Shown here: positions 1 through 64,000 of the stretch, piece by piece
Numbering within the stretch: position 1 is the stretch's first letter
How the letters are laid out: each line of letters begins with the position of its first letter
Source: Candidatus Bathyarchaeota archaeon
GTDB lineage: Archaea; Thermoproteota; Bathyarchaeia; Bathyarchaeales; Bathycorpusculaceae
DNA length: 64,000 nt
Assembly (NCBI GenBank): GCA_963741005.1
Contig: CAVUGQ010000005.1
Span: forward strand, 271,965-335,964
Direction: 5' to 3'
Program-made: the position numbers and the translations under genes
The notes under the pieces: generated by a model
The model's input: only the letters and a program-made list of their open reading frames with translations
Database searches by the model: none
Told to the model about the DNA's origin: nothing

Positions 1-312
1 TGTAAGTAATGTTGAAATGAGAGCCACGGCAGACACTTTTCTTTTCATATATTCCGACCCATGCGGTGGTTCTTGAAGTAAACTATTGAGATTGAAACAA
101 CAACCACAATTACCATCACAACAACTATTGCAGTTAGAAACGTTGAATTTGTCAACAAATAAGTCACAGTTGGATTTGCCGTTGGCAACGGGGCTTCTGA
201 TGGCGATGAATAGAGTGTTTGAGTGGGGGTAGCTGTTGGGTTGTTGGTCTGGTTTGAATGATTAATTTGTCCGTTATTTTCTGATACAGTAAAGTAGACT
301 TGGGAGTAGCCA

Positions 313-1179
313 TCAATTAGGAAAAAAGTTATTGAAATCGTAAGAGCCTCCTTGTGCCCTAATTTTTAGGCTGTGGTTGCCTTCAGGGAGAGTGGGCGCT
401 GTTATGGAAGTACTATATTGACTAATGCTGGGACCTTGAGTAAGAGTCCAATGCTCATACGGAATACTAACAGTTGTGTTATCTATGGTATACCATATAT
501 TAGCTATAACAGTACTTTTGAAGTATTGAGGCTGTTTAACACTAAAGCTGATGTTGAATGTGCCTGAGTAGTCAGTGCTGTTTTGGGGGCTACTTATTGA
601 AATGATTGGTGGCTTAGCATCTGATGGAGCATCCATCTGTTTAGCCAACCCAAAGGGATTAGCACTAGCTACACCAATTACTTGTGTTCCAACCAATACA
701 GAGATTGTTAGAAGTACAGCAAAGATAACTTGCCTTCCAGTGTTTGCTTCAAGGTGGCTTCTTGGATTAGGCATGGATGTTCTATTTTCCCATGTGTCCG
801 TTGAGGGGTCATAAACCTCGTTGACATTAGTAACATAGCCATCACTTTTAATGGTGGTTGCTCCGCCTATGCAGTAAATCTTGTTTTGGACGACCGCTAT
901 GCCAAACGAGCATCTGTGAGTAGGCATAGGTGTCTTGGAAGACCATGTGTTAGTTTCTGGGTCATAGACTTCATTGGTGCCAAGGATGTTTTGAGTACCG
1001 CTAATACCACCAATAGCGTAGATTTTTCCATCTACCACGGCTACGCCTAACATGCTTCTAGCGGTAGGCATAGGAGTCACCGACATCCAAGAATCCTCAG
1101 CAACGGCAGACACAGTTTTAACCTCCACCACACATAATCCCATAAGCAAGAAGAGAAGCAGAACAATGCTTTTTCTCAT
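313..1179 (-). pseudogene. Mosaic ORF. N-terminal signal peptide and about 3 Kelch-type blades (GKIYAIGG, NKIYCIGG) are fused in frame to a surface-family paralog lacking its own start (VIFAVLLTISVLVGTQVIGVASANP...). The expected C-terminal anchor (SISIVYFKNHRMGRN) is out of frame at about 40-100.
   Basis: Signal MRKSIVLLLFLLMGLCVVEV. The 3' half is about 60% identical to the 51965..52552 product (PPIISxxSPQNS, YTIDN). Reverse-complement translation of 41-100 gives a TM plus basic tail in another frame. Confidence 0.45.
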
Positions 1180-1772
1180 GCTTTACCTCCTAATTTCTGA
1201 CCACGTTTTTTGAAGTAAATCAACGAGATTGAAGCAACAGCTACTATTACAATCACGAAGGCTATTGCGATAAGATAAGTTGGGTTTAGCATTTCAGAAA
1301 ATAGAGTTTGATTTGAAGTTGGAGAGGGTGTTGGGGAACTGGGAGTATTAACGGCAAATGTCACTGAATTAGAAGAGTTTGTATAAAGCATTTTAGAGCC
1401 TTGGGAATAAGATGCTTGTGCAAGAACAGTTATGTTATGATTACCTTCTCCCAATGGAGGTAAAGTAACTGACCCATGTATTTCTGCAACATATGGATCC
1501 CATGAATCGCTGGCTGAAATCTGATATTCCAGTATGCTACTATTACCTCCATCCAAACTGTAAGTTGCAAAATAGTTAATATTATAATTATACCAAGCTG
1601 TAAAGTTAAAAACAATACTGAGGTTAGTACCTTGCTCATATATCATTTTTTGAGGTTCGACACTAATGTTAATAACAGAAGTGAATGGATAGCTTGCTTT
1701 TGAATAAGGAAGAACAGCTAAACATAGAGTAGTTAGGAGAATTAATAAGAGCAAAATCCCTTCACGCTTCAA
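1176..1772 (-). CDS. Secreted surface-family protein with C-terminal TM plus basic tail (IAIAFVIVIVAVASISLIYFKKRGQK)
   Basis: Signal peptide MKREGILLLLILLTTLCLAV, many N-x-S/T sequons, PTPSPT linker, C-terminal anchor. Stop overlaps the next start. Confidence 0.7.
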   Translation of the reverse strand: MKREGILLLLILLTTLCLAVLPYSKASYPFTSVINISVEPQKMIYEQGTNLSIVFNFTAWYNYNINYFATYSLDGGNSSILEYQISASDSWDPYVAEIHGSVTLPPLGEGNHNITVLAQASYSQGSKMLYTNSSNSVTFAVNTPSSPTPSPTSNQTLFSEMLNPTYLIAIAFVIVIVAVASISLIYFKKRGQKLGGKA

Positions 1773-1820
1773 TCTATTTCATCCCTGTTAGCAAGTGTAT
1801 TAGCTATAATTTAGCTCTCC

Positions 1821-2540
1821 TTAGAGAACAGTCTTTTCCTCTAAGAGAACAGCTACACCTCTCTTAGACTTACGCCTCTTAAAGTAAACCAATGAGATAG
1901 AAGCAACAACTAACAGAGTTATGACACTCAGGAATGGTAACTCTGGAGTTGTAGGAGTTGGAGTTGGATTCACTGCACTAGTGAAATAGATAGTGTCAGA
2001 GACAATAATTGGGTATTCATAGATTGGTTGCCCATCATAAATTGCCCCAGCCTTCTCATTTGAACCTGGATAATGTGAAAGGCTGTAGGTATGAGACGTT
2101 ACAGTTACGTTTAATGTATGCATGCCTGGGGTTGTTTGGTTTATCCAATCACAAATGCTATTTAATGAAAATTGGCCTCTTGGGTCATCAGGGTGAGTCG
2201 TAGTTTTGTTTCCATTAAAGTATTTGTCTATATGATATGCAGAGTAGTGAGCTGAAAGATTATCATCCAAACTAACTTCAACAGAATTTACTTCACCTAT
2301 ATAACGCCAAGGCCAATGGGTAGCATTCCAAGAATCTGGTTGTTTTACTGTAAAGTTTAGTGGTATGTTGGGTGTGTTGTATGTTGAATAATTTTGTGGT
2401 GCCATAATTGTGAGGCAAGGTTTTTCAAGGTTGGGGGTTTGTGTAAAAGGAACTGGATTAGCCTCTACCTCAACAACCTGTAGCCCAGCAAGTGCAAAAA
2501 TTACAAGCGTTACAGCAAATAAAGTATATTTTCTGTTCAT
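1821..2540 (-). CDS. Secreted surface-family protein, PEL-TM-RRK C-terminal sorting signal
   Basis: MNRKYTLFAVTLVIFALAGLQVVEVEANP signal. C-terminus TPTPTTPELPFLSVITLLVVASISLVYFKRRKSKR. Confidence 0.7.
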   Translation of the reverse strand: MNRKYTLFAVTLVIFALAGLQVVEVEANPVPFTQTPNLEKPCLTIMAPQNYSTYNTPNIPLNFTVKQPDSWNATHWPWRYIGEVNSVEVSLDDNLSAHYSAYHIDKYFNGNKTTTHPDDPRGQFSLNSICDWINQTTPGMHTLNVTVTSHTYSLSHYPGSNEKAGAIYDGQPIYEYPIIVSDTIYFTSAVNPTPTPTTPELPFLSVITLLVVASISLVYFKRRKSKRGVAVLLEEKTVL

Positions 2541-3129
2541 GGCTTCCCCTTTCTTCTCTTGAAGTAAAGTGACACACCAAGTAATGCAATGAAACTTATG
2601 CCAAAAGCAAATAAGAGTAACTCTTGCATTGGAAATTTGGTAGATGAGATAAAATAGAACTGCGCTGTCTGGGATAAGTAATTGGCATTCAGTATTCTAC
2701 TGCTTGAAAGCTGTACTCCCCAATAGATTGTTAGGGTATGATACCCTTCTGCCAAGTTAGCTATATAAAACTGACCAGTAAAGATGTGTCTTAAACTATC
2801 ATCTTCCCTCATCTGAACATTTTCAATCTTAATCCCTTGATTAGTCATATTTTTGCCATCTAACACATAGAAGAAGTCTCCATTCCAATACGTATCTTAT
2901 CTTGGTTAGCCTCTGAAAGGTAGAAGAAGCTGTTAGCAGTTGCATTAAACACAACATGGATTGATGAACTGCTGAAACTTGAAGAATTAGAAGGAGATTG
3001 GATAGTTATAGCTATCCCACCTACATATGGAGGAGGAAGAGGATTAGCTTCTACTTTCCCTATGGGTAACATCCCAACCAATATAGAGATAAGAAGTATT
3101 AATGCAAAGATGCTTATTCTTCTCTTCAT
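2537..3129 (-). pseudogene. Frameshifted surface-family gene, paralog of 53960..54655. Split into ORFs 2860..3129 (signal peptide half) and 2537..2866 (anchor half).
   Basis: N-terminus MKRRISIFALILLISILVGMLPIGKVEANP matches MKRRIALFAFILLMSVLIGVLPIGKVEANP of 53960..54655. The two ORFs overlap by 7 nt in different frames. Downstream half ends LYFKRRKGKP. Confidence 0.6.
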
Positions 3130-3803
3130 GCCTTCCCCTTTCTTCTTCTAAAGTAAAATAGAACACCTAATCCTATGACAACTGCAACGGATAATATGCC
3201 TATAGTGTAGCTTTGTTGGATAGCTATTAGTTTTTCTTGGAAAGCCTTTTGACTAGGGTTTACTGTTGACCATTGTGTTGGCTTTGTGCTTGGTGATGTT
3301 GAAGGTGCAGGTATATTATTTGGTATATCGCTTGAAAACTCTACGTAGAATTCAATTATTGTAGAGCCTACTGTTAAGTTATGCCAGCCTTTGGTTAAGT
3401 TTGGCAAAACAACGCTACCTTTTAGGGAATAAACGGCATATGGCAAATAATAGGGGTAATTTGTAATGGGAGAGGAAGGGTTAATTTCATCTCTAATCTC
3501 TTTGTATTTGATAACTTCTATTTCTGAGATTCTCTGTGACTCTCCGCCATCTATTTTGTAGTAAATATTATGATTAGCAGGGCTACTCTGAGAAATATAG
3601 GATGTTCTATGTTCTGCTGTGAAGTTAAAAATGACAGGGTTTGAGTAGTGGCTGTTGTTTTTTGGTGATTGAATGGTTACAGTGGTATAGCTTGGTTTCA
3701 TGCCCATAGGATTGGCTTTGGTAATTTCAATAACTTGTATTTCAACAACTAACGCTAAGATTGTTATTAGGATGATTGTTGTTGCCAATAGTTTCTTTGG
3801 CAT
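3126..3803 (-). CDS. Operon-leading surface-family protein (MPKKLLATT class) with C-terminal TM plus RRRKGKA
   Basis: MPKKLLATTIILITILALV signal. C-terminus VLFYFRRRKGKA. Conserved promoter block lies upstream at 3804-3877. Confidence 0.7.
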   Translation of the reverse strand: MPKKLLATTIILITILALVVEIQVIEITKANPMGMKPSYTTVTIQSPKNNSHYSNPVIFNFTAEHRTSYISQSSPANHNIYYKIDGGESQRISEIEVIKYKEIRDEINPSSPITNYPYYLPYAVYSLKGSVVLPNLTKGWHNLTVGSTIIEFYVEFSSDIPNNIPAPSTSPSTKPTQWSTVNPSQKAFQEKLIAIQQSYTIGILSVAVVIGLGVLFYFRRRKGKA

Positions 3804-3877
3804 ATATCGTTCCTGTTATATTATGTGAGTGAGTTTGCTTAAGTGGTTTTTTGTCAAACTTTCTTGTCTGGGGTTTG
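3804..3877 (-). promoter_or_regulatory. Conserved promoter/operator block of MPKKLLATT operons (palindrome GTCAAG-N4-CTTGAC, TTTGACAAAAAACCACTTAAGC, TAATATA box, leaderless ATG)
   Basis: Reverse complement is near-identical to 60661-60740, 62216-62304 and 51311-51365. Confidence 0.6.
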
Positions 3878-4510
3878 TCAAGTTTTCTTGACTTGGCGGT
3901 ACTTATGGATTAGAGCTACGGTAAGTATTGAGGCTAAAAGAGGCAGTATTATATACCAAGAAAACTCTGGAACAGAAGGAGTTGGGGTTGAATTAGCAGA
4001 TGAAGTGGGAGTTGGATTCATTTGGTATACAGATATAGGAGCACTTCTTCCTGTGTGACCATTTCCGTCGTTTACATAAACTACTATATCAGAGCCAGCC
4101 TCACTCATATTTATAAAACCTCTCCAACTGCCTTCAGTAAATGCACCTGACATGGATGGGCTGATTGTACCTTTACTTGCACTAAAGCTAACATAACCTG
4201 TAAAATTTCTGTCCCAATAACCATTAGCATAAAGTGCAAACAGTCCTACTTCAAAGGTTCTCCCCAAAGTGACATTACTTGGAACCAGAACACTAAAACC
4301 CCCAACTCCAGGGTCCTCTGGAACTGACAGTTCAGTTGTTTGAGGAAATGAAGGTGTAATGGTTACATTTGATGTAGATTGAATAGTGGTAGCCATAATA
4401 GCCATACTATGGTGGTGAAGGGGATTAGCATCTACTAACTCAACTGCTTGTATCCCAATCAACATTGACACAACAAGGATTAAAGCAAATACGGCATATC
4501 TTCTCTTCAT
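3878..4510 (-). CDS. Surface-family protein with HHH motif and PEF-CTERM-like tail (VPEFSWYIILPLLASILTVALIHKYRQVKKT)
   Basis: About 97% identical over most of its length to the 61598..62230 product, in inverted orientation. Signal MKRRYAVFALILVVSMLIGIQAVELVDANP. Confidence 0.75.
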   Translation of the reverse strand: MKRRYAVFALILVVSMLIGIQAVELVDANPLHHHSMAIMATTIQSTSNVTITPSFPQTTELSVPEDPGVGGFSVLVPSNVTLGRTFEVGLFALYANGYWDRNFTGYVSFSASKGTISPSMSGAFTEGSWRGFINMSEAGSDIVVYVNDGNGHTGRSAPISVYQMNPTPTSSANSTPTPSVPEFSWYIILPLLASILTVALIHKYRQVKKT

Positions 4511-5871
4511 TGTTTCCCCTTTCTTCTCCTAAAGTAAACCAAGGAGATTGAAGTGACAGCTATAACCACAATCACAGAAGCAATTGCAATAAGAGCAATT
4601 GAATTTACCCAATAATTAGAATCTATGCCTTGACTTGGAGTTGGAGAATCAAATAGTGGGTTTGTGGTTGGAGTTTCTGTAGTCTCAGTTGGTTTCATTG
4701 TAACAGTTGGAAAGGGTTTTCGTGTTGCGCTTGGTGGTGATTTGGCTGAGTCGGTGCTCATAATTTCTTGCTCTTCACTGCTAACAGAAAAAGTGAATTC
4801 GCCGTCACCGGTTTGAACAACTGAGCATACAATTCCGTTAATCGTGATGTTCCATTGTGGATTTCCAGCAAAATCAAGTTTAATCAAATTTCCAGGGAAT
4901 GACGGGTTAGGAAAGCCGCTTCCCAATGCGTATCCACCATCATTTGTTTGGATGGCAGAGTAGACTAAACCCTCAAATCCGAATTGACTATACGTTTGGT
5001 TCCACACTAAAGCGCCATTCAAATCAGTTTTAAGGATGCAAAGGCTACCGTTCAACACTGACGCTAAGATGTAGCCTCCATCGATTGTTTGAATAAATGA
5101 TTTAGGCTCAAAAAAAGCGCGATCCCAACTGTAGGTTTGTTTCCATAACATTTTTCCTGAGGCGTCAGTTTTGATCATCCAAATGCTTGCATTTGTCTTA
5201 TAAGGGTTAATTAATCCTAAGATTGCGTATCCGCCATCAATTGTTTGTACAACTGACACGCCTTCGCTCGCCTCCTGATTGGCGTACGTTTGATTCCATT
5301 CGGTATAGCCATTTGAATTTAGCTTCCCCAGCCAGCATGCTTTGCCAGTGGAGCTAACCATTGCGAAGCCACCATCACTGGTCACAATTAACGCTTTTCC
5401 GCCATTTAGGTTATTGTAAGTTTGATTCCACAAAATATTGCCCATGCTATCAGTCTTTATAATACCGACCCCCTTGTTGAAGTTGCCTGCAAGCGCATAT
5501 CCTCCATCTGGAGTTTGCACAAGCGAGGTCACATCACCCGAGATTAGGCTGTTCCAATCATTGTTTTTCATTTGGCTAAAGTAGGGTTGAATCCATTGCT
5601 GGTTACCCGCATAGTCCAGCTTAACAAGCCAAGGACCTATGTTTGCAAGGCTAAGTACCGCAGATTTGCCAGCTAATGCGTAGCCTCCATCGCTGGTTTG
5701 AATCATACAATTACCTGAGTACGAATTGGCAAAATCACCCAATTTGAGCGTTTTCTGCCATACAATCGCAGGAGCCGAAGAAGCTGAATCAGCCAAAACC
5801 AAGCACGCTTGAGCTGAAATCGTTATGCATAGAAGTGCGAAAACAATGATTGCTACATGTCTGATTCGCAT
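4507..5871 (-). CDS. Secreted beta-propeller-like repeat protein (about 7 repeats containing QT-DGGYALAG / W-QTY) with T/P linker and C-terminal TM-RRRKGKQ anchor
   Basis: Repeats QTSDGGYALAG, QTPDGGYALAG, VTSDGGFAMVSS, QTIDGGYAILG, QTIDGGYILAS, QTNDGGYALGS. C-terminus SISLVYFRRRKGKQ. Confidence 0.7.
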   Translation of the reverse strand: MRIRHVAIIVFALLCITISAQACLVLADSASSAPAIVWQKTLKLGDFANSYSGNCMIQTSDGGYALAGKSAVLSLANIGPWLVKLDYAGNQQWIQPYFSQMKNNDWNSLISGDVTSLVQTPDGGYALAGNFNKGVGIIKTDSMGNILWNQTYNNLNGGKALIVTSDGGFAMVSSTGKACWLGKLNSNGYTEWNQTYANQEASEGVSVVQTIDGGYAILGLINPYKTNASIWMIKTDASGKMLWKQTYSWDRAFFEPKSFIQTIDGGYILASVLNGSLCILKTDLNGALVWNQTYSQFGFEGLVYSAIQTNDGGYALGSGFPNPSFPGNLIKLDFAGNPQWNITINGIVCSVVQTGDGEFTFSVSSEEQEIMSTDSAKSPPSATRKPFPTVTMKPTETTETPTTNPLFDSPTPSQGIDSNYWVNSIALIAIASVIVVIAVTSISLVYFRRRKGKQ

Positions 5872-5934
5872 GATTACTACTTGAGATAGGTCGCTATAAA
5901 AGACTTTTTGTAAAAGTCTTCTTGATTGGGTTTG

Positions 5935-7167
5935 TCAAGGTTTCTGCACATTAGCAGTCTTTCTACGCCTAATTACAAGAGCAATGGTAAGCGTTACGGC
6001 AAACATGGGTAAAATAGCTGACCAAGATAGCTCTGGAACAGGAGTGGGACTTGGTGTAGTGACAGATGGTGCAGTGGTGCTGGCTATCCAACCCTCGCCA
6101 GGAGAAGTTATGGATCTTGAACCGGCAAGTACATAATCGTTACCATTTTGAATTACGGCGTATGTTCCATCATATGGCAGGAACCATTGTATTTTTCCAG
6201 AAGCTTCAATCTTTGTTATGCCTGATTCAACAGCTACCGCGTAGCTGCCGTCGTTTGTTTTGATGATAGAATGAACTGAAGTTTCGTTAACCTGATTGTA
6301 GGTTTGATTCCAAACAATGGCACCGGTAGAGTCAAACTTAACCAAACATAAAGTCTGGTCTACTATACCTGCTATAATGTAGTCGTTATCTTCTGCCTGA
6401 ATTACTCCAGTTCCTTGGTCATCTTTGGGGGTGCCATAAGTTCGGTTCCACAGCATTGTTCCCGAGGAGTCAGTTTTAACTAGCCACATATCCCACGTGT
6501 CTGTAACATGGGAATACGTTGAACCTGCAATCACATAGCCGCTGTCAACAGTTTGAACCAATGAACCAGCCAGTTCATCGTTTGAGCCACCATAAGTTTG
6601 GACCCACTTTGTATCACCTTTGGAATTGATTTTAGCTAACCAAAAACCTCCTCCATGGAGGCTTCCGGACATTGCATATTCGTTATCGGATGTTTTTATT
6701 ATGGTTCTCAATGATACGTTGTTGTATGAGTGTTTCCACTGAACATTGCCTAAAGCATCCGTCTTAACTAGATCAGCACAAATAAAAATGTAACCGCTAT
6801 CGTTAGCTTGAATAATAGAAGTTACTTGTCCCAAGTTTAGGTAAGCATCGCTTAAGCCCTGTTCCCACACTTTGTTGCCTGAGGAGTCAAGTTTGAGGAG
6901 CCAAGAATTACTTGTAGTTTGCCCAGGTATTCCCAATTCAACTACATATCCACCTAACACATAGCCGCCATCAACGGTGGCGGTCATTGCCTCAATTCCA
7001 CAATAGGTGCCATAAGTATAGGTTTTACTCGACTCAATTGTTGGCAAAGCAACAGATTGGGCTAAAACAAAATTCGAAGAGTGCAGAACGGTTGATGCTA
7101 ATGTGAGAGTTAAAATTAAAACAAACAAGAAAATGCTGCGATTTGCCATGTTTAAAAGATGGGACAA
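5935..7167 (-). CDS. Secreted beta-propeller-like repeat protein, paralog of 4507..5871, PEL-TM-RRRK tail
   Basis: Repeats VDGGYVLGGY, QANDSGYIF, QTVDSGYVIAGS, KTNDGSYAVAV. C-terminus VPELSWSAILPMFAVTLTIALVIRRRKT. Confidence 0.7.
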   Translation of the reverse strand: MSHLLNMANRSIFLFVLILTLTLASTVLHSSNFVLAQSVALPTIESSKTYTYGTYCGIEAMTATVDGGYVLGGYVVELGIPGQTTSNSWLLKLDSSGNKVWEQGLSDAYLNLGQVTSIIQANDSGYIFICADLVKTDALGNVQWKHSYNNVSLRTIIKTSDNEYAMSGSLHGGGFWLAKINSKGDTKWVQTYGGSNDELAGSLVQTVDSGYVIAGSTYSHVTDTWDMWLVKTDSSGTMLWNRTYGTPKDDQGTGVIQAEDNDYIIAGIVDQTLCLVKFDSTGAIVWNQTYNQVNETSVHSIIKTNDGSYAVAVESGITKIEASGKIQWFLPYDGTYAVIQNGNDYVLAGSRSITSPGEGWIASTTAPSVTTPSPTPVPELSWSAILPMFAVTLTIALVIRRRKTANVQKP

Positions 7168-7204
7168 GCAGTCTATTGAGTTTTTTGATTGATTTTATTC
7201 AGAG

Positions 7205-7335
7205 GTTGTGTTACCGTCGTGTTTACGACAATAAGCCATTAGTGTAGTTTGTTCTTATCTAATTGAGCATGTCTTGTGGTGGCAGTCGGCATGCTGATTT
7301 CGAGAAGATACACTCAGCTTTCTTGTCCCCTTATA
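7205..7335 (+). repeat. Direct repeat R1 (about 88% identical to 13605-13740). Contains hairpin TGTCGTgtttACGACA and the start of a conserved small ORF.
   Basis: By-eye alignment with 13605-13740; identical blocks cgtgtttacgacaataagccattagtg and ggtggcagtcggcatgctgatttcgag. Confidence 0.8.
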
Positions 7336-7433
7336 GCAAAGACACTAAGCTTGGCGATTCTCGGTATGCTGATTGGGTAAAGTTTTCTGGTCTGGATGAA
7401 ACTCAAAGTTATTATCTTCAGGGTAGAAGATAA
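7269..7433 (+). CDS. Conserved small ORF (54 aa, MSCGGSRHADFEKIHSAFLSPYSKDTKLGDS...), paralog of 13672..13794
   Basis: Not in the ORF track (under 60 aa). Both copies keep the reading frame, with synonymous differences (tat/tac, gac/gat, ggc/gga, tct/tcg). Confidence 0.45.
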   Translation: MSCGGSRHADFEKIHSAFLSPYSKDTKLGDSRYADWVKFSGLDETQSYYLQGRR

Positions 7434-7677
7434 AAGAAAATGAGTGAATCTAACCATAACGAGGACTCGAAGCAAAGGAAGCAGAGCAAATGAAGTCGGC
7501 TGAGAAAAAGCAAATTATGAAGGAAGTAAGCGAGGTTTTCTTGAGACATCATCTTGTTCTTGAAGAGTCTAAGGAAGTTTGTGAGGCAGTCTTAGTCAAT
7601 CTCGTAACCGCTAAATATGTGAGGGCTGAGGCGTCTGGCGTTCCAATGAATAGAAAAACTCGGAGAGGACTTAATTT

Positions 7678-8241
7678 ATGAGTGAGAAGAAAACGACTTT
7701 GAGTGTTCCGGCTGCTTATGTGCCGTTGCTGGAAGATATTAGGTTCTTGAAGAGTGATGAGCAAAATCCGAATAGGATGACAATTAAGCAGTTGGAAGAG
7801 GTTTGGTGTAGCCTTAAGAAGCATGGGTGGGCTTTTCCAATTGTTACGGATATGGCTGGTGTTTTTGTGGATGGTGAGCAGCGGGCTCAAGTTTGCAGGG
7901 AGCATGGGGAGTTTTTTGCTCCGGTATTGCGGTTGTCTATTTCTGATGTTGATCGCAGGGTGCTTCGGCAGAGGCTTAACAAACTTAAGGGGAAACATAA
8001 CAAAGAGTTGGATGTTGCTGAGTTTAAGCGGATCGCTGAGCTGGGCGAGAAAGAGGATCTTAAACTGTTGTTGCTGTCTGTTGGGGAGCGGTTGCCGGAT
8101 GATTTTGATGGTAAAAGGGATTCGGTGACTATTCCTGAGACTTACGAGCTCATTATTGTATGTAAAGATGAGACGGAGCAGCAGCGTCTTTATGAGAAAT
8201 TTAAAGCGGAGGGATATACGGTACGGATTTTGACATTGTAA
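7678..8241 (+). CDS. ParB N-terminal-like nuclease domain protein
   Basis: ParB/Srx-like motif region AFPIVTDMAGVFVDGEQRAQVCREHG. 187 aa. Start overlaps the stop of the upstream small ORF. Confidence 0.5.
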   Translation: MSEKKTTLSVPAAYVPLLEDIRFLKSDEQNPNRMTIKQLEEVWCSLKKHGWAFPIVTDMAGVFVDGEQRAQVCREHGEFFAPVLRLSISDVDRRVLRQRLNKLKGKHNKELDVAEFKRIAELGEKEDLKLLLLSVGERLPDDFDGKRDSVTIPETYELIIVCKDETEQQRLYEKFKAEGYTVRILTL

Positions 8242-8279
8242 AATCTTGGAGTCAAGCAGACAGTTTCAGGGCTCAAAGC

Positions 8280-8903
8280 GTGGTTGGCTCATTTACGCTC
8301 CTGGATGTGAAGTTGGAGAAGCGCATTAAGGGTTCACTTCCGATTGAAGAATCGCCTTGGCAGGTAGGCGTGATCGTTGGGCGCAGCGGATCCGGCAAGA
8401 GCAGCATCGCTAAAGAGCTGTTTGCTGAAGCGTACATTCGGGCTTTTGATTATCGCAGTAAGAGTATCCTGGATGATTTTCCAGCTGGCCTGCAGACAGG
8501 TGAGATTACTAAGGCGCTTTCAAGCGTGGGCTTCGCGTCGCCTCCGGATTGGCTCAAAAGCTATGATTGCCTTAGCCAGGGGGAGAAGATGCGTGTTGAC
8601 ATTGCACGTGCGTTATGCTTGGACAAGGACTTGATTGTCTTTGATGAATTCACGTCTGTTGTTGATCGGGAGATTGCTAAGGTTTCTGCGTTTGCCATCG
8701 CAAAAGCTGTTCGGCGTTCTAAAAAGCAGTTCATTGCTGTCACTTGCCATTATGATGTGGTTGATTGGCTTGAACCCGATTGGGTACTCTGTACAGATAC
8801 AATGGAGTTTACCCGAAAAAAAGAAGCAGGCCGCCCGTTAACATCCAAGTTTATCGGTGCGGCTCTAATCTGTGGGAAATGTTTCGGCAGTATCACTATC
8901 TAA
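8280..8903 (+). CDS. Compact ABC-type ATPase (Walker A GRSGSGKSS, signature LSQGEKMRV, Walker B LIVFDEF, H-loop TCHYD). Possibly fused by a -1 frameshift to the downstream GNAT ORF.
   Basis: Motifs read directly. 124-nt overlap with the 8780..9298 ORF in another frame. An A7 run lies at about 8814-8820. Confidence 0.6.
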   Translation: MVGSFTLLDVKLEKRIKGSLPIEESPWQVGVIVGRSGSGKSSIAKELFAEAYIRAFDYRSKSILDDFPAGLQTGEITKALSSVGFASPPDWLKSYDCLSQGEKMRVDIARALCLDKDLIVFDEFTSVVDREIAKVSAFAIAKAVRRSKKQFIAVTCHYDVVDWLEPDWVLCTDTMEFTRKKEAGRPLTSKFIGAALICGKCFGSITI

Positions 8904-9298
8904 GCGGATCTATTGCTAAGGGTTCCAGGTGCTACGTTGCAATGTACCAGGATAAGCCAGTTGGGTTCATCGCGGTTATGCATATTCACATGAAGGCCAG
9001 GTATTACAGGGTGCATCGATTAGTGATTTTGCCTGATTACCAGGGCATAGGCTTAGGCAAAAGATTATTGAATTTTATAGCGGAGCTCTACACTTCACAA
9101 ACGAAAGCGCCCTTCTACATTGTTACCAGCAATCCTCAGATTGTCCGCGGCAACTTGGATCGTTGGAGTGTGAAGCGGTATGGGCATGTGAAGCGGTCTG
9201 ATAAGCAAGATACCAGGATGAACAATGAAATTAAGGCGAGTGTTAGTGCCAAGCGTATTAGCATAACTTTAGAGTACAAACCTGTGAGGGCGCCTTAA
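8780..9298 (+). CDS. GNAT-like acetyltransferase domain ORF (Q-x-x-G-x-G motif YQGIGLGKRLL). True start uncertain; likely entered by frameshift from the ATPase ORF.
   Basis: ILPDYQGIGLGKRLLNFIAELY resembles the GNAT acetyl-CoA-binding motif. Overlap with the upstream ORF. Confidence 0.4.
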   Translation: MGTLYRYNGVYPKKRSRPPVNIQVYRCGSNLWEMFRQYHYLSGSIAKGSRCYVAMYQDKPVGFIAVMHIHMKARYYRVHRLVILPDYQGIGLGKRLLNFIAELYTSQTKAPFYIVTSNPQIVRGNLDRWSVKRYGHVKRSDKQDTRMNNEIKASVSAKRISITLEYKPVRAP

Positions 9299-9339
9299 AA
9301 ATTGTTTTTCAAATTTTTGTTTGAAAAAGCGGGGGTATA

Positions 9340-9852
9340 TTGTTGAAGGAGGTTCTTTTTCGTCGGCGTTTAAGGATGTCTCGTATGTTGGCGATGAATA
9401 ATTCGCTTCATGTTGTAGTTGAGACTTTAAGTAAAGAGTTTGATGTTACACCTCAAGCGATTTACCATGACCACGCTAACATGCATGTTTGGTCTCATGA
9501 AATTGAGCAGGATAAGCAGTTGACTGCTATTTTGCGGGCTCGTTTAGGGCTTCTTAGTCGTGAGGCGTTGACGTTGGCGATGGAGACTAAGAAGGATCAG
9601 AATGTTAAGGATAAGTTTGTGAAGATTGGGGCGATTAATTCTGCTTTGAAGGTTACTGATCGTGAGATTTCGTTGGCTCAGGAGTTGGGGTTGGTTGAGC
9701 GTAAGCCTTTGGAGGTTGAGTCGACAAATAGGAATTTGACTGTTATTCGAATGTGGCAGCCAACTGATGAGACAGTAAACGGAGAGCTTTCTAAGGTATT
9801 GCCGTTTGCAAAGCTAAGAAGCTTAGAGGTGGTAAGTGCATCGAAAATTTGA
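9340..9852 (+). CDS. Hypothetical protein with N-terminal HTH-like segment. Possible small terminase or DNA-binding protein.
   Basis: 170 aa. SKEFDVTPQAIYHDHANM resembles an HTH. Position after the ParB/ATPase genes. Confidence 0.3.
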   Translation: MLKEVLFRRRLRMSRMLAMNNSLHVVVETLSKEFDVTPQAIYHDHANMHVWSHEIEQDKQLTAILRARLGLLSREALTLAMETKKDQNVKDKFVKIGAINSALKVTDREISLAQELGLVERKPLEVESTNRNLTVIRMWQPTDETVNGELSKVLPFAKLRSLEVVSASKI

Positions 9853-10375
9853 AGGATGGGGAATGAAGCTGATGGGGTCTCATGAGCGGAAGCGTGCTAA
9901 GAAACGTAGGCAACAGGCGCGGGATTTGTTGAAGAGTTTGGAGGGTAATTTAGTTTAGGGGTCATCGGCGCCGTGTAGCAGTGGTGTGCGAGATTCTTGT
10001 TTGTTGTAGAGTTGGTCCTGTTTTGGCTTCTGTGATTACTCGAAGGTGTAACCTTTGTAATGATACTTTTCATTTTTTCGGTGACGAGTTGGTGCGCTGC
10101 GGTTTCTTGTCTAAGAGCATTAATTATGAGCAGATGTTTTATGGTACGACGCGGTTGGGGCTTGATTTTCTGCACAAGTTTGATGAATTGCAGGAGTTAG
10201 TGGCGCCGCTTGAGAGATCTTTTGGGAAACTGTTATTGTAGCATAGTTAGGTTTATGCGACTATTCAGTAATTAACAACAGAAAAACAACAAAAATAAGA
10301 AATCTTAAAACAAGACCTTGATAAAGTTAAGTTTATCAAGCTTTTCATTGTAAATTTAGTTTATGCTTTTACTTT

Positions 10376-11359
10376 TTAAACGTTCGGTTTGTTTTGAAAG
10401 ATAGTTTTTCGATGCCTTCTATAAATTAACAAAACAAAACTTAAGGCAACAACTACCGCTATAAGAGCAATTATTAGAATTTGTTCGTTAACGGTTATCA
10501 TGGTCGGGGCTGGTGTAGGACTTGGCAAAGGTGTCGGTAACGGACTTTGTGACGGCAAAGGCAAAAACGCAGCAGTTTTCATTAAGTAAATAAAACCCCA
10601 ATATCCTTGATTCAAATAAGAGTTTGCAATGCCCAGACATGCAAGTGCTCCATCCGATGTTTCAATGATGGAAAATATTTTAAAAGGAAAAGTGATGGTA
10701 CCATTATAATAATTGGCAGGACCTGAATAAGTAAAATTCTCAATCCATTGCGTATCGTTATTTGAATCTGTTTTCACAAGAGTAGGAAAAGAAACAAAGG
10801 TAGGAAAAAGATTTACATTTGCTGGTTCAAAGTAAACGAACCCGCCATCGCTGGTTTGAATATTGGGTGAGGCAATGGCTAAGTTTAAGACCGTACTTGT
10901 ATTTTCATACCATTGAATACCCCCTTTTGAATCCAATTTTATCAGTGTAGGCGTAAACTGAAGGGGTATGCCTTGTGCGTTGCCATAATTGCTCCATTCT
11001 CCTGCTATTTCATATCCGCCATCGCTGGTCTGAATGAGGTTTGATGCATGAAATAAATTGATAGTTTTATTCCATTGCATGCTACCTAAAGAATCAAGCC
11101 TGTAAAGAGTTGAAGGAATAAAAAGGGATTGTTGGTAGGATTTGCCGCAATCTAAAAATGCGTATCCACCATCAATTGTTTGAATCAAGTTAGAAACTGA
11201 CTCAGTACTTCCCGACCCATATAATTTTTGCCATTGAGTGGCAGGAGGTGATGTGCTGCTTGAGGTTTGGGCTGAAACTAAAGTAAATTGAAGAATTATT
11301 AAGGACATTATGAAAACAGCGACAAGAAATGAATCGAAACTCTTACCTAAACTACGCAT
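10376..11359 (-). CDS. Secreted beta-propeller-like repeat protein (QT-DGGY repeats) with PT-rich linker and C-terminal TM plus basic tail
   Basis: QTIDGGYAFLDCG, QTSDGGYEIAGE, QTSDGGFVYFEP. C-terminus ILIIALIAVVVALSFVLLIYRRHRK. Confidence 0.65.
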   Translation of the reverse strand: MRSLGKSFDSFLVAVFIMSLIILQFTLVSAQTSSSTSPPATQWQKLYGSGSTESVSNLIQTIDGGYAFLDCGKSYQQSLFIPSTLYRLDSLGSMQWNKTINLFHASNLIQTSDGGYEIAGEWSNYGNAQGIPLQFTPTLIKLDSKGGIQWYENTSTVLNLAIASPNIQTSDGGFVYFEPANVNLFPTFVSFPTLVKTDSNNDTQWIENFTYSGPANYYNGTITFPFKIFSIIETSDGALACLGIANSYLNQGYWGFIYLMKTAAFLPLPSQSPLPTPLPSPTPAPTMITVNEQILIIALIAVVVALSFVLLIYRRHRKTIFQNKPNV

Positions 11360-11944
11360 AATTACACTAAAGAAACATATGCAATAAAAGCCTGTTCGTA
11401 AAGAAATCTGGACTAATCCAAGTCAACATTTCTTGACAAAAAAAGAAAGGTGGGTACACCCTACAGTGGGAAACGGTCATTGAATTAAGTTAGTCTTCTT
11501 TCTATGCCTAACTCTGGACAAAAAATACCTTTTCAAAATGAAGCTCTATATATTCACTTCTGGACCTCTTCTCTTTTGAGGCTTCTTTATCTATTTTGTC
11601 TAATACACGATTTGATAGGGCTATGCTTACTGGGTGTTTGCGCACTGTAACCTGAGCCTCTGAGTATTTGCCGCTTGTAAATATTCAAAAAATATAATTA
11701 AAAACTGCTAAAGAGTGACTTCTGCTGGTTTTTTTAATTTTTAAAAACCGTTGATTGAGCATAATTTTTGTGTTGATGAGGTTGATAGGGAGATTTTGCA
11801 GTTACTCTTCGAAGTAGGAAGCGTTGGATTATTCCCTAAGGACTTGGCCGGAAGGCTTGAGCGATTTAAAGTTAGTCGCCAACAGGTTAGTCGCCGATGA
11901 GATGGTGCATTCGCCGGGTTCTTTTCAGGAAATCGCAAAGATGT

Positions 11945-12286
11945 TTAAGTGAGTTTTTGGAAACGTACTTTTCCAACGTGTTCAAGAATCCATTTAACTA
12001 GTTGGTCGTAGGTTTCAGCGCCCAATTTTGTAAGCACAACATCATCGTTTGAATCAAACTCGATAAACCCTTTCTTTGCCATCCAATCTAAGTATTTGAT
12101 TAATCGGTCGTAAGATAAGCCAGTGGAGGTGGCAAGAGCAGTCTTGTTTGGTCTATTTTTTTCTCTTAGAGTCTTAATGACCCTTGCCAACACATACAGG
12201 TCAGGCTTTGAAATCGGCTCTCCTGAAGTCATTTTCAAACCACCGAAGCTCCCAAAGAAGCGAATCAAGACGCCCAACCTGTTCAT
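11945..12286 (-). CDS. Winged-helix transcriptional regulator
   Basis: 113 aa. Helix-turn-helix-like segment TALATSTGLSYDRLIKYLDWMAKKGFIEF. Confidence 0.5.
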   Translation of the reverse strand: MNRLGVLIRFFGSFGGLKMTSGEPISKPDLYVLARVIKTLREKNRPNKTALATSTGLSYDRLIKYLDWMAKKGFIEFDSNDDVVLTKLGAETYDQLVKWILEHVGKVRFQKLT

Positions 12287-12301
12287 AACGATAACGAAAG
12301 G

Positions 12302-12877
12302 TCATTTCATGCTTAGGGCCAGAACAAGAACCAGAGGAATCACAACCCACGAAATTGGGTCAAAGCTGAGATGAAGAGTATTTTGTATGATTCCTGACAA
12401 AACGCCAAAGAAAAAGAAGGCTACTGTCCACCAAGCGATTATCTTCACTGCTCCATAAAGCCCAAATCCAAGTTTTGCGAACCTTATGTCATTAAAGGTT
12501 TTTTCCCAGTTTGTTTCTTGCAAAAGCTTTAATGCGCCAGGTGTTCCTTCGCCCAATGTGCTTTTCCATTTCCCCTGCATTGTTGTTACGAGATTCAATT
12601 TCCGTCGAACCCATAAAAAGCCTGCAATCACTCCAAACAAAAGAATTATGGCGCTGTAAGAAGGAAGCACAAATGAAATTCCTATATAATCAATGTTATA
12701 CCCATAAAAAACAATCAGTAAGTTAACGATAATGTTTACTGTTTCTAAAGCTACTACCGAAGCTACAACTATTATTACAAAATCCGCCATAGCGTTGGCG
12801 AGTTCTCGGTATGCTTTAACCTGATCTAACGCGGTCATGAACTCAGTCATTTTGACTGTAAGGTTCTCTTCTGTCAA
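12302..12877 (-). CDS. Integral membrane protein (about 4 TM)
   Basis: Hydrophobic segments. Operonic with 11945..12286 and 12874..13371 (4-nt overlaps). Confidence 0.5.
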   Translation of the reverse strand: MTEENLTVKMTEFMTALDQVKAYRELANAMADFVIIVVASVVALETVNIIVNLLIVFYGYNIDYIGISFVLPSYSAIILLFGVIAGFLWVRRKLNLVTTMQGKWKSTLGEGTPGALKLLQETNWEKTFNDIRFAKLGFGLYGAVKIIAWWTVAFFFFGVLSGIIQNTLHLSFDPISWVVIPLVLVLALSMK

Positions 12878-13371
12878 AGTGCCACACCGTACCCTTGAAT
12901 GTTTACTTGGGCGTTTCCTTTAACAAGAAACCAGTAGACTGAAATTCCTGACGATAATCCTGGGTAAGTTTGATATTGAGAAAGGATCTGTTGGAAGGTG
13001 GTGCTGTTGTTTGATACGAACTCTACATCTATTGGATGATTATTTGAAATGTTAATCCCTTCAGTTTGAAGAGCAAAGCTTCCTGTATTTGACCCAGTGC
13101 TTGGTAGGATAACGGAGAATTTGTAGTGCGTCATTGCAGGTATATTAGTTGAGGTTCCGTTTGGAAATATCAGCGTCGTATTAGATTGTTTATCGACTTG
13201 GGCGGATATGTCAATTTCAACCCTAATATGAGCGTAAGCTGCCTTTGAAATCACCACGGTAGTTGAGTCACCTGCCCAAGTGTTAACATCAAGAGAGTGA
13301 AATGAAGATAGAACGGCAACTTGGCTGGACACAATAATAATTAATGCCAAGAGCACCCAGAGTTTTTTCAT
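12874..13371 (-). CDS. Secreted protein (signal peptide, beta-rich)
   Basis: MKKLWVLLALIIIVSSQVAVL signal. N-x-S/T sequons. Confidence 0.5.
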   Translation of the reverse strand: MKKLWVLLALIIIVSSQVAVLSSFHSLDVNTWAGDSTTVVISKAAYAHIRVEIDISAQVDKQSNTTLIFPNGTSTNIPAMTHYKFSVILPSTGSNTGSFALQTEGINISNNHPIDVEFVSNNSTTFQQILSQYQTYPGLSSGISVYWFLVKGNAQVNIQGYGVAL

Positions 13372-13604
13372 GAATCCTATTAAGGGAACTATGAATATAA
13401 GGCAAACTCACTGCCAAAGAGTATGGAGATTACCGTTCGAGGTAAACTGATTCTATGAGTTCGCTAGCCCTATGCCCCTTAGATTAGAATTGATCTGTGT
13501 ACATTAAAAGTCATTGTTTACCTGTTTTTCTTTTTGCGGTGCATTTTGCCTTCATAAACTCGAGTGTACGCATGGAACCTTTGCTGTTTATGTACTCGTG
13601 GCTT

Positions 13605-13740
13605 ACTGGTTTGTGTACTGTCGTGTTTACGACAATAAGCCATTAGTGCAGTCTGTTCCCAACTAATTAAACATGTCTCGCGGTGGCAGTCGGCATGCTG
13701 ATTTCGAGAAAATTGACTCAGCTTTCTTGACACACTACAA
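13605..13740 (+). repeat. Direct repeat R2 (partner of 7205-7335)
   Basis: See R1. Confidence 0.8.
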
Positions 13741-13794
13741 TAAAGATCCTAACCTTGGAGATTCGCTGGAGGCTGCTTTGTTTGGCTTTGACTG
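13672..13794 (+). CDS. Conserved small ORF (40 aa, MSRGGSRHADFEKIDSAFLTHYNKDPNLGDS...), paralog of 7269..7433
   Basis: Frame conserved with the R1 copy. Confidence 0.45.
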
Positions 13795-13924
13795 AGCGTG
13801 AGAAGAGAATTCTACAATTTGCATTCTGATGGCTTGAATGATTATAGAATTGCCAAGAAGCTAAAGATGGAAACACCCGAACTCTTTTTTGTGTTTTTTG
13901 CCAGCATGGGAGTTTTGAGGGAAT

Positions 13925-14539
13925 CTATTCAGCACTTTCCCCGATGGGGATAATCATGTCTATGGTTGTATGAGCACGAAGCCCTGTTAGCTGAATTGGT
14001 GCTACAAGATGAAAACATAAATCAATGGTGAGCTGCAGGTCGTTGGGTCTATCCTTTTGCACATTATGAAGGATAAATCGAAATTCTGCGTCGCCTCTTC
14101 CTGCTTTGCCTAGCCAACGGAAATCTTCAACGTTGAAATTGATGCCATCTAATTCCCTATTAAAACTGTATTGAACATTGCTCGGGTCAGATTTGAGATA
14201 GATGCTTCCCATGGCTGCGGACTCAAACTTAAAAACCATCGAATCAACTTCGATATCGTCTGCGTGGTTTATGATTAGCAGAGCCTCAGCAGAGGGTAAT
14301 GGGGTGAATGCATTTTGGAGAAAAAACTGAACTCTAGCGATAGTGATGTTGTTAGCATCGGTGAAGTTGCCGATGTATCCGCTTCCGTTGGGGTGGTTCT
14401 CAAGCAATAACGTTGTTTCGGTGAGTTCTTCGTAGTATAGAAAACGTTCGCTTGCTGAAAGCACGATTAAAGCAGAAAAAGTAATTATTAAAATCAGAAT
14501 AAAACCAATTATTGTTTTTCGTTTAACCAAACCTCTCAC
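13925..14539 (-). CDS. N-terminally anchored or secreted hypothetical protein
   Basis: TM/signal IIGFILILIITFSALIVLSA. 204 aa. Confidence 0.45.
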   Translation of the reverse strand: MRGLVKRKTIIGFILILIITFSALIVLSASERFLYYEELTETTLLLENHPNGSGYIGNFTDANNITIARVQFFLQNAFTPLPSAEALLIINHADDIEVDSMVFKFESAAMGSIYLKSDPSNVQYSFNRELDGINFNVEDFRWLGKAGRGDAEFRFILHNVQKDRPNDLQLTIDLCFHLVAPIQLTGLRAHTTIDMIIPIGESAE

Positions 14540-14711
14540 TCCCTCGGTTTAACCTTAGTTGCAACAGTATATTGTAAAATAAGATGTTAAACAAAAAGCA
14601 TTTGCTTAAACTGCTTAGGCATAGCAATCAGTCTTTCTATTTGTTTTGACCTTGCTTAAAAAATTTTAATTCTATGAGGTGTAGGGTATGCACCTAGTCG
14701 TGGGAAAAGGT

Positions 14712-15584
14712 CTACTTACTCAAGTCAGCGGTTTTTCGATGACTTCTAAAAAGTAGTAATGACAGAGCAACAATAATAGCTAGGAAGACTGCAACAACCG
14801 CAATTAATGTATTCAAAGGTACAGAAATTGGATTGCCAGTTGAGTTAGTTGTAGTTGGTGTTGAAGTAGGTGTTATGGCTGGATTCGACGATGACGTTGG
14901 GCTTGGTGAATTGGCACTTAACGGAGTGTTAGCAGGTATGTTTATTGTTTGTGTGTTGCTCCAATCGCTTGCTTTACCGGAAAAAAAATATGGAAAAAAT
15001 GGAGGATCACTGCCATTTCGACCGATTTGACCTATCATTGCTTGAACGTGGATATCGGTTTGTGTTCCTGCAAGACTCCCCACGCCCATTTGACCTTCTA
15101 TGTTGATTGTTGTAGTTGTATACTCAGAATTAGAGGGCACAAGGTACCCGTAATATGCATTGTAAATATCGGTCCACTGATCGGATAAATGCGGCTTAAC
15201 TTGAATGTTGTAGTAGAAGCCAAAAGCACCGATAAGATGTGCGTTGCTGTAATCAAATACAAGTGGTTGATTCTTAATTGTTAATTCTACCGCGCTGTAT
15301 TCATTACTGTAGCCAATGTTAGCTACAATCTGTCCTGTATTTTGGTCTAACTGGTAAGTTGTAGGTTGAGTGTAAGGAGGACCGACAAGCTGTACGGTGA
15401 ATGTTGGAACAGAAGGTCTAGGTATAGGAACAGGGGAAGCTGTAGGTGTCTGAGCACTTGCAGGGTTAACCATTATTATGCAAGAGACTGCCAAGATGAC
15501 CACAAGAAGTAACGAGACCCCCTTGCTTGTACTGCCCATGCTTAATCTTAGGAATGGTTTGCAGATAAAAGACTTCTCGTACAA
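14712..15584 (-). CDS. Secreted surface protein with C-terminal TM plus basic tail, paralog of 15660..16337
   Basis: Shared SDWSNTQTINIP and VQAMIG blocks. C-terminus LIAVVAVFLAIIVALSLLLFRSHRKTADLSK. Conserved promoter GAAGTCTTTTATC lies upstream. Confidence 0.65.
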   Translation of the reverse strand: MYEKSFICKPFLRLSMGSTSKGVSLLLVVILAVSCIIMVNPASAQTPTASPVPIPRPSVPTFTVQLVGPPYTQPTTYQLDQNTGQIVANIGYSNEYSAVELTIKNQPLVFDYSNAHLIGAFGFYYNIQVKPHLSDQWTDIYNAYYGYLVPSNSEYTTTTINIEGQMGVGSLAGTQTDIHVQAMIGQIGRNGSDPPFFPYFFSGKASDWSNTQTINIPANTPLSANSPSPTSSSNPAITPTSTPTTTNSTGNPISVPLNTLIAVVAVFLAIIVALSLLLFRSHRKTADLSK

Positions 15585-15659
15585 GACTCTTAACTAAAGT
15601 CAGTTAAAGTTTTTTGACTAACAAACAGAGGGTAGGTATACGCTTGCTTGGGAAAAGGT

Positions 15660-16337
15660 CTACTTACTCAATGAAGCGGTTTTTCGATGCTTAAGTATCA
15701 CGGCAATAGCGCATACCCCAAATATCAAAGGTATAACCACTAAAGATGATATCTCAGGAACTGTAGGGGTTGGTGTTGGATTTGGTGAGGGTGAGATTGT
15801 AGGGATAGTTTCAGGTATGTTTATTGTTTGTGTGTTGCTCCAATCGCTTGTTTCGCCCACAAACACATAGGGCATGAACCCGTTTTTGAAGGCGCCTCTG
15901 TCGCGGTGCCCAATCATAGCTTGAACCTGAAACGCGACTTCGCCAGACTTAGGGATAACGCCTACTCCTTGGCTGGTGTCCCTTGGATAATAAATCGTTT
16001 CCCCAGCAACATATGTCAACACTGTAGTGGAGGAGTTTGACTGCTGCGGATACCAGTCTTCTGCGTCTTCCACGTGGTAGAGTTCACTCCAGTTTTTGCC
16101 GTCGACACTTATGGCTACGTTGTAGAAGAATCCGTCGGGGTATTGGCTTGCGGCGTCGAAGGGTTGGTTTCTTATTGTTAGGGTTATGGTGGTTGTGTTG
16201 GCTTGGGTTTGTATGGTGAATTCTGGTATGGATGGTTTAGGTACTGACTGAGCATATGCAGTTTTAACTATAATTATGCTTGTGACTGCTAAGATAACAA
16301 CAAAAAGTAACGAGAACCCTTTGGTTATACTGCCCAT
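15660..16337 (-). CDS. Secreted surface protein with PEI-TM-KHRK tail, paralog of 14712..15584
   Basis: C-terminus VPEISSLVVIPLIFGVCAIAVILKHRKTASLSK. Same promoter motif at 16338-16395. Confidence 0.65.
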   Translation of the reverse strand: MGSITKGFSLLFVVILAVTSIIIVKTAYAQSVPKPSIPEFTIQTQANTTTITLTIRNQPFDAASQYPDGFFYNVAISVDGKNWSELYHVEDAEDWYPQQSNSSTTVLTYVAGETIYYPRDTSQGVGVIPKSGEVAFQVQAMIGHRDRGAFKNGFMPYVFVGETSDWSNTQTINIPETIPTISPSPNPTPTPTVPEISSLVVIPLIFGVCAIAVILKHRKTASLSK

Positions 16338-16613
16338 GAATAGTCTTAGAATGAATTGTAGATAAAAGACTTCTCGTACAAGACTCTTGACTGATTTTCG
16401 TAAAGGTTTATTGACTAAACTGTTTTGGCTTTTCTATTGAAATTTAGTTTATGCGTCGATTTTATATGTACGTGCTTGCTGACTTGCTACTAATTATATT
16501 CATGATTAACGTCCAGTCTGAAAGATTGAACGTCTGCTCTCCTGCGTAAGCGGGGTGAAAACGAGCAAAGAGCATCTTAAATTTTATGCAACTAACCAAG
16601 AGGGTGTTAACTG

Positions 16614-16889
16614 TTGAGTCGTGCACAATCTAAAAAACTGAAAGATGAACAACGTTTCAAACAATACTATGGAGAGGAAAGCCTGGAGTTTCGTAATGCA
16701 ATGTTTTTCTGTTTTTGCAATAGCAAGTTTGACCCTGCGAAGCAGGAGTCTGTTTTTGTTGGGTGTCCTGAGGACCTAAAAATCTTTGTGGAATCGACTG
16801 TTCTAGATGCTTCTGTAGCTGATATTCCTGATTGCCCCGAAGGCTTAGTACTCTCAAATAATCGTGGGTTGGGCGCCTTCGATTTTTGA
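16614..16889 (+). CDS. Small Cys-containing hypothetical protein. First gene of the virus-like cluster.
   Basis: 91 aa. CFCNSK...GCPED...DCPEG. Confidence 0.35.
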   Translation: MSRAQSKKLKDEQRFKQYYGEESLEFRNAMFFCFCNSKFDPAKQESVFVGCPEDLKIFVESTVLDASVADIPDCPEGLVLSNNRGLGAFDF

Positions 16890-16900
16890 TGTAAGTAGAG

Positions 16901-17308
16901 TTGTGTAGAGAGGAAGGTGCATTACAAACGCCTGATAATAAAATAGAAATTACTATTGAAATGTGTGAAGCGTATAGAGCTAATTTTGTTAATCAGTTAT
17001 TGTCGATTGAGAGACAGGTCAATACACAAATTACTTCTCTCAAGGATGCTACTACCCTTGCTAAGTTTGAAATGGATAAAAGACTTGAGGGAATGAATGA
17101 ATTTAGAAATCAGTTGAAAGACCAAGCTAACATGTATTTTACTAAATCTGAGCATGAACAGTTTGGTAAAAGAATAGAGGATGACATAAGAAGTCTAAGG
17201 GAGTCAAGAGCCACTTTAGAGGGTAAAGCAAGCCAAAACTCAGTGCTTATAGCTTATGCGATTGCAGGTTTTTCAATGGTTATTTCAATATTTCAGCATT
17301 TTTGGTAG
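16901..17308 (+). CDS. Coiled-coil protein with C-terminal TM (tail-anchored). Small-terminase-like position.
   Basis: 135 aa. Immediately upstream of TerL. Confidence 0.3.
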   Translation: MCREEGALQTPDNKIEITIEMCEAYRANFVNQLLSIERQVNTQITSLKDATTLAKFEMDKRLEGMNEFRNQLKDQANMYFTKSEHEQFGKRIEDDIRSLRESRATLEGKASQNSVLIAYAIAGFSMVISIFQHFW

Positions 17309-17378
17309 CTGTGGTTTTGGTCATCCGAGCTGAATTTGAGCAGTAAAGGAATTATAATTATTTGAATGTGGCAGTTTA

Positions 17379-18644
17379 ATGACTCAGACCCAACAGGAAC
17401 AGGAAGTAACGTTGAGGTATTACCCGTTTCCCAAGCAAATGTTGTTTCACCGAGACCGCTACAAAATAAGGCACCGCGCAGTCTTTAGCGGAGTAGGAGG
17501 CGGCAAAACAATTTGCGGCTGCTTCGAAATCTTATCTATGCTCTTAGAAAACAAGAATAGCGTCGGATACATTTTTGAGCCAACCTACAAAATGGTGAGA
17601 CGAATTCTTATTCCCACTTTAGAATCAAAATGGCTGCTTGGGCATCCAATCGATAGTAACCCCATAGTTGAATCTTACAACAAAAGCGAAAACCTCATTC
17701 AATTCATAGATGGTCAATCTTTGTGGTTTGGTGGATTGGAGGAGCCGCAGTTTGCTGAAGGCGCAAACGTCAACGTCGTCTTGTTGGATGAAGCTCAGTA
17801 TATATCGCATTTTGCTGAGAGCCAAGATGTCGTATTACGTAGATTAAGAGGCAGCGGCAAAACCGATAGGGACATTACCAGTAGCATTGTTACTACGTCG
17901 CCGCCTCCGCTGATACCTGATTGTCGCCTCTACGATTTCTATGAGAACCCAGAAAAACGCAACCCTGACAGCCGAGTTTACCGTTGGTCAATGTTGGATA
18001 ACTCGTTTTTGCCTGAGAAGTACAAGCAAGAAATCATTGCAACTCACCATGGCAACTTAGCGAAACGTTTCATAGATGGCTTGTTTGCTCCAGTTGGCAT
18101 AGGAAGTTTTGATTATGATAGCGTTATTCACGAGCGCAAGTACGTCGAGCTCAGTACCCTGCAAAGTGTTGTGTACGGTGTCAACTTCGGATGGACAAAT
18201 CCCTCCGCTATCGTGGCAGTTGGCTTCGACAGCGACGGACGCGCCTACGTGCTTGACGAGTTCTATCAGAACCGAACGCAGACCGAGACGCTTATCTCGG
18301 AACTTAAAGAGATGCTTGCGCAATTTGGGCAGGGTCGCATAATTTGTGATCGCAGTTCACCCGCAACAATCGATATGCTTCACACTGCAGGCCTTAACGC
18401 TGTAGCCGACGAAAGCAAACGTGATGATGGCATACGTGAACTTGGCGGGCGCTTTATTGTGCAAGGCAATGGTAAACCACGCATTTTTATCGCGTCTAAA
18501 TGTGTGAATTTGATTCATGAAGTTATGGTTTACAACTCTGAAATTAAAGAGAATGACCACGCGATCGACGCTCTACGTTATGCCATCATGAGTGTTGTGA
18601 TGGCTAAGCCTGATGTTGAGCCTGCTTGGGTGTTTGGAGACTAA
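17379..18644 (+). CDS. terL: Terminase large subunit
   Basis: Walker A SGVGGGKT, Walker B VVLLDEAQY. C-terminal RNaseH-like nuclease with HAIDALRYAIMS. Confidence 0.85.
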   Translation: MTQTQQEQEVTLRYYPFPKQMLFHRDRYKIRHRAVFSGVGGGKTICGCFEILSMLLENKNSVGYIFEPTYKMVRRILIPTLESKWLLGHPIDSNPIVESYNKSENLIQFIDGQSLWFGGLEEPQFAEGANVNVVLLDEAQYISHFAESQDVVLRRLRGSGKTDRDITSSIVTTSPPPLIPDCRLYDFYENPEKRNPDSRVYRWSMLDNSFLPEKYKQEIIATHHGNLAKRFIDGLFAPVGIGSFDYDSVIHERKYVELSTLQSVVYGVNFGWTNPSAIVAVGFDSDGRAYVLDEFYQNRTQTETLISELKEMLAQFGQGRIICDRSSPATIDMLHTAGLNAVADESKRDDGIRELGGRFIVQGNGKPRIFIASKCVNLIHEVMVYNSEIKENDHAIDALRYAIMSVVMAKPDVEPAWVFGD

Positions 18645-20416
18645 AATTTATGGCGAGTAATCCTGAGAATCCAGTTACTTTACTGCGTGATGGCGGTATG
18701 GTAGTGTATCCTACGCAGCAAGAGGATGCTATAGCAGGCAGTAGTATACGGATTCCCTCTGTTTCTACGGCAATGGGCGCGGAGTTTGGGGAAGCAATCA
18801 CAGATGACAACCGCATATTCGCTGCGACTCGTGAGCCTATTGCAGGGTTCTTAACTGGCGGCTCCGATGGGCAACGGGGTTTTCCTAAAGACATCGTGGA
18901 AAAATGGTTCACCATAAACGATGTAACAACTAAAGATCCTGATCCAGAGCTTGATCGGGCACTGCAAAAAGAGTTTAGGCGCCTCAAATACAAAAGAGTT
19001 TTGACAGGTTTTGTTGGAGCCAAATTTCTTTATGGCAACACCTTAGTTGTCGGCTCATACGACGACGTCACTAAGCTTTCAGTGTTAGAGACTGAGAAGC
19101 CGCAGTCAGCTGCTTTGATGCAGCTTGAAGTTTACCCAAAAAATAGCTATAGCGTTTTTAGCAAAGAAACAAACCAGGAGAATTTGCGTTACGGTTTGCC
19201 ATTGATTTATCAGGTTAGTGATGGTTCAAGAACTTTCCATGTGCACTGGACCCGATGTTTTGAGTATGTTGGAGTTAGTATTCTTGATTTGATTTGGGAT
19301 GACCTCACCTGCGGTCGTAATATTCGGTGGGGTGTGGGGCAATGGGTTTATCGCACTGGCGGCGGCTTTGCGGTCATAAAGTTTCCAAAAGAAATCGCTG
19401 GAGTTCCAACTACTAAAGAGAAGTTGAGTGCGTGGGCAAATAGTAAAGAATGGAGCAACATCACACATCGCACCTCAATCTGCATTTTAGAGGGGATGGA
19501 GTTTGATTTTAAAGGTGCCTTGGGCGCAGCGCTTAACCCAGAGCCGTTTTTTGACACTAACACAAAACAGATTGCGAAAGCCACTGGTATCCCAAAAAGC
19601 ATCTTGGAGGGTGCTGAAGCTGGGGCGCTTACTGGGTCGGAGAAGAATGATCAGCAATACTACAAGAAAATTAGCGGGGAACAAAGTGAACTAGATGATT
19701 TGAACCGCTGGGTAATAGATCAACTTGAACCTGTACGTCAAACGGTGACTGTTAACGTGGATTCAGCTAAGTCTGTGGGGTCAATTTTGAAGCGTATGTT
19801 CCATAAAGCATTGGCTGTTACAGTGAAAGATCAACCTGACCCTGTTGTAGTTGATTACGATATAGTTTGGAATAGCGGGTTTGAATTATCCAAGCTTGAT
19901 GAAGCTCGGGCAGATTTGATTGAGGAGCAAGCAAACCAAACAAGGCTGCAGTATAAAACTGTGGATGAGGTTCGAAGCGACAATAATCTGAATCCTTTGC
20001 CGTTGGGTGCTGGTGAAGTTGTTATTTCTTTAAGTAAATCGCCGTCTTCAGGTCAATTTCCAAGTAGCTTGTCTGGTATCACGGCGTCAAATTCGACTGG
20101 AACTGTAAATGCTGACGATGCAGGTTCGCAGTTGCCTAATATGCGCAATTTGCTCAAGCCTATTATTAAGCAGGTTTTTGATGGGCATATGACACATGAT
20201 TTAGCGCTGCAGCAAGGCCTCACACTGGTAGAGTTCTATTGCAACACCGAAAAAGAACGTGCCCTCGATTACGTCCGCGGCAAATTCCAAAACCCCACTT
20301 TGCAGATTAGCCCAGAGCAAGAATGCGCATTTCAACGCCAAAAAACACGCTATACAAAAGACTTCACATCCATCTTGAAGAAAGCTGAGCGATTAGCGAA
20401 GGCTAAACTTCCATGA
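18626..20416 (+). CDS. Portal protein (putative)
   Basis: 596 aa. Immediately after TerL, with overlapping stop and start. Confidence 0.6.
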   Translation: MGVWRLKFMASNPENPVTLLRDGGMVVYPTQQEDAIAGSSIRIPSVSTAMGAEFGEAITDDNRIFAATREPIAGFLTGGSDGQRGFPKDIVEKWFTINDVTTKDPDPELDRALQKEFRRLKYKRVLTGFVGAKFLYGNTLVVGSYDDVTKLSVLETEKPQSAALMQLEVYPKNSYSVFSKETNQENLRYGLPLIYQVSDGSRTFHVHWTRCFEYVGVSILDLIWDDLTCGRNIRWGVGQWVYRTGGGFAVIKFPKEIAGVPTTKEKLSAWANSKEWSNITHRTSICILEGMEFDFKGALGAALNPEPFFDTNTKQIAKATGIPKSILEGAEAGALTGSEKNDQQYYKKISGEQSELDDLNRWVIDQLEPVRQTVTVNVDSAKSVGSILKRMFHKALAVTVKDQPDPVVVDYDIVWNSGFELSKLDEARADLIEEQANQTRLQYKTVDEVRSDNNLNPLPLGAGEVVISLSKSPSSGQFPSSLSGITASNSTGTVNADDAGSQLPNMRNLLKPIIKQVFDGHMTHDLALQQGLTLVEFYCNTEKERALDYVRGKFQNPTLQISPEQECAFQRQKTRYTKDFTSILKKAERLAKAKLP

Positions 20417-20766
20417 GTTTTGAATCGTTGTTTGATGCGGCTGTGCCTTTCTGGAATTCTGAGCAAGGCCTTCTGGAACGAATTGGATTATTAGCGGATC
20501 AGGTGCAGTTTGGCACTTATAATGGCTCCTTAAAAGTTATTGCTATCTCCGTTGGCGCTACTGATTTACGGATTAGCGGAGACATCACACGCAATACTTG
20601 CGAGTGGTGTGCGTTGCATGTAGGCCAAGTTTACCATCGAGGACAGTTTACGCCTGAATTGCCTAAGCATCCAAAGTGCCCTCACTATTATGAGATAGAA
20701 CGTACTGGCGCTGAACCTGTGGATCCTGACTCTGCGTTTGCAGCATTCTGGAATCTTACCTTCTAA
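20413..20766 (+). CDS. Minor head protein, Mu-F-like C-terminal domain (CxxC...HPxCxH)
   Basis: CEWCALHVGQVY...PKHPKCPHYYE resembles the conserved Cys/His motif of phage Mu F / SPP1 gp7 C-terminal domains. Coupled to the portal gene. Confidence 0.45.
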   Translation: MSFESLFDAAVPFWNSEQGLLERIGLLADQVQFGTYNGSLKVIAISVGATDLRISGDITRNTCEWCALHVGQVYHRGQFTPELPKHPKCPHYYEIERTGAEPVDPDSAFAAFWNLTF

Positions 20767-20936
20767 ATTCATGATGAACCAAATTGATTAGTGCGTGTGT
20801 GAACAGTTAGCTACATCAAATAGAGGAAGCCTTTGACTCGTGCACTCATCAATGCGTGCGTACCAAACCTAAATTGAGTTTGACAATTATTATTATCAAA
20901 AGACCCTAAATCCGCGAACCACCCTAATCACCACTC

Positions 20937-21641
20937 ATGAACACAGGTTTAACTTCCCTGCATAAAATTCTGAAAGATGAAACGAGAAGACAAATCATAC
21001 TACTGCTAAATGAGAAAAGCAGCCTTACCTACACCGAACTCTTGGATAGCTTGGAAGTTGTCAGCACAGGGCTTCTGAATTATCACCTGAAGGTTTTAGG
21101 TGACCTCTTATCGAAAAACGAAGAGGAAAAATATGTACTGGCAGAAAAGGGTAAACTTGCTTCCAGATTGCTTTCGGAGTTCCCAGAGGACAACAACCTT
21201 AAGAAGAAACCTGCATGGTGGCAAAAATTCTGGGTAGCGGAAGCCATCGTTACCCCCATTTACTTAGCGATCAATATAGCATTGTACTTCATAGGCTATA
21301 TCGACGCGACTACATTTTACAACCTTACACTCGGAATTTTTGCATTCATTGGAATCGGCTACATGATTACACACATAAAAAAAGACATACTCTCAGCCGA
21401 AGGCTTACTAAAACTCAACAAAGCGCTGTATCTGCTTGTCGGACTCTTAGTGGGAGGATTCATCATATGGATCGGCTTGACGGTTGCCATGAATGTTACA
21501 GGCGTAAGATTATTGCTAGCCAGCATCATAGGAGACGGCGCTCTTGCCATAGCAACTATGATCCCTTGCTACATTATCGGCGGCTTACTCGGCGATTGGA
21601 TAGGCAAAAAAACAAACTACTACCTCCCACACTACCCATAA
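20937..21641 (+). CDS. Membrane-anchored ArsR-like winged-HTH protein (N-terminal wHTH, C-terminal about 4 TM)
   Basis: LTYTELLDSLEVVSTGLLNYHLKVL (wHTH). Hydrophobic C-terminal half. Confidence 0.55.
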   Translation: MNTGLTSLHKILKDETRRQIILLLNEKSSLTYTELLDSLEVVSTGLLNYHLKVLGDLLSKNEEEKYVLAEKGKLASRLLSEFPEDNNLKKKPAWWQKFWVAEAIVTPIYLAINIALYFIGYIDATTFYNLTLGIFAFIGIGYMITHIKKDILSAEGLLKLNKALYLLVGLLVGGFIIWIGLTVAMNVTGVRLLLASIIGDGALAIATMIPCYIIGGLLGDWIGKKTNYYLPHYP

Positions 21642-21926
21642 ACAACTGTGTAAGAGTGTTGGCGTAGGAATGCCTTTTTAGAAGCTTCCGATGATTTGAC
21701 TTAATTTAAGCAAGCTGTCGAGCAAATATTTAGTATGAACAACTATTCAGCGGGTCGCACCCTTTTGGGTCTGAGACCCAGCGACCCACGATATCGTGTT
21801 TGTCCTTTGATTGTATTGGATTAGCTTAAAACATTAAACGAATCCCAACGGACCCAATATCAAGTATTTGGGTTTCAAATTTTGCATGTCCCTTCTAAAA
21901 TAGTCACAATTTTGTGGTGATGTAAT

Positions 21927-22283
21927 TTGATTAGGCAAATTGTTGTAGACTTCGCCGTTTTGGAGGATAGTAAAATCATCCAGGATGACAATAAATTCCT
22001 CGTTGTTAAGGCAGTGATAGCCAGCGAAATTGTGCATAAATACAAAGATGGCATGGCGTACAAGCTTGCGGACGAGTTGGAAAAGGCAGCCTGGACTGCG
22101 GATTGCAGATGGGTTAAGTTGTTGGCTCATCCGAAATCCAGCAGCCTTGACTGTGTAGAGGATGTTAACGGGAAAATGATGAATCCTGTTTTTCGTAAGG
22201 ACCTGGGACGTGTGGTTTCCATGGGAAGAAAAATCAGAGTTTGCATCATTCTGGAACCAACACACCCAACTTTAAACAGTTGA
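21927..22283 (+). pseudogene. Fragment (5' part) of the protease/scaffold gene duplicated from 29259-29600
   Basis: IASEIVHKYKDGMAYKLADELEKAAWTADCRWVK versus IASEIVHKYKDGMAYKPADELEKAAWTAEGRWVK of 29358..30413. Upstream nucleotide block 21916-22030 is near-identical to 29258-29393. Confidence 0.7.
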
Positions 22284-22479
22284 GACAAATTCACATATAA
22301 ATTGATCGATTTGGCTGTTGCAAGTTTTTTTAATTGTGTTTCTAGTTGAGACAGGCTGTTTTCATGTATTCATAATTCATAAGTGACTTATTACCCGTTC
22401 ATTGACTAGTTGAGTTGGGGTAATTCTAATACAGTATCTCGATCAGAATGGTATAGTTGTAGAAGTATCTGATTTGGCG
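22244..22479 (+). repeat. Promoter-region direct repeat, copy 1 (near-identical to 25231-25464). Contains a 2x CTAGTTGAG motif.
   Basis: About 235-bp near-identical block read directly. Confidence 0.85.
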
Positions 22480-22989
22480 CATTCATCCAAAAAAGGCGCT
22501 ATTCGTGTTTTGTATGTAGACGACGACCCTTATAGTATAGAGATTTCCAAGCAGATCCTAATGGACATCGATGCCCGCTTTGAGATTAGCGACGCTTGTT
22601 GTGTGGATGTAGCCTTCAAAAAACTGGAAACTGGGCAATATGATGTTGTTGTTTCTGATTATGAATTGCCTCTTAAAAATGGCTTAGAATTTCTAAAGGA
22701 GTTGCGTAAAAATAAAAATGAAATTCCGTATATTTTGTTTACGGGTAAGGGCAGAGAAGAAGTTGCGGTTAAAGCTTTGAATTTAGGTGCTGACAGTTAC
22801 ATAAGCAAGATCGGTTCTACAAAAACAGTTTTTTTCGAGTTGGCGGATGCAATAAACAAAGCAATTCAACGCAAGAAATCAAAAGAGCTGCTTGCCGGAT
22901 CAGAGACAAAATATCGCACTAGTAGAGAAATCACTTCAAGGAATATTAGTTACAAAAGTAGGTCCACTCAGGCTAGTTTTTGCAAATAA
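22474..22989 (+). CDS. Response-regulator receiver (REC) domain. N-terminal part of sensor 1, separated from the kinase ORF by a frameshift or overlap.
   Basis: VLYVDDDPYSIEISKQIL...VVVSDYELPLKNGLEFLK...FTGKGRE. The paralog 25460..28480 has REC-PAS-HK in one frame. Confidence 0.75.
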   Translation: MAHSSKKGAIRVLYVDDDPYSIEISKQILMDIDARFEISDACCVDVAFKKLETGQYDVVVSDYELPLKNGLEFLKELRKNKNEIPYILFTGKGREEVAVKALNLGADSYISKIGSTKTVFFELADAINKAIQRKKSKELLAGSETKYRTSREITSRNISYKSRSTQASFCK

Positions 22990-24796
22990 TGCTATGGGAA
23001 AAATCCTGGGTTACTCTTCGCAGGAATTACTGTCCTTATCGCCCCAAGGAATTATGGGCTTGATTTATCCTGAAGACAGGGCTATTTTCTTTAAACGAAT
23101 GGAAAATCGCTTGCAAGGTGAAGAGCCAGAGTCATTCCACGAGTTTCGTGCAGTGAGAAAAGACGGCTCAATAATCTGGATGAACGCGCTTGCAAATCGA
23201 ATTGAGTTTGAAGAGCAACCTGCAGTACAGGGCGTTTTCTTAGATATTGACGAACGCAAGAAACTAGAAGCTACAGTTAAAGAAAAACTGGATATGCTTG
23301 AAGCCCTCACAGAAAACATCGGCGCGGGCTTTGTAACCATAAGCAAAGATTATCGTGTAATGTACGCGAATAAATTCGTAAAAAACAATTTAGGCAACGT
23401 AGAGGGAAAATTGTGCTATGCAACCCTTAACACTTTGGACCACATTTGCCCTGATTGCGGAGTAAAAAAAGTCTTCAAAGAGGGAGTCGCTAAAGACTCT
23501 CACGAATATTCTCAAATAGGATTAGATGGCAAGCGGTTTTTCGTTGACATTATTGCCACTCCCCTTAAAGATAAAGATGGAAATGTGACTGCAGCATTAG
23601 AGTTTATTGTAGACATAGGTGAAAAAAAACGCTTACAGCAAAAACTGCAGACAAACGAGGCAAAGTTTAGAGCTATAAGTGATTCTGCAATTGACGCTAT
23701 TTTCATGTTTGATGAAGAAGACAAAATCACTTACTGGAATCCTGCCTCTGAAAGAATTTTTGGATTTACTGAAGAAGAAGTAGTTGGCGAGAAAGTAAAC
23801 GCGACACTCGTGCCTTCTCGCTTTCGCGCAGAGCACCTGAAAATCACTTCGGAATTGGGCAAAGTCAAGAACAAGGAAAATGCTGGTGAGACTCGCGAGT
23901 TGCCTGCTCTGCGAAAAGATGGTGAAGAATTTTCAATGGAGCTTTCTATGGCGCCACTGCAGCTAGAAAATAAAGGGTACTTCGTAGCTATAGCAAGAGA
24001 TGTGACTGAGCGCAAAAAAGCTGAAGAGCTCCGAAAAGTTTTGGAGAGAAAAGTAAACGACTATTCAAAACACTTGAAATGCATGGTTGAATTGAGAACT
24101 GTCCAGTTAAGGGATGCTAATGAACGACTCGTCAAGTCTGAACGCCTAGCCGCTATAGGCGAATTAGCTGGCATGGTCGGTCATGACCTGCGTAACCCGC
24201 TTGCAGGAATCAAAAACGCTGCCTACTACTTGAAGAAGAAAGGCACAGACATTTCTGAAACTAAATCTAAAGAAATGCTTGAAATAATCGATAAAGCCAT
24301 TGGCCACTCAGATAGCATCATCAACGACTTGCTAGACTACTCAAGAGAGATGCATCTGGAACTAACAAAATATCTAGCAAACAATCTTGTAGATGAGGCT
24401 ATTGGCATGATTCAGGTTCCAGAGCGAATACAAATTATAAATAACGTTCCGGATACGATTTGGATTTGGGTCAATGCTGATAAGATGATGCGAGTTTTCA
24501 TAAATTTTATCAATAATGGAATTGACGCAATTCCTGAGAAAGGAACACTCATAATGACAAGTTGCCAAACAAGAAACTATATGAAAATCAAGTTTTCTGA
24601 CACAGGCAAAGGCATACCTGAAGAAACTTTCAAAAAGCTTTTCACGCCTCTGTTCACCACTAAAGCACAGGGTATGGGTTTTGGCTTAGCAATATGCAAA
24701 CGAATCGTAGAAGCGCATGGAGGCGCCATAACCGTGAAAACAGCCGTAAAAAAGGGAACAATATTCACAATAGCTTTACCCCTAAGGAATAGTTAA
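22892..24796 (+). CDS. Sensor histidine kinase 1 (3 PAS, HisKA, HATPase_c). One PAS carries the Cys triad C-x9-C-x2-C.
   Basis: H-box AGMVGHDLRNPLAGI. G2 box KAQGMGFGLAICKRIVEAHGG. PAS-linked RDVTERKKAEE segments. CYATLNTLDHICPDCG. Confidence 0.8.
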   Translation: MPDQRQNIALVEKSLQGILVTKVGPLRLVFANNAMGKILGYSSQELLSLSPQGIMGLIYPEDRAIFFKRMENRLQGEEPESFHEFRAVRKDGSIIWMNALANRIEFEEQPAVQGVFLDIDERKKLEATVKEKLDMLEALTENIGAGFVTISKDYRVMYANKFVKNNLGNVEGKLCYATLNTLDHICPDCGVKKVFKEGVAKDSHEYSQIGLDGKRFFVDIIATPLKDKDGNVTAALEFIVDIGEKKRLQQKLQTNEAKFRAISDSAIDAIFMFDEEDKITYWNPASERIFGFTEEEVVGEKVNATLVPSRFRAEHLKITSELGKVKNKENAGETRELPALRKDGEEFSMELSMAPLQLENKGYFVAIARDVTERKKAEELRKVLERKVNDYSKHLKCMVELRTVQLRDANERLVKSERLAAIGELAGMVGHDLRNPLAGIKNAAYYLKKKGTDISETKSKEMLEIIDKAIGHSDSIINDLLDYSREMHLELTKYLANNLVDEAIGMIQVPERIQIINNVPDTIWIWVNADKMMRVFINFINNGIDAIPEKGTLIMTSCQTRNYMKIKFSDTGKGIPEETFKKLFTPLFTTKAQGMGFGLAICKRIVEAHGGAITVKTAVKKGTIFTIALPLRNS

Positions 24797-24827
24797 AATG
24801 TACCTATAAGATGAACATAAACTAATA

Positions 24828-25049
24828 GTGGCATTAGTTTTAGGTACTGTAGGTTTTTTTGTTGGTCGCGCGGCGGTACATGGTTTTATTTTGAAGGATC
24901 GCTCATTTTTAAAAGAGTTTACTCTTTCCATTGACTCGCCAGGAGAGTTTCATTGGCAAAAATACGATTACGTGCAGCGGAACATCTGCATAGACCAATT
25001 GGCAGCGCCATCAACACAGGATCCTATACTAATGCACTTCAATTGTTAG
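24828..25049 (+). pseudogene. Internal fragment of the protease/scaffold gene (matches aa about 110-150 of 29358..30413)
   Basis: SPGEFHWQKYDYVQRNICIDQLAAP versus TPGEFQGQKYDYVQRNICIDHLAAP. Confidence 0.65.
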
Positions 25050-25230
25050 CACCCGCATAAGGTGTTCAGTACTTCAAGCTGGCTGGTCCGCAACCAAAAT
25101 GCGAATATTGCATCAAGTATTATGGGTGCATCTATCGGCAAGGCATGTATATAGCCCGAGTTTCCTGCACACCCAAATTGTTCTCACACCTGGGATATTT
25201 GGTTTCAACGGGGAAAAAAATCAGATTTCG

Positions 25231-25464
25231 CATCATTCTTGAACCAACACACCCCAACTTTAAACAGTTGAGGCAAACTCACCTATATTGATCGCCTTGG
25301 CTGTTGCATGTTTTTTTAATTGTGTTTCTAGTTGAGGCAGGCTGTTTTCATGTATTCATAATTCATAAGTGACTTATTACCCGTTCATTGACTAGTTGAG
25401 TTGGGGTAATTCTAATACAGTATCTCGATCAGAATGGTATAGTTGTAGAAGTATCTGATTTGGC
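25231..25464 (+). repeat. Promoter-region direct repeat, copy 2
   Basis: Near-identical to 22244-22479. Confidence 0.85.
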
Positions 25465-28400
25465 GGTTTCAAACAAAAAGAGTGCTATTCATGTTCTGCA
25501 TGTTGATGACGACCCGTCCATTCAAGAGATAACAAAACTAATGCTAACTGATATGGATAGCTGCTTTGAGATTGATCAGGCTTGCTGTGTTGATGAAGCT
25601 TTCAAGAAGCTTGCAGCCAAAAACTATGATGTTGTGGTTTCTGATTATGAGATGCCCCAAAAAGACGGCTTACAGTTTCTAAAAGAGTTGCGTGAGGCAA
25701 AAAACGCTGTTCCTTTCATATTGTTTACTGGGAAGGGTAGGGAAGAAGTATCCATCAAAGCGTTGAATCTGGGCGCGGATGGTTACTTCCACAAGCAAGG
25801 CCTACCCGAAACCGTCTACGGCGAACTCGCACACGGCATAACTCTTGTTACTGAAAAAGCAAAAGCAAAAACAGCCTTAGAGGCGAGCGAAAAACGATAC
25901 CACACGCTTATGGATAATGCAGCAGAAGCAATTTTTATTCACGATATAAAAGGGAAATTATTAGATGTTAATCTGCAAGCATGCAAAAATCTACAGTATA
26001 CAAGAGAAGAACTGCTCTCAAAAAGTATTAAAGACATATCCATTACCGCAGAAGATGGAAAACAAATAGGTGAAATATGGTCCAAAGTGCTTACAGGGCA
26101 CACCATCAATCTACAGAGCATCCAAATACGTAAAGACAAAAGCATATTTCCAATAGAGGTAACTTTGAGCACTATATCTCTTGATAAAGAAAAATTAGTA
26201 ATTGCTTTGGTGCGAGATATCACCGAACGCAAAAAAGCTGAAGATGTTCTGCGAAGAAGTGAGCAGAGGTATCGAGAGCTATCTAATTCTTTGCCGGAGT
26301 TGGTTTTTGAAACTGACTTAACCGGAAAAATTATCTATATTAGTCAACGAGCTACCGATTTCACTGGCTTCACTAATGAGGAGCTTAAAGGAAGGAACAT
26401 GTTGGAGTTCGTTATTCCTGAAGAACGAAAAAGAGCAATAGAGAACATGAAGAGATCCTTAACTGGTGAAAATTTGGGTTCGACTGAGTATACCCTTTTC
26501 AAGAGAGATGGTTCAACTTATCCCACCTTCATTCGAACCGCTCCCATCATTTCCGAAAGCAAAGTAACTGGACTCCGAGGACTAGTCATCGAAATAACTG
26601 AACGCAAGAAAGCTGAAGATGATTTGAAGTTTTCCAAGGAGTTTAGTGAGAGCGTAATTAACTCGGTAGATGAGGTGCTTCTTGTAATTGACGTTAATGA
26701 TTTCAGGATAGTTGATGCCAATTCTGCAGCTTTAAAGCAAACAGGCTGCAGTAAAGCAGAATTGACTAAGAAAACATGCTACGCCATGACGCATCATAAA
26801 CCTGTCTCTTGCCAGCCTCCAAATGATATTTGCCCCATTCATGAAATGCTACAAACCGGTAAACCAGTCAAGGTTGAACACAAACACTTTGACAAAAATA
26901 ACAATGAACTATCAGTGGAAGTTTCGGTTTACCCAATTAGAAACGTTGAAGGCAAAATAATTCAAGCAACCCACATTTCAAGAGATATAACGGAAATCAA
27001 AACGGATAGAGTGATGTCAAAGAGTGCTTGTAATCAGCTTAATTCCTTGTTTTTGGCAATGAATGAAGGATTTTGCCTACATGAATTAGTTTATAATAAG
27101 TTTGGCAAAGCAGTTGACTACACGATTCTAAACGCCAACCCGGCTTATGAAGAAATATTGAGATTAAAGAAGAACGAGGTTATCGGGAGAAGAGGGTCTG
27201 AAATTTATGGTTCAAATCAGGCACCCTATCTGGAATTATATGTAAAGGTTGCTGAAACCAAAGAACCAATCATTTTTGAAACATATTTTGACCCTCTAAA
27301 AAAACACTTCAGTATCTCTGTTTTTTCACCAAACAAAGATCAATTTGCAACAGTATTCACAGACATTACTGACCGCAAAAACGCTGAAGAAAAATTGAAA
27401 AATTTAAAGGCGTTTGATGAAAGAATAATTAGCTCTCTTAGTGAAGCTCTTTTAGTAATTGATCCTGATAACTATAAGATTATCACCGTCAATGACGAAG
27501 CACTAAAACAAATGAAGATGAAAAAGGACGACGTTATTGGAAAAACATGCTATGAAATGACGCACCACAGAACAACCCGTTGCCAACCTCCAAATGATAT
27601 TTGTCCAATTCAAGAAGTGATAGAAACTGGCAATTCCGTAACGGTTGAGCATGTCCATCTTGACGAAAACAACAATCAACGAATTGTAGAAGTCTGGGCT
27701 CGTCCTGTAATAAATCCAGAAGGCAAAAACGTGATTATTCACGTAGCCAAAGACATCACTGAACGTAAAAGAGCTGAAGAATCAATGAACCGGATGATGG
27801 ACCAGTTGGTGTTGGTTAATGAGAAGTTGGGTGTCGTTGGCAGCTTGACTAGACATGATGTCCGTAACAAGCTTTCAACTGTGACTGGTTATGCGTATTT
27901 GCTTAGGAAAAAGCATTCTGATCAAGCAGATATCATTGAAGGGCTTGGCAAAATGGAGCAAGCTGTTGGGGAGTCGATGAAGATGTTTGATTTCGCTAAA
28001 ATGTATGAACAGTTAGGGGTAGAAGAACTGACATTTATAGACGTTGAAGCTAAACTAACTGAAGCAATTACATTGTTTTCAGGTTTGCTGCCAAAGATAA
28101 TAAATAAATGCCACGGATTAACGGTCTTAGCTGATTCATTTCTTAGGCAAATGTTCTACAATTTCATTGATAATACGAGAAAATACGGCACAAAAACCAC
28201 AACTATAAAAGTGCACTATGAAAAGGCGGACCACGATAGTTTAAGGTTGGTTTATGAAGATGATGGTGTAGGTATATCTTTAGAGAATAAAATGCGTCTT
28301 TTCAGGGAAGGTTTCAGCACAGGCGGCAGCACAGGCTTTGGACTATTCCTCACCAAAAAGATGATAGATGTTTATGGCTGGGCAATTGAAGAGAATGGTG

Positions 28401-28480
28401 AACCAGGCATAGGCGCCAAATTCATCATAACCATTCCAAAACTAAACAAAAATGGAAAAGAAAACTATCAAATTACCTAG
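25460..28480 (+). CDS. Hybrid sensor 2: REC plus multiple PAS plus HisKA-like plus HATPase_c (1006 aa). Two tandem PAS copies each carry the Cys triad C-x10-C-x6-C-P-I-H.
   Basis: REC VLHVDDDPSIQEITK...VVVSDYEMPQKDG. TCYAMTHHKPVSCQPPNDICPIHE and TCYEMTHHRTTRCQPPNDICPIQE. H-box LTRHDVRNKL. G2 GSTGFGLFLTKKMIDVYGW. Confidence 0.8.
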   Translation: MAVSNKKSAIHVLHVDDDPSIQEITKLMLTDMDSCFEIDQACCVDEAFKKLAAKNYDVVVSDYEMPQKDGLQFLKELREAKNAVPFILFTGKGREEVSIKALNLGADGYFHKQGLPETVYGELAHGITLVTEKAKAKTALEASEKRYHTLMDNAAEAIFIHDIKGKLLDVNLQACKNLQYTREELLSKSIKDISITAEDGKQIGEIWSKVLTGHTINLQSIQIRKDKSIFPIEVTLSTISLDKEKLVIALVRDITERKKAEDVLRRSEQRYRELSNSLPELVFETDLTGKIIYISQRATDFTGFTNEELKGRNMLEFVIPEERKRAIENMKRSLTGENLGSTEYTLFKRDGSTYPTFIRTAPIISESKVTGLRGLVIEITERKKAEDDLKFSKEFSESVINSVDEVLLVIDVNDFRIVDANSAALKQTGCSKAELTKKTCYAMTHHKPVSCQPPNDICPIHEMLQTGKPVKVEHKHFDKNNNELSVEVSVYPIRNVEGKIIQATHISRDITEIKTDRVMSKSACNQLNSLFLAMNEGFCLHELVYNKFGKAVDYTILNANPAYEEILRLKKNEVIGRRGSEIYGSNQAPYLELYVKVAETKEPIIFETYFDPLKKHFSISVFSPNKDQFATVFTDITDRKNAEEKLKNLKAFDERIISSLSEALLVIDPDNYKIITVNDEALKQMKMKKDDVIGKTCYEMTHHRTTRCQPPNDICPIQEVIETGNSVTVEHVHLDENNNQRIVEVWARPVINPEGKNVIIHVAKDITERKRAEESMNRMMDQLVLVNEKLGVVGSLTRHDVRNKLSTVTGYAYLLRKKHSDQADIIEGLGKMEQAVGESMKMFDFAKMYEQLGVEELTFIDVEAKLTEAITLFSGLLPKIINKCHGLTVLADSFLRQMFYNFIDNTRKYGTKTTTIKVHYEKADHDSLRLVYEDDGVGISLENKMRLFREGFSTGGSTGFGLFLTKKMIDVYGWAIEENGEPGIGAKFIITIPKLNKNGKENYQIT

Positions 28481-28553
28481 TAAAATACCTTATTCTAAAC
28501 CTTTCTAGAGAGAGCGATAGAAGCCAACAAAAGAAGAGTTTCTGCCTACTTCC

Positions 28554-29114
28554 TCAAAACAAGGCCATAATGGTAGGTTTGAGGGCGAATTCTTTCTCAA
28601 TAATAAACTCGACAGATTCTGCCCATCTTCTGCATTGTTCAGGTCTGGGTCTAATCTCCATTGGCGGCCCTCTGGGTGTTGTGGAGTCATAGTTCCAATG
28701 AATAATGCCAACTTTACCGCCAAGTTTCAAAATACGGTAAGATTCTCTTAACAGCTGTTCAGGTTTTTCAAGATGGAGAATATTAAAGAGAAAAACAAAA
28801 TCAACACTCGCATCTTCTAATCCTGAACCCTCTGAAATGAAATCACATAGCACCGCCTCCACATTGCCAAGGTTGAGCTCTTTTGCCTTTTGCTCCACTG
28901 TCTTTATCATTTCGGGCTCCATGTCAAAAGCGTAAATTTTACCCGTGATTATTTTTGCTGCAGGTATGGTGAATGTTCCATAGCCACAGCCAAAATCCGC
29001 CACATCGATTACATGGCAACTTAGACCTAATTGGTTAAGTGCCTGACTTGGATCGAAAAACTGTATCCACTCTTCCTCTTTAGGCATGCCGCTTTCCCGG
29101 ATCTTCAACTGCAA
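28554..29114 (-). CDS. Class I SAM-dependent methyltransferase
   Basis: Motif I VIDVADFGCGYGTFTIPAA. 186 aa. Confidence 0.7.
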   Translation of the reverse strand: MQLKIRESGMPKEEEWIQFFDPSQALNQLGLSCHVIDVADFGCGYGTFTIPAAKIITGKIYAFDMEPEMIKTVEQKAKELNLGNVEAVLCDFISEGSGLEDASVDFVFLFNILHLEKPEQLLRESYRILKLGGKVGIIHWNYDSTTPRGPPMEIRPRPEQCRRWAESVEFIIEKEFALKPTIMALF

Positions 29115-29257
29115 TTCTCCAATTTAATTCCATTAACCCTTCGTAATTAACTTTCATGAAAAATCAGAAAAATAGCACAATAAATCCTACTTTAATTTTG
29201 TTTTCCAAACTCCTCTTTTAACTTAATCGTAGCTTCAAAAATATTTGACGGACTCAT

Positions 29258-29393
29258 GGTGATGTAATTTGATTAGGCAATTTGTTGTAGACTTCGCTGT
29301 TTTGGAAGATAGCAAAATCATCCTGGATGATGATAAATTCCTTGTTGTTAAGGCAGGGTGATAGCCTCCGAAATTGTGCATAAGTACAAAGAT
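29258..29393 (+). repeat. Upstream and 5' block of the protease gene, repeated at 21916-22030
   Basis: Near-identical nucleotide block. A 2-nt indel puts the N-terminal extension out of frame here. Confidence 0.8.
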
Positions 29394-30413
29394 GGCATGG
29401 CATACAAGCCTGCTGATGAGCTTGAGAAGGCTGCTTGGACTGCTGAGGGCAGATGGGTAAAAGCATTAAGTCACCCTGTAAGTGACCAAATCAGAAGTGT
29501 AAACGACATAAATGGGCGCATGGAAAACCCCCGCTTCAGAAAAGATCTCAATGATCCCAAAACTAATAGGCCTTGTAGACGGGGCATAGAGGTAGATATA
29601 CGTTTTTTTAAGGACCGCACCGGCAAAGACGTACTTGATAAAATCAAGAGTGGGCAGTTGAAAGATAATAGTATAGGGTTTAGCTGCGATAAGGATGTGA
29701 CGCCTGGCGAATTTCAGGGGCAAAAATACGATTACGTGCAGCGCAACATTTGCATTGACCATTTGGCTGCGCCTATTGAGCAGGGACGTTGCCCTTCGCC
29801 TTACTGTGGCATAAACGTGGATTCTGATGAAGAGGATAAGCCGATCGTTGAAGTTCAAGATGCAAACTTGGGTATAAATTACCGTTTTGATTCAGCCAAA
29901 TTCACTTCCGAAAAAGCTGCGGAGTGGGTGCAGAAGCGAACATACAAAGACTGTCCCGTATGCACGCGCATCGAAGAAGTTGGTTTGTTAACTGCAGCTC
30001 AACGACTCTACAAGCAGTATGGCGCTGATGTTTTGGAAGTTGTTGAAGGTCACGCTTTGCCGCCTGTTGTACCTCAGAAGGTACTTGTTAATTTTAGAGA
30101 TGTTTCTGACGCTATGACTCCGGTGCAGATAGACGCGAAAATTCAGGAACTACATAGCCAATATGATGCTTTGCGTGTGAAGGAAAAAGCGTTCTATGAA
30201 ACTCAGAAACTTGAGCCTTCTCCACAGCTGCAGAAGTTGTATCAGCAAATGGGCGACATCGACAACGAAATTAAAGCGTTCACTGAACTTAAAGCTAAGA
30301 AAATAGTTGAAGCCAACACTGATTCAGCCGTAGCCGATGGCAAAGACGATGTTATCTTGAAGAATCGGCAGGCTCTCAAAGACCTCTATAGCTTAACAGA
30401 GATTTTTACTTAA
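29358..30413 (+). CDS. Putative head-maturation protease fused to a coiled-coil scaffold-like C-terminus
   Basis: Positioned between portal/MuF and capsid. C-terminal 100 aa are coiled-coil-like (KIQELHSQYDALRVKEKAFYETQKLE...). The family assignment is by position only. Confidence 0.4.
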   Translation: MIASEIVHKYKDGMAYKPADELEKAAWTAEGRWVKALSHPVSDQIRSVNDINGRMENPRFRKDLNDPKTNRPCRRGIEVDIRFFKDRTGKDVLDKIKSGQLKDNSIGFSCDKDVTPGEFQGQKYDYVQRNICIDHLAAPIEQGRCPSPYCGINVDSDEEDKPIVEVQDANLGINYRFDSAKFTSEKAAEWVQKRTYKDCPVCTRIEEVGLLTAAQRLYKQYGADVLEVVEGHALPPVVPQKVLVNFRDVSDAMTPVQIDAKIQELHSQYDALRVKEKAFYETQKLEPSPQLQKLYQQMGDIDNEIKAFTELKAKKIVEANTDSAVADGKDDVILKNRQALKDLYSLTEIFT

Positions 30414-30577
30414 GTTTTTTTCTGAAATTTCTATTCACGCCGTGTGATTCTCTTCCTTCAGTGCAGAGACTAAACAGCGCTGTTCACGCAGCCAAAGCGT
30501 GACGAAATGCCTCAAAGGGGCACTCCAAAAAGGAGCAAGAGAGGAAAAAAGAAGTAAATATGTAGGAGAAAAAAACT

Positions 30578-30997
30578 ATGTCTACACCAGAAAAGAAAAC
30601 TGTTTTACTAGACGAAGACGAATACAAAGGGTTGCTTGCTAAAAACATAGCTCAAGCCACCGAAATTAGTCAAGTTAAAGCGCAACTAAAAGATTCAACT
30701 GATGCCTTAGTTCTAATCAAAACAAAGATTGATTCTGCAGAAAAAGAAGAGAAAGAAGCTGTAATCACTGATTTAGTACGTGATAGCCAGGGCAAATTAA
30801 CCGTTGAAACCCTCAAAGACCATAGCCTTAACGAACTGTATTTTCTTAAAGATACTTTGTATAAGGCTGAGCCGAAAACTTTTGTATCCGTTATGAAGCA
30901 ACGTGAAGCAGACCAAATTAAACCTAAACCCCAGGAGACAAGCGTTGGAATCTATGATTCTGTCGCTCACAAATTTGTAGGAGGTCAAGAGCAGTAG
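30578..30997 (+). CDS. Scaffold-like coiled-coil protein
   Basis: 139 aa. Charged, K/E-rich. Confidence 0.35.
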   Translation: MSTPEKKTVLLDEDEYKGLLAKNIAQATEISQVKAQLKDSTDALVLIKTKIDSAEKEEKEAVITDLVRDSQGKLTVETLKDHSLNELYFLKDTLYKAEPKTFVSVMKQREADQIKPKPQETSVGIYDSVAHKFVGGQEQ

Positions 30998-31566
30998 TGA
31001 CTACTCCAGTAGTTTATGGCAGTGCAAGCGCTGATCCAGGTGTTGGTCCACAACCAAACGGCTCGATCGTTGTTGATGGTCAACCTGACGTTCAATACCT
31101 CAACTTAGAAACTGCCGCTGACTGTTATCCAGGTAGACTTGTCACAAAGGGTACCCATGACAATGATGTTGCAGTTTGTGGAGCTGGCGGAGTTCCAGTT
31201 GGCGTCTTAGGTTATGAGCAGGCGTCAAAGAAGGATCGTCCAGCAACCAGAGCAACCATCTATGTTGTAGATGCTCAAGTGCCAGTTCTCAAAAGAGGCA
31301 AAGGCGCAACCGTTATGCTGTACCTTTCAGCTGATGCAGCGACTATTGTGAAGGGCGATAAACTTGTTTGTGCAGCCGCAGGATGCGTCACTAAAGCGTC
31401 AGCCGCGAAATTTGAAACTTCAACCGCAGCAGCAGTCCTTGGCGACTCAGCTTCACCAACCATCGTAGGCAGCATACCCACAGAAGGATTGCCAGTAGCA
31501 ACTGCAGAGGAATCAGCAACCGTCGTAGACGTTGGCGGATGGATCATGGCGACATTGGAGAGATAA
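30997..31566 (+). CDS. Ala/Gly/Val-rich head protein (possible decoration or cement)
   Basis: 189 aa. Directly upstream of the capsid gene; start overlaps the preceding stop. Confidence 0.3.
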   Translation: MTTPVVYGSASADPGVGPQPNGSIVVDGQPDVQYLNLETAADCYPGRLVTKGTHDNDVAVCGAGGVPVGVLGYEQASKKDRPATRATIYVVDAQVPVLKRGKGATVMLYLSADAATIVKGDKLVCAAAGCVTKASAAKFETSTAAAVLGDSASPTIVGSIPTEGLPVATAEESATVVDVGGWIMATLER

Positions 31567-32432
31567 AAATGAAACCCCTACAATTTGTTGGAAAAGACGA
31601 ACCATTAAACACGATGCAAGGCTTAACCCTTAGACCTTCAGCCATAGCAATTGCACGCAGAACCTTTGTTGGACGTAAACTCTTTGGTCGAGCAGTCACC
31701 TTTGTGCCTCCGGAAACACAGACTTACCAATACAGTAAATTAGCTGAAATGAGCCATGCACGAACCGATCCTAAGTACCCGGGCAAAGAGAACCTTGACA
31801 TACTCAGCGAAGAGGTAACTCCAGTAAACATACCAATTCACCACAAAGAATTCGTCATACCCAAAGCTGATCTTGACGCTTCACGCATGACAGGCATCCC
31901 ATTGAACACAAAATATAGTGATGCGGCAACCTACCAAGTGGGTCTGCAAGAAGACGACATAATCATCAACGGCAACGCAGTTATTCCAGGTCTCTATAAT
32001 GGCGCCGGAAACAGGGAAGCCTCAAACCTTCATTGGAGTACTGCAACAAACATTCCACTGAGCATCAAAGCTGCAAAGATTCTGTTGGCAGCTGATCACA
32101 TGTACAAGCCCTATAATTTGCTGATTAATCCTCAGGAAGACGAATCTTTAGATGCGTTTGTTGCGAATACTGCGATTCGTTGGCGCGAGAAAGTGTTGGA
32201 TAGCATTGGCGGCGAAATCTTTGTTTCTGAAGCAATCGCAGTTGGCACAGGCTTGATGATGAAGTCTGAACCGATTAATATGGCTGAACTAGTTATTGCA
32301 CGTGACTTAACCATTGAAACTGAGGAAGAGACTCTGCGGGATGGCGGCGGCTTGTTTGGTCGATGCTTCATTCGAGATTTGCCAGTGATTATACAGTCTA
32401 ACGTGATCTGCCAAATGACAGATATCGAATAA
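31539..32432 (+). CDS. Putative major capsid protein (HK97-fold size class)
   Basis: 297 aa. Follows protease/scaffold. Followed by an oligo-T terminator. Confidence 0.45.
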   Translation: MDHGDIGEIKMKPLQFVGKDEPLNTMQGLTLRPSAIAIARRTFVGRKLFGRAVTFVPPETQTYQYSKLAEMSHARTDPKYPGKENLDILSEEVTPVNIPIHHKEFVIPKADLDASRMTGIPLNTKYSDAATYQVGLQEDDIIINGNAVIPGLYNGAGNREASNLHWSTATNIPLSIKAAKILLAADHMYKPYNLLINPQEDESLDAFVANTAIRWREKVLDSIGGEIFVSEAIAVGTGLMMKSEPINMAELVIARDLTIETEEETLRDGGGLFGRCFIRDLPVIIQSNVICQMTDIE

Positions 32433-32443
32433 AAAAAATATAA

Positions 32444-32468
32444 TTTTTCCTTTTTCTTTTTTTGTTCT
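32444..32468 (+). terminator. Oligo-T archaeal-type terminator after the capsid gene
   Basis: ttttcctttttctttttttgttctc. Confidence 0.45.
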
Positions 32469-32501
32469 CTATAATCAAATCAATTTAATGGTTGATTAAC
32501 T

Positions 32502-33242
32502 ATGTCACAAATTTCTAATACATCAAAAAAACCTGTTGCTAAAAAAACAGTTGTAACGGCGGAACCTACAGTTGAAGGCCCTAAAATCAGGATTTTGGTT
32601 GCTGTTCCAGCTTGCCACGTTGATCACGTAAAATATCGGGAGCAAGTTGTGGATGCAATTCAAGCTAATTTATCATTGAACCCAAATGTTGAGGCTACTT
32701 TGTGTGTCTGTGAGGAAGCAGATAACAGTGTGGCAGAAACAAACACCTGGAATGTTGTGGTTCAGAAGTTTCAAGAGTTGTCGGATCGTGTGGTTGCAGA
32801 GGGCTTCGATTACCTCTGGCTAGTGGAAGCCGACGTAGTTGTTCCAACAAACGCGCTTTCTCATTTGCTTAGCGATAATGTGGATGTTGCCTGCGGAGTT
32901 ATTCCCTATCACTTTTTTGCTCAGTACCCGCAGTTTCCAGTTTACAAAGACCTTATGACGACAGGCTACATCATGCTGGATAAGCAGGGGCAGCCAACCT
33001 TTGATATCGTGAACCTCTATTTACGCGAGATCCAAGACAAACTGTTGTTTGGCAGCAAAGAGCACCCGATCTTCAATGGTACAAGCTGCATTCTCATAAA
33101 GAAAGCAGTGCTTGAAAAAGTCCGGTGGCACTGGGATAACAAGGTTTCTGGGTTCGATGTGTACTTCTGGAAAGATTGCCAACTGCAAGGCTTCACTGTT
33201 GTTACTGACGGGTTTGTGGTTTGCGATCACTTAGGAATTTAG
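32502..33242 (+). CDS. Hypothetical protein, weak GT-A glycosyltransferase-like features. Moron-like, with its own AT-rich promoter.
   Basis: KIRILVAVPACH... and LWLVEADVVVPT. Assignment is weak. Confidence 0.25.
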   Translation: MSQISNTSKKPVAKKTVVTAEPTVEGPKIRILVAVPACHVDHVKYREQVVDAIQANLSLNPNVEATLCVCEEADNSVAETNTWNVVVQKFQELSDRVVAEGFDYLWLVEADVVVPTNALSHLLSDNVDVACGVIPYHFFAQYPQFPVYKDLMTTGYIMLDKQGQPTFDIVNLYLREIQDKLLFGSKEHPIFNGTSCILIKKAVLEKVRWHWDNKVSGFDVYFWKDCQLQGFTVVTDGFVVCDHLGI

Positions 33243-33285
33243 GTTCCTGAGGCTTTCAAATCACTAGTTTAGGAGTTTAAAAAAA

Positions 33286-33618
33286 TTGACGTATGGTGTA
33301 GCAGCTACTGTGAAAGATATTTTGGTAATTGCGTCAGCTGTGACAACTTTTGATGCTGAAATTTCTGCGTGCATAACAAGCAGTGATTCTTTAGTTGAAG
33401 GAATGCTGGCTCGGCAGGGCTTAACAGTTCCTTTATCGACTCCTCAAAATATCATAGATGCTTCGAATTATTTTGCTGCCTGGATTTTTCGCAAAAGGCG
33501 CGATGTTCCCTCATCATGGATATTCTTTGTGGATGCAGAGAAATTTTTGAATGCTTATTGTGATAGCCAACAAGCAGCTGCAGATTTGCCAATTGCAATA
33601 GGGCAAGATACAAGTTGA
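33286..33618 (+). CDS. Head-tail connector/adaptor-like small protein
   Basis: 110 aa, gp6-like size and position. Confidence 0.35.
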   Translation: MTYGVAATVKDILVIASAVTTFDAEISACITSSDSLVEGMLARQGLTVPLSTPQNIIDASNYFAAWIFRKRRDVPSSWIFFVDAEKFLNAYCDSQQAAADLPIAIGQDTS

Positions 33619-34055
33619 CTGGGCGGATTGATTGTATGATTGAGTTTTCGGTTTCTACGTCTGGCTTGGAGTTTGTTGAGGTTGCCCAAAAAATTAGTGG
33701 GACGCTTCGGCAAAAGTTGATTGATCGGTTGACGGATGTTGTGTTTGCTGCGGCTTTTTGGGGTGCTCCTGTTAAGTCGGGGTATTTGGCGAGTACTGTT
33801 TACAAGGATGAAGGTAAGGTAGGGGCGGCTGCTTCTTATGCGGCTGCTGTGGAGTATGGGACTGCTCCTCATGAGATTAGGCCTATAAACGGATCTGTTT
33901 TGGCGTTTGAGGTTGCAGGCAAAATGATCTTTACGCCTTTGGTGCATCATCCTGGTACTCGTGCTAATCCGTTTATGCAGAGGGCTTTGGATGAGGCGTT
34001 GGGTAAGGTTGATTTGGTTTTTGCTGATTTGTGGCTTGAGTTGGTGGGCGACTAA
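33615..34055 (+). CDS. Head-closure or tail-completion-like protein
   Basis: 146 aa. Coupled to neighbours. Confidence 0.3.
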   Translation: MTGRIDCMIEFSVSTSGLEFVEVAQKISGTLRQKLIDRLTDVVFAAAFWGAPVKSGYLASTVYKDEGKVGAAASYAAAVEYGTAPHEIRPINGSVLAFEVAGKMIFTPLVHHPGTRANPFMQRALDEALGKVDLVFADLWLELVGD

Positions 34056-34559
34056 ATGACATTCTATAGCAGTTATAAGGCAGTTTTTGACGCAATTAAG
34101 GCTGTTTTAGTTTATGTTCCTGCGGCGCCGTATTCTCCTGCAATACCCGCGCATGATGATGTTCCTGAAGTGCCCGAAGTGCCTGCGGTGCCAGCGCATG
34201 GCGTATCATCAATTAAAACTGTGATTGTTGGGGAACAGTTTTCGTATGGTTTGTTGCCTAAAGCGATTATTAATGCGGAGCCTGCGCCGATTGCCCCTGC
34301 AGAAATGGGTGGAATGCTGGATGTCTCGGTTTTTTTTAGTGTAGTTCTTGTAGTCCAGGAGTATGAGCCTAAAGATTGGTTTGCAGACGTCATTGCGCCG
34401 ATGGGGGATGTGGTTGACGCTGTTTTGGCTGATCGTACTTTAGGCCGTGTTGTGCGTGATGTTGTTCCGGTGGGGTTTGCTCCTGGCGAAATCAAATTCG
34501 CCGATAATAAGGTGCTTTTTGGCGGAATTGTCCGGTTTAAAGCGGTGCTTTGGTTTTGA
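34056..34559 (+). CDS. Neck/tail-completion-like protein with Pro-rich repeat (VPEVPEVPAVPAHG)
   Basis: 167 aa. Confidence 0.3.
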   Translation: MTFYSSYKAVFDAIKAVLVYVPAAPYSPAIPAHDDVPEVPEVPAVPAHGVSSIKTVIVGEQFSYGLLPKAIINAEPAPIAPAEMGGMLDVSVFFSVVLVVQEYEPKDWFADVIAPMGDVVDAVLADRTLGRVVRDVVPVGFAPGEIKFADNKVLFGGIVRFKAVLWF

Positions 34560-35041
34560 ATCGTGAGTTCAAGATGTGGTTTCTTAAGTTGCTTGTGAAT
34601 TTGCCGATGCGTTTTTTTGATCTGTTCCTCAAGTTTCCCGCTAAAACAGAATTTCCCCAGTCGAAAATGCTTCTAGATGTTTATGGGAAGATGATGAAGA
34701 CGTATCAGCTGGATTGTATCCAGGGCGTTTTCGGCGCTGTGCCTGATGGGAATTTTGAGCGGTTGCTTCGTGTATCTGCGAAGGTGTTGACGAGTCTTAG
34801 TGAGTCTGATAGGTATTATCGGGCTTGGTTGGGTTTGGCGTTTGTGTTGGCTCATGAAGAATATTTAGCAGAGTTGGCAAAGTCTGATCCTGCTAAATTG
34901 GTTTTTGAGATTCGTCGGCAGTGGCTAAGTGACCTTTCTTTTCTAAAGGAGAGTCAGATTGAGTCTGATTTGGAAGGATTTTACGAGTACGCTATCTGCA
35001 ATTATCTTGGTAACCTTGCCCATAAATACTCATTGAATTAG
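34550..35041 (+). CDS. Hypothetical virion-associated protein
   Basis: 163 aa. Confidence 0.3.
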   Translation: MVLNREFKMWFLKLLVNLPMRFFDLFLKFPAKTEFPQSKMLLDVYGKMMKTYQLDCIQGVFGAVPDGNFERLLRVSAKVLTSLSESDRYYRAWLGLAFVLAHEEYLAELAKSDPAKLVFEIRRQWLSDLSFLKESQIESDLEGFYEYAICNYLGNLAHKYSLN

Positions 35042-35099
35042 AAATGAGGCGAACCGTTAAAACATGCGCTCATAAGGTCGCTATTTAGTTCAGGACAAT

Positions 35100-35810
35100 T
35101 CAAGAAACTACCATTCCCGATTCAAGACCAAGCAGAACCAGTTCAAAGTTTTTGTCAAGAACCACGATTTGGTCAACCTTCACAAAAAAAGCAGCTACTG
35201 GAGCATAGATTTCAGAGTAACCCAGTTTCATCTCGACAACATAACAGTCTGAGAAGTTGAAGTCATAGTCCCACTTTGTCATCTGGTATCCAGATTGGTT
35301 TTTGTAAAAGAATTGCATATTGCCTGAATTAAACGCAGTCGAGCCATTAGGGGTAGACATCACAACTGTGATATTATGCCAGGACACACCTTCAGGTGCT
35401 GGGCTATTGTAGATTCGGAATTGGGAATATTTCGTCACATTTGCTCCATAGGTTAGCTCTATCTGTTTGGGGAATTCTTTTATCCGCTGATTGTCATACC
35501 TTGTTTCATAGTAGTTTATGACTTCTGTGTCGATATAGTTGGAAGACGTATACTCAAGGTACGTGCCTGGATTAAGATAGGCATCGGGATCACTTGATCC
35601 AACAAAACGTTCTAATGAAACAATAGCCGAGTAGTTAATTGATTCAGCTCTTGTGAGTGCGTTTTCTTCTTCTTGGCTATCAAAGTTTCGAGTGATTGTT
35701 TTCTCGTATTTGTGAGGAATTTGTGGATACCACAGGTTCCATATCATTAAAGAAGAGCCAACTAAAGCCACAATGCATACCAGAAGTATGAGGATTGTTT
35801 TTTTACGCAC
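35100..35810 (-). CDS. N-terminally anchored secreted protein (moron, opposite strand)
   Basis: MRKKTILILLVCIVALVGSSLMIW. 236 aa. Confidence 0.5.
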   Translation of the reverse strand: MRKKTILILLVCIVALVGSSLMIWNLWYPQIPHKYEKTITRNFDSQEEENALTRAESINYSAIVSLERFVGSSDPDAYLNPGTYLEYTSSNYIDTEVINYYETRYDNQRIKEFPKQIELTYGANVTKYSQFRIYNSPAPEGVSWHNITVVMSTPNGSTAFNSGNMQFFYKNQSGYQMTKWDYDFNFSDCYVVEMKLGYSEIYAPVAAFFVKVDQIVVLDKNFELVLLGLESGMVVS

Positions 35811-36092
35811 TTCGCTTGAGCCTCACCCCTTCTATAATACACTTTTACTCTTAAAACTTGACTTAGAGCTAATCCAGAAGCAGGTTCCCAAAGCCAAAAA
35901 AAGTGACCCTGACTGCATTGCCTTAAGGCAGTATCTTGGTAACCTTGCCCGCAAAACAGTTGTTGAACGAGTGTTTGATGGATAGATTAGTTTCTGATAA
36001 AGGGTAAATTCATGAAGTCCCAGAAACTTGATTTATGCTTAGTCGAGAAGTGTTGACCAAAAAACCCTTTTAGGCGAAATAACCTATCATGA

Positions 36093-36563
36093 TTGGTGTT
36101 TATGAAGAGAACAGCGTTAGCATTAACGCTTATTGTGTTAATCCTAATCACAGCAGTAGTAGCTGGGATTCTATTGGTTGATTTAGCAGGGGATAAAGAA
36201 GCAGAAATCAAATTGTACACTTATCCTGTTTCAGTTGGAGAGAAGACCTACATTATAACTGTTAGCACTAATTGGACTTCATCACCAAAGGTTGAGTTAT
36301 CACTTGAAACTGACCCATTGAAGTATGTTTCAGTTGTCTTTTCAGATTGGAGTGAAGAAACTGTCTTCTTTAATGTAACTATTCCAACTGACTTGCTTTG
36401 GGGAAATATCTCTCTGGTATGGAAATACTATGAGCAAAGTCCTGACCGATATACTCTATCTAATAATGGAACACATAATTCTGTAGCGATGAATTGCATA
36501 ATCAAACCTTACTTTTCGGGGATGGGTTATTTTATGATACGTGGAACAGAAGGAGCTTGGTGA
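36093..36563 (+). CDS. N-terminally anchored secreted protein
   Basis: TALALTLIVLILITAVVAGILLV. Confidence 0.45.
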   Translation: MVFMKRTALALTLIVLILITAVVAGILLVDLAGDKEAEIKLYTYPVSVGEKTYIITVSTNWTSSPKVELSLETDPLKYVSVVFSDWSEETVFFNVTIPTDLLWGNISLVWKYYEQSPDRYTLSNNGTHNSVAMNCIIKPYFSGMGYFMIRGTEGAW

Positions 36564-36646
36564 GTGATGGTTGTTTTCTTAGCGCTTGAGATTAAGGCAG
36601 GGTTAGTGAAGAAATCTTTATTGGAGACGATTCCTAATAGTAAAGT

Positions 36647-37715
36647 ATGAGAAAAAGCCTCGCTTCACTGCTGATTCTTCTGTTCTTAACCTCTTTGGTT
36701 GCTTTGCCATCTGCTACAGTGAAGGCTGAATCTAAAACAATAGTCGTACCAGACGATTCTCCCACTATTCAGGAAGCCATCAACGCTGCCGACGCTGGAG
36801 ACACAATATTCGTTAAGAGAGGCACTTATGTGGAAAATCCAGTGGTTAACAAATCGGTCTCATTGATTGGAGAGGACAGGGATTCAACCGTTATTGATGT
36901 GACGGCAGGGTTAAAGGTGCAAAGCAACAACGTGACCATAGCAGGCTTAACTATTTTATGACGGGTATGACGGGATATCATTAGCTACAAACTACTGCAA
37001 TATTTCAGGAAACAAGATTACAAATACAACTCATGGGATAGTAGTATTCGGTTACGAGAATTATATATCAGGAAACATTTTTGAATCAATCGGGCTTTCA
37101 TCAGCAATCCAACTGAACTTTGCAAACAGGAATTTGATAAATAATAACTATATTGACTCATGTGTTGAGGGAATTCAGATTTGGCAAAACAGCAATAACA
37201 ACACAGTTGCAGAAAACACTATCACTAACATTAAAGCTACAGCCATTGGTTTTCAGTACTCAAACTATAATAAAATAACTGGAAATAATATTTCCTATTC
37301 AGACCTTGGAACAGCAATCTATGGCTCTAGCTGGAACACCATATCTAACAACAACTACTTTTATAATAAAGTCCAGTTTGGAGCTAATGAATGGTACTAC
37401 CTAACTTGGGGAGGTAATCGTTCTATAAACACCATTAATGAAAACTATTGGAGCGACTACAACGGAACGGATGCCAATAGAGATGGCATCGGTGATACAC
37501 CCTACATCATAGACGCATACAACCAAGATAATAATCCAATTATGTTGCCGATTTTGGTTACATTGCCCAATTCTGGGCCAACTTCATCTCCAACTTCTTC
37601 ACCTTCAATCCCAGAGTTCCCATCATGGATAATTCTATCGATGCTTAGCATAATAGTGGCAATTGTTGGCTTGTTGGTTTACTTCAAGAAACGCAAATCC
37701 TATTATGGCAAATAG
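36647..37715 (+). pseudogene. Right-handed beta-helix (NosD/pectate-lyase-like repeats) surface protein with PEF-CTERM tail, disrupted by a +1 frameshift at about 36950-36962 within a tandem TATGACGGG TATGACGGG
   Basis: ORF 36647..36961 (signal plus first beta-helix turns) and an open frame 36951..37715 (NNTVAENTITNIKATAIGF... IPEFPSWIILSMLSIIVAIVGLLVYFKKRK). Confidence 0.6.
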
Positions 37716-38836
37716 ATAGTTCCATTCCAAAAGAAGTATTGCTTGTAGGTATTATCCAATTTTAATCCATCATCATAAATAATATCCAGCTTGGAACCGT
37801 ATTCCTCAAGCAAAGCCCCTAAATTCTCGCTGATCTCTAAAGATAATTCATCGTTCTCCCACACCCCCCAAATCTTATCCTCGGGACCCCTAAAGCCATA
37901 ACCATAATCCTTAGGAAGAACAAAAGCAACCCTGCCAGCCAACAAATCAGCGGATCTAGGATGATCCTTAGTGTATTGCCAAAACCTCTCCAAAGCATCC
38001 AAATGCTCTTGTGAAAGAGTACTCTGGGTGTAGGTCTCATCGCTATCAAACACTAAGGCATATTTTGCTCCATTCTCGTAAGCTAAAACAAGATCGTTAA
38101 ATAACTCTTGATCCGACCCCAGATATGGAGGCTTAGTATAAGTCCAAGTAACTATGACTCCCCAATCCTTATTATGAACAGTGGCGGCGCCTCTGCAAAG
38201 AGCAATGTTTAGCTGTCTGCTATAGTTCCAGCCCAGTTGAGCCAGCACAACGTCGTATCCGCCATTATAATCAAACCAGTAAAGTGCATAGTCAGAGGTA
38301 AACAGTCTAAAAGATGAAGGAACAATAAATGAGTATGAATTGTTTAGGTAAAATTCAGCATTTAGTCTATGGCGAATATTGTTGATGAATTGGGATGCAG
38401 CATCCGAATAGTTATCGGCGCTAAAGACGCTTCGATAATCATCTAAATCTAGTTGGCGGCCTCCATGCTCATCATCATAATAGACACCAGCAAAGCCATC
38501 GTTGTAGGAAGCTACAGACTCATTAATTGACACTAGTCTATTTGCACCTGCAGCAAAAACAACGTACGATAAATCCTTGCCTTTTAAGTAGAGAATTGTT
38601 TGGTTGAGTTTGTATTGGTCGTATGTTATTCCTGTGCTTCCAATAATTACTATGTTTGTATAATCTGCTATTTGATCAACTAAGTTTGTGATTTTGTCAA
38701 GATCGTCATAAGCTACATCTACTCCAACATAGAATTCCTCAAACTCGTTCTCATATTTGATATTGAAAAAACTGACGACTAAAAGTGATGAAAGTAGAAT
38801 GCAAGCTATGATGGCAAATGTATGCTTGGAATTCAT
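37703..38836 (-). CDS. N-terminally anchored secreted protein, possibly a TIM-barrel glycosidase-like enzyme
   Basis: 377 aa. Signal/TM FAIIACILLSSLLVVSFF. Catalytic assignment is weak. Confidence 0.3.
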   Translation of the reverse strand: MNSKHTFAIIACILLSSLLVVSFFNIKYENEFEEFYVGVDVAYDDLDKITNLVDQIADYTNIVIIGSTGITYDQYKLNQTILYLKGKDLSYVVFAAGANRLVSINESVASYNDGFAGVYYDDEHGGRQLDLDDYRSVFSADNYSDAASQFINNIRHRLNAEFYLNNSYSFIVPSSFRLFTSDYALYWFDYNGGYDVVLAQLGWNYSRQLNIALCRGAATVHNKDWGVIVTWTYTKPPYLGSDQELFNDLVLAYENGAKYALVFDSDETYTQSTLSQEHLDALERFWQYTKDHPRSADLLAGRVAFVLPKDYGYGFRGPEDKIWGVWENDELSLEISENLGALLEEYGSKLDIIYDDGLKLDNTYKQYFFWNGTIYLP

Positions 38837-39307
38837 GTTGTCTAAGAATGATCTTAAAGTTAAAATAAGGCTTTGGGAAAGACTCTAAAATTAACGAAGA
38901 TCCAAAGCAGTTTAGTCAAGAAAGTTTGAATGAAGTCAAGAAAGCGTTGTTTGGTATTATTTCTTATTTAGGCGTAGTGGCTTGTTTGCTTCTTTCTTGG
39001 CTATTTTTAGCGCTTCAGATGGGTCAAATTTCTTGGAGTTTATGCAGAATTTGGCTTTGCATTCTTGGAAGTGGATTTCTCCATCCGAAGATTCTAACTT
39101 AACCAGTTTTGTTGTTTTGCTCAAGAATCAAACCTCCAATTATAACAATGTTATATAATCGATTTAAGGATATCGATCAAACTTCAATAAAACTTGAAAT
39201 TGAGCCTTTTTTGAGTCGTTTTGCGAAGTATTCCTTTTGCAACTATCTCAGTAATCTTGCCTGTAAGCAAGTTACAATATAAAACGAAAAAATGGAGGTA
39301 AAAAAAA

Positions 39308-39700
39308 ATGAGTGCAAGTCCCGTATTGGGTAGAAATGCTCGCTTGCTGAAAAGTGGCGTAGCGATTGGTTATGGCAAAAACATTATTGTTGGAGCAACT
39401 GCCGAAGTCATAAAAGTGTATAGCATGGATTCTTTGACGCCTGCTGTTACTGGCTCTGGGAAACAATCTTTCACGTGGAGTATGGATCGGTTGTTTACTG
39501 ATGAAACATACCTTGCTTTGCTTATGGCTGGAACACAGTTTGATTTGATTTTTGCGCCAGAAGGCACACCACTGGATAGTTCAGCGTATGAAACTTGGAA
39601 AAACTGTACCATACTGAAGTGTGAGCGCAGCGCAAGTGAAGACGGTGGTTTGCTCGAAAAGATCAGCGGCGAAGCGGACGACGTAGAGTTCCCAGCGTAG
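39308..39700 (+). CDS. Major tail protein (putative)
   Basis: 130 aa. First gene of the tail module, before chaperone and TMP. Confidence 0.4.
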   Translation: MSASPVLGRNARLLKSGVAIGYGKNIIVGATAEVIKVYSMDSLTPAVTGSGKQSFTWSMDRLFTDETYLALLMAGTQFDLIFAPEGTPLDSSAYETWKNCTILKCERSASEDGGLLEKISGEADDVEFPA

Positions 39701-39714
39701 AAGGTTAATGTTGA

Positions 39715-40188
39715 ATGCCTAAAAAAGAGTCTATTTCCCCTAATTCTTTGGAAGTGTTGAATACTCCTGAGAACAAGGAGCGTTTTGCTAAATTTCAAGC
39801 GCAAGCTGACGCATGCGACCAGAAAAAGGTTGATGCCGCTAAAATCTTTGATCCCGTAGCCTTGCTTAAACGAGCTTCTACGATTCATGAGTTTAATCAT
39901 CCAACTCTTGGCATAGTCAGGTTTGGGGAGTTGGTTTTAAACGACTCTGCGATCCTTGAGAAATGCATAACGCCCGCTGCAAAAACAGCAATGACTCTGT
40001 ACTTGATGCTTAAGAAAGCGCATCCGGGTCTCCCCGAATATACACCTGAAAACATCCTTGATTTCTACAATATGTTTCCGTTAGCTGAAGGTGCAGCTCT
40101 TTTGCAATTCATTAGTGAGCAACCCAGTTTTTTACCCAAAAAAAGCTCGAAGAATGGATTAGCGTCCACGGTGGAGCCCAAGACTTAG
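39715..40188 (+). CDS. Tail assembly chaperone-like protein
   Basis: 157 aa. Between major tail protein and TMP. Confidence 0.35.
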   Translation: MPKKESISPNSLEVLNTPENKERFAKFQAQADACDQKKVDAAKIFDPVALLKRASTIHEFNHPTLGIVRFGELVLNDSAILEKCITPAAKTAMTLYLMLKKAHPGLPEYTPENILDFYNMFPLAEGAALLQFISEQPSFLPKKSSKNGLASTVEPKT

Positions 40189-40306
40189 GCTATGTGATGA
40201 GTACGTTTCCACGGTATGGATCCTTTGAAGCCGTTGGGAAACTAAGCATTACTCGTTTCAAGTTTTTGGTAGCTTGGGCAAGATGGAGCAGAAAAGAGGC
40301 GCGTAA

Positions 40307-41632
40307 GTGAAGGATTTAGAAATTAGGTTAACTGCTGTTGATCAGGCAAGTGCTACAGTAGCGGAAGCTTCAAAACGTATCAGTGATAGTTTACGTGAGG
40401 TTTCTGATAGCCAAAATGGTTTAGCTGCGGCAACACAGCAAACTGTAGCTCCGTTAACTCAGGAAGAGCAAGTTCAGCTTGAAACAGCTGGCACAGCTCT
40501 TCAGTTAAAGACAGCTCAACAGGATCTTAGTGATGCTCAAAACAACCTTAATGTTGCTATACGAGGGTATGGAACTAACAGTGCGGAAGCTGCAGCTGCT
40601 CTTAGAGATCTAAATTCTGTTCAATCAAACGTTTCATCGTTGCAGGCTCAAGTGGGAGCGACTACGAAGCAGAATACGGTTTCTATGCGTGATTTTACCA
40701 CGGGGATCTCTGGGGTTGCGACGGCTTCTTTTAGTTTGTATGGTGCCTATGACCGAATTAATGCAGCGGAGATTAGTCTTGACCGTTCTAACTTGATGGT
40801 TAAGTCAAGTACTAAGTCGGTTGAGGATGCGCAGCGGACTCTTTCTAAAGCGATTTCTGAGCATGGCGTTAGTAGTCAGGAGGCGAAGTCTGCTTCTGAT
40901 GCGTTAAGTATTGCTCAGGATCGGTTGGCTTTGGCGGATGAGCGTGCCCTGCAAGCTCAGGAAAACGTGAATAAGTCAATTATGTCGGCTGCCTTGCAGA
41001 TTATCCCGACGTCAATAACTATGGTTGATAGTTTAAGTCGTGCCTGGAAGAATTTTCCTGACGTCAGCGCATTGTTGACCAAGATTAGTAGTGGTGTTGC
41101 TAACGTGGGGATCTCGGCTAAGACTGCGGCTATTGGGGTTGCGGCTTTTATGGGCGGTTTCTTAATTGCTGATACTTTGTTGAGTGCTATTCCTGAGGAT
41201 ATGCGTCAGATCGCTGGAGTATTAACTGCTTCTATTGCTGCGATTGTGGCTGCTACGATTGCGTGGATGGCTTTTCAGGGAACTATGACGATGGGTGTTG
41301 CTGTCCCCATTATTCTCGCGGCAGTTGGCATCGGGATTGCTGGAGTGAAAGCCGCTGTTGCTATGGCTGAAGGCGGCGTTGTTGAACGTCCAACTTATGC
41401 GTTAATCGGTGAAGCTGGTCCAGAAATCGTTATGCCTCTTAGCCAATATGAATCAATGCATCCTCAGCACTCAGCAACGGTGACAAGCAATAACTCACCC
41501 CAGGAAGTCACCGTAATTAATCTTACACAGAACCTTTACGGCGACATCAAAAGTGAAGCAGATGAGGATAGAGTTGCTCAGAAAGCGGTTGAGTTGCTCG
41601 ATTCGCGTAGTGTGCATAGGAGAAATATGTAG
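40307..41632 (+). CDS. Tail tape measure protein
   Basis: N-terminal A/Q/S-rich coiled coil, central TM helices, 441 aa. Confidence 0.7.
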   Translation: MKDLEIRLTAVDQASATVAEASKRISDSLREVSDSQNGLAAATQQTVAPLTQEEQVQLETAGTALQLKTAQQDLSDAQNNLNVAIRGYGTNSAEAAAALRDLNSVQSNVSSLQAQVGATTKQNTVSMRDFTTGISGVATASFSLYGAYDRINAAEISLDRSNLMVKSSTKSVEDAQRTLSKAISEHGVSSQEAKSASDALSIAQDRLALADERALQAQENVNKSIMSAALQIIPTSITMVDSLSRAWKNFPDVSALLTKISSGVANVGISAKTAAIGVAAFMGGFLIADTLLSAIPEDMRQIAGVLTASIAAIVAATIAWMAFQGTMTMGVAVPIILAAVGIGIAGVKAAVAMAEGGVVERPTYALIGEAGPEIVMPLSQYESMHPQHSATVTSNNSPQEVTVINLTQNLYGDIKSEADEDRVAQKAVELLDSRSVHRRNM

Positions 41633-41985
41633 TGACGTGGACTATTGAATCAGTAACTATTCCAGTGCCCTCAAAATGTAGAATCACTTGCAGAGCAAAC
41701 AAAGAAGAAATGCCTGTTTCCGGCGATTACCCTGCGCAGACAGTTGACGGTCTAAAATTAATGGTTGTGCTTGAAGGCGCGTTTGTAGGTGTTATGGCAA
41801 CTGTGTATGCTGCAACTGTTGCTCCGCTTCTATTGTTGGTTGGCACGCAAGTTACACTTTCAGCTGACGGCGTATTGGATGGTGAATGGATGCTTGATGA
41901 CTTCATACCCAACCGTGACAACCCTTCACTGTGGACGTACACCATGACATTGAGCAAAGGAAGCTCTAACTACACTTTTGGGTGA
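41632..41985 (+). CDS. Distal tail/baseplate small protein
   Basis: Coupled between TMP and the tail fiber gene. Confidence 0.3.
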   Translation: MTWTIESVTIPVPSKCRITCRANKEEMPVSGDYPAQTVDGLKLMVVLEGAFVGVMATVYAATVAPLLLLVGTQVTLSADGVLDGEWMLDDFIPNRDNPSLWTYTMTLSKGSSNYTFG

Positions 41986-44318
41986 GCGTTATGGGTAAAT
42001 GGGAAATTGAATACTACGATGACGGCGAAAGTGGCTTCATGCCGTTTTTGCCCTCTGAGATTGATCAAATTTATTTTGAGCATGAAGGCGAACCCTACGC
42101 AACCTTCTACATCAATAACACGACTGCAAATCAGACTTTGATTCAACAGGATCTCCTAGTCAACATCTACTTTGACAGCGTGCTGCAGTTCACTGGAATA
42201 CTGCAGGGTGGAGATCTTGAAGCTAAACCTACAAGGATTCTTGTCACAGTAGTCGATGATTTATTCATTACGCTTGATAAAGCAACTCCAATATCAGGTG
42301 CGTTTTCTGAGCGTCACGGTGCAAAAGCGATTCTTGACGTGATTCTTGCCGGTACAGGGTACACTTCTCATGCAAGCGTGCCGACAACTGTGATTCCTGT
42401 TGTTTTCTACCATGCGAACCGCTTAGACTGCATGGCTTTTCTACGCAAAGCACTAAACATGGATTTTTGGCATGAAGGTACAGTGGTTCATTTTGGCGCT
42501 GAAGGTGACACTGTAACTCTAACCCCTGCAGCAACTGACCTAACTATTTCTAAACGTGCCCTTAGCCGCAGAAAACAATATGACAAAGTTGAGGTGCGAG
42601 GTGTAGATGGTTATGGCTATCACATTATTGGAACTGCAGGCACCGGCTCAAAGGTGAAAGTAATCAATGAAACAGAGGTTGCAGACGCAACAACCTTGAA
42701 CACTATTGCTGCACGCAAACTTGCAGATTTAACCACTGACTCTGCAGGATTGCCAATCAGCGTGCCTATTTGGATTGGAAAAAGCTATGCTCTTGGGAAC
42801 AACGTTACAATTGTTGCACCACGCTATCTATTAAATGGCACTTACAAAATTAAGCAGTTGACTAAGACAAAAACTAAAGTCAGCATGCAACTTGACAACT
42901 TCAGAAAACCACTTGATGCAACAGTTGATGAACTCAAAAATTGGGAAGATCGCGGCATCTATGTACCTGGATCTACGTCTTGGAGTTTGAATCTGCAGGG
43001 GTTGATCGGGCTATTCCATTTGAATGAAGGTGAAGGCACTGATGCTAAGAACAAAGCGCCTGTTGATGCTCCTATTGACGGCGTGATCACTGATGGCAGC
43101 TGGGCAGATGGTCCTGTAACAAAAATACTTGAATTTAATGGTTCAAGTTCAATGGTTAGTTTGGGAGATGCAAGTAAATCTGGAATTAGCCTTACTGGCA
43201 AATTAAGTTTTGGTGGGTGGTTTAGTCCTTCAGCCGCAGATGCAACAGAAAGAAATGTGTGTCATAAAAGTGGTCAATTTGGTTTGCATTATCACTCAAA
43301 CACAGGAGTAGTCACTGCAACTCTAACTATAGGCACAACGGTGTATAGTTTTGATACAGATGCAGGTGTGGCAACTGTTGGTGCACGATTGTTTGTCATG
43401 GTAACCTACGACGGCGCTCATGTGCGCATGTACGTGAATGGTTATCTGCACAAAGAATGGACTCAAACAGGTAACCCTGATTCATCTGCCAATACAGTGT
43501 ATCTTGGCGTTTTCTTGCAGGGTGTTTTAGCTGAAGTCATGCTTTGGCAGCGAGCGTTGGTTGATCAGGAGGTGCTTGAGCTCTACTTTTTTCCCCTGCT
43601 ACGAGTTGTAGGCGGCAGCGGCGATGGCGGTGAGCCTGAACCTCCAGAGCAAAACGCCCTAAACAAAAGCGGCGTGGCAACATCACTAGCGGAAACCCAA
43701 TCTGCCTATCAAATATCAGAGGAGCTTGAAGTCATCAATGATCCAGGCTGCATGGAAACCATAGCTGAATCTATTGTTGTTGCCAAAGGGTCAACTATGC
43801 AGTCCATTAGCGAGGACATCGAGGTCACTCTCAATCCTCCTGACTGGACGCTCAACATCGGGGTTTCGCCCCCGCTTGTAGGACGCTCCATGTCCCCATC
43901 TGAAGGCGCCAACGGTGTACCAAGCGGATTGTCCCAAGTGGTGAGATGCACCGAAGCTCAATATTGGGCTGTTAAGAGTTGGATGGTGAACCACAATTCA
44001 GTCGCCGGCACAGATTTCAACGGATACTCTGAGGTCACTGTGGGACCTTACCTTGGCGGCTTGACAGCCGAAGCGATCGTCATAATCTACGCTGGCTGGG
44101 AGCTTTCTGTAAGCGGATCAACCAACAACGGTACCGATCAGATTCCTTACGATGAGAACAGCATGAGCTACACCCGCAGAGCCTACGACTCAGACGTTGA
44201 GGTTTACGATGGAGCATACCTCGACGGCATTAGGAAGACCACTTCCGCTTCGTATGCAGCCCCAGCCCAAGACGCCAACACCAGTCACACCTTAGAGTTT
44301 AAGTTCCACCCCAAGTAG
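41982..44318 (+). CDS. Tail fiber/baseplate protein with LamG (concanavalin-like lectin) domain
   Basis: LamG_3-like segment LSFGGWFSPS...ARLFVMVTYDGAHVRMYVNGYLH...VYLGVF...MLWQRAL. 778 aa. Confidence 0.65.
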   Translation: MSVMGKWEIEYYDDGESGFMPFLPSEIDQIYFEHEGEPYATFYINNTTANQTLIQQDLLVNIYFDSVLQFTGILQGGDLEAKPTRILVTVVDDLFITLDKATPISGAFSERHGAKAILDVILAGTGYTSHASVPTTVIPVVFYHANRLDCMAFLRKALNMDFWHEGTVVHFGAEGDTVTLTPAATDLTISKRALSRRKQYDKVEVRGVDGYGYHIIGTAGTGSKVKVINETEVADATTLNTIAARKLADLTTDSAGLPISVPIWIGKSYALGNNVTIVAPRYLLNGTYKIKQLTKTKTKVSMQLDNFRKPLDATVDELKNWEDRGIYVPGSTSWSLNLQGLIGLFHLNEGEGTDAKNKAPVDAPIDGVITDGSWADGPVTKILEFNGSSSMVSLGDASKSGISLTGKLSFGGWFSPSAADATERNVCHKSGQFGLHYHSNTGVVTATLTIGTTVYSFDTDAGVATVGARLFVMVTYDGAHVRMYVNGYLHKEWTQTGNPDSSANTVYLGVFLQGVLAEVMLWQRALVDQEVLELYFFPLLRVVGGSGDGGEPEPPEQNALNKSGVATSLAETQSAYQISEELEVINDPGCMETIAESIVVAKGSTMQSISEDIEVTLNPPDWTLNIGVSPPLVGRSMSPSEGANGVPSGLSQVVRCTEAQYWAVKSWMVNHNSVAGTDFNGYSEVTVGPYLGGLTAEAIVIIYAGWELSVSGSTNNGTDQIPYDENSMSYTRRAYDSDVEVYDGAYLDGIRKTTSASYAAPAQDANTSHTLEFKFHPK

Positions 44319-44328
44319 GTGAAAAAAG

Positions 44329-45030
44329 ATGGAAAGCATTACAAACGGAGTAAAAGAAATCGATTTCCAGAGCAGGTCATGGCGTGACCAACTCAGGGGC
44401 GCCGCCTTCAGCCAGAAACTATCCATCAAGATAGCAAAGGCTCGCATCGCCGAAGCACAAAGAAACCGCCTGCGCTTCCCAGAGTTGGGGATGGTAGCCG
44501 CCCTCAACCGCGAGGGCGTCATAAAGGAGGTCGGGTTCAACAGTGAAGGCGATTTATTTCTTGATAACTTTGGTCAATGGCTCGCTGGCATCGTAGTGTG
44601 CAAGAGCAATCAAGTAAAAGTTCTCAAGGACATTACTGGAACCAATCGCACCCTCCGATTTACCCACATAGGCGACGACAATCGATGGAATAAACAAATC
44701 AACGCTACACCTGGAATGTATTTTCAGCTTGGGAGCGGTACAACAGCTCCAGCAAGGTCAAACTATTGCATCGAAACCGCCTTTGCAGGCGCCCCCGAAA
44801 ACGCCAAATTCGAGGCGAGTTGGGGAATGCACACTAGCGGGTTTTGCGTGAATGCTGGCGCCATATCAGCCGGCGGAAGTGGCACCGTCAACGAGTCGAT
44901 TGCTATAACATATTGGGCTACTGACCTCAATAATGAGTATTTTTTCGCTATTGTGAGGGATGCTATTTGCCCAGGAGTTAGCTTCGTGCCTTCTGATGTT
45001 TTGTGTGCTACCTTAACATTCACATTTTAG
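44329..45030 (+). CDS. Tail-tip paralog 1 of 4 (GDLxLDNFG / F-x-G-S-G-T-x-P-x-R-S / FHD motifs)
   Basis: Shared motifs with 45042, 45731 and 46387. Confidence 0.6.
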   Translation: MESITNGVKEIDFQSRSWRDQLRGAAFSQKLSIKIAKARIAEAQRNRLRFPELGMVAALNREGVIKEVGFNSEGDLFLDNFGQWLAGIVVCKSNQVKVLKDITGTNRTLRFTHIGDDNRWNKQINATPGMYFQLGSGTTAPARSNYCIETAFAGAPENAKFEASWGMHTSGFCVNAGAISAGGSGTVNESIAITYWATDLNNEYFFAIVRDAICPGVSFVPSDVLCATLTFTF

Positions 45031-45041
45031 GACTTGAGTAA

Positions 45042-45731
45042 ATGGTTCGATTAAACGGAGAGCATTGGAAGGAGAACTTGATAGGGGAGACGCTTGATTA
45101 CCGCCTAAAGAAAGCCATTATCGAGCGACAGTGCAGGGAGAACGCTCAACTCATCAACCACATTAACGAATCAGCTTTTGTCGTTGTCACTGACCCTAAA
45201 ACTAGAAGGATAAAGGATATTGGGTTCAACAAGCCCGATGACTTGATACTCGACAATTTCGGATTGTTCCTCAATGCTCTAATGTGTCCCCCAATCAGTT
45301 ACACTGTAGCCCATAGCTCCGCCCCGATGGTTGACACCGATGGCGTCTCCCGTACAGTTGGCGTTTATTATTTTGTCCTAAATCAAGCCTACGAGTATAA
45401 CGAAATCTCGTCCTCTTACACCTACATCAAGTTTGGCAGTGGCAGCACCACGCCGGCGAGGTCAGACTGCAATATTGAGACAGCCCTTGGAGCTTCACCA
45501 GAGAACGGTGAGATCAAGATTAGTAATGGTCAGTATGGCAGCGGTCGAGTTGCTTTTGGCGGAGCAGTAATAGCTGCCGGTTCAGATACTTTGAGTGAAG
45601 TGGGGTTTTTTATTTATTGTAAGGCACTAAGCGCCCTATGCCACTTTATGTGGTTTCATGACCTTTTGTCCACCCCTGTCTCTTTTGTGGCAGGTGATAA
45701 GTTGACTGGAGTGTACTCGGTGGGGATCTGA
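45042..45731 (+). CDS. Tail-tip paralog 2 of 4
   Basis: DIGFNKPDDLILDNFG, FGSGSTTPARSD, MWFHDLLSTPVSF. Confidence 0.6.
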   Translation: MVRLNGEHWKENLIGETLDYRLKKAIIERQCRENAQLINHINESAFVVVTDPKTRRIKDIGFNKPDDLILDNFGLFLNALMCPPISYTVAHSSAPMVDTDGVSRTVGVYYFVLNQAYEYNEISSSYTYIKFGSGSTTPARSDCNIETALGASPENGEIKISNGQYGSGRVAFGGAVIAAGSDTLSEVGFFIYCKALSALCHFMWFHDLLSTPVSFVAGDKLTGVYSVGI

Positions 45732-46390
45732 TGGTTGATATAGACTTTCTAAGCAAAAGCTGGCAGAGTCAAGTGCTTGGATCCAAAGCTGACCGACATC
45801 TCGCCCTGGAAATGGTGAAGGCTCATGCTAAATGCTCGCGTCGGGCTGGCAACTTGCTTAGCGAGTCAGTGGTGTGCTTTGTCACGGATAGGGACAGGCG
45901 GATCTCTGATGTGGGGGTGAATTGCCCTGGCGATTTGATGCTTGACAACTTTGGCAAAATATTGGCTGGGTTCTTCACTTATCAGAGGACTTCTGCAAGA
46001 TCTGTTTCACTCGCCCGCTCTGACACGGGCGCACTTTACTCGGTTAATGTGTGGTGGACTTCATACTCATCGATGACTCTTGGCGGCACCTGCATTAAGA
46101 TAGGCGGGGGCAACATGGCTCCTAACAGGGCTGATTGGAATTTGACTTCTCCCTTAGACTCTCCAGTCGGCGATTCCTATTACCCAAGCGAAGGCAGTTA
46201 TACTGGGGGCATAGTGGCTTCGATAGTGTCGATCGCCTGCCCTTTTAGCGGAGTGTGCAGAGAGGTGGGCTTGTTTTACGACCCGCAAGCCTACAACTAT
46301 GACTTCATGATCTTCCATGACCTCCTCCAGCAGCCTGTCTCATTTTCTGAGGGGCAAGCTGTCCATGTAGTGTATGGGGTGAACTTGTGA
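45731..46390 (+). CDS. Tail-tip paralog 3 of 4
   Basis: DVGVNCPGDLMLDNFG, MIFHDLLQQPVSF. Confidence 0.6.
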   Translation: MVDIDFLSKSWQSQVLGSKADRHLALEMVKAHAKCSRRAGNLLSESVVCFVTDRDRRISDVGVNCPGDLMLDNFGKILAGFFTYQRTSARSVSLARSDTGALYSVNVWWTSYSSMTLGGTCIKIGGGNMAPNRADWNLTSPLDSPVGDSYYPSEGSYTGGIVASIVSIACPFSGVCREVGLFYDPQAYNYDFMIFHDLLQQPVSFSEGQAVHVVYGVNL

Positions 46391-47085
46391 GCGAGCTAAT
46401 CAAAGCCACCGATGAACATTGGAAGGACAACCTCATCGGCTTGACCCTCGGCAATCGTCTCAATTCTGCCATTGCAGCAAGGAGGCTTAAGGAGGTAAGA
46501 GCGGAGGTTCTATGTGGCTTAACCGACTTCACTCATGTTGCCTCCATTGACCCCAAGGGAAGAATTAGGGACATTGGGTTTAGCTCTGCAGGAGATCTTA
46601 TCCTTGATAACTTTGGGCAGTTTCTGTCTGGGTGGTTTGGTTCCCCAGGGGCCTATACCAGCAACATCGTCGTCCGCACCCTCTACGATACGACCAACGC
46701 CGCCCGTTCGGTCTATGTGAGGGGTTGCGCGAGCAGCTCTAGCACTAACTGGAGCTACTGCTCTAGCAGCTCAGGCATCGTTTTCCAGTTGGGTTCAGGT
46801 TCAACAGTCCCCGTCCGCTCGGATTACAAGATCCTAACTAACCTCGGCACCGCCCCCGAAAACGCTGCCTTCCTTCCAGCTGATTCCTCTTATGCTTCTG
46901 GGTTATTAACTGAGGCTGGAGTTGTGGTTGCTGGGGGGTCTGGCACGGTGAGGGAGGCTGGTGTGTTCATGCGTGTTAGGGCTCCGAGCACTCTGTACTA
47001 TTTCATGCTGTTTCATGATCAGGTGACCCCAGTCGCCTACGTGGCTGGAGACCGCCTCACCCAGACTCTTTCATTGGGGATATAG
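46387..47085 (+). CDS. Tail-tip paralog 4 of 4
   Basis: DIGFSSAGDLILDNFG, FQLGSGSTVPVRSD, FMLFHDQVTPVAY. Confidence 0.6.
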   Translation: MSELIKATDEHWKDNLIGLTLGNRLNSAIAARRLKEVRAEVLCGLTDFTHVASIDPKGRIRDIGFSSAGDLILDNFGQFLSGWFGSPGAYTSNIVVRTLYDTTNAARSVYVRGCASSSSTNWSYCSSSSGIVFQLGSGSTVPVRSDYKILTNLGTAPENAAFLPADSSYASGLLTEAGVVVAGGSGTVREAGVFMRVRAPSTLYYFMLFHDQVTPVAYVAGDRLTQTLSLGI

Positions 47086-47098
47086 GAGGTGAACTTGA

Positions 47099-47389
47099 AT
47101 GGTAACTAAGACAGTGAAGCTCGGGGAACTCTTGAAGCTTGAGCCGTTAGTGAATGTCGACCTCAAAGGTTTGAGGGATGGCAAATGCCATATGACCTTT
47201 AGCCCAGATGAATCCACCATCCTTGAACTGGCTTTTGACAACCAGAGCACCGAGTTGCTGAAGCAGAATGTGGCAGCTATCCGCGCTATCCTAGAGGAGG
47301 AGTTGTTTTTGACGGCTTCGGTGACTAAAAAGTTAATCTTGCAGGACGTCGCTGTCACCGAGAAGCAATGGGTTGAGACCCCCATTTAA
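47099..47389 (+). CDS. Small hypothetical protein, last gene of the virus-like cluster
   Basis: 96 aa. Confidence 0.3.
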   Translation: MVTKTVKLGELLKLEPLVNVDLKGLRDGKCHMTFSPDESTILELAFDNQSTELLKQNVAAIRAILEEELFLTASVTKKLILQDVAVTEKQWVETPI

Positions 47390-47762
47390 TAGCAACCCAA
47401 TAAACCCCCTTTTTCCTGCTATAGTCAAAAAACTTGGCGTTACATCTAAACACCTAAAACACGTTTGTTATACGTTTTCTTAACCCTTGAAAGCAATGTT
47501 TTCCACGTTTAGCTAGAAAATGGGATGCTATTTTCAGTAAATAATTCAGAGAGAGGTGATGTTTATTGTTGAAAAGTGAACGAATGTTTCTAAAACGTGT
47601 ATGTGCGCTTCCAAACGATTTGGCTTCAGCTTACTTGGAAGATTTAGAGCGACTGCTAAAGAGCGTCTTTTGTTTTTTGAGCGCCTAAAACTTCAACGCA
47701 AACAGGCAGGTCCCTGAAAAAAATTAGTTGGAAAAGAAATTTTAGGGTTGGAATAGTGTGCG

Positions 47763-48137
47763 TTACTTCTTTGTTAATGCTAACGCAGCACCTATTACTC
47801 CAAGAAGTAAACCTATCAAACTAAGTACTCCAAAAGTCAAGATACTTAGTAATGAGAACACCAGCACAATTAAGCCGCCTACAGTTACTTTGCGAAGCTT
47901 GTATAGCAAAATTGCGCCAACTATTATTATAATTGCGAACACGATAGCGATTGCTCCGACTATGTGTAGTGCAATGCCTGCGAGAATCCGACGTCTGATT
48001 TCATCTTCAAATCCTGAAATTTCCAGTGCTCTACCTTGTAGTGCTCGAAATATGCCCTGTATAAAAATTAATATACCTCCAGTGATAGATAGGGCAAATG
48101 CTGCAGTCAGTTTGCTTTTCTTTGTAGTTGACTCCAT
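47763..48137 (-). CDS. Small integral membrane protein (about 4 TM)
   Basis: 124 aa. Hydrophobic helices. Confidence 0.45.
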   Translation of the reverse strand: MESTTKKSKLTAAFALSITGGILIFIQGIFRALQGRALEISGFEDEIRRRILAGIALHIVGAIAIVFAIIIIVGAILLYKLRKVTVGGLIVLVFSLLSILTFGVLSLIGLLLGVIGAALALTKK

Positions 48138-48641
48138 TTTTTTAACCTCCTTTTTGCTCTCCTGCTTCCTAATTATTTACTGGAATACAGAAGGTAATAA
48201 GGAAATCGTACTTTTGATGTACACCAAAGATTAACCACGTTTTGCCGTGCCTTTTTTCGATAAATCATTCCTTCCCAAAATACCAAGATTCTTTTAGATA
48301 GAAAATTGAAGAATGTCGAAAGCAACAGCCCAACGAGGTGATTGCTTTGGCTTGACTTGTAGGATCCCTGTTTTCCAAGTGACTCTTGCAGGCGCTGTAA
48401 TCCGCACGGCTTATGGTTTTCTGGCAAAGATCGCTACAACACCAACAAGTGAGTTGCTGTTTGATGTGAAGTACTGGGCTGCGATGGTTATGAGCATAAT
48501 TATCAGTTTTGTAGGTTCAACCGGAAAGGTTCAACCGGAACATTCGCCATCAACATCTAAGGCTTTTTTAACGTGCCAAAAATCAAGGTTTTTACTGTTT
48601 ACTCTGTGTTTTTTATGTTAATTCTTGGGAGGTGATTTTGT

Positions 48642-48938
48642 TTGGATGTTGCTTTAGTTGTCTTAGCATGCGTTGTTTTGGGTGCGTTAGCTCAGACACT
48701 TGTGCGGTTTCTATCAAAAATCATACAGTCTTCAAGCCCAGTATCGTTTGATGTGAAGTATTGGGCTACCATGGCGCTCTCAATTATTCTAACTTTGATT
48801 GCTGCCTTAGGTGTCTTTATGGTTTTTCCGATTCCTGAAGGTTTGCCGCTTGTGTATATCGCTGTTTCTGCGTTGTTAGCTGGTTTTGCTTCTAACGTTG
48901 TTGTAAACTTAACTGTGGATACCGCGGCCAAGCAGTAG
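48642..48938 (+). CDS. Small membrane protein (3 TM). The partial paralog 48313..48621 shares FDVKYWA-M.
   Basis: FDVKYWATMALSIIL versus FDVKYWAAMVMSIII. Confidence 0.4.
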   Translation: MDVALVVLACVVLGALAQTLVRFLSKIIQSSSPVSFDVKYWATMALSIILTLIAALGVFMVFPIPEGLPLVYIAVSALLAGFASNVVVNLTVDTAAKQ

Positions 48939-49006
48939 TTGAGCGCGTGCGGCAACCTGACCAACTCCACATCAATCTTACCCAGCTTAAAGGTGCTTCA
49001 AATTGA

Positions 49007-49543
49007 TTATGCGTTTTGTGCTGTGACTGTTACTGTTGCTGTTGTTGGTTGGTCTGCGCTAACTGATTTTGCAGTTGTAGTAACTTCAAAATCAAAACTC
49101 CATGTTCCCAACTTATCAAGAGTAACAGAAGTCGGGTTCGCATCAAGAAGAGTCATAGTGCACGCAACATCTCCTACTATATGTGTAGAATCTGTTCCAA
49201 TTGCTGCAAATTTAACAACAATCTCATACGTCGAATAGTACGTAGCTAATACTTCTGTGTCACTTAAGGCAAAATTCAAATAGACTCCATCTTTAGTTGT
49301 GGTTAAACTTACAATGTCGCCTAAAGATGCAGTACCTGCCTTTGTATAAATTATCGTTGCCCCTTCCTCAATGTCGCCAAGAGCAGAGGTACTAACGGTG
49401 AGTGTTGCAATGTTTGTAATAGTTTGAGTCACTTGAACCTGGCCCGTTTCATAAACGTAGGCTGAGACAGCCGCAATGGACATAAAGCACAGCAAAAGTG
49501 CCGCTATTTTGTATTTTTTATTTATTATTTTCAAATAATTCAT
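49007..49543 (-). CDS. Secreted Thr-rich beta protein
   Basis: Signal KIAALLLCFMSIAAVSA. 178 aa. Confidence 0.45.
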   Translation of the reverse strand: MNYLKIINKKYKIAALLLCFMSIAAVSAYVYETGQVQVTQTITNIATLTVSTSALGDIEEGATIIYTKAGTASLGDIVSLTTTKDGVYLNFALSDTEVLATYYSTYEIVVKFAAIGTDSTHIVGDVACTMTLLDANPTSVTLDKLGTWSFDFEVTTTAKSVSADQPTTATVTVTAQNA

Positions 49544-49748
49544 CTCAAAAATTCAATTATGGTTTTCTAAAAATTCCCATAGTAACTTAGCATCATTGGT
49601 AATATATTATAGTTATGAATTTTGAGTACATAATTGGGCAACAATGTTTCATTTGTCAATTTGAACATTTTCAAGTCGTTTTTTAGTTAAAAGCCATAAA
49701 GTTTAGATACTAACCAACAATTATATAATATGTTCTTAAATTTATCTA

Positions 49749-50501
49749 GTGAATCTTCTCATGCGCAAAAAACTGTTTTTCACGTTGCTTTTTAGCATAA
49801 TTTTTTTGGTGTCAAGCTTCGCCTCCGCCTACATATACACTCAACAAACCCAAACAATCACCCAAACCATAAGAAAGCACAGTCCAACGCTTGTACCTCT
49901 TGGTACGGCTGCCTACTTCTCAGTTTTAGCAGGCTCCGGGATAACCAACACCGGTTCAACCACGATTACAGCAGACACCGGCACTTATCCGACTGCTTCA
50001 GAGACAGGATTTATTACTGTAACTTTTGTATACGGGATTAACCACGCCGGCGACGCTGTCACGCAGGAGGCCAAAATAGACTTGTTAACTGCGTATAACA
50101 ATGCTTCAGGACAAGCAACTACTCAGACAATATATACTGACCTTGGTGGACAAACCCTAACTGCAGGCGTCTACACTGGAGCGCCTTCGTTTGGATTAAC
50201 TGGAACTCTTACTCTCGACGGGCAAAACAATCCTAGCTCAAGCTTCATCTTTCAGGCTCCCGCGAGCACAGTTATCACAACACCAAATAGTGTAGTGCGT
50301 CTCATCAATGGTGCTCAATCTCGCAACGTATTTTGGCAAGTTGGTAGCTCCGCAACTATTGGAGCTGACTCTGTTTTCGTTGGAACTATTCTAGCTTGGA
50401 CATCAATATCACTGAGTGCAAGCGCAACAGTGGATGGAAGAGCGCTGGCAATCAACGGCGCAGTTACATTAAACAATAACACTATCAACACGCCAGATTA
50501 G
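49749..50501 (+). CDS. Secreted DUF3494 (ice-binding-protein-like) domain protein
   Basis: AAYFSVLAGSGITNTG, LGGQTLTAGVYT, LTGTLTLDG, IFQAPASTV, LINGAQSRNVFWQVGSSATIG, GRALAINGAVTLNNNTI all match the IBP/DUF3494 beta-helix consensus. Confidence 0.8.
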   Translation: MNLLMRKKLFFTLLFSIIFLVSSFASAYIYTQQTQTITQTIRKHSPTLVPLGTAAYFSVLAGSGITNTGSTTITADTGTYPTASETGFITVTFVYGINHAGDAVTQEAKIDLLTAYNNASGQATTQTIYTDLGGQTLTAGVYTGAPSFGLTGTLTLDGQNNPSSSFIFQAPASTVITTPNSVVRLINGAQSRNVFWQVGSSATIGADSVFVGTILAWTSISLSASATVDGRALAINGAVTLNNNTINTPD

Positions 50502-50526
50502 AATAGTATAAGCTTTAGTACCTGGC

Positions 50527-50889
50527 TTGAATGTTACTTTTAATGTTGTTTCAAGTCTTACTTCAGGAGTAACTGTTTGGGACACAACTGATAGCAACGG
50601 GCAAGCATCATTGAACACTATTTCCTGGGGTGAAGTGGCGCCTGGATCTTCAATCATTGTTTCAATCTACGTGAAGAACACAGGCAACGTGCCTATGACA
50701 TTGGCGATAGCGACTGCAAACTGGGTTCCAGCAACATACGGCCAATACCTAACGATTTCATGGAATTACCTGGGGCAAGCAGTGCAAGCGGGTAATCTGC
50801 AGAAAATCGATGTGCCTTTAGCATCCGTAACTAATTCGCCTGGCGGAAGTTTTAGCGCAAACATAATCATCACAGGAACTTCGCAGTGA
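50527..50889 (+). CDS. CARDB-like or Ig-like beta-sandwich protein
   Basis: SIYVKNTGNVPMTLAIATANW pattern. Co-oriented with the IBP gene. Confidence 0.3.
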   Translation: MNVTFNVVSSLTSGVTVWDTTDSNGQASLNTISWGEVAPGSSIIVSIYVKNTGNVPMTLAIATANWVPATYGQYLTISWNYLGQAVQAGNLQKIDVPLASVTNSPGGSFSANIIITGTSQ

Positions 50890-51310
50890 GAGGTGAACTA
50901 GGCATGGAAGTTGAACGTAATAAGTTGGGTAAAACAGTTTCGGATTACCGTTGCAGCTGTGGGCATCTGCATGTTTCTTTGTTTGTTAATAGTTACGTGT
51001 TGAAGCGGTGTTACAGGTGCGGCAAAAAAGACAGCTGGAAATAAGTTTTTAGGCTTCTCTTTTTTTATTCATTTTATCTTATGCCTTAGCGGATAGCTTT
51101 TTCGTTGTCTTTCTCTACTAAAATAAACTCGTAAACTGTAACGATTGTGTATGGGTTATTGCATTTGATTATCTATTTTTTGGTATATGCCCAAATACTC
51201 TCATTGTCATTAGGAATTAGTTTAGGAGGTGTCCTTTTCCAGCGATGTGGGTACCAACTTTCTACTTATTTTCTGGTATTTAAGAAACTTTACTAACTTT
51301 AGACAAGATA

Positions 51311-51365
51311 GTTTGACAAAAACCACTTAAGCAAACTCAATCTCATAATATAGCAGGAATGGTAT
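51311..51365 (+). promoter_or_regulatory. Conserved MPKKLLATT-operon promoter block
   Basis: gtttgacaaaaaccacttaagcaaactcaatctcataatatagcagg. Confidence 0.6.
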
Positions 51366-51968
51366 ATGCCAAAGAAACTTTTGGCAACAACAGTCATCTT
51401 GGCTCTAATATTTGTTTATTGCCAAGTTCCATTGTCTACTGCAAACTTTATCCCAACAAAAGCTGAAATTGATATTTTCTCTCTATTATTCTATCCAATG
51501 CCTTCAAACATGAGTGATTATGACCTGAGCATTTACCAAACCCTGTTTGCAACAGTAAGAGTCCCATTAAATGCCCCACAGAATTATCAAGAAATATACC
51601 ATATTTACTACTGTTTAGATGGTCATCCAGCAATAGAGTTTTCCAATGTAAGTAAGTCTGAAAAAGAGTGGTTTAGCGGCAGTGCTATGCATTATTTTGC
51701 AAATGCAAGTTTAAGTAATTTGGAAAAAGGGAACCATACAATAAGGGTTTATACTCAAGGAACTAAAGAAGGATTGTCAGCTTCAAGGGAGTTTACATTA
51801 AACACTTCTCTGGTTTCTATCTCTGCATCTCCAAATTCAAATCAAAATCAAGCATCTACCATCCTGTCTAATCCAATATTGCCCACTGCAATAGCTACTG
51901 TGATTGTGATAGTAGCTGTTGTTTTAGTTTCGTTGGTTTACTTTAGGAGAAGAAGGGGAAAACCATGA
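51366..51968 (+). CDS. Operon-leading surface-family protein (MPKKLLATT), C-terminal TM plus RRRRGKP
   Basis: C-terminus TVIVIVAVVLVSLVYFRRRRGKP. Confidence 0.7.
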   Translation: MPKKLLATTVILALIFVYCQVPLSTANFIPTKAEIDIFSLLFYPMPSNMSDYDLSIYQTLFATVRVPLNAPQNYQEIYHIYYCLDGHPAIEFSNVSKSEKEWFSGSAMHYFANASLSNLEKGNHTIRVYTQGTKEGLSASREFTLNTSLVSISASPNSNQNQASTILSNPILPTAIATVIVIVAVVLVSLVYFRRRRGKP

Positions 51969-52552
51969 TAAGAAAATTTGCCGTATTTGCTGTAGTGTTT
52001 GTAGTTTCAATATTGATTGGGATACAAGCAGTTGAAGTAGTAGATGCTAATCCCTTCACATTATGGAAAAAGACTGACACTCCACCAGATGCCATACCGC
52101 CAATAATTTCTGTCACCAGTCCACAAAACAGCAGTATCTATCCAAGTTCATTCAACATCAATTTTACTATAAATAAGCCGCAATATGGCGAATACGATTC
52201 CAGCATCATTAAGGTAAGCTATACAATAGATAATGTAACTGTGCGTCCTTATTCTATTTGGAGCTCTAATACTAATGGAATTCCTCAGTTTGAAACTGTC
52301 TTCAGAGAACCTTCCTTAAGTGAGGGCAACCATACTCTGATAGTTGAGGCAGAAGGGGTTGTCTACCTTCCAAACTTCCAACTCTTCTTTGAAAATAGCA
52401 CTGCAATAGTCTTCTTTACCGTCCACAATCAAACATTTGTTAACTATCTATTCAACCAAACAGTTCTTACTCCAATAGTGATAATAAGTATAATAGTTGT
52501 TGTTGCTTCTGTCACTCTGGTTTACTTTAGAAGACGGAAGGTACAACCATGA
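51965..52552 (+). CDS. Surface-family protein
   Basis: MIRKFAVFAVVFVVSILIGIQAVEVVDANP ... LVYFRRRKVQP. Confidence 0.7.
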   Translation: MIRKFAVFAVVFVVSILIGIQAVEVVDANPFTLWKKTDTPPDAIPPIISVTSPQNSSIYPSSFNINFTINKPQYGEYDSSIIKVSYTIDNVTVRPYSIWSSNTNGIPQFETVFREPSLSEGNHTLIVEAEGVVYLPNFQLFFENSTAIVFFTVHNQTFVNYLFNQTVLTPIVIISIIVVVASVTLVYFRRRKVQP

Positions 52553-53253
52553 AGAGAAGATATGCTGTATTTGCTGTAATCTTTGCAGTCTCAGTATTGA
52601 TTGGGATACAAGCAGTTGAGGTAGTCAAGGCTAATCCTATGACTTTTCCCACAAGCACCTCTCCCCCAGATAGCGTTACTCTTACCATTACCGTTGATTC
52701 TCCCAAGCAAAACACATCGTACTCTAATGGAACAATTAACGTTTGCTTCAATAAAACAATCAACAGCCCCAACGGCATTTCAACGAGTACAAATATCATC
52801 AGCACTTATCAGGGAGATTGGATGAAAGACAGCCGATGGTGCCCTTTTCCCGCTGACGTTGACCGCTTCGCAACATACCATTTCCTGCAGTATAACTTTA
52901 ACATCACCGACATACCAGTTGGCGAGCATACACTAAACATAACAGCACAAGGACAAGGCGGCTTTAACAAAAATAATACCGAATATTCTTTTACCTTTCA
53001 AAAAACAGTATCAATAAAATTCTCAATCATCAGTTCAAATCAACCCTCAGGAACATCACCACCAACAACAACTATACTCTCTTCAACCACTACGACTCCA
53101 GAACTTCCTTCGCCAACTCCAAATCAAAAAATAGGTTCTGATTATTGGATAAATCCAACAGCCCTTGCAACTACAGTTATCGTGATTGTAATAGTGGCTG
53201 TTGCTTCAATCTCACTGGTTTACTTCAAGAAGCATGGAGGTCGCAACAAATGA
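52549..53253 (+). CDS. Surface-family protein
   Basis: MKRRYAVFAVIFAVSVLIGIQAVEVVKANP ... TPELPSPTP...SLVYFKKHGGRNK. Confidence 0.7.
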   Translation: MKRRYAVFAVIFAVSVLIGIQAVEVVKANPMTFPTSTSPPDSVTLTITVDSPKQNTSYSNGTINVCFNKTINSPNGISTSTNIISTYQGDWMKDSRWCPFPADVDRFATYHFLQYNFNITDIPVGEHTLNITAQGQGGFNKNNTEYSFTFQKTVSIKFSIISSNQPSGTSPPTTTILSSTTTTPELPSPTPNQKIGSDYWINPTALATTVIVIVIVAVASISLVYFKKHGGRNK

Positions 53254-53963
53254 AGAGAGCGTCGCAGGCATTAACAATTTTATTGGCACTCTCAGTCCCA
53301 ATGTTATCTGCTAGTTTGTTTGTTCACGTTGTAAGCGCGAACCCATTTATGCCAAGCGGTTCTTGGTCCGATGAGCCTATCCCACCTTCAATCAGCATTC
53401 AATCGCCTACTGAGTCACTTAATTATTGGAATGGAAGTGATGTATGGCTTAATTTCACAGTAGCAGAACCTCTAACAAACTGGTACAGTACTGGATCAAT
53501 TAGTTATCCTGACTACTATGCAACTACTTTGGGAAATTTAACTCAGGTCTCATTTTCCATAGACGGCAAACAGGAGAACAATGTAAGCAAAATTTCTGAA
53601 TCACCGCTGAAAAGTTACAAAGTATACAATCCTATGAGTGGGTTATTGCATTTTTCAGTCAATTTGGGGCGGTTACCTGTCGGGCAGCATAAAATAAACA
53701 TTACAGCAGATGGGTCAGCGTATTATGGCAATCTAACGCATAGTGCTTTTTCTGATTCCTTTCCAATTGACACTGATAAAAGTGACAAAACCAAGTTTCT
53801 CAGTAGCTCATTGCAGAGAAACTTTGTCATAGATGATTTTGCCCCAATTACTTTCATGGCGCCTTTTCCAACTGCATCTGTGGCAATTGTTTCATCTGTT
53901 GGGGTAGCGGTTGTAGGTGTTGGTTTGTTGGTTTACTTTAAGAGAAAGAGAGGTAAACAATGA
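53252..53963 (+). CDS. Surface-family protein. Start taken at MKRASQALTILLALS; the ORF-track start at 53145 overlaps the previous gene.
   Basis: Signal plus ANP. C-terminus FPTASVAIVSSVGVAVVGVGLLVYFKRKRGKQ. Confidence 0.65.
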
Positions 53964-54655
53964 AGAGAAGGATAGCTCTTTTTGCGTTTATACTTCTAAT
54001 GTCTGTATTGATTGGGGTATTGCCAATTGGGAAAGTGGAAGCTAATCCAATTAATCAAAAAGCTGGATATGAAGTTATCACAATAGATAGCCCTCAGGGT
54101 CTGACTTTTTCATCCTCAAACAGTGTAACCTTAACTTTTAAGTGTCATACTAACTTTGTTGCCAACTACCTTTCATATTGCTATACTATGGATGGGTCTG
54201 GAGCTACCCTTTATGGTAATGTTTGGCACCAAATGCTCAAGGTTGCACAAAAAATTATCAATCAAACTGTGATATCTAATGACACTTCAAATTCTAGAAC
54301 TGAACCCTACCTGCCGTACACAGATTATGAAATTGAGATTAAAGCAATATTATCCTCTCTTAGAGATGGGAATCACAGGATGAGCCTTTACAGGGGACCT
54401 AACTATGACTTCTCTGGAGCTGTTTATTCTCCTGTCCTTAATGTTTCCTTTACTGTTAATACTTCTGCTGATGGAACAAAAAACTTGAGGCTATCCAAAA
54501 TATCGCCAGACACAACTCCAACTCCCTCTCAATCATTGCCCTCAAATTTCCCAACCCCAACAGTCTCAGAATTCCCATTAGGAGGGGTTATTTCCATCTT
54601 AGTTGTTGCTTCTGTCTCATTGGTTTACTTTAAGAGAAGTAAGGGGAAGCCATGA
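53960..54655 (+). CDS. Surface-family protein
   Basis: MKRRIALFAF... VSEFPLGGVISILVVASVSLVYFKRSKGKP. Confidence 0.7.
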   Translation: MKRRIALFAFILLMSVLIGVLPIGKVEANPINQKAGYEVITIDSPQGLTFSSSNSVTLTFKCHTNFVANYLSYCYTMDGSGATLYGNVWHQMLKVAQKIINQTVISNDTSNSRTEPYLPYTDYEIEIKAILSSLRDGNHRMSLYRGPNYDFSGAVYSPVLNVSFTVNTSADGTKNLRLSKISPDTTPTPSQSLPSNFPTPTVSEFPLGGVISILVVASVSLVYFKRSKGKP

Positions 54656-55491
54656 TTCGAAGATATGCTGTATTTGCTGTAATCTTTGCAGTCTCAGCAT
54701 TAATTGGGATACAAGCAGTTGAGGTGGCAGATGCTAATCCTACTTGGGGAACCTCTGCAACTCCAATACCTCCTATCACTGACCCTCCACAAATAATCAT
54801 AACCTCCCCAAACTCAATAGAATACGATAATCCTGTTCCTTTAAACATAACAATAATTCAACCAGACTCATGGATATCAAAAACCAATATGCATTATCCA
54901 CCAAATTCATATGTGGATAATTCGGATAGCGTAGTTGTTGGACAAAACAAATTAAAATCAATAACTTGCATTATTGATGGACAATCAATTATCCTCTGGA
55001 ATGGTACACCAATAGGTAGTTCTGCAGTTAATAATGCAGTTACCTATTATATGCCAAGAATAACACAGTTTTCAGCAATCATGAATCTAAGCAAAGGGCA
55101 ACATAACTTGCAAGTAAATGTTATTGCAGTATCAGACTATGTTACAGAAGGCATCATCCCATTTGCACAAAAGGAGTACATTATTTCAGCTAACCAAAGT
55201 ACAACATTTAATGTCAATAGTAATTCAGATTCTATCTTTTCTCCAACAATAGATAGCATAAAAAGTTCATATGCAATTTGGCAAACTTCAGACTCAACAC
55301 CTTCACCAACTCCAAACCCTACTCCAACAGCAAGCACACTCACACCAACACCTACAGGTATTGAAGTAGATACTGGTGATTCAAGAATGTTAAACCAAAC
55401 AACTCTTACTGCAATAGCTTTTGTGATTGCAATAGTGGCTGTTGCCTTTGTTTCATTGGTTTACTTTAAGAGAAGAAAGGGGAAGCCATGA
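54652..55491 (+). CDS. Surface-family protein
   Basis: MIRRYAVFAVIFAVSALIGIQAVEVADANP ... VYFKRRKGKP. Confidence 0.7.
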   Translation: MIRRYAVFAVIFAVSALIGIQAVEVADANPTWGTSATPIPPITDPPQIIITSPNSIEYDNPVPLNITIIQPDSWISKTNMHYPPNSYVDNSDSVVVGQNKLKSITCIIDGQSIILWNGTPIGSSAVNNAVTYYMPRITQFSAIMNLSKGQHNLQVNVIAVSDYVTEGIIPFAQKEYIISANQSTTFNVNSNSDSIFSPTIDSIKSSYAIWQTSDSTPSPTPNPTPTASTLTPTPTGIEVDTGDSRMLNQTTLTAIAFVIAIVAVAFVSLVYFKRRKGKP

Positions 55492-56297
55492 AGAGAAGCT
55501 ATGTTGAATTTGCAGGAGTCTTTGCTCTTCTTTTAGTTGTTGGGATTCAAGTTGTTGAGGCCCAAACGGTACAATCATCATCGGTTTTGGCTAGCCACTT
55601 TGATGTTGACTTAGTCTATGCATATACTACAGGCACCTACGCTGCAATGGCTATCGTTAATTTCACGCGTATTCCTAACCAAACGATTTCTACAGACGGC
55701 GTAAGTGATGTGTACACATTAGAGCTTTATTCCAACGGTCAAATTATAGGTAGCCGTTTAATCGGATGCACAATTGGCGATGGTCCGTCTTTGGATTATA
55801 TGATGGGTATAAGTATGAGTGTCGGTCATTTCGGTTTACAGTCAGTAAGATCTGCAGAGGATCGATTGGGGTTAACAACATGGGATATTCCTTATGATCC
55901 ACCTTATCCTAGCTTTGTTGAACCGCTAGATGTGAAGTTGATTAAAACAGGTTGGGTTGTAGTTGAGGGAAATTACACTTGGTCTAGTTTGAATCGCCAT
56001 GAAGTGATCGAGGAGGTACATCTGGTTCAGTTCCAGGACGGCTACTTATACAACAATCTTGTGCCTCAGGAACAGCTAAATGACCCAAAACATCCACCGA
56101 TACCAACTAGTCAAATTTCACCCACCCCAAGCAGTATGCCTACTTCAAATGTGTCTCCAACCCCAAAAACAGTTTCTTTACTCGCGTTAACACCTGTTTT
56201 AAAAATAGCCATAGTCATAATATCCATAGTATTAATGGCTGTCATAGGTGCAAGTTTACTGGTTTACTTTAAGAAACGCAGACGTGAAGCTTTATGA
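55488..56297 (+). CDS. Surface-family protein
   Basis: Signal plus C-terminus LLVYFKKRRREAL. Confidence 0.65.
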   Translation: MKRSYVEFAGVFALLLVVGIQVVEAQTVQSSSVLASHFDVDLVYAYTTGTYAAMAIVNFTRIPNQTISTDGVSDVYTLELYSNGQIIGSRLIGCTIGDGPSLDYMMGISMSVGHFGLQSVRSAEDRLGLTTWDIPYDPPYPSFVEPLDVKLIKTGWVVVEGNYTWSSLNRHEVIEEVHLVQFQDGYLYNNLVPQEQLNDPKHPPIPTSQISPTPSSMPTSNVSPTPKTVSLLALTPVLKIAIVIISIVLMAVIGASLLVYFKKRRREAL

Positions 56298-57145
56298 AAA
56301 GAAAAGCGTTGGCATTAACGCTAATCTTTATGCTTTTAGCTTTAGCGTTGGTTGAATTAGGGTCAATTAAGGTGGCATGTGCAACTTCTGATGAATCATT
56401 TCCTGTTCTTGCAATGCCTATAGAATACGTTAACTACACTATTACAACAATTAATGGGTCTTTGTGGGCTAAGATTGATGGAGACTACCCAATTTATCTT
56501 CTAAAGCAAATGGACTATAGCTTCACTGGTGATTTACCAATGGTTTATCCCATGCCTCCACAAACAACCAACATAAGCATAAGCTTAGATAACAAGGAAG
56601 TAAGCTGGAGCAATTACACCCAAAGTTATCCTGAGGCACTGCACCATACAGCCATTGGTGACTGGTGGATGATTTACTGTAATCTTGAAAATGTTTCAGG
56701 TTATTTTGAACTTAAAATTCACTATGAGCATCCACTTGAAATGGTCAATGGGTCTTATCTTTTCCTCTATGACCTAAACATTAGTCCATACCTGTCATTA
56801 CAGAGTAATAACTCAACAGCATACTTCACAATAAAGATGAAGACTAACTTTTCAAGCCTAAATATTTACTCCACACAGACTGGTTCCAAATGGAATCCAA
56901 TAAATTTCACTTTAACAGAAAATGCCTCAACAGAGGTTGTTTCAGTGCAGATGTATTCTGAATATGGAAAGCCTTTGTTGGGAGATTTGGTGGTTGAATT
57001 TTCATCTCCATCACCCTCACAAACGTCTTTGTTAACTTATGAGTACTTTCCAACTGCATCTGTGGCAATTGTTTCATCTGTTGGGGTAGCGGTTGTAGGT
57101 GTTGGTTTGTTGGTTTACTTTAAGAGAAGAAAGGATAAGCCATGA
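56294..57145 (+). CDS. Surface-family protein (C-terminus identical to 53252..53963)
   Basis: YFPTASVAIVSSVGVAVVGVGLLVYFKRRKDKP. Confidence 0.7.
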   Translation: MKRKALALTLIFMLLALALVELGSIKVACATSDESFPVLAMPIEYVNYTITTINGSLWAKIDGDYPIYLLKQMDYSFTGDLPMVYPMPPQTTNISISLDNKEVSWSNYTQSYPEALHHTAIGDWWMIYCNLENVSGYFELKIHYEHPLEMVNGSYLFLYDLNISPYLSLQSNNSTAYFTIKMKTNFSSLNIYSTQTGSKWNPINFTLTENASTEVVSVQMYSEYGKPLLGDLVVEFSSPSPSQTSLLTYEYFPTASVAIVSSVGVAVVGVGLLVYFKRRKDKP

Positions 57146-57618
57146 AGAGAAGATATGCTGTATTTGCCGTAATCTTTGCAGTCTCAATATTGATTGGGAT
57201 ACAAACAGTTGAGGTAGTGGATGCTGATCCAGTTCCTTTAGGTGGTTACCCAAAACTATCCACAGCCCCACAGGTATTAGTTTTGTCTTCAGGCAACAAA
57301 ACGTACAACACCGCCGATGTACCGTTACAATTCAATGTTAATGAATCAGAATCGCAATACAGTTATTGTTTGGATGGGCAGCCAGCAACAATTGTTAAAG
57401 GAAACAGCACTCTAACCAACCTTTCCAATGGGAACCATAACCTTACGGTCTATGCAGTTGACGCGGCAAGAAACGTTGGCACTTCAGAAACAGTCAGTTT
57501 TGAAGTAGATGTGCCCTTCCCAACCATTCAAGTCACCGTAGCTGTGGCAATACTTTCAGCTGTCGTTATCCTTTTGCCAATCCTTCTCTTCAAGAGGCGC
57601 AAGTCTAAAACTGCTTAG
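57142..57618 (+). CDS. Surface-family protein
   Basis: MKRRYAVFAVIFAVSILIGIQTVEVVDADP ... LLFKRRKSKTA. Confidence 0.7.
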   Translation: MKRRYAVFAVIFAVSILIGIQTVEVVDADPVPLGGYPKLSTAPQVLVLSSGNKTYNTADVPLQFNVNESESQYSYCLDGQPATIVKGNSTLTNLSNGNHNLTVYAVDAARNVGTSETVSFEVDVPFPTIQVTVAVAILSAVVILLPILLFKRRKSKTA

Positions 57619-57619
57619 C

Positions 57620-57712
57620 CGATAATGCAAACCGTTTGCTGTTGTTCTTTAGTTATGGTTTTGGAGTAGCATCTTTTTTATGGCAAGTTTTGCTGCATGT
57701 CTCTTTCATCAG
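57620..57712 (+). repeat. About 90-bp direct repeat (partner 58438-58534)
   Basis: cgataatgc...agcatcttttttatgg..caag.tttgctgc..gtctctttcatcag in both. Confidence 0.7.
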
Positions 57713-57805
57713 AAAACCTGCCCTAGTCTTCGGTTTGAAGATGCATTACTCACATTTTTTCCGCAAACAATAATACAGCAGTTAAACGATAGTGCTCCGA
57801 CCGCT

Positions 57806-58393
57806 ATGGACAACAAAACGCTGCTTGGAGCATTCGCCTTCATGGTTATTGTTGTTTTGGCAGCCACGTTTTTGCAGGCGGTGTCGGCCACTGCGGAGAA
57901 TCCCGACTGGGTCTACATAAAAACTATAACGGGAAAAGGAACTGAAAGCCAAAACATCGACGTAGACGCCTTTGTTCCAAGCGGATACCATTGGGGTGTT
58001 AGGGGTAGGTACACGGCTACTGGCACTGCGTCGTTAGCATTGTTTTACGCTGGGAGTAACCCTCAAGATTACACAGAGGGTGGAAAAGGAATCGGCACCT
58101 ACATAGTTAACTTGGACCCATCCAGAAGCAGAGACCATGGGCAGGGCTCGCTGAAAGTTACAGCGGTAAACACAATAAGCTACGAATTGAACTTTTACTA
58201 TGACGAAAATTTAGGCAACCAAACCCAAAGTGCTACTCCAACAGCTTTACCTACGCCAACACCCACCTCTAATCCAGCGTTTCCCTTTAACCAGTCAGCC
58301 GAGCTCCTCGCTGTTGCCGTATTTGTGGTTGTTGTAGCAGTCGTTTCTGCAGTGTTGGTTCGGAGAAGAACATCGTCGAGGGATAGTAAATGA
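57806..58393 (+). CDS. Secreted protein with C-terminal TM plus RRRTSSR tail. Start taken at MDNKTLLGAFAF.
   Basis: Signal at the internal Met. The ORF-track N-terminal extension lies in the repeat. Confidence 0.55.
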   Translation: MDNKTLLGAFAFMVIVVLAATFLQAVSATAENPDWVYIKTITGKGTESQNIDVDAFVPSGYHWGVRGRYTATGTASLALFYAGSNPQDYTEGGKGIGTYIVNLDPSRSRDHGQGSLKVTAVNTISYELNFYYDENLGNQTQSATPTALPTPTPTSNPAFPFNQSAELLAVAVFVVVVAVVSAVLVRRRTSSRDSK

Positions 58394-59042
58394 GGAATCA
58401 CCTGGTTCAAACGATATATGTGGTCTTGATGCCTAGTCGATAATGCCCGCACATCGTTTGATGTTGTTTTTTAGATGTGGTTTTAGGTAGCATCTTTTTT
58501 ATGGGCAAGCTTTGCTGCGGGGTCTCTTTCATCAGGATGCCCTCACTAATGAACTGAAAGATGAATCTGCTTTACCCCAAAATGACTTTTCCTGTTAATG
58601 CTTCTTGGAGGTGATTTGTTTGGTTGATGAGATAGAGGTATCTGAGAATAAGGAAGCCCTGATCGTTTGGCTGGCACTGTTGCGGGCGCTGCTACTACGT
58701 TTGTTGCTTCTTTGCCGATTCCTCTGGAGATTAAGACTCCGGCAGCTGCGTTAGCATCCACTGTGACGGGCGCGATTCTGCTTTACTGGAAGAACAAAGT
58801 CAACAAGCAGTAAGCAACCTTTTCTTTTTTTATTCGGGGAAATTTAGCTGTTTTAGCCTAAAGTGCGTGTTATTTAGGAGACGGCGCTAAGAAGCTTTCC
58901 CCATTTACAACTGCTGCTTGGAGGACAAAAAAGATTGTGGGTAAATCCAGAAGTGTGAGTTCAATGAAGGCAAAGACAGAATTGTGTGTTTTTAGGCACA
59001 ACGTTTTTGTATGCAAATGGTATCTATTGTATACGGTGATGT

Positions 59043-59366
59043 GTGTTGACTCTTAAACCATTAGCCGTGCGCGTCCCAGCTGAACTGGACGAAGAAATTT
59101 CCACTATCATAAAGAAAGAAAAACTAGACAAAGCAACAGTTGTCAGAAATCTTCTTGAAACAGGCATCACCGAGTGGAGAAAACAAACCGCCCTTGATCT
59201 CTTAGGCAAAGGGAAAGCAACTTTTGCTCAAGCCGCAGAGATCGCAAAGCTTTCTCTTTGGGAGTTTGCCGATTTAGTGAAACATTGCAACGTTGAATGG
59301 GTCCGATTTGAACCTGAAGACGTTGAAAAAGAATTTAAAGAAGCATCGGCGGTCAAACGCGATTGA
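59043..59366 (+). CDS. UPF0175-family antitoxin-like protein
   Basis: LLGKGKATFAQAAEIAKLSLWEFADLV. Coupled to the downstream PIN-like gene. Confidence 0.6.
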   Translation: MLTLKPLAVRVPAELDEEISTIIKKEKLDKATVVRNLLETGITEWRKQTALDLLGKGKATFAQAAEIAKLSLWEFADLVKHCNVEWVRFEPEDVEKEFKEASAVKRD

Positions 59367-59875
59367 AACCGTTAGTTTTCAATTCCACCCCTCTGATTTA
59401 CTTGTCTAAGGTGGGATTGAGTGGGATTATTGAAGGCCTGCAAGATGAAAAGTTGACTTCTCCGCTGGTTAAAAATGAAGTGGTGGATAAAGGCAAACAA
59501 AAAGGCGTCCCAGAGGCTGTTGCCTTGGAAAAACTGTTTGAAAACGGCGTTTTTAAACTCTGCAGCCCCAAAGATCAACTGTTCCTTTCACGGTTGTCCA
59601 AGACACGGGGACTCCATGCTGCGGATGCGGAGGTTTTAGCACTTGCCAAGGAACAAGCGGGTTTGGCTGTTATTGATGACGAGGTGGCGAGGAAAACCGC
59701 TAAAGTTTATAAAATTAGTTACGTGGGCACACCATATATTTTGGCAAGGGCAGTTTCTGAAGAATTCCTGTCAAAAGAGCAAGCCAAAGCCGCTGTTAAG
59801 GACATGGTTTCTTCAGGTTGGCGCTGTAACGTGGAAACCTACGCCAAGATAATGGAGTTAATAGACAAAATTTAA
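59363..59875 (+). CDS. PIN-domain (DUF3368-like) toxin-like protein
   Basis: HAADAEVLALAKEQAGLAVIDDEVARKTA...GTPYILARAV. Confidence 0.6.
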   Translation: MKPLVFNSTPLIYLSKVGLSGIIEGLQDEKLTSPLVKNEVVDKGKQKGVPEAVALEKLFENGVFKLCSPKDQLFLSRLSKTRGLHAADAEVLALAKEQAGLAVIDDEVARKTAKVYKISYVGTPYILARAVSEEFLSKEQAKAAVKDMVSSGWRCNVETYAKIMELIDKI

Positions 59876-60660
59876 GGTGTGGTCTTGGGCAAATCGTCTG
59901 TTTTTCTTTTTTTCCCTGAAAATGGGTTAATATCTTAAACGTTATTTTTTCAGCAGCTTTTCAAAATGTAAAAACATGGAAACGACGAGTTTGTTAGGAT
60001 AATTGGGGATAAAGTAGGGGCATTTAAATATCTGTGGAAAAAGTAGACATGCGACCCCTAATCCTAGTACTCCCATCCCACAAGTGCGGGCATCATTGCC
60101 TCGGATAGACCTTACTCGCAGTTAATCATTAAGAGTGGAAAGTCATTAAAAAGTTTGTGGTAGCCTACCCAATACACACAACATTCTCTGACCATTCTGT
60201 TTTTTAGGCAGTTATTTTTGTTTCAGTCAATAAATTATATTAACCCCATAGCCTGTCCTTAATCAAAGGAAAAAGTCGAAAAAAAAGAGGAAATCAGAAA
60301 CGCAAAACAATAAGAACGGCAAGTTGATTGCGTCTCTTTTTGTTGTGATACTTGTTGCAAGAATTTTGTTGTTGGAAACTACATCAAAGCTCGCTTTGTG
60401 CTTCACATAAAAACTCCTGACTCATATAATCAACAATCTCTTGAAATCAACATTGATGGCGTAGCTAAGAAACAAAGAGATGTGCACTTGCCAGCTGATA
60501 CTTGGTGCCGTCTCTCCTATAACATGCCAGTGAATAAAACAACCCTTGTCAGAGTACACAGCCAAACTTACTCAGGCGCAGTAGTTATTGATGAGGTTTG
60601 GGTTATAGCAAAGTAGCGATGGGAAAAAAGCCTAAAACCAAAATAATTGCGTTCAAGAAA

Positions 60661-60740
60661 CCTTGACAAATCCCAGTCAAGGAAGTTTGACAAAAAACCA
60701 CTTAAGCAAACTCACTCACATAACATAACAGGAACGTCAC
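60661..60740 (+). promoter_or_regulatory. Conserved MPKKLLATT-operon promoter block with palindrome CCTTGAC-N8-GTCAAGG
   Basis: Read directly. Confidence 0.6.
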
Positions 60741-61601
60741 ATGCCAAAGAAACTCTTGGCAACAACAATCATCCTAACAATAATCTTAGCGTTTGTTGTT
60801 GGGATACAAGCAGTTGAATTAGTAGGTGCTAATCCTTATGGCGTTATTTGGCCCACGGAGATAGCTGCGCCTCCAAGTGTGAAGCTTGATGTCAAAATAT
60901 CCTCGCCGGTGGATGGTGCAGTATACACCAATGGGACACTCGATGTTTGCTTCAACGTAACATTGATTGACCCAAACTCGTTGGCTGATTCGCTTTATAT
61001 GAGCTTTTACAAAGGCGATTGGATGAAGGATGCCGTATGGTGCCCCTTTATGGTCAAATCGAACGTTTGGCATAGCACGGATTTTTTGCCGTTCAACTTT
61101 ACTATAATTGAAGTACCTTATGGTCGCCACAGTTTAGAAATTTCACCAACAGCCCAAGGAACTTTCATCCGTAATGGTACCGCCTATCATTTTCACCTTA
61201 ATAAAACAATATCGGTAAATTTCTTTATGCGCTCTAATCCTGTGATTGCTTTCCTAACCACCCAAAATACTACTTCTACAAATTCGACCTTTCCCTTGAA
61301 CTTCACAATTGACCATCCTGTTACAGAAATGGCTTACCGCTTAGATGGGCAAGAATCCGTTCCAATCACCGGAAATATCACCTTAAGCGACCTACCTAAT
61401 GGTCAACATAACGTTACTGTTTACGCAACAGACGAGTTTGGCTATACTGGCAAATCAAACACTCTCCTCTTCAACGTTAACTCTCCAGAGGTTGGAGAAT
61501 TTTCATTGGTGCCCTCGGTGGCTCCTTTCACGATTGCAGCCATCGCCTTAACTGCTGCCGGCTTGTTGGTTTACTCTAGGAGAAGAAAGGGTAAGGCATG
61601 A
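60741..61601 (+). CDS. Operon-leading surface-family protein (MPKKLLATT)
   Basis: Similar to the 52549 product (KGDWMKDAVWCPF). C-terminus LLVYSRRRKGKA. Confidence 0.7.
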   Translation: MPKKLLATTIILTIILAFVVGIQAVELVGANPYGVIWPTEIAAPPSVKLDVKISSPVDGAVYTNGTLDVCFNVTLIDPNSLADSLYMSFYKGDWMKDAVWCPFMVKSNVWHSTDFLPFNFTIIEVPYGRHSLEISPTAQGTFIRNGTAYHFHLNKTISVNFFMRSNPVIAFLTTQNTTSTNSTFPLNFTIDHPVTEMAYRLDGQESVPITGNITLSDLPNGQHNVTVYATDEFGYTGKSNTLLFNVNSPEVGEFSLVPSVAPFTIAAIALTAAGLLVYSRRRKGKA

Positions 61602-62230
61602 AGAGAAGATATACCGTATTTACCGTAGTCTTTGTTATCTCATTTTTTATTGGGATACAAGCAATTGAGGTGGTAGATGCTAATCCCCTTCACCACCATA
61701 GTATTGCTATTATGGCTACCACTATTCAATCTACATCAAATGTAACCATTACACCTTCATTTCCTCAAACAACTGAACTGTCAGTTCCAGAGGACCCTGG
61801 AGTTGGGGGTTTTAGTGTTCTGGTTCCAAGCAATGTCACTTTGGGGAGAACCTTTGAAGTAGGACTGTTTGCACTGTATGCTAATGGTTATTGGGACAGA
61901 AATTTTACAGGTTCTGTTAGCTTTAGTGCAAGTAAAGGTACAATCAGCCCATCCATGTCTGGTGCATTTACTGAAGGCAGTTGGAGAGGTTTTATAAATA
62001 TGAGTGAGGCTGGCTCTGATATAGTAGTTTATGTAAACGACGGAAATGGTCACACAGGAAGGAGTACTCCTATATCTGTATACCAGATAAATCCAACTCC
62101 CACTTCATCTGCTAATTCAACCCCAACTCCTTCCGTTCCAGAGTTTTCTTGGTATATAATACTGCCTCTTTTAGCCTCAATACTTGCCGTAGCTCTAATC
62201 CATAAGTACCGCCAAGTCAAGAAAACTTGA
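61598..62230 (+). CDS. Surface-family protein with HHH motif, near-identical inverted copy of 3878..4510
   Basis: See 3878..4510. Confidence 0.75.
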   Translation: MKRRYTVFTVVFVISFFIGIQAIEVVDANPLHHHSIAIMATTIQSTSNVTITPSFPQTTELSVPEDPGVGGFSVLVPSNVTLGRTFEVGLFALYANGYWDRNFTGSVSFSASKGTISPSMSGAFTEGSWRGFINMSEAGSDIVVYVNDGNGHTGRSTPISVYQINPTPTSSANSTPTPSVPEFSWYIILPLLASILAVALIHKYRQVKKT

Positions 62231-62304
62231 CAAACCCCAGAAAAGAAAGTTTGACAAAAAACCACTTAAGCTAACTCAATCACATAATATAGCAGGAACG
62301 ATAT
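62216..62304 (+). promoter_or_regulatory. Conserved promoter block with GTCAAGaaaaCTTGAC palindrome
   Basis: Read directly. Mirror of 3804-3877. Confidence 0.6.
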
Positions 62305-62916
62305 ATGCCAAAGAAAATCTTGGCGACAACAATTATAATGGTATTAGCAATTGAAATTCTATCATTAATTTCTGTTGTGAGTGCAAATTTTACTCCAGTA
62401 CCTCAAGTTGTAATCGGATCTCCTCGTGAACGCTATAACGCCCCTTGGATAACGTATGAGAAAACTTGCATCCCACTCGAAATCAGGGTTATAGTATCAG
62501 AGGATTCTTTGCCAATTGCCCGTGTTCTCTACAGTATAGACGGAGAAGCCAACATTACACTTACCGATATGACAAATACACATGCGTACTGGATAGACTT
62601 TTATGAAGTTTCAGTGGGTTCAAACCTCACTAACTTAAGGGAAGGCAATCATGCCATAAGTGCCTATTCATTTGACAGCAAAGGCGAAGTAATGGCAGCA
62701 ACAAGAAACTTTGCAGTTAGCAACTCCACTTTCTACAGTCAACCATCGCCATCAACTCATATCCCACATACAACGCCGCCTCCAAAAGGAAGCTTCGACT
62801 ACTATATCCGCACTCTGCCGATATACACGTTTGTTATAATGGGAATATTTATCGTTATCATGGCAGCGGTGGGTTTCTTTGCCCTATTCAAGTGGGCGAA
62901 AGCTAAAACTGCTTAA
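62305..62916 (+). CDS. Operon-leading surface-family protein (MPKKILATT) with C-terminal TM plus KWAKAKTA
   Basis: Signal. C-terminal TM. Confidence 0.65.
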   Translation: MPKKILATTIIMVLAIEILSLISVVSANFTPVPQVVIGSPRERYNAPWITYEKTCIPLEIRVIVSEDSLPIARVLYSIDGEANITLTDMTNTHAYWIDFYEVSVGSNLTNLREGNHAISAYSFDSKGEVMAATRNFAVSNSTFYSQPSPSTHIPHTTPPPKGSFDYYIRTLPIYTFVIMGIFIVIMAAVGFFALFKWAKAKTA

Positions 62917-63195
62917 CAAGGAATGTAAAACCTCATAAGGCAACAGCAACCAATGAGAATGTGTGGATATGAGAGAGCTATTATCTGCCTATGCTTACGT
63001 TCTTCTGTTACCCTCTAACTTTTTGTTAGTCCAGAAACTGTGAAAAATCTCATTTGATGAAATTTACGATAACCTTTATTTTCAGTTGATTAATAAAACA
63101 AGTATAAGGATAGAAATTCAACAATAAAATACCAGTAATAAAACCTTAAAACATTAAGAACCAAATATTAAAATAATGAACCACAGGGAGCAAAT

Positions 63196-64000
63196 TTGCT
63201 TAAAAAAAGAAATGCTTCTATCAAGAGAATTTCGATAGTCATATTCCTATCAATTGTTCTTTTAATTTCAATCGAACTGCAAAGCTCTAATACAGTCAGA
63301 GCAAACCCCATGTATACCCAGATTCCGCCAAAGGTCGGAGTTACTGGAGCGAATATTCATTCTTCAATTTCAAGTTCCAGTGGAGTATTTTGGGCAAATG
63401 TTGATGCAGAATATCATATGCATACCATCTACGGTTTCGGAGATAGTTATGTTGCTCGAAACAGCGGGATGGGCTTGGTGACAGACCCCTCACCTTATGT
63501 AACTGTTACAGTCACACAAAATACATTAGAAGCTCACTATCCAATTCCAACAAATATAACTAACCTATCAGTAAAGATAAATAACCAAGAAATTAAATGG
63601 CAAATAGATAACAAGGGATTTTTCCATATTTTTGATGCCAATCTTGCGGAAGTAAATTGGACAGTTTCTCCAGTTCCAAGCGATTTTCTTGTGACAGTTC
63701 ACTATGAACAACCCATTCCAAAAACCAGTTCATCTTATGGCTATTTGGGAGATTATGCATTAATAATTCCTGTGTATGGACGTTATGGCTGTAGCAGTAT
63801 TTCATATCCTCTCTATTCTTGGTTCGAATATTTACCTGAAAAATTCAACATACAGGTCGAGCCGTTTTCAAATAAGATACAAGCCTATTCTATACATACT
63901 AATGGGACACTAACACCATTAAACTACACTAATTCAAATTCAAATGAATTGGTAATTTCTCAAGAAAATGAAGATTTCCCATTTATTCATGGTGCGGTTA
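63196..64000 (+). CDS. Secreted protein (partial; runs off the window), paralog of 56294..57145
   Basis: TTG start. Signal ISIVIFLSIVLLISIELQSSNTVRANP. Confidence 0.5.
   Translation, partial: MLKKRNASIKRISIVIFLSIVLLISIELQSSNTVRANPMYTQIPPKVGVTGANIHSSISSSSGVFWANVDAEYHMHTIYGFGDSYVARNSGMGLVTDPSPYVTVTVTQNTLEAHYPIPTNITNLSVKINNQEIKWQIDNKGFFHIFDANLAEVNWTVSPVPSDFLVTVHYEQPIPKTSSSYGYLGDYALIIPVYGRYGCSSISYPLYSWFEYLPEKFNIQVEPFSNKIQAYSIHTNGTLTPLNYTNSNSNELVISQENEDFPFIHGAV

Follow-up and report, generated by a model that had tools for sequence, protein, structure and literature searches.

The locus described here is probably an integrated temperate provirus of siphovirus-like type (non-contractile tail) that has been truncated at its 5′ end and carries islands of cargo genes. 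It extends from about 7433 to 47389 of a 64-kb window, by which we mean the whole stretch of DNA that was analysed, taken from a source contig of 797,683 bp; the element is known from the sequence of that window alone. The earlier note had reported it as 16614-47389. This left limit falls short: the genes at 7678-10241 are kept at 81-93% nucleotide identity in relatives, and the element begins with a block of ParB-like, ATPase-GNAT, TerS-like and winged-helix genes (Table 1). Four virus blocks are parted by three islands totalling 18.7 kb, and about 47% of the element is cargo. GC content is 0.44-0.48 in the virus blocks and 0.38-0.40 in the islands and flanks, which also have host-like tetranucleotide usage. 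The host baseline was drawn from the surface-protein arrays of the window because housekeeping genes are absent from it. The interleaving of viral genes with host-type genes and two-component sensors, claimed from first inspection, is real by both Pfam scans and composition. All of the viral genes between 7490 and 47389, about 27 in number, are intact.

Table 1. Features of the element in window coordinates.
Feature	Position	Strand	Evidence or remark
Left junction segment	7212-7433	+	Window only; 56-aa ORF; second copy at 13616-13778 (82%)
63-aa protein	7490-7681	+	4-nt overlap with ParB-like gene; 97% nt identity to L103-L107
ParB-like nuclease-domain protein, 187 aa	7678-8241	+	PHROG ParB-like / MTase N-domain 1e-14 to 1e-9
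ABC-type ATPase	8280-8903	+	Matches one half of phrog_11143
GNAT acetyltransferase	8780-9298	+	Overlaps ATPase ORF; other half of phrog_11143
TerS-like protein, 170 aa	9340-9852	+	Weak N-terminal HTH (HTH_11 E 0.043)
Winged-helix HTH_45 regulator	9954-10241	+	HTH_45 E 3.6e-5; closes block 1
Island A	10417-16361	mostly -	GC 0.404; C-terminally anchored secreted proteins, HTH_45 protein 11945-12286, membrane protein
Conserved non-coding region before late genes	16362-16613	+	98% to L017 across 16362-16488
Two small conserved proteins before TerL	16614-17308	+	91 aa; 135-aa coiled-coil with C-terminal TM helix
Large terminase subunit TerL, 421 aa	17379-18644	+	Terminase_6N E 5e-13, over curated cutoff
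Portal, 596 aa	18626-20416	+	Phage_portal_3 E 2.6e-21, 76 bits vs 33.8-bit cutoff
Head-module protein, 117 aa	20413-20766	+	Cys/His motif; 95% aa identity to L006, L007
Island B	20767-29233	+	Junction 117-aa gene / protease
ArsR/DUF7347 membrane regulator (island B)	20937-21641
Receiver-PAS-HisKA-HATPase kinase 1 (island B)	22474/22892-24796
Receiver-PAS-HisKA-HATPase kinase 2 (island B)	25460-28480
SAM methyltransferase (island B)	28554-29114	-
Head maturation protease, 351 aa	29358-30413	+	DUF2213 8.7e-11; PHROG head maturation protease 1e-12
Putative scaffold-like protein, 139 aa	30578-30997	+	Position and composition; 98% aa identity to L006
Head decoration/cement protein, 189 aa	30997-31566	+	L006 ortholog matches Phage_cement PF22758; weak PHROG scaffold match
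Major capsid protein, 297 aa	31539-32432	+	Linocin_M18, 66 bits vs 24.3-bit cutoff
246-aa protein and three connectors (110, 146, 167 aa)	32502-34559	+	246-aa ortholog weakly GT2-like
Neck1-type connector / tail completion, 146 aa	33615-34055	+
163-aa viral protein	34550-35041	+	36% identity to L010 173-aa protein, E 1e-19
Island C, two cassettes	35042-39300		Junction pre-tube gene / tube
Island C cassette 1: secreted protein, 236 aa	35100-35810	-
Island C cassette 2: secreted, NosD/beta-helix and 377-aa proteins	36093-38836
Tail tube, 130 aa	39308-39700	+
157-aa protein	39715-40188	+	78% identity to contig_45496
Tape measure protein TMP, 441 aa	40307-41632	+	Weak PHROG TMP matches only, 3.5e-5; position; TM-rich C-terminal half
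117-aa protein and 778-aa tail-tip protein	41632-44318	+	Orthologs in L016, contig_45496
778-aa tail-tip protein	41982-44318	+	Laminin_G_3 domain
Four tandem paralogs (233, 229, 219, 232 aa)	44329-47085	+	Each with 80-90% identical L016 ortholog
96-aa protein	47099-47389	+	85% aa identity to L016; module's right end

All the genes that the earlier note had named are present where it placed them (Pfam and PHROG searches). One of the names fared less well: the gene called MuF, at 20413, is indeed a conserved gene that follows the portal in compact virus contigs (nucleotide homology to L010), but no HMM match backs the name. The non-coding region ahead of the late genes is probably the late promoter region. 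The two proteins encoded just before TerL match no Pfam or PHROG family, and have 91% amino acid identity to their counterparts in L005 and L006 and 83% to those in L007. TerL itself has 333 homolog clusters. In the tail region, the L010 homolog of the 163-aa protein directly precedes the tube gene, and the last ~20 codons of the 163-aa gene are repeated within island C. The 157-aa protein has no PHROG family match and from its position may be a tail-assembly chaperone, and the four tandem paralogs are presumed to be distal tail or receptor-binding components. The 96-aa gene is the last one kept with L016, and nucleotide homology with L016 stops at 47402. The predicted Caudoviricetes-type morphogenesis module is thus complete and colinear, from TerL through portal, protease, HK97-type capsid and tail tube to TMP.

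The capsid protein is predicted to be HK97/encapsulin-like, Linocin_M18 being an HK97-fold family. Family-1 encapsulin structures match it at 7e-12, and it is closer in sequence to those than to any solved virus capsid. Its 90% cluster has 71 members from many metagenomes at 94-98% identity, one of them a Candidatus Bathyarchaeota MAG protein. It has no match among the 50,697 deposited phage and virus genomes of INPHARED, a collection that may omit the MAG-derived Bathyarchaeia elements named below, and its relatives in IMG/VR reach 40-62% only. An encapsulin nanocompartment was considered and rejected: the shell-like gene sits in a terminase-portal-protease-tail cluster and no cargo enzyme is adjacent.

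In the left block, the ParB-like protein has 84% amino acid identity to those of sister elements, and the ATPase and GNAT domains form a single fused 458-aa protein in L017. The product of 9340-9852, which had been singled out as the only repressor-like candidate, is a candidate small terminase: it has 81-94% amino acid identity in sisters, and the TerS of L010 has the same weak HTH families. Nor is it the only HTH protein, as there are HTH_45 proteins at the end of the left block and in island A and an ArsR-type one in island B. The winged-helix gene has a homolog in L019 (7110-7403, 86%).

What the element lacks becomes clear from its relatives. The compact ones, found in metagenomes and IMG/VR, are 30-38 kb long, are coded entirely on the plus strand and have no islands around the capsid gene. 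Several of the relatives as a whole were assembled from long reads and contain frameshifts, which makes their gene calls imperfect. The closest sister, contig_45496 (33,509 bp; amino acid identity 93% for TerL and 98% for the capsid protein), has a tyrosine-integrase-like gene (phrog_1, 1.5e-8) and early genes contiguous with its ParB-like gene. L017, L018 and L020 share this early module at 97-100% identity, and the early genes of L102 span about 7.8 kb; in L103-L107 an early gene sits upstream of the 63-aa gene, whose product is also found, identical, on large contigs. A tblastn search of the 64-kb window (E<1) detected neither the early genes of L017-L020 and L102 nor the integrase-like gene of L019. 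Pfam scans covered nearly all ORFs of at least about 50 aa in the cluster and in the flank on either side, and turned up no integrase or other recombinase, no primase or polymerase and no lysis enzyme. The claim that the window shows no integrase, replication or recognisable lysis gene thus holds among ORFs of that size.

On the left, homology to relatives starts abruptly at 7430-7433, next to sequence that is 97% identical in nucleotides to untruncated relatives. The break coincides with the extreme 3′ end of the early gene that those relatives have upstream, and beyond it lies unrelated sequence with no displaced copy of that gene. No att-like direct repeat was found (no common 12-mer between 6900-7700 and either 47300-48400 or 58400-59100), and the 64-kb window has no tRNA. 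The absence of such a repeat, the break and the early module present in sisters but nowhere in the window uphold the description of the locus as a provirus remnant.

The missing module could nevertheless sit beyond the window, behind more islands, in which case the provirus would be intact and inducible, with its integrase and early genes cut off from the ParB block by another island. Since multi-kb islands already divide the element, another split is plausible. Both flanks are surface-protein gene arrays of the same kind as the island genes, with promoter-like repeats in common, and a small gene at 58587-58883, 11 kb past the tail module, is conserved with L016. The morphogenesis genes, all intact and under purifying selection, also fit such a provirus. 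We nevertheless find it rather unlikely, as the early module lies directly upstream of the 63-aa/ParB-like genes in six relatives (the closest sister and five others), whereas here the break at 7430-7433 leads into unrelated sequence, and neither early-gene traces nor an att-like repeat occur in the 64 kb.

The islands are insertions at hotspots, because each of the junctions that they fill is either uninterrupted or differently filled in relatives. The junction of island A, between the TerS/winged-helix genes and the late operon, is short in L017 and L102 and holds different cargo in other sisters. In sister elements the junction of island B holds a Znu transporter with NikR, a 290-aa protein or nothing (it is contiguous in L015 and has other cargo in L006 and L007); the kinases are absent. 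The junction of island C is contiguous in contig_45496, and the gap before the tube gene of L016 is only about 600 nt. The same junctions carry different cargo in L005, L006, L007, L018 and L020. At the island edges, which fall on gene boundaries, parts of the flanking viral genes are present as duplicated stubs. Island B, for instance, contains copies of protease-gene fragments (21866-22204 and 24937-25009); what would natively follow the 117-aa gene has been displaced to 25064-25206. In island C the cassettes are bounded by an exact 19-nt repeat (at 35003 and 35932) and a diverged copy of about 66 nt at 39200-39267. The duplicated stubs together with the variable junctions suggest that the ends of these viral genes, 3′ or 5′, were sites of insertion or recombination. 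Promoter-like repeats upstream of the island genes are common to flank genes; a scan with a bacterial-type promoter consensus, which is inapplicable to archaea, matched no more than shuffled sequence. Lying between conserved modules, varying among relatives and having host-like composition, the islands are classed from sequence as morons or accessory islands.

Such a mosaic could in principle be an assembly artefact, a chimeric contig of virus and host reads, given that the source assembly is of metagenome type and that repeats abound in the region. This is scarcely credible: the same arrangement of blocks and islands is seen again in independent assemblies, which come from different samples and sequencing centres, island edges match gene boundaries, and the stubs are diverged (75-92% identity) rather than identical, so that collapse or misjoining of repeats does not account for them.

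Purifying selection on the structural genes is strong. The branch specific to the window has 67 synonymous and 13 non-synonymous changes (pN/pS 0.06), and dN/dS is 0.04 for the scaffold-like gene. This is not the pattern expected of a remnant that died long ago. Because the morphogenesis genes are intact and selected, a gene transfer agent (GTA)-like function, as the earlier note had suggested, is conceivable: the host would keep the head-tail module, devoid of integrase and replication genes, under selection as a means of packaging DNA and releasing it, controlled by its own regulators, perhaps the embedded two-component sensors. The complete structural cluster with no such genes in 64 kb, the host genes embedded in it, the low pN/pS and the near-identity of the capsid across its 71-member cluster from many metagenomes all agree with this. 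We hold it to be improbable all the same. With head genes 94-98% identical to the integrase-bearing sister's, the element does not belong to a domesticated clade of its own, and relatives with parts of the module lie in varied chromosomal contexts, e.g., with ribosomal L3/L4/L23 genes or metabolic genes. A TerS-like gene is retained. The branch may simply record selection from before a recent truncation, given how close the sequence beside the breakpoint is to that of untruncated relatives. As to the sensors, histidine kinases are missing from the same junction in sister elements (L015 has no island there, and L006 and L007 have other cargo), which speaks against GTA-type regulators. Nothing specific was thus found in favor of a GTA. 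It is equally doubtful that the module is a selection-maintained GTA-like machine of Bathyarchaeia that shed its integrase and early genes and came to receive host genes for surface proteins and sensors; we extend the same doubt, jointly, to a milder variant in which the junctions are cassette-insertion targets, with viral-gene 3′ ends as attachment sites.

We thus prefer the truncated provirus. It would have kept the ParB-like/ATPase-GNAT/TerS-like/winged-helix block and the full, intact head, connector and tail set, and would have lost the integrase and the early genes (presumably for replication and lysogeny), which lie upstream of the ParB-like gene in sisters. With these genes lost, neither autonomous excision nor replication would be expected, and the loss together with the split by three islands makes a crippled provirus most likely, not a demonstrated gene transfer agent. 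The three junctions (TerS/winged-helix genes to late operon, 117-aa gene to protease, pre-tube gene to tube) are hotspots. The cargo of anchored surface proteins, sensor kinases and a methyltransferase would most likely be moron-like, expressed for the benefit of the host and outside particle production. The intact genes most likely mean either that the truncation is recent or that the module is still in use, which might be by way of a helper virus residing in the same host or by supplying related viruses with material for recombination.

Bathyarchaeia are an abundant group of sediment archaea that have not been cultured, and to our knowledge very few viruses are known from them. The host assignment comes from the capsid cluster, with its Bathyarchaeota MAG protein, and from TerL, whose only archaeal matches among GTDB species genomes are Bathyarchaeota MAGs. 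As judged from its genes, the lineage is one of undescribed siphovirus-like viruses of Bathyarchaeia-type archaea. The locus and its relatives reveal it as widespread, with an encapsulin-like capsid and compact 30-38 kb genomes of free-virus type, and in its chromosomal copies three fixed junctions collect surface-protein and signalling genes of host-like type. It offers a concrete case for provirus decay, module exchange and the ferrying of cell-surface genes in archaea. An archaeal gene transfer agent, if true, would matter far more; the present evidence does not make one.

Tailed proviruses of Bathyarchaeia are already on record (PMC11705971, PMC10848311). BATPV1/BATPV2 and others (PMC11705971) and Kunpengvirus (PMC10848311), which we set beside our element by description only, come from the same host class and are head-tailed integrated elements with HK97-type capsid, terminase, portal and tail genes; like ours, they carry accessory host-like genes. 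Their ends are set by an integrase, direct repeats and/or a tRNA, whereas for the element described here no such feature occurs in the 64 kb. With Haloferax tailed virus 1 (HFTV1) and other archaeal siphoviruses, sequence identity is only about 11%. It differs from RcGTA of Rhodobacter capsulatus and VTA of Methanococcus voltae in that its nearest sister bears an integrase-like gene and in that, as read from its genes alone, it gives no sign of fixed-locus inheritance, host-DNA packaging or conserved host regulators. There is a likeness in form to cryptic or defective prophages of bacteria, such as Rac, DLP12 and e14 of E. coli, and to phage moron islands, where part is deleted, the rest is intact, and host-like cargo that varies among relatives lies between conserved modules. 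Unlike these, the present element keeps the entire morphogenesis module, having lost only the early/integration end; it is also nearly half cargo and has viral-gene stubs duplicated at the island edges.

We consider it fairly probable that this locus is a provirus truncated at its 5′ end and loaded with three islands of cargo genes. Its gene assignments rest on scans with Pfam and PHROG that covered nearly every ORF of at least about 50 aa in the 64-kb window (about 41% GC), which is part of a 797,683-bp contig. The scans bore out the viral gene list of an earlier note, as well as its report that the window lacks integrase, replication and lysis genes: the cluster and both flanks yielded no integrase, recombinase, primase, polymerase or lysis enzyme. 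There are also no tRNA genes in the 64 kb. The absence of a sheath gene from the module points to a tail of the non-contractile type. The name MuF, which the note had given to the 117-aa protein at 20413, has no HMM support; the gene is kept downstream of the portal gene in related viruses. That the cluster is real and virus-derived stands, but the extent proposed for it, 16614-47389, was too short. The plus-strand block upstream, which begins with a ParB-like gene, is also part of the element; relatives share it at 81-93% nucleotide identity, and it always precedes the same late genes. The right end of the element is at 47389, and homology to the related locus L016 ends at 47402.

Blocks, islands and main genes of the element, with the support for each assignment
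Feature	Position	Strand	GC	Support
Block 1	7678-10241		0.456	
ParB-like nuclease-domain protein	7678-8241	+		
ABC-type ATPase and GNAT acetyltransferase	8280-9298	+		
Small-terminase (TerS) candidate, 170 aa	9340-9852	+		Weak N-terminal HTH
HTH_45 winged-helix protein	9954-10241	+		
Island A	10417-16361		0.404	
Block 2	16614-20766		0.440	
Large terminase (TerL)	17379-18644			Terminase_6N, 5e-13
Portal	18626-20416			Phage_portal_3, 2.6e-21
Island B	20767-29233		0.399	
Block 3	29358-35041		0.443	
Head maturation protease	29358-30413			DUF2213; PHROG, 1e-12
Capsid	31539-32432			Linocin_M18, 66 bits (cutoff 24.3 bits)
Neck1-type connector	33615-34055			PHROG, 1e-10
Island C	35042-39300		0.384	
Block 4	39308-47389		0.476	
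Tape measure	40307-41632			Weak PHROG matches, 3.5e-5
Tail-tip protein, 778 aa	41982-44318			Laminin_G_3
Flanks	both sides		0.40	

Two details of the viral genes deserve mention. The ATPase and GNAT ORFs, which overlap in different frames, correspond to successive halves of phrog_11143. In the related locus L017 one 458-aa gene covers both, and in the other relatives they are split; the overlap could stem from a frameshift, from the presence of two genes or from programmed recoding. At the tail tip, four tandem paralogs of 233, 229, 219 and 232 aa (44329-47085; 26-34% identical) share the motif GDLxLDNFG, and each has a one-to-one counterpart in L016 (80-90%). They match no known family in any library used, and an AF2 model of one, built from the four sequences, was unusable (pLDDT 46).

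The missing early end is best seen by comparison with the nearest sister, ENA contig_45496 (33,509 bp, reconstructed from the loci L019 and L101), whose TerL and capsid are 93% and 98% identical in amino acid sequence to those of the window. At its left end is a 251-aa gene matching integrase PHROGs (phrog_1, 1.5e-8; phrog_216, 8e-7), followed by early genes, including those for 297-aa and 341-aa proteins, that run directly into the ParB-like gene. Three other large contigs share this early module at 97-100% identity; there it adjoins differing host genes (ribosomal L3/L4/L23 in L017, metabolic genes in L018). Another relative, L102, has a ParB block 89% identical in nucleotide sequence to that of the window and, on the plus strand, about 7.8 kb of early genes. 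None of these integrase-like or early proteins has a match in the window at E<1.

Five short contigs (L103-L107) locate the break. They are 97% identical in nucleotide sequence to the window from 7433 rightwards, and to the left of this position they hold the terminal part of an early gene. In its place the window has an unrelated 220-nt segment and then a minus-strand array of surface-protein genes. The simplest reading is that a deletion or rearrangement removed the integrase and the early end. Since the flank of the breakpoint is only about 3% diverged from the untruncated relatives, the truncation was probably recent. The 220-nt segment is duplicated within island A, as a 163-nt direct repeat (82%) with one copy at 7212-7374, at the left break, and the other at 13616-13778; the repeat spans a promoter-like stretch and the first part of a small ORF (MSxGGSRHADFEKI...). 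No direct repeats of at least 12 nt were found to be shared by the left edge and either candidate right edge, and a scan of ten related loci for tRNA att sites found none.

That the provirus is intact, with its integrase beyond the window behind another island, we regard as rather unlikely. One observation on the right side bears on it: a small membrane-protein gene, conserved at 88% nucleotide identity with L016, is found 2 kb beyond the tail module there and 11 kb beyond it here. The gene (58587-58883, matching L016 14411-14717) encodes a two-TM protein, and in the window a 1-nt deletion close to the start frameshifts it. It is a possible right-end gene of the element that has been displaced, and its product might be holin-like. 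An assembly artefact, as an explanation of the whole arrangement, is hardly credible. 

The three islands add up to 18.7 kb, or some 47% of an element of roughly 40 kb, and their tetranucleotide usage resembles that of the flanks, not of the virus blocks. Islands A and C carry genes for secreted proteins that combine a Thr/Pro-rich linker with a C-terminal membrane helix and a basic tail, and long arrays of genes of the same kind are present in both flanks. The cargo of island B comprises genes for two receiver-PAS-HisKA-HATPase kinases, an ArsR/DUF7347 membrane regulator and a SAM methyltransferase. The surface proteins have no NCBIfam match to archaeosortase-type sorting signals, and the motif TTTGTCAA upstream of their genes is only about twofold enriched. 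Promoters and terminators in island C were not above chance in a scan of bacterial type, which is ill-suited to archaea. Within island A, a stretch without an obvious long ORF (11438-11685) is 94% identical to L005 4527-4775 and, in reverse orientation, 82% identical to L007 2485-2646. It is conserved better than the neighbouring cargo and is a possible small gene, RNA or mobile-element end.

The islands are insertions at hotspots, and every junction that they occupy is uninterrupted in at least one relative. The junction of island A, where the TerS/winged-helix pair gives way to the late operon, is short in L017 and L102, and in L005, L018, L019 and L020 it holds other secreted proteins. The junction of island B is contiguous in L015, with the protease gene about 190 nt after the 117-aa gene; its cargo is a ZnuABC transporter with NikR in L007 and a 290-aa protein in L006. 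The junction of island C, between a 163-aa gene and the tail tube gene, is contiguous in contig_45496, and in L016 only a gap of about 600 nt precedes the tube gene. The compact virus L010 has a gene homologous to the 163-aa one (36% identity, E 1e-19) 27 nt upstream of the tube gene.

The island edges in the window bear duplicated stubs of the adjacent viral genes. The 3′ end of the 163-aa gene gives a 19-nt exact repeat at 35003 and 35932, where none is expected by chance, and a diverged copy of that end (about 66 nt) lies about 40 nt upstream of the tube gene. Copies of the protease upstream region and of the protease 5′ end are found at 21866-22204, a copy of an internal piece of the protease gene is at 24937-25009, and the native sequence that followed the 117-aa gene is now displaced to 25064-25206. 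Such stubs suggest that the islands arose by insertion or recombination at gene ends, an event that could be either site-specific or a homologous exchange between differently loaded relatives. In the wider family, 26 IMG/VR contigs of up to 37.9 kb with capsids 40-62% identical, and likewise in the compact metagenome contigs L008 and L010 (33-35 kb), nearly all of the 10 kb to each side of the capsid gene is plus-strand and free of islands; the island-rich state is therefore a trait of the window's own clade.

Outside the element, the flanks form mirror-image arrays of paralogous surface-protein genes, with a 771-nt inverted repeat of 95% identity (3772-4542 and 61566-62336) and many weaker inverted pairs. 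Recombination between the arrays could invert the 57 kb between them. In the right flank, a DUF3800-X RNA (Rfam RF02984; 60049-60121, minus strand; 53.7 bits, gathering score 38.2) adjoins a UPF0175/DUF3368 (PIN-like) pair of toxin-antitoxin type (59043-59875). A 72-aa ORF at 60398-60616, 49% identical to a 96-aa gene at the tail end of contig_45496, is perhaps a stray piece of another provirus.

The viral genes themselves show no sign of decay, given their low dN/dS and full length. Pairwise dN/dS between the window and relatives is 0.04-0.25 (23 viral genes), and all of the approximately 27 viral genes are full length against orthologs. On the window's branch, 67 synonymous and 13 non-synonymous changes (TerL, the N-terminal part of the portal, and capsid) give a pN/pS of 0.06, equal to that on the relatives' own branches. 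Frameshifts in L006, L007 and L102 were left out as evidence of decay because the ENA assemblies with 'contig_N' names appear to be long-read assemblies with indel errors. Intact genes fit a recent truncation, and equally fit continued use by a helper virus or the host.

This intactness is the main point for the other reading that the earlier note had offered, domestication into something like a gene transfer agent (GTA), which we nonetheless find distinctly improbable and do not prefer. The integrase-bearing sister has almost the same head genes, which argues against a separate domesticated lineage, and relatives carry parts of the module at different chromosomal sites. The sensor kinases belong to the cargo of a single variable island and are missing from the same junction in the sisters, and a TerS-like gene is retained. 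It should be noted that these points remove only the specific arguments offered for a GTA; particles may still be produced.

The 90% cluster of the window's capsid has 71 members, including a protein from a Candidatus Bathyarchaeota MAG. In GTDB species genomes the TerL profile matches mostly distant bacterial prophages (about 25% identity), and the sole archaeal matches are in two Bathyarchaeota MAGs (47-48%). Among 50,697 deposited phage and virus genomes, the capsid has no match and the best TerL identity is about 26%. A single-sequence capsid query found no match in IMG/VR or GTDB species genomes and three short loci only in JGI metagenomes. The contigs L001 and L002 (JGI Ga0598257_0000164 and Ga0598263_0000197; 41.2 kb, from 13 samples) are circularly permuted relative to each other and have a TerL 76% identical in amino acid sequence to that of the window. 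They are probably the complete genome of a different virus that swaps terminase genes with this lineage; L001 was rejected as a comparator, only TerL being common to it and the window.

The capsid scores above the threshold of Linocin_M18, the Pfam encapsulin family, and the nearest solved structures to it are family-1 encapsulins (7e-12). Given its gene context, we reject the reading that the gene encodes an encapsulin. A capsid homolog in a Thorarchaeota MAG carries the annotation 'encapsulin', and the capsid gene described here bears both on the evolutionary link between viruses and encapsulins and on such mis-annotation. In closing, published work already describes tailed proviruses of Bathyarchaeia, which were detected by their integrase, direct-repeat and tRNA markers, and the integrase-encoding Kunpengvirus (PMC11705971, PMC10848311). 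The kind is therefore already known, and the present copy is an undescribed lineage of it in a truncated, island-laden state.

Follow-up and report, generated by a model that had tools for sequence, protein, structure and literature searches.

Cysteine-triad PAS domains in histidine kinases of a head-tailed archaeal virus, a candidate iron-sulfur redox or oxygen sensor

In the window, a 64,000-nucleotide stretch of a Candidatus Bathyarchaeota genome, a viral hybrid histidine kinase (sensor 2) carries two copies of a PAS domain with three invariant cysteines and a set of conserved histidines. Taking together its sequence, its predicted structure, and its analogy to described proteins, we read this domain as a candidate iron-sulfur sensor of redox state or oxygen; this is the best reading, and we put its probability at roughly 0.5. 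The ligand would be an Fe-S cluster rather than another metal or heme, and the signal would presumably be redox or oxygen. PAS domains are the commonest intracellular sensor modules, yet only a minority have a known signal, all the more so in uncultured anaerobes.

Results

The features of the two sensor genes and the preceding receiver (REC) gene are listed in Table 1. Sensor 2 is composed of a REC domain (aa 12 to 114), five PAS domains, a DHp domain with an RHDVRN H-box, and HATPase_c (aa 893 to 994). Pfam recognized Response_reg, PAS_9/PAS_4/PAS, and HATPase_c, and matches above the curated cutoffs were obtained for PAS_9 (202.8 bits), PAS_4 (188.5 bits; best stretch aa 658 to 771, spanning the second Cys-triad PAS), and the generic TIGR00229 (223 bits), which was the only NCBIfam result. 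TCYAMTHHKPVSCQPPNDICPIHE (aa 439 to 462; C440/C451/C458 at nucleotides 26777 to 26833) and TCYEMTHHRTTRCQPPNDICPIQE (aa 696 to 719; C697/C708/C715 at nucleotides 27548 to 27604), the motif strings quoted in an earlier note on this DNA, are present exactly in the translation of 25460..28480. The spacing had been given there as C-x9/10-C-x6-C; the x6 is correct for sensor 2, and the first interval is x10 and not x9, both copies reading C-x10-C-x6-C-P. The family-specific residues are C440, H445, C451, C458, P459, H474, H476, and H505 in PAS3 and C697, H702, C708, C715, P716, H731, H733, and H761 in PAS5; E487 of PAS3 and E744 of PAS5 are conserved too, but are common to PAS domains generally.

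Table 1. Features of the REC, sensor 1, and sensor 2 genes (positions in the window)
Feature	Position	Strand	Basis
Stand-alone receiver (REC) gene before sensor 1	22474..22989	+	Pfam Response_reg, repeats D1, D6, D8
Sensor 1 kinase, 634 aa, three PAS + HisKA + HATPase_c	22892..24796	+	ORF, translation, Pfam
Sensor 1 PAS2, type-B Cys-triad PAS, aa ~133-247	23288..23632	+	Translation, alignment, AF2
Sensor 2 hybrid kinase, 1006 aa	25460..28480	+	ORF, translation, Pfam, NCBIfam
Sensor 2 PAS3, first type-A Cys-triad PAS, aa ~396-515	26645..27004	+	
Motif copy 1, C440-YAMTHHKPVS-C451-QPPNDI-C458-P459	26777..26836	+	Translation, family conservation
Sensor 2 PAS4, unrelated, without triad, aa ~527-648	27038..27403	+	Pfam PAS_4 stretches, pairwise scores
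Sensor 2 PAS5, second type-A Cys-triad PAS, aa ~653-772	27416..27775	+	Family profile, PAS3 identity
Motif copy 2, C697-YEMTHHRTTR-C708-QPPNDI-C715-P716	27548..27607	+	Translation

Pairwise comparison identified PAS3 and PAS5 as true paralogues, with 51% identity and a score of 319, no other PAS pair exceeding 142, and a DNA repeat links nucleotides 26771 to 26957 with 27542 to 27728 at 71%. The two copies had been described as adjacent and tandemly duplicated. The duplication stands; the tandem arrangement does not, because PAS4, which scores at most 46 against either copy, lies between them. Simple tandem duplication is thus ruled out.

A profile built from the two sensor-2 copies and one homologue retrieved, at E<=1e-30, 488 proteins, each representing a 50% identity cluster, and conservation was counted over the 114 domains scoring at least 100 bits. 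Conservation of the cysteines in homologues had been set beforehand as a check on the motif, and in domain numbering C45, C56, C63 (Cys1 to Cys3), and P64, together with N26 and H79, are 100% conserved (114/114), followed by H50 (98%), H81 (97%), H110 (95%), and P59 (93%); the best 150 matches were chosen with a profile that has the invariant Cys, which brings some ascertainment bias to these figures, lessened by the 60- to 100-bit class and by the bimodal score distribution. Mean column identity over the strong domains is ~57%. Across the family, I/L/V directly follows C63-P64 in 96%, and Glu lies two residues past Cys1 in 62%, including sensor-2 copy 2. Since the triad is invariant in 114 domains that are otherwise ~36 to 55% identical, the alignment places its conservation far beyond chance.

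Judged by sequence scores, the sensor-2 type is a large, sharply bounded family: its domains reach 130 to 207 bits, other PAS domains in the same proteins at most 53 bits, and the triad is missing in 2 of the 44 domains in the 60- to 100-bit range. We define the type-A clade by C-Y-x2-T-H-x4-P-C-x6-C-P, H-x-H on strand Gβ, and H/E on Iβ, at 100 bits or more with the A1 profile; both sensor-2 copies belong to it, with 205 to 207 bits and every signature residue. A sister subfamily keeps C45, H50, C56, C63, H79, and H81 and has Glu (86%) at position 110, and variants with x8/x4 Cys spacing exist among related proteins. A word-index homologue search gave one match with a single domain, and a 40-sequence profile gave short, generically named proteins only. 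Pfam and NCBIfam hold no model specific for the motif, only generic PAS models matching; PDB searches found no solved structure with it, and literature searches found no paper on it, the motif-string queries returning only unrelated proteins such as FhuF, RING fingers, and reductive dehalogenases.

Sensor 1 had been proposed to contain the matching site. CYATLNTLDHICPDCG is present in the 22892..24796 product, with C175-x10-C186-x2-C189 at nucleotides 23414 to 23458; the ORF overlaps the preceding REC gene, so the real start of sensor 1 is probably downstream of 22892. The Cys topology of this PAS2 domain, also in its AF2 model, is the same as in sensor 2, and E237 occupies the position of sensor-2 H505. 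The match goes no further: the second spacer is x2, identity to the sensor-2 copies is 23 to 24%, the type-A profile gives 20.6 bits against 205 to 207 for the sensor-2 copies, and the T-H and H-x-H signature is missing. Thus, sensor 1 PAS2 is not a type-A member; it agrees with the sensor-2 copies in topology and belongs to a different subfamily.

The AlphaFold models (pLDDT 94.3 and 92.5, the latter for sensor 1 PAS2) are canonical PAS folds, with a five-stranded antiparallel β-sheet flanked by helices Cα to Fα. In the AF2 secondary structure, helix Eα opens with Cys1, the loop between Eα and Fα contains Cys2, and Cys3, followed by Pro, caps helix Fα immediately before its start; H79 and H81 are on strand Gβ, and H110 is on Iβ. 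In the HMM alignment to LOV domains, C45 coincides with the photoactive, flavin-adduct Cys and H81 with the Gβ Asn that binds flavin; H110 precedes the Iβ Gln by two residues, on the same face, and Cys3 comes one helical turn ahead of the FMN-phosphate Arg of Fα. The pocket face of Gβ and Iβ carries H79, H81, and H110. From these positions, the conserved Cys and His are predicted to surround one pocket, forming one putative site.

A search with a three-sequence alignment led to 29 genome loci, in Bathyarchaeia, Thermodesulfovibrionia/Nitrospirota, Omnitrophota, Geobacter, Thermoplasmata, Methanobacteriota, Zixibacteria, Bacteroidales, and Spirochaetaceae. By the labels of these 29 MAGs, the lineages carrying the Cys-triad PAS are mostly anaerobic, a few Nitrospiria/Nitrospiraceae among them being possible aerobes. 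The domain is used modularly in kinases, σ54 activators, and c-di-GMP enzymes, and both genomes and single proteins contain many paralogous copies of it; one member, P0028, has the order CysPAS-PAS-PAS-σ54 AAA+-HTH_8. No conserved neighbors other than PAS kinases, and no conserved metal-resistance genes, were found at the 29 loci. A motif pattern scan of viral contigs gave no relative, and tblastn of the domain against plasmids gave no match.

Sensors 1 and 2 are cargo of a head-tailed archaeal virus. Both genes are located within the head-gene block of this virus of Bathyarchaeia, between the portal and protease genes. The 5' end of the REC gene and its upstream region are duplicated ahead of sensor 2 (22201 to 22597 versus 25188 to 25583, 82 to 91%). 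For the repeated protease fragments, an assembly artefact is ruled out, their copies being 82 to 92% identical and not 100%. A survey of Bathyarchaeia viruses does not mention histidine kinases.

Discussion

In the iron-sulfur reading, the canonical cofactor pocket of a cytoplasmic PAS domain would have been rebuilt around three invariant cysteines, to which the sensor-2 type adds His445, His474-x-His476, and His505, the last being Glu in the sister subfamilies and in sensor 1. The three Cys, with His/Glu or an exogenous fourth ligand, would most likely hold an iron-sulfur cluster, and oxidation, damage by O2 or NO, or ligand exchange at this cluster would shift the PAS β-sheet and Fα into another conformation and so switch the downstream kinase, as happens in OrpR and NreB, whose PAS domains have three or four Cys. 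The Cys and His invariance, the sharp boundary of the family, the ligand-like swap of His to Glu, and the predicted pocket placement all argue for a cluster, as do, by analogy, the OrpR/NreB precedent, the mostly anaerobic distribution, and the OrpR-like architecture of P0028. Moreover, a Cys-Pro ending is a hallmark of ferredoxin C-x2-C-x2-C-x3-C-P motifs. Against an Fe-S cluster count the Cys spacings, x10/x6 and x10/x2, which are unlike x8/x3 in OrpR and x2/x11 in NreB, and the four extra conserved His, which exceed the need of one cluster and would suit Zn, a second metal, or heme equally well.

OrpR, a σ54 activator of Desulfovibrio vulgaris Hildenborough, has a PAS domain with C52-x8-C61-x3-C65, a conserved D/E54, and a redox-sensitive [4Fe-4S] cluster (PMC8359166). 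The Cys-triad PAS is likened to it by the described Cys pattern: both are cytoplasmic PAS domains of an anaerobe with exactly three conserved Cys, Cys1 being followed after 8 to 10 residues by two closely spaced Cys, and both have an acidic residue two positions past Cys1 (Glu in 62% of our family); P0028 has the same kind of PAS-σ54 AAA+-HTH architecture. Unlike the C-x8-C-x3-C of OrpR, however, the spacing is C-x10-C-x6-C-P in sensor 2 and C-x10-C-x2-C in sensor 1, the T-H / H-x-H / H signature of type A is not reported for OrpR, and the output of both sensors is a histidine kinase. The NreB PAS domain of S. carnosus (CX2CX11CX2C, [4Fe-4S]) is an O2 sensor, and that of B. licheniformis, in which three Cys (CX2CX11C) suffice for a [2Fe-2S] cluster, is a sulfide sensor (PMC13478379). 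As in sensors 1 and 2, the Cys site of NreB, with its bound Fe-S cluster, lies within a PAS domain of a histidine kinase, and the C-x10-C-x2-C of sensor 1 resembles the last three Cys of S. carnosus NreB, C-x11-C-x2-C. The Cys order and spacing nonetheless differ, neither sensor having a CX2C before the x10/x11 spacer, and in NreB, a HisKA_3 kinase of Firmicutes, the site is in the N-terminal PAS. PDB sequence searches with the Cys-triad PAS gave no detectable match to an Fe-S PAS. The earlier note had raised an undescribed PAS subfamily. As a class, three-Cys Fe-S PAS domains are already described in OrpR (PMC8359166) and NreB (PMC13478379), and sensor 1 belongs to another subfamily; the absence of a specific model and of a paper among our search results, together with a LOV domain as best PDB relative, supports the view that the sensor-2 motif itself has not been described.

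By sequence and by structure, LOV domains and the NifL FAD-PAS come closest, the best PDB relative of the family being a LOV domain (E 1e-7). It is nevertheless extremely improbable that the domain is a diverged LOV- or NifL-like flavin binder whose Cys1, lying on the LOV photoactive Cys, keeps the flavin-adduct role. Against GXNCRFLQ of LOV, the Cys aligns, but the family has G-K-T-C-Y-x-x-T-H with no Arg or Gln; C-Y-x-x-T-H thereby stands in place of NCRFLQ, Fα lacks the Arg, whose position is variable, the Gβ Asn is H81, and S/A occupies the Iβ Gln position. The family shares only 16 to 23% identity with LOV, and the E-F loop is four residues longer than in LOV/NifL, with two extra invariant Cys that a flavin would leave unexplained. 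LOV photochemistry is ruled out, the flavin ligands being absent. These replacements, and the lack of CXXCH, bear out the view that this is not the usual heme, FAD, or FMN site; a c-type heme site is ruled out by the same lack. A heme-thiolate sensor could use the invariant Cys-Pro-I/L/V as a CP motif and a conserved His as alternative axial ligand, possibly switching between Cys and His ligation in response to redox state or a gas, as Rev-erbβ or RcoM-type sensors do. C63-P64 is fully conserved and almost always followed by I/L/V, C458-P-I and C715-P-I fit the heme regulatory pattern of Cys-Pro plus a hydrophobic residue, as a resemblance only, conserved His lie on the pocket face of the β-sheet, and the heme-PAS of DosP is among the best Foldseek matches. 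Yet one Cys would be enough for heme, leaving two invariant Cys unexplained, Cys-then-Pro is equally typical of Fe-S motifs and helix N-caps, and the family shows no conservation at the usual heme-His position of Fα, which makes heme very unlikely.

Zinc, in a Cys3His-type site or in two metal sites, is an unlikely ligand. It might act as a structural Eα-Fα staple, which the Pro-rich E-F loop, four residues longer than in LOV, might need, or in a regulatory way, thiol oxidation freeing Zn as in Hsp33/RsrA-type switches; three invariant Cys with His50/79/81/110 are classic Zn ligand sets. On the other hand, the residues are predicted to line the ligand pocket and not a surface knuckle, and there is no obvious reason why Zn with a purely structural role would be confined to mostly anaerobic lineages. 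In WalK, the cytoplasmic PAS is Zn regulated, as cited in PMC10468136, and our domains are likewise candidates for metal regulation of a histidine kinase through a cytoplasmic PAS; unlike WalK they offer Cys as ligand candidates, and sequence likeness is limited to a weak N-terminal match. A metal-free thiol/disulfide or persulfide switch, oxidized by quinones, peroxide, or polysulfide as in ArcB, AccS, and RdmS and altering PAS conformation or dimerization, has documented parallels in the redox kinases AccS (PMC6456745) and Methanosarcina RdmS/MsmS (PMC11784639). Three nearby Cys could form alternative disulfides; the co-invariant His set and the swap of His to Glu at position 110 would be left unexplained, and known switch Cys are usually less rigidly spaced and outside the PAS pocket, so that we hold such a switch decidedly improbable. 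AccS itself, the "three cysteine" redox kinase, is rejected as a relative, its Cys being in the kinase core and not in a PAS domain (PMC6456745). The WalK ligands, for their part, are reportedly His/Asp/Glu with no Cys, a precedent that speaks against Zn here. For As(III), Hg(II), Cd(II), Pb(II), and Cu(I), coordination by three Cys is canonical, and the invariant triad matches it, as if an ArsR/MerR/CadC-type trigonal S3 site had been grafted into the PAS pocket. Such a soft metal or metalloid sensor is highly improbable given the many paralogous copies per genome and protein, the very diverse signaling architectures, the lack of conserved metal-resistance genes near the 29 loci, and the conserved His, superfluous for S3 sites.

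By the signature C-Y-x2-T-H-x4-P-C-x6-C-P with H-x-H and H/E, probable metal- or redox-sensing domains can be recognized in several hundred or more 50%-identity protein clusters. If the iron-sulfur reading is true, the very short list of Fe-S PAS domains (NreB and OrpR) would extend to archaea and many candidate phyla, and a likely input signal would be assigned to many multi-PAS kinases. It is conceivable, though somewhat unlikely, that the C-x10-C-x6-C-P / H-x-H / H(E) clade is a widespread, unrecognized class of metallo-cofactor sensors of anaerobic archaea and bacteria, beyond the chemistry of OrpR and NreB, here captured and duplicated by a virus; its chemistry might then be, for example, a Cys3His cluster, or a cluster plus a His-lined site, sensing O2, NO, H2S, or H2. 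From the position of these genes in a virus, it seems that archaeal viruses are able to carry two-component sensors that respond to redox state, and, if this is true, sensor capture and duplication could couple the viral program to the redox state of the host.

Cys-Triad PAS Domains in the Two Sensors

The Cys-motif strings quoted in the earlier note were matched exactly in both Cys-PAS copies within sensor 2 and in sensor 1 (see the table). The two sensor-2 copies, PAS3 and PAS5, share 51% identity, and their alignment score is 319, compared to at most 142 for any other PAS pair in both sensors, and the repeat is also seen in the DNA (26771-26957 versus 27542-27728, 71% identical). They had been taken to be adjacent; however, an unrelated PAS4 lies between them. 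Because the Bathyarchaeia MAG chromosomal homologues of sensor 2 have one Cys-PAS copy each, the second copy seems to stem from a lineage-specific duplication. The sensor-1 Cys-PAS shares only 23 to 24% identity with the sensor-2 copies. A profile of the sensor-2 type (type A), built from both copies and one close homologue, the first one found, scored the sensor-1 domain at 20.6 bits, whereas the sensor-2 copies scored 205 to 207 bits.

Features of the sensors and their neighborhood (window coordinates)
Feature	Position	Strand	Description
Terminase large subunit (TerL)	17379-18644
Portal	18626-20416
Sensor 1	22892-24796	+	ORF, 634 aa; Pfam: three PAS, HisKA, HATPase_c
Sensor-1 motif	23414-23458		C175-x10-C186-x2-C189, in the sensor-1 Cys-PAS
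Sensor 2	25460-28480	+	ORF, 1006 aa; Pfam: REC aa 12-114, several PAS, HATPase_c aa 893-994
Sensor-2 motif copy 1	26777-26836		C440-x10-C451-x6-C458-P, in PAS3 (aa 396-515)
Sensor-2 PAS4	aa ~527-648		Unrelated PAS, between PAS3 and PAS5
Sensor-2 motif copy 2	27548-27607		C697-x10-C708-x6-C715-P, in PAS5 (aa 653-772)
SAM-dependent methyltransferase	28554-29114	-	Methyltransf_25/11; cargo, between sensor 2 and the protease gene
Head maturation protease	29358-30413
Scaffold	30997-31566
HK97-like capsid	31539-32432

Conservation and Distribution of the Type-A Family

A search of 1.84 billion representative proteins with the type-A profile returned 488 proteins at E≤1e-30. Conservation was evaluated on the 114 domains of at least 100 bits from the best 150 of these proteins, and the pattern was confirmed on a 40-sequence subset (36 to 55% identity to the query) and on 66 full-length proteins. 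The Cys triad proved invariant in these homologues: by position within the domain, N26, C45, C56, C63, P64, and H79 are 100% conserved, followed by H50 (98%), H81 (97%), E92 and H110 (95%), P59 (93%), and Y46 and T49 (89%). In sensor-2 numbering, C45, H50, C56, C63, H79, H81, E92, and H110 are C440, H445, C451, C458, H474, H476, E487, and H505. The consensus reads G-K-x-C-Y-E-x-T-H-x4-P-C-x-P-P-x-D-x-C-P-[ILV] and, after gaps, E-H-x-H … V-E-V … H-[VI]-x-R-D-I-T-E-R-K. Two of the conserved residues, E92 and N26, occur widely among PAS domains, including the non-Cys PAS domains of sensors 1 and 2; therefore, the family-specific set consists of the three Cys, the Pro residues, and four His.

The family is sharply bounded: its members score 130 to 207 bits and other PAS domains of the same proteins ≤53. 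Nearly all domains of an intermediate class (60 to 100 bits) keep the triad, and the class retains C45, H50, C56, C63, H79, and H81; position 110 is Glu, not His, in 86% of its members, a swap as expected for a metal-ligand or proton-relay position. In the same proteins, PAS domains with lower scores often show other three-Cys variants, including C-x10-C-x2-C-P (the sensor-1 type), C-x10-C-x4-C, and C-x8-C-x4-C, and all of these make up a continuum of Cys-PAS domains. In 48 examples of the sensor-1 type, conservation is limited to the Cys triad and generic PAS residues, and the T-H and H-x-H signature is absent. Glu or His occupies position 110 in ~77% of low-scoring domains, and in sensor 1 the residue is Glu237.

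The outputs are mostly histidine kinases, with HATPase_c in 39 of the 66 proteins alongside REC, GAF, HAMP, GGDEF, and EAL domains; one member (P0028) has the architecture CysPAS-PAS-PAS-σ54 AAA+-HTH_8. A genome scan yielded 29 loci, the best in Bathyarchaeia (88% identity) and others in Thermodesulfovibrionia and other Nitrospirota, Omnitrophota, Geobacter, Thermoplasmata, Methanobacteriota, Zixibacteria, Bacteroidales, and Spirochaetaceae. Anaerobes dominate among these lineages, and no conserved neighbor gene was found at the 29 loci.

Pfam and NCBIfam gave matches to generic PAS models only, and searches of the literature, Pfam/NCBIfam, and the PDB turned up nothing on C-x10-C-x6-C-P or the His signature that goes with it, whether as a publication, a family model, or a solved structure. 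A large PAS survey (PMC10468136) refers to just nine PAS domains of the Fe-S type, which all fall within a single heme cluster. Thus, the suggestion of an undescribed PAS subfamily is supported for the motif but not for the broader class, as three-Cys Fe-S PAS sensors already exist.

Predicted Fold and Pocket

AF2 models from family alignments showed a canonical PAS fold for both sensor-2 PAS3 (pLDDT 94.3) and the sensor-1 Cys-PAS (92.5). In PAS3, helix Eα (45-49) begins with C45, the 14-residue Eα-Fα loop contains C56, and C63-P64 opens helix Fα (64-71); Gβ carries H79 and H81, Hβ carries E92, and Iβ carries H110. The sensor-1 model has the same topology, with C47 at the start of Eα, C58 within the loop, and C61 directly before Fα. 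Therefore, the "matching site" assigned to sensor 1 is correct in topology but not in subfamily.

By HMM alignment with LOV domains, C45 corresponds to the flavin-adduct Cys and H81 to the Gβ Asn; the Fα Arg that contacts FMN phosphate falls three residues, one helical turn, after C63, and the Iβ Gln two residues after H110, on the same strand face. Together with the known LOV structure, this alignment predicts that the Cys/His positions all line one pocket.

Viral Setting and Duplications

The neighbors of both sensors (17379-32432) constitute a head-tailed virus morphogenesis block, and between portal and protease lies ~9 kb of cargo comprising an HTH protein, a REC gene, sensor 1, sensor 2, and the methyltransferase. 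IMG/VR contigs encode terminases 60 to 78% identical to that of the window; in one such contig (L032), protease, scaffold, and capsid come immediately after the portal, without intervening sensors. Both sensors are viral cargo. A survey of Bathyarchaeia viruses leaves histidine kinases unmentioned (PMC10541130). The closest relatives of sensor 2 are Bathyarchaeia chromosomal kinases (47 to 50% overall, 77% in the kinase core), which points to host capture followed by duplication.

Most remaining ORFs in the window lack a Pfam match, and no tRNAs were found in it. Possible virion fibers or adhesins are an ice-binding-like domain protein (49749-50501; PF11999, E 1.5e-52), a Kelch-repeat and Big_7 protein (313-1179), and a 778-aa Laminin_G_3 protein (41982-44318).

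Diverged partial copies of the 5' region of the protease gene flank and interrupt the cargo, bordering each sensor cassette (21915-22117 versus 29257-29461, 85 to 92% nucleotide identity; 24937-25009 versus 29701-29773, 86%), and fragments 21921-22280 and 24810-25046 share 60 to 66% amino acid identity with the L032 protease. They look like scars of two insertion or duplication rounds rather than an assembly artifact. A ~400-nt repeat (22201-22597 versus 25188-25583, 82 to 91% identity) spans the upstream noncoding region and the first ~124 nt of the REC gene (22474) or the sensor-2 REC (25460); therefore, a duplicated promoter and 5' end are common to both cassettes. The REC ORF (22474-22989) and the sensor-1 ORF share ~98 nt, read in different frames. 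The Bathyarchaeia locus L007 has the same split (REC ORF 2657-, kinase ORF 3508- with CYQTFNFTETICPDC), and REC plus sensor 1 is probably a genuine two-gene unit, not a frameshift.

Pfam HisKA recognizes the phospho-acceptor region of sensor 1 but not that of sensor 2 (SLTRHDVRNKL; aa ~800-815, ~27860-27900). The sensor-2 region is similar to non-canonical archaeal H-box types of Methanosarcina kinases, some of which are not autokinases (PMC11784639).

A Candidate Metal Cofactor

A bound metal cofactor best explains three invariant Cys and three to four invariant His/Glu in the classical PAS pocket, along with the Cys-Pro ending, mostly anaerobic lineages, and modular signaling use. A Cys-Pro ending is typical of ferredoxin motifs. 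The Cys/His residues very likely constitute some kind of functional cofactor or redox site; more specifically, the pocket would most likely hold an Fe-S cluster, a reading to which we assign a probability of about 0.5. Precedents come from OrpR, whose PAS (C52-x8-C61-x3-C65 with conserved D/E54) holds a [4Fe-4S]2+ cluster that mild oxidation converts to [3Fe-4S], switching the activator off (PMC8359166), and from NreB, which binds [4Fe-4S] via CX2CX11CX2C in S. carnosus and a three-Cys [2Fe-2S] via CX2CX11C in B. licheniformis, where a labile sulfur supplies the fourth ligand (PMC13478379). Like OrpR, the family has an acidic residue two positions after the first Cys (Glu in 62%, including sensor-2 copy 2); however, compared by published motifs alone, its Cys spacings match neither system.

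Other readings are less likely. Zn held by Cys3His, structural or redox-released, draws on the same ligands but seems unlikely, and heme-thiolate ligation through the Cys-Pro motif is more doubtful still. Equally doubtful is a metal-free thiol switch, which would use the triad but leave the co-invariant His set unexplained. A soft-metal or metalloid sensor is improbable, and a divergent flavin site, with C45 in the adduct position, very much so. For the preferred Fe-S reading, the cluster would report redox potential or O2.

Follow-up and report, generated by a model that had tools for sequence, protein, structure and literature searches.

Why would the tail operon of an archaeal provirus end in four adjacent genes for divergent versions of one protein, and what might these proteins do? 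To our knowledge, almost nothing is known about host recognition by viruses that infect uncultivated archaea, the Bathyarchaeia included. The window analyzed here, a stretch of 64,000 nucleotides, carries a siphovirus-like provirus whose host, an archaeon not yet cultivated, is probably a member of the Bathyarchaeia. An ORF scan of the window placed four same-strand members of a single protein family (44329-47085) at the end of the tail operon. The window contains no tRNA or rRNA, and the genes flanking the provirus yielded no matches in Pfam or NCBIfam. Host-like genes interrupt the provirus, so it may be defective.

Results

Gene order of the tail operon

The features of the operon are collected in Table 1. 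Nine loci from related (pro)viruses (L001, L003, L005, L006, L007, L016, L027, L029, and L045) share the tail order of the window, which proceeds from the tube to the chaperone, tape measure, small Dit-position protein, and hub/LamG protein, optionally followed by one or two proteins of ~300 aa, and then the family gene or genes as the last of the siphovirus-type tail module. Since a terminase gene follows ~2 kb downstream of the family in both L005 and L010, the family closes the tail module. The ~300-aa ORFs located between the hub and the family gene in L001, L016, and L029 were considered as hidden copies, and they are not family members. Among the individual components, tube-position orthologues of 66–72% identity retain their position in L001, L005, L006, L027, L029, and L045, the chaperone-position ORF is kept between the tube and tape measure in related loci, and Dit-position homologues of 118–144 aa occur in L003, L005, L007, L027, L029, and L045. 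Family and PDB profile searches returned no family or PDB sequence match for the Dit-position protein. The array of L037, which belongs to a more distant clade, is flanked by a capsid-protein fusion and a coiled-coil protein rather than being located behind a hub. Therefore, the tail-tip position is not universal.

Table 1. Tail operon features of the window (all coordinates are window positions).
Feature	Coordinates	Strand	Basis or remark
Tail-tube-position protein, 130 aa	39308..39700	+	weak Pfam Phage_tube_2 match, E 0.074
Tail-assembly-chaperone-position ORF, 157 aa	39715..40188	+	position only
Tape measure protein, 441 aa	40307..41632	+	PHROG tape-measure families, best E 3.5e-05; conserved synteny
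Small Dit-position protein, 117 aa	41632..41985	+	position, between tape measure and hub
Hub/Tal-position protein, 778 aa, LamG and C-terminal extension	41982..44318	+	Pfam Laminin_G_3
Paralog 1, 233 aa, ATG, N-terminus of IDFxSxSW type	44329..45030	+	family HMM E 5e-80
Paralog 2, 229 aa, ATG, canonical EHWKxNLIG N-terminus	45042..45731	+	family HMM E 1e-81
Paralog 3, 219 aa, ATG, most divergent	45731..46390	+	family HMM E 9e-66
Paralog 4, 232 aa, GTG start, nearest the family consensus	46387..47085	+	AF2-modelled
ORF96, 96 aa, last cassette gene	47099..47389	+	GGAGGTGA motif 7 nt before ATG; L045 orthologue
T-rich stretch CCCCCTTTTTCC after ORF96	47400..47425	+	read from sequence; operon and shared block probably both end here
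Mosaic cassette: C-terminal two-thirds of hub, four paralogs, and ORF96	42835..47402	+	blastn against L045

The protein encoded immediately upstream of the array had been described in the earlier note as a LamG tail fiber. Its LamG domain was recovered by Pfam (Laminin_G_3, E 7.6e-13, residues 387–531), but the gene is located after those of the tape measure and the Dit-position protein, which is the hub (Tal) position. Going by position only, we prefer to call it a hub protein that bears a LamG extension. The N-terminal ~350 aa are conserved in proteins of 565–841 aa at the equivalent position of 8 loci, and a PDB sequence search with the hub profile returned no match.

Genes are tightly packed throughout the whole tail operon. 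At the array itself, the hub stop codon is separated by 10 nt from the ATG of paralog 1, the paralog 1 TAG by 11 nt from the ATG of paralog 2, and the paralog 4 TAG by 13 nt from the ATG of ORF96, while the intervening junctions overlap by 1 nt (paralogs 2/3, TGATG) and by 4 nt (paralogs 3/4, GTGA). A GGTGA or GGAGGTGA-like ribosome-binding motif precedes most of the starts, the one at paralog 2 being weak. Given these tight junctions and ribosome-binding motifs, putative translational coupling of the paralogs is plausible. ORF96 itself matched no family in Pfam, PHROGs, or NCBIfam.

Relatedness and shared motifs of the four proteins

Pairwise identities among the four proteins range from 27 to 42%, with BLASTP E values between 2e-18 and 5e-54 and Smith-Waterman z-scores of 28–60 relative to 200 shuffles. 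The four ORFs are true paralogs, far beyond chance. These pairwise scores, together with the gene order, bear out the earlier description of the genes as divergent paralogs located distally in a tail module. Across all four sequences, no more than 26 columns are fully conserved. The sequence blocks that had been reported as common to all four differ in their exact form in paralogs 1, 2, and 3. Paralog 2 has DDLILDNFG where GDL had been claimed, paralog 3 has IGGGNMAPNRAD where GSG-T/S had been claimed, and VRD replaces FHD in paralog 1. Furthermore, the AGGSGT block reads AAGSDT in paralog 2 and CPFSGV in paralog 3, the latter having degraded glycine-rich family motifs in general (GGGNM, CPFSGV). 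Across the N-terminal 45 columns, paralogs 2 and 4 pair at 51% and paralogs 1 and 3 at 32%, whereas the similarity beyond the N-terminus is mosaic rather than ABAB. All four paralogs are equal in size and lack an extra docking domain.

G136, R144, E190, and D211 are invariant in 43 family members of ~30% identity, and AGGSGT is nearly so. The most conserved blocks (DLILDNFG, GSGTTAAAR, AGGSGTxNE, and FHD) are located in the core, whereas the N-terminus varies, and the most variable, indel-rich segments fall between the conserved core strands. One could envision that the invariant Arg, Glu, and Asp plus the two glycine-rich loops constitute a catalytic or sugar/ion-binding site of a virion-associated enzyme that degrades or modifies S-layer glycans, in which case paralogs 1 and 3 would serve as scaffolding without activity of their own. 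The degraded motifs of paralog 3 agree with such a scenario, and tail-tip proteins of HFTV1 have been proposed to bind or degrade glycans (PMC12494034). Conversely, there was no enzyme family match in either Pfam or NCBIfam and the FHD histidine is replaced by arginine in whole subclades of the family. We consider an enzymatic role to be quite improbable.

Extent and copy number of the family

The family comprises 990 clusters at 50% identity. The four paralogs produced no match in Pfam or NCBIfam, the family profile had no match among PDB sequences, and PHROGs searches with the paralogs and with 43 family members returned marginal matches only, with two members matching PHROG 4176 ('tail fiber protein', E 0.004). 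The earlier note had not recognized the family, and this agrees with the database results. A known baseplate family in which multiple copies are standard was also sought as a homologue, and no clear one was found. Among 50,697 GenBank phage records searched by tblastn, there was no cultured relative; the sole match, to Synechococcus phages over 63 residues (E 0.01), is at chance level. Four relatives are located on IMG/VR viral contigs and one in a Bathyarchaeia MAG, which is the only relative with a taxonomic label.

The earlier note had raised the question of whether related elements have one to four copies, and 1, 2, 3, 4, and 6 were found, with a single copy being the commonest state and the arrays of 2, 3, 4, and 6 being complete. 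Since L002 has a complete array of three copies, copy numbers are not always even, as a strict arrangement in pairs would have it. L027 encodes a single copy followed by the decayed remnant of a second, which together with the L002 array indicates birth-and-death turnover. The six copies of L037 exhibit an alternating ABABAB similarity. Paralogs within an array are usually the closest relatives of one another, and the arrays presumably originated through tandem duplication occurring independently in several virus lineages to yield 2, 3, 4, or 6 copies. The four copies of the window are old duplicates and are non-redundant.

Mosaic exchange and selection

When the window was compared to L045, blastn returned a single segment of 4580 nt with 82.3% nucleotide identity (L045 positions 8505–13075), which corresponds to the cassette of Table 1. 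The similarity ceases at 47402, whereas the upstream tail genes exhibit only patches of ≤69% over 300–400 nt plus two fragments of ~30 nt. L008 likewise matches window positions 42990–45954 at 81.9%. At the protein level, identity to L045 is 72% for the tube, 48% for the tape measure, 40% for the Dit-position protein, and 54% for the hub N-terminus, and dS is 0.5–0.95 across the cassette and 2.5, a saturated value, in the tube gene. These results support the transfer of the cassette as a mosaic module that has moved horizontally and independently of the other tail genes. Orthology between the window and L045 arrays is positional (1-1, 2-2, 3-3, 4-4) with 80–90% identity. For paralog 1, the L045 orthologue is 80% and the L008 orthologue 92% identical (dN/dS 0.18), while the L045 orthologues of paralogs 2, 3, and 4 are 90%, 88%, and 88% identical with dN/dS values of 0.055, 0.14, and 0.11, respectively. 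An 85% identical orthologue of ORF96 (dN/dS 0.16) is located directly behind the L045 array. Each paralog is under purifying selection.

The earlier note had also proposed a diversification cassette. The part of this idea that stands is that the genes travel as a mosaic module. Otherwise, purifying selection speaks against it, no direct or inverted repeats >22 nt were found in 41900–47500, no template/variable repeats or flanking inverted repeats were found at the array, and no reverse transcriptase or invertase was encoded among the scanned neighbouring ORFs. A diversity-generating retroelement or an invertase shufflon like those of Mu (Gin) or phiCh1 (int1) was rejected given the lack of DNA repeats, the location of the four genes on one strand, and the ordinary purifying selection on the L045 array.

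Each paralog could be an independent receptor-binding protein that assembles with itself into a homo-oligomer (most likely trimeric) at its own or an equivalent baseplate docking site, so that a virion would display up to four receptor specificities, much like multi-tailspike phages, and copy number would follow host-range pressure. The free variation in copy number and the decayed extra copy of L027 are in agreement with this, as are the close relationships within arrays indicative of repeated lineage-specific duplication, the placement of the most variable, indel-rich segments between core strands, and the exchange of the cassette as a module. However, autonomous binders of this type would not readily explain the equal sizes of all four proteins without an extra docking domain, nor why L045, and L008 in part, retain them jointly, in positional orthology and at low dN/dS. 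Likewise, the family-invariant motifs have degraded in paralogs 1 and 3, as would be expected of subunits deprived of an ancestral site rather than of proteins that bind autonomously, and fused double-domain homologues pack as one body (see below). We therefore regard four independent binders as a tentative alternative.

Predicted fold and domain architecture

The AF2 monomer model of paralog 4 (pLDDT 87.9, pTM 0.86) was compared to BFVD using Foldseek, yielding matches with E values of 5e-7 to 1e-3. These include annotated tail fibre proteins (E <1e-3), proteins of archaeal filamentous viruses (lipothrixviruses), and uncharacterized proteins encoded by HHTV-1 and HGTV-1, which are tailed viruses of haloarchaea, while tail-collar fibre proteins matched more weakly (E about 7e-3 to 2e-2). 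The best matches, HHTV-1 R4T6G8, HGTV-1 R4TMF4, and proteins of uncultured Caudovirales (E 2e-6 to 3e-5, probability 1.0, TM about 0.42–0.57), are of similar size (188–215 aa) and 11–15% identical, and are themselves uncharacterized. Thus, the predicted paralog fold resembles virion tail proteins. The ~257-aa proteins of HHTV-2 encoded after its LamG protein (gp64) or tail module were considered as remote members and rejected, as hhalign detected no profile similarity.

Fused homologues provide a view of the domain architecture. In double-domain proteins, the N-terminal ~65 residues are missing from the second domain, and a transmembrane anchor takes the place of the family N-terminus in P0180, P0339, and P0340. 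Based upon these fused and transmembrane-anchored homologues, the N-terminus would be an exchangeable attachment device and the core a surface-exposed unit, i.e. the family proteins would be divided into anchor and head. A non-structural role, such as a tail-fibre chaperone or LamG-hub maturation protein encoded after its client like phage Tfa, is disfavored. While the genes are located directly behind the LamG gene and are co-transferred with its C-terminal part, the fold matches are virion components rather than chaperones, the proteins are 220–260 aa with a beta-sandwich fold, the membrane-anchored homologues imply a surface-exposed domain, and it would be odd for one client to have four to six distinct chaperones. 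An assembly factor is accordingly very unlikely.

The fused protein P0178 (375 aa) is predicted as a single chain to form one rigid body (pTM 0.83), and there are four or five further fused proteins. The earlier note had considered a pseudo-symmetric heteromeric tip complex, for which the fused homologues provide some indirect support. They bear upon a stricter form of co-assembly, in which a homo-oligomeric ancestor gave rise to an A-B pair and then to A-B-A'-B' subunits in fixed, non-equivalent positions of one peripheral baseplate complex. An obligate pseudo-symmetric heteromer of this kind would account for the fusions, the ABABAB similarity in L037, the two types of N-termini in the window (paralogs 1 and 3 versus 2 and 4), and the motif erosion in paralogs 1 and 3, and the start/stop overlaps and ribosome-binding motifs would suit equimolar synthesis. 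Despite this, L002 has a complete array of three, most relatives are single-copy, the remnant in L027 has decayed, the similarity outside of the N-terminus is mosaic, and tight gene packing is general in the operon. We regard an obligate heteromer, too, as a tentative alternative.

Discussion

The current study suggests with some confidence that the four ORFs encode distal tail-tip structural proteins, either receptor-binding or peripheral baseplate proteins, that have been expanded by tandem duplication. We infer their incorporation into the virion, N-terminal docking, receptor binding, and mode of assembly as follows. The N-terminal ~45–65 residues (EHWxDNLxG motif, helix, and beta-hairpin) would dock onto the hub/LamG part of the tip, leaving the C-terminal ~165-residue helix-plus-beta-sandwich core as an exposed head, while the indel-rich variable segments at residues ~85–130 and ~191–205 of paralog 4 may contact the host surface. 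The four copies would be co-expressed from one tightly packed operon. Since the copies are old, non-redundant, and co-expressed, all four most likely occur together at the tip of the virion. Several observations do not sit easily with tail-tip host-recognition proteins: the family has no sequence homology to any characterized receptor-binding or baseplate protein, its conservation departs from the classical arrangement of conserved N-terminus and variable C-terminus, the invariant R, E, and D plus glycine-rich loops could just as well belong to an enzymatic or ion-binding site, the L037 array occurs in a context other than behind a hub, and the window provirus, being interrupted by host-like genes, may be defective.

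Tail modules that end in duplicated receptor-binding genes are familiar from bacteriophages. In siphophages, receptor-binding proteins such as lactococcal p2 ORF18 and TP901-1 BppL are encoded last in the tail module. The archaeal family resembles these in being encoded behind the tape measure, Dit, Tal, and any accessory baseplate proteins, in its similar size, in having a small N-terminal attachment part and a beta-sandwich head, and in being exchanged as a module by recombination. It differs in that conservation peaks in the core instead of the N-terminus, and there was no sequence or significant fold match between p2 ORF18/BppL-type proteins and the family. Multiple tailspikes or receptor-binding proteins are also encoded by phages such as CBA120 (TSP1-4) and K1-5/SP6 (dual spikes), in which the spikes are large beta-helix depolymerases with specialized N-terminal docking domains that form a branched complex. 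Here too, the tail module would close with tandem paralogous host-recognition genes that are expressed together, but the four products are small beta-sandwich proteins of equal size without an extra docking domain.

The haloarchaeal virus HFTV1 offers two further points of comparison. Its hub gp44 (PDB 9h4p, chain BD) has a fold similar to the paralog, with 121 residues aligning structurally at 10% identity, although hhalign found nothing between it and the family (probability 0.1%). HFTV1 gp44, at 953 aa, forms a trimeric hub with relatives among the Mu/MuSo2 gp44-type hubs, whereas the paralogs are free-standing proteins of ~230 aa encoded after the hub. A role as a gp44-type hub, a multi-domain protein of >350 aa capping the tube and binding the C-terminus of the tape measure, was ruled out, as the paralogs are single-domain proteins of 219–233 aa and the 778-aa protein occupies the hub position. 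The baseplate-tail connector gp41 forms a pseudo-hexameric trimer that arose from duplication and fusion (PMC12494034). It shares with the paralog family the use of duplicated homologous domains, the latter occurring as both tandem genes and fused double-domain proteins, and provides an archaeal virus tail-tip precedent for homologous domains at non-equivalent positions. The location is different, with gp41 lying between the tube and hub and the paralog family being encoded after the hub, and homology is not claimed.

Regarding the arrangement of the tail-tip proteins, we lean weakly toward co-assembly of the paralogs side by side rather than as four unrelated fibres, since the rigid body of P0178, the ABABAB similarity of L037, and the N-terminal pairing in the window all hint at it. 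A broader scenario, which we regard as speculative and rather unlikely, is that the family is an undescribed building block that began as a single homo-oligomer and repeatedly, via duplication or fusion, became pseudo-symmetric hetero-oligomers. In the window this would correspond to A-B-A'-B', with paralogs 1 and 3 lacking the ancestral conserved site. Archaeal viruses without tails may also have adopted the core as a spike anchored in the membrane, as suggested by the transmembrane-anchored fused homologues and the lipothrixvirus fold matches.

Since phages already offer duplicated terminal receptor-binding genes, the array is not a new principle. What has been gained is the delimitation of a large family that neither Pfam nor NCBIfam contains and that PHROGs match only marginally. 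It flags the part of the tail module devoted to host recognition and travels as a cassette with the LamG part of the hub, thus giving annotators a handle on receptor-binding modules in archaeal viral contigs. Its members are concrete targets for structure prediction and expression, and the natural series of 1, 2, 3, 4, and 6 copies plus fused copies is one in which homo-oligomeric virion parts can be followed as they become heteromeric. If the hetero-oligomeric building-block scenario is true, the family would define a novel type of baseplate architecture and a fold for receptor binding that is common to archaeal virus realms.

Results

Four tandem paralogs of an unannotated family

The four ORFs downstream of the LamG-bearing hub (Tal) protein (paralogs 1-4) can be aligned end to end at 27-42% identity per pair, with BLASTP E-values of 2e-18 to 5e-54 and Smith-Waterman scores 28-60 standard deviations over shuffled controls, which bears out the earlier note's description of divergent tandem paralogs. 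Its three shared motif blocks are all real, with exceptions: paralog 2 reads DDL where GDL had been given, paralog 3 carries GGGNMAPNR in the glycine-rich block, the AGGSGT block becomes CPFSGV in paralog 3 and AAGSDT in paralog 2, and paralog 1 has VRD in place of FHD. The genes of the array are closely spaced (gaps of 10, 11 and 13 nt; overlaps of 1 nt, TGATG, and 4 nt, GTGA), and a GGTGA- or GGAGGTGA-like motif lies a few bases 5' of each start, that of paralog 2 being weak. Together, these make the translational coupling claimed earlier plausible, but it is not particular to these four genes, since tape measure/Dit and Dit/hub overlap too. The small ORF that follows the array (ORF96) gives way to a T-rich stretch.

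A four-paralog profile retrieved 50 clusters from a collection of 5.8 billion proteins, all unnamed and without Pfam domains. An exhaustive HMM search, built on a 43-sequence alignment and run against representatives at 50% identity, returned 990 at E <= 1e-3 and 167 at E <= 1e-30, nearly all of them 180-260 aa long. The family had not been recognised at first reading, and homology searches agree: Pfam, NCBIfam and PDB sequences gave no match, 50,697 GenBank phage records held no homologue, and PHROG matches were marginal only ('tail fiber' or 'minor tail', E about 0.004). Family-wide, the residues G136, R144, E190 and D211 (numbered as in paralog 4) do not vary and the DLILDNFG, GSGTTAAAR, P-E and AGGSGTxNE blocks nearly so, while variability and indels cluster after the first helix (insertions up to 24 columns) and at residues ~85-130 and ~191-205. 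The invariant R, E and D, together with the glycine loops, could conceivably form an enzymatic or ligand-binding site.

Predicted structure and fused relatives

The confident AlphaFold2 model of paralog 4 (43-sequence alignment; mean pLDDT 87.9, pTM 0.86) opens with a short N-terminal motif, followed by a helix at 23-40, a beta-hairpin at 46-66, the DLILDNFG helix (74-84) and a beta-sandwich of eight or so strands. Foldseek found nothing significant in the PDB and 19 matches at E <= 1e-3 in BFVD, with TM-scores of about 0.3-0.5. Two of them are annotated tail fibre proteins and several come from lipothrixviruses; the others are uncharacterised, from the haloarchaeal tailed viruses HHTV-1 and HGTV-1 or from uncultured Caudovirales. 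Tail-collar fibre proteins turned up at weaker E-values only. With moderate strength but consistently, the predicted fold points towards proteins of virion tails, baseplates and fibres, archaeal viruses included.

Some relatives (P0178, P0180, P0170, P0339, P0340 and P0342) carry two family domains per chain, the second of which begins at the DLILDNFG helix and so is missing the N-terminal ~65 residues. In P0180, P0339 and P0340, a transmembrane helix replaces the EHW motif at the N-terminus. These layouts would separate an exchangeable N-terminal attachment device from a core of ~165 residues, and suggest surface display of the core. P0178 (375 aa) is predicted by AF2 as one body (pTM 0.83), which would be unexpected if its domains moved freely, indicating that family domains can pack in a fixed way; by the gene-fusion argument, this lends indirect support to contact between the separately encoded paralogs. 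Fused genes with transmembrane anchors in L047, L049 and L050 lie amid many small ORFs and are followed by a gene for a protein of 806-968 aa, L049 also has a Cas12f/TnpB-like gene, and these elements may represent a non-tailed archaeal virus.

Copy number and gene order

The family HMM, run over 45 fetched loci, found one copy in L001, L003, L005, L007, L016, L027, L029 and L031, two in L010, L033 and L035, a complete three in L002, at least three in L006 and L008 (where the contig end cuts the array), four in the window and L045, and six in L037, so that the one to four copies envisaged earlier do occur among relatives and are exceeded in L037. Nine loci share the order tube, chaperone, tape measure, Dit-position protein, hub/LamG and family gene(s), with one or two proteins of ~300 aa in some cases preceding the family; some of these are LamG-like, and on testing they were ruled out as family members. 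The terminase gene lies ~2 kb beyond the family in L005 and L010, indicating that the family closes the tail module as its last gene.

Copies within an array are mostly closest to one another (56-67% in L002, 38-57% in L037), an argument for repeated duplication within separate lineages. L037 is part of a more distant clade; its copies, joined by 4-nt overlaps, show an ABABAB similarity pattern and are flanked by a coiled-coil protein and by an 824-aa protein whose C-terminal part is a capsid-protein domain, a context unlike that of the hub-linked loci. Over the N-terminal 45 alignment columns, paralogs 2 and 4 of the window group together (51%), as do paralogs 1 and 3 (32%, each one's best partner), a weak hint of an A-B-A'-B' origin; beyond them the similarity is mosaic. 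Short C-terminal family fragments in L027 and L001, found after an intact single copy or ~5 kb downstream of it, are probably remnants of lost copies.

A shared cassette

In a second provirus, on the 183-kb metagenomic contig L045, all four genes recur in unchanged order, with the small ORF again behind them. From within the hub onward, the two match as one 4580-nt segment at 82.3% DNA identity, whereas the upstream tail genes match in patches only, at no more than 69%; synonymous divergence is 0.5-0.95 in the cassette versus 2.5 (saturation) in the tube gene. Judged by this pattern, which L008 repeats over the part covered, the hub C-terminal two-thirds, the four paralogs and ORF96 act as a single unit of horizontal exchange, like phage host-recognition modules. 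With one orthologue each and dN/dS of 0.18, 0.055, 0.14 and 0.11 for paralogs 1-4, all four are kept by selection. Of the earlier idea of a diversification cassette, modular exchange is supported; a DGR or invertible-segment mechanism is ruled out because no DNA or inverted repeats are present at the array. The L045 hub appears as two ORF calls (311 and 353 aa), separated by a piece that matches the window protein in a different frame; near where the shared cassette starts, there is thus a frameshift, an error of sequencing or a genuine split.

Features of the window and of relative loci (window coordinates unless a locus is named)
Feature	Location	Strand	Remarks	Protein identity, window vs L045
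Kelch-repeat protein	313-1179	-	left end
Large terminase	17379
Portal	18626
Interrupting genes	20937-29114		HTH protein, two large PAS-domain histidine kinases (22892-24796, 25460-28480)
Prohead-protease-like protein	29358
HK97/encapsulin-type capsid protein	31539
Intervening stretch	35100-38836		~3.7 kb; beta-helix/NosD-like fragments at 36647-37715
Small tube-position protein	39308			72%
Chaperone				56%
Tape measure protein	40307		PHROG tape-measure matches	48%
Dit-position protein			117 aa; named from position only	40%
Hub (Tal) protein	41982-44318	+	778 aa; named from position only; Pfam Laminin_G_3, E 7.6e-13; directly 5' of paralogs	N-terminus 54%; residues 355-778 81%
Cassette	42835-47402
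Paralog 1	44329-45030	+	233 aa	80%
Paralog 2	45042-45731	+	229 aa	90%
Paralog 3	45731-46390	+	219 aa	88%
Paralog 4	46387-47085	+	232 aa; GTG start	88%
ORF96	47099-47389	+	96 aa; tightly joined	85%
Second tandem array	51366-57618	+	at least 8 ORFs, 158-283 aa
DUF3800-X RNA	60049-60121	-	Rfam, 53.7 bits (gathering score 38.2), E 7.7e-09
L045 split hub	L045 7664-9990
L045 Kelch-repeat protein	L045 13730-14977	-	1 kb past array
L037 array	L037 5155-9445		six tandem copies, ~238 aa
Fused double-domain proteins	L049 3833-5080; L050 2516-3715; L047 1514-2668		N-terminal transmembrane anchor
C-terminal fragments	L027 10719-10910; L001 15470-15565		profile positions 183-232; 211-232

The surrounding provirus

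By gene content, the window carries a tailed-virus morphogenesis region. PDB searches with profiles of the Dit-position and hub proteins gave no match. The region is broken up by host-like genes, so the element may be a decaying or rearranged provirus. The HTH protein and the histidine kinases split the module between the portal and the prohead-protease/capsid genes, as either cargo or a sign of rearrangement or decay. A further stretch, between the head-tail connector genes and the tube gene, is missing from the syntenic relatives L005 and L045 and also encodes a 377-aa minus-strand membrane protein. The tightly packed or overlapping ORFs of the second tandem array each start with a signal peptide (MKRRYAVFAVIFAVS...IGIQAVEV) and end in a transmembrane helix plus YFKRRKGKP, are rich in N-x-S/T sites and have no NCBIfam match; they look like paralogous archaeal surface glycoproteins. 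Kelch-repeat proteins lie near both element copies. Over the window, Rfam yielded nothing besides the DUF3800-X RNA, and the tRNA search was empty. The sole relative with a taxonomic label, L007, comes from a Candidatus Bathyarchaeia MAG. One published study reports a siphovirus-type provirus as 'common in Bathyarchaeia' (PMC11697101); no description of these tail-tip genes was found in the searchable literature.

Discussion

On balance, we favor the view that paralogs 1-4 are structural components of the tail tip with a part in host recognition, attached N-terminally to the LamG hub and tandem-duplicated from one gene. The N-terminal part would attach to the LamG-bearing hub region co-inherited with the array, and one ancestral gene would have become four by tandem duplication. 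The paralogs may be arranged in either of two ways. Co-assembly or a heteromer would fit the fused double-domain proteins, the ABABAB pattern of L037, the eroded motifs of paralogs 1 and 3 and the joint conservation of all four; free variation in copy number, three included, the decayed copy in L027 and the analogy with multi-spike phages speak instead for separate homo-oligomers with several specificities. A chaperone role appears unlikely, and the paralogs were rejected as hub, DGR target or shufflon. Functionally, the proposed tail-tip family looks to be placed at the receptor-binding end, as in siphophage tail modules, and resembles the tandem multi-RBP loci of some phages. By sequence it belongs to none of the described RBP, fibre and baseplate families, and its matches by fold are moderate; it would be a family both new and sizeable, so far unannotated, in a familiar job. 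Unusually, nature provides it in a series running from 1 to 6 copies as well as in fused forms.
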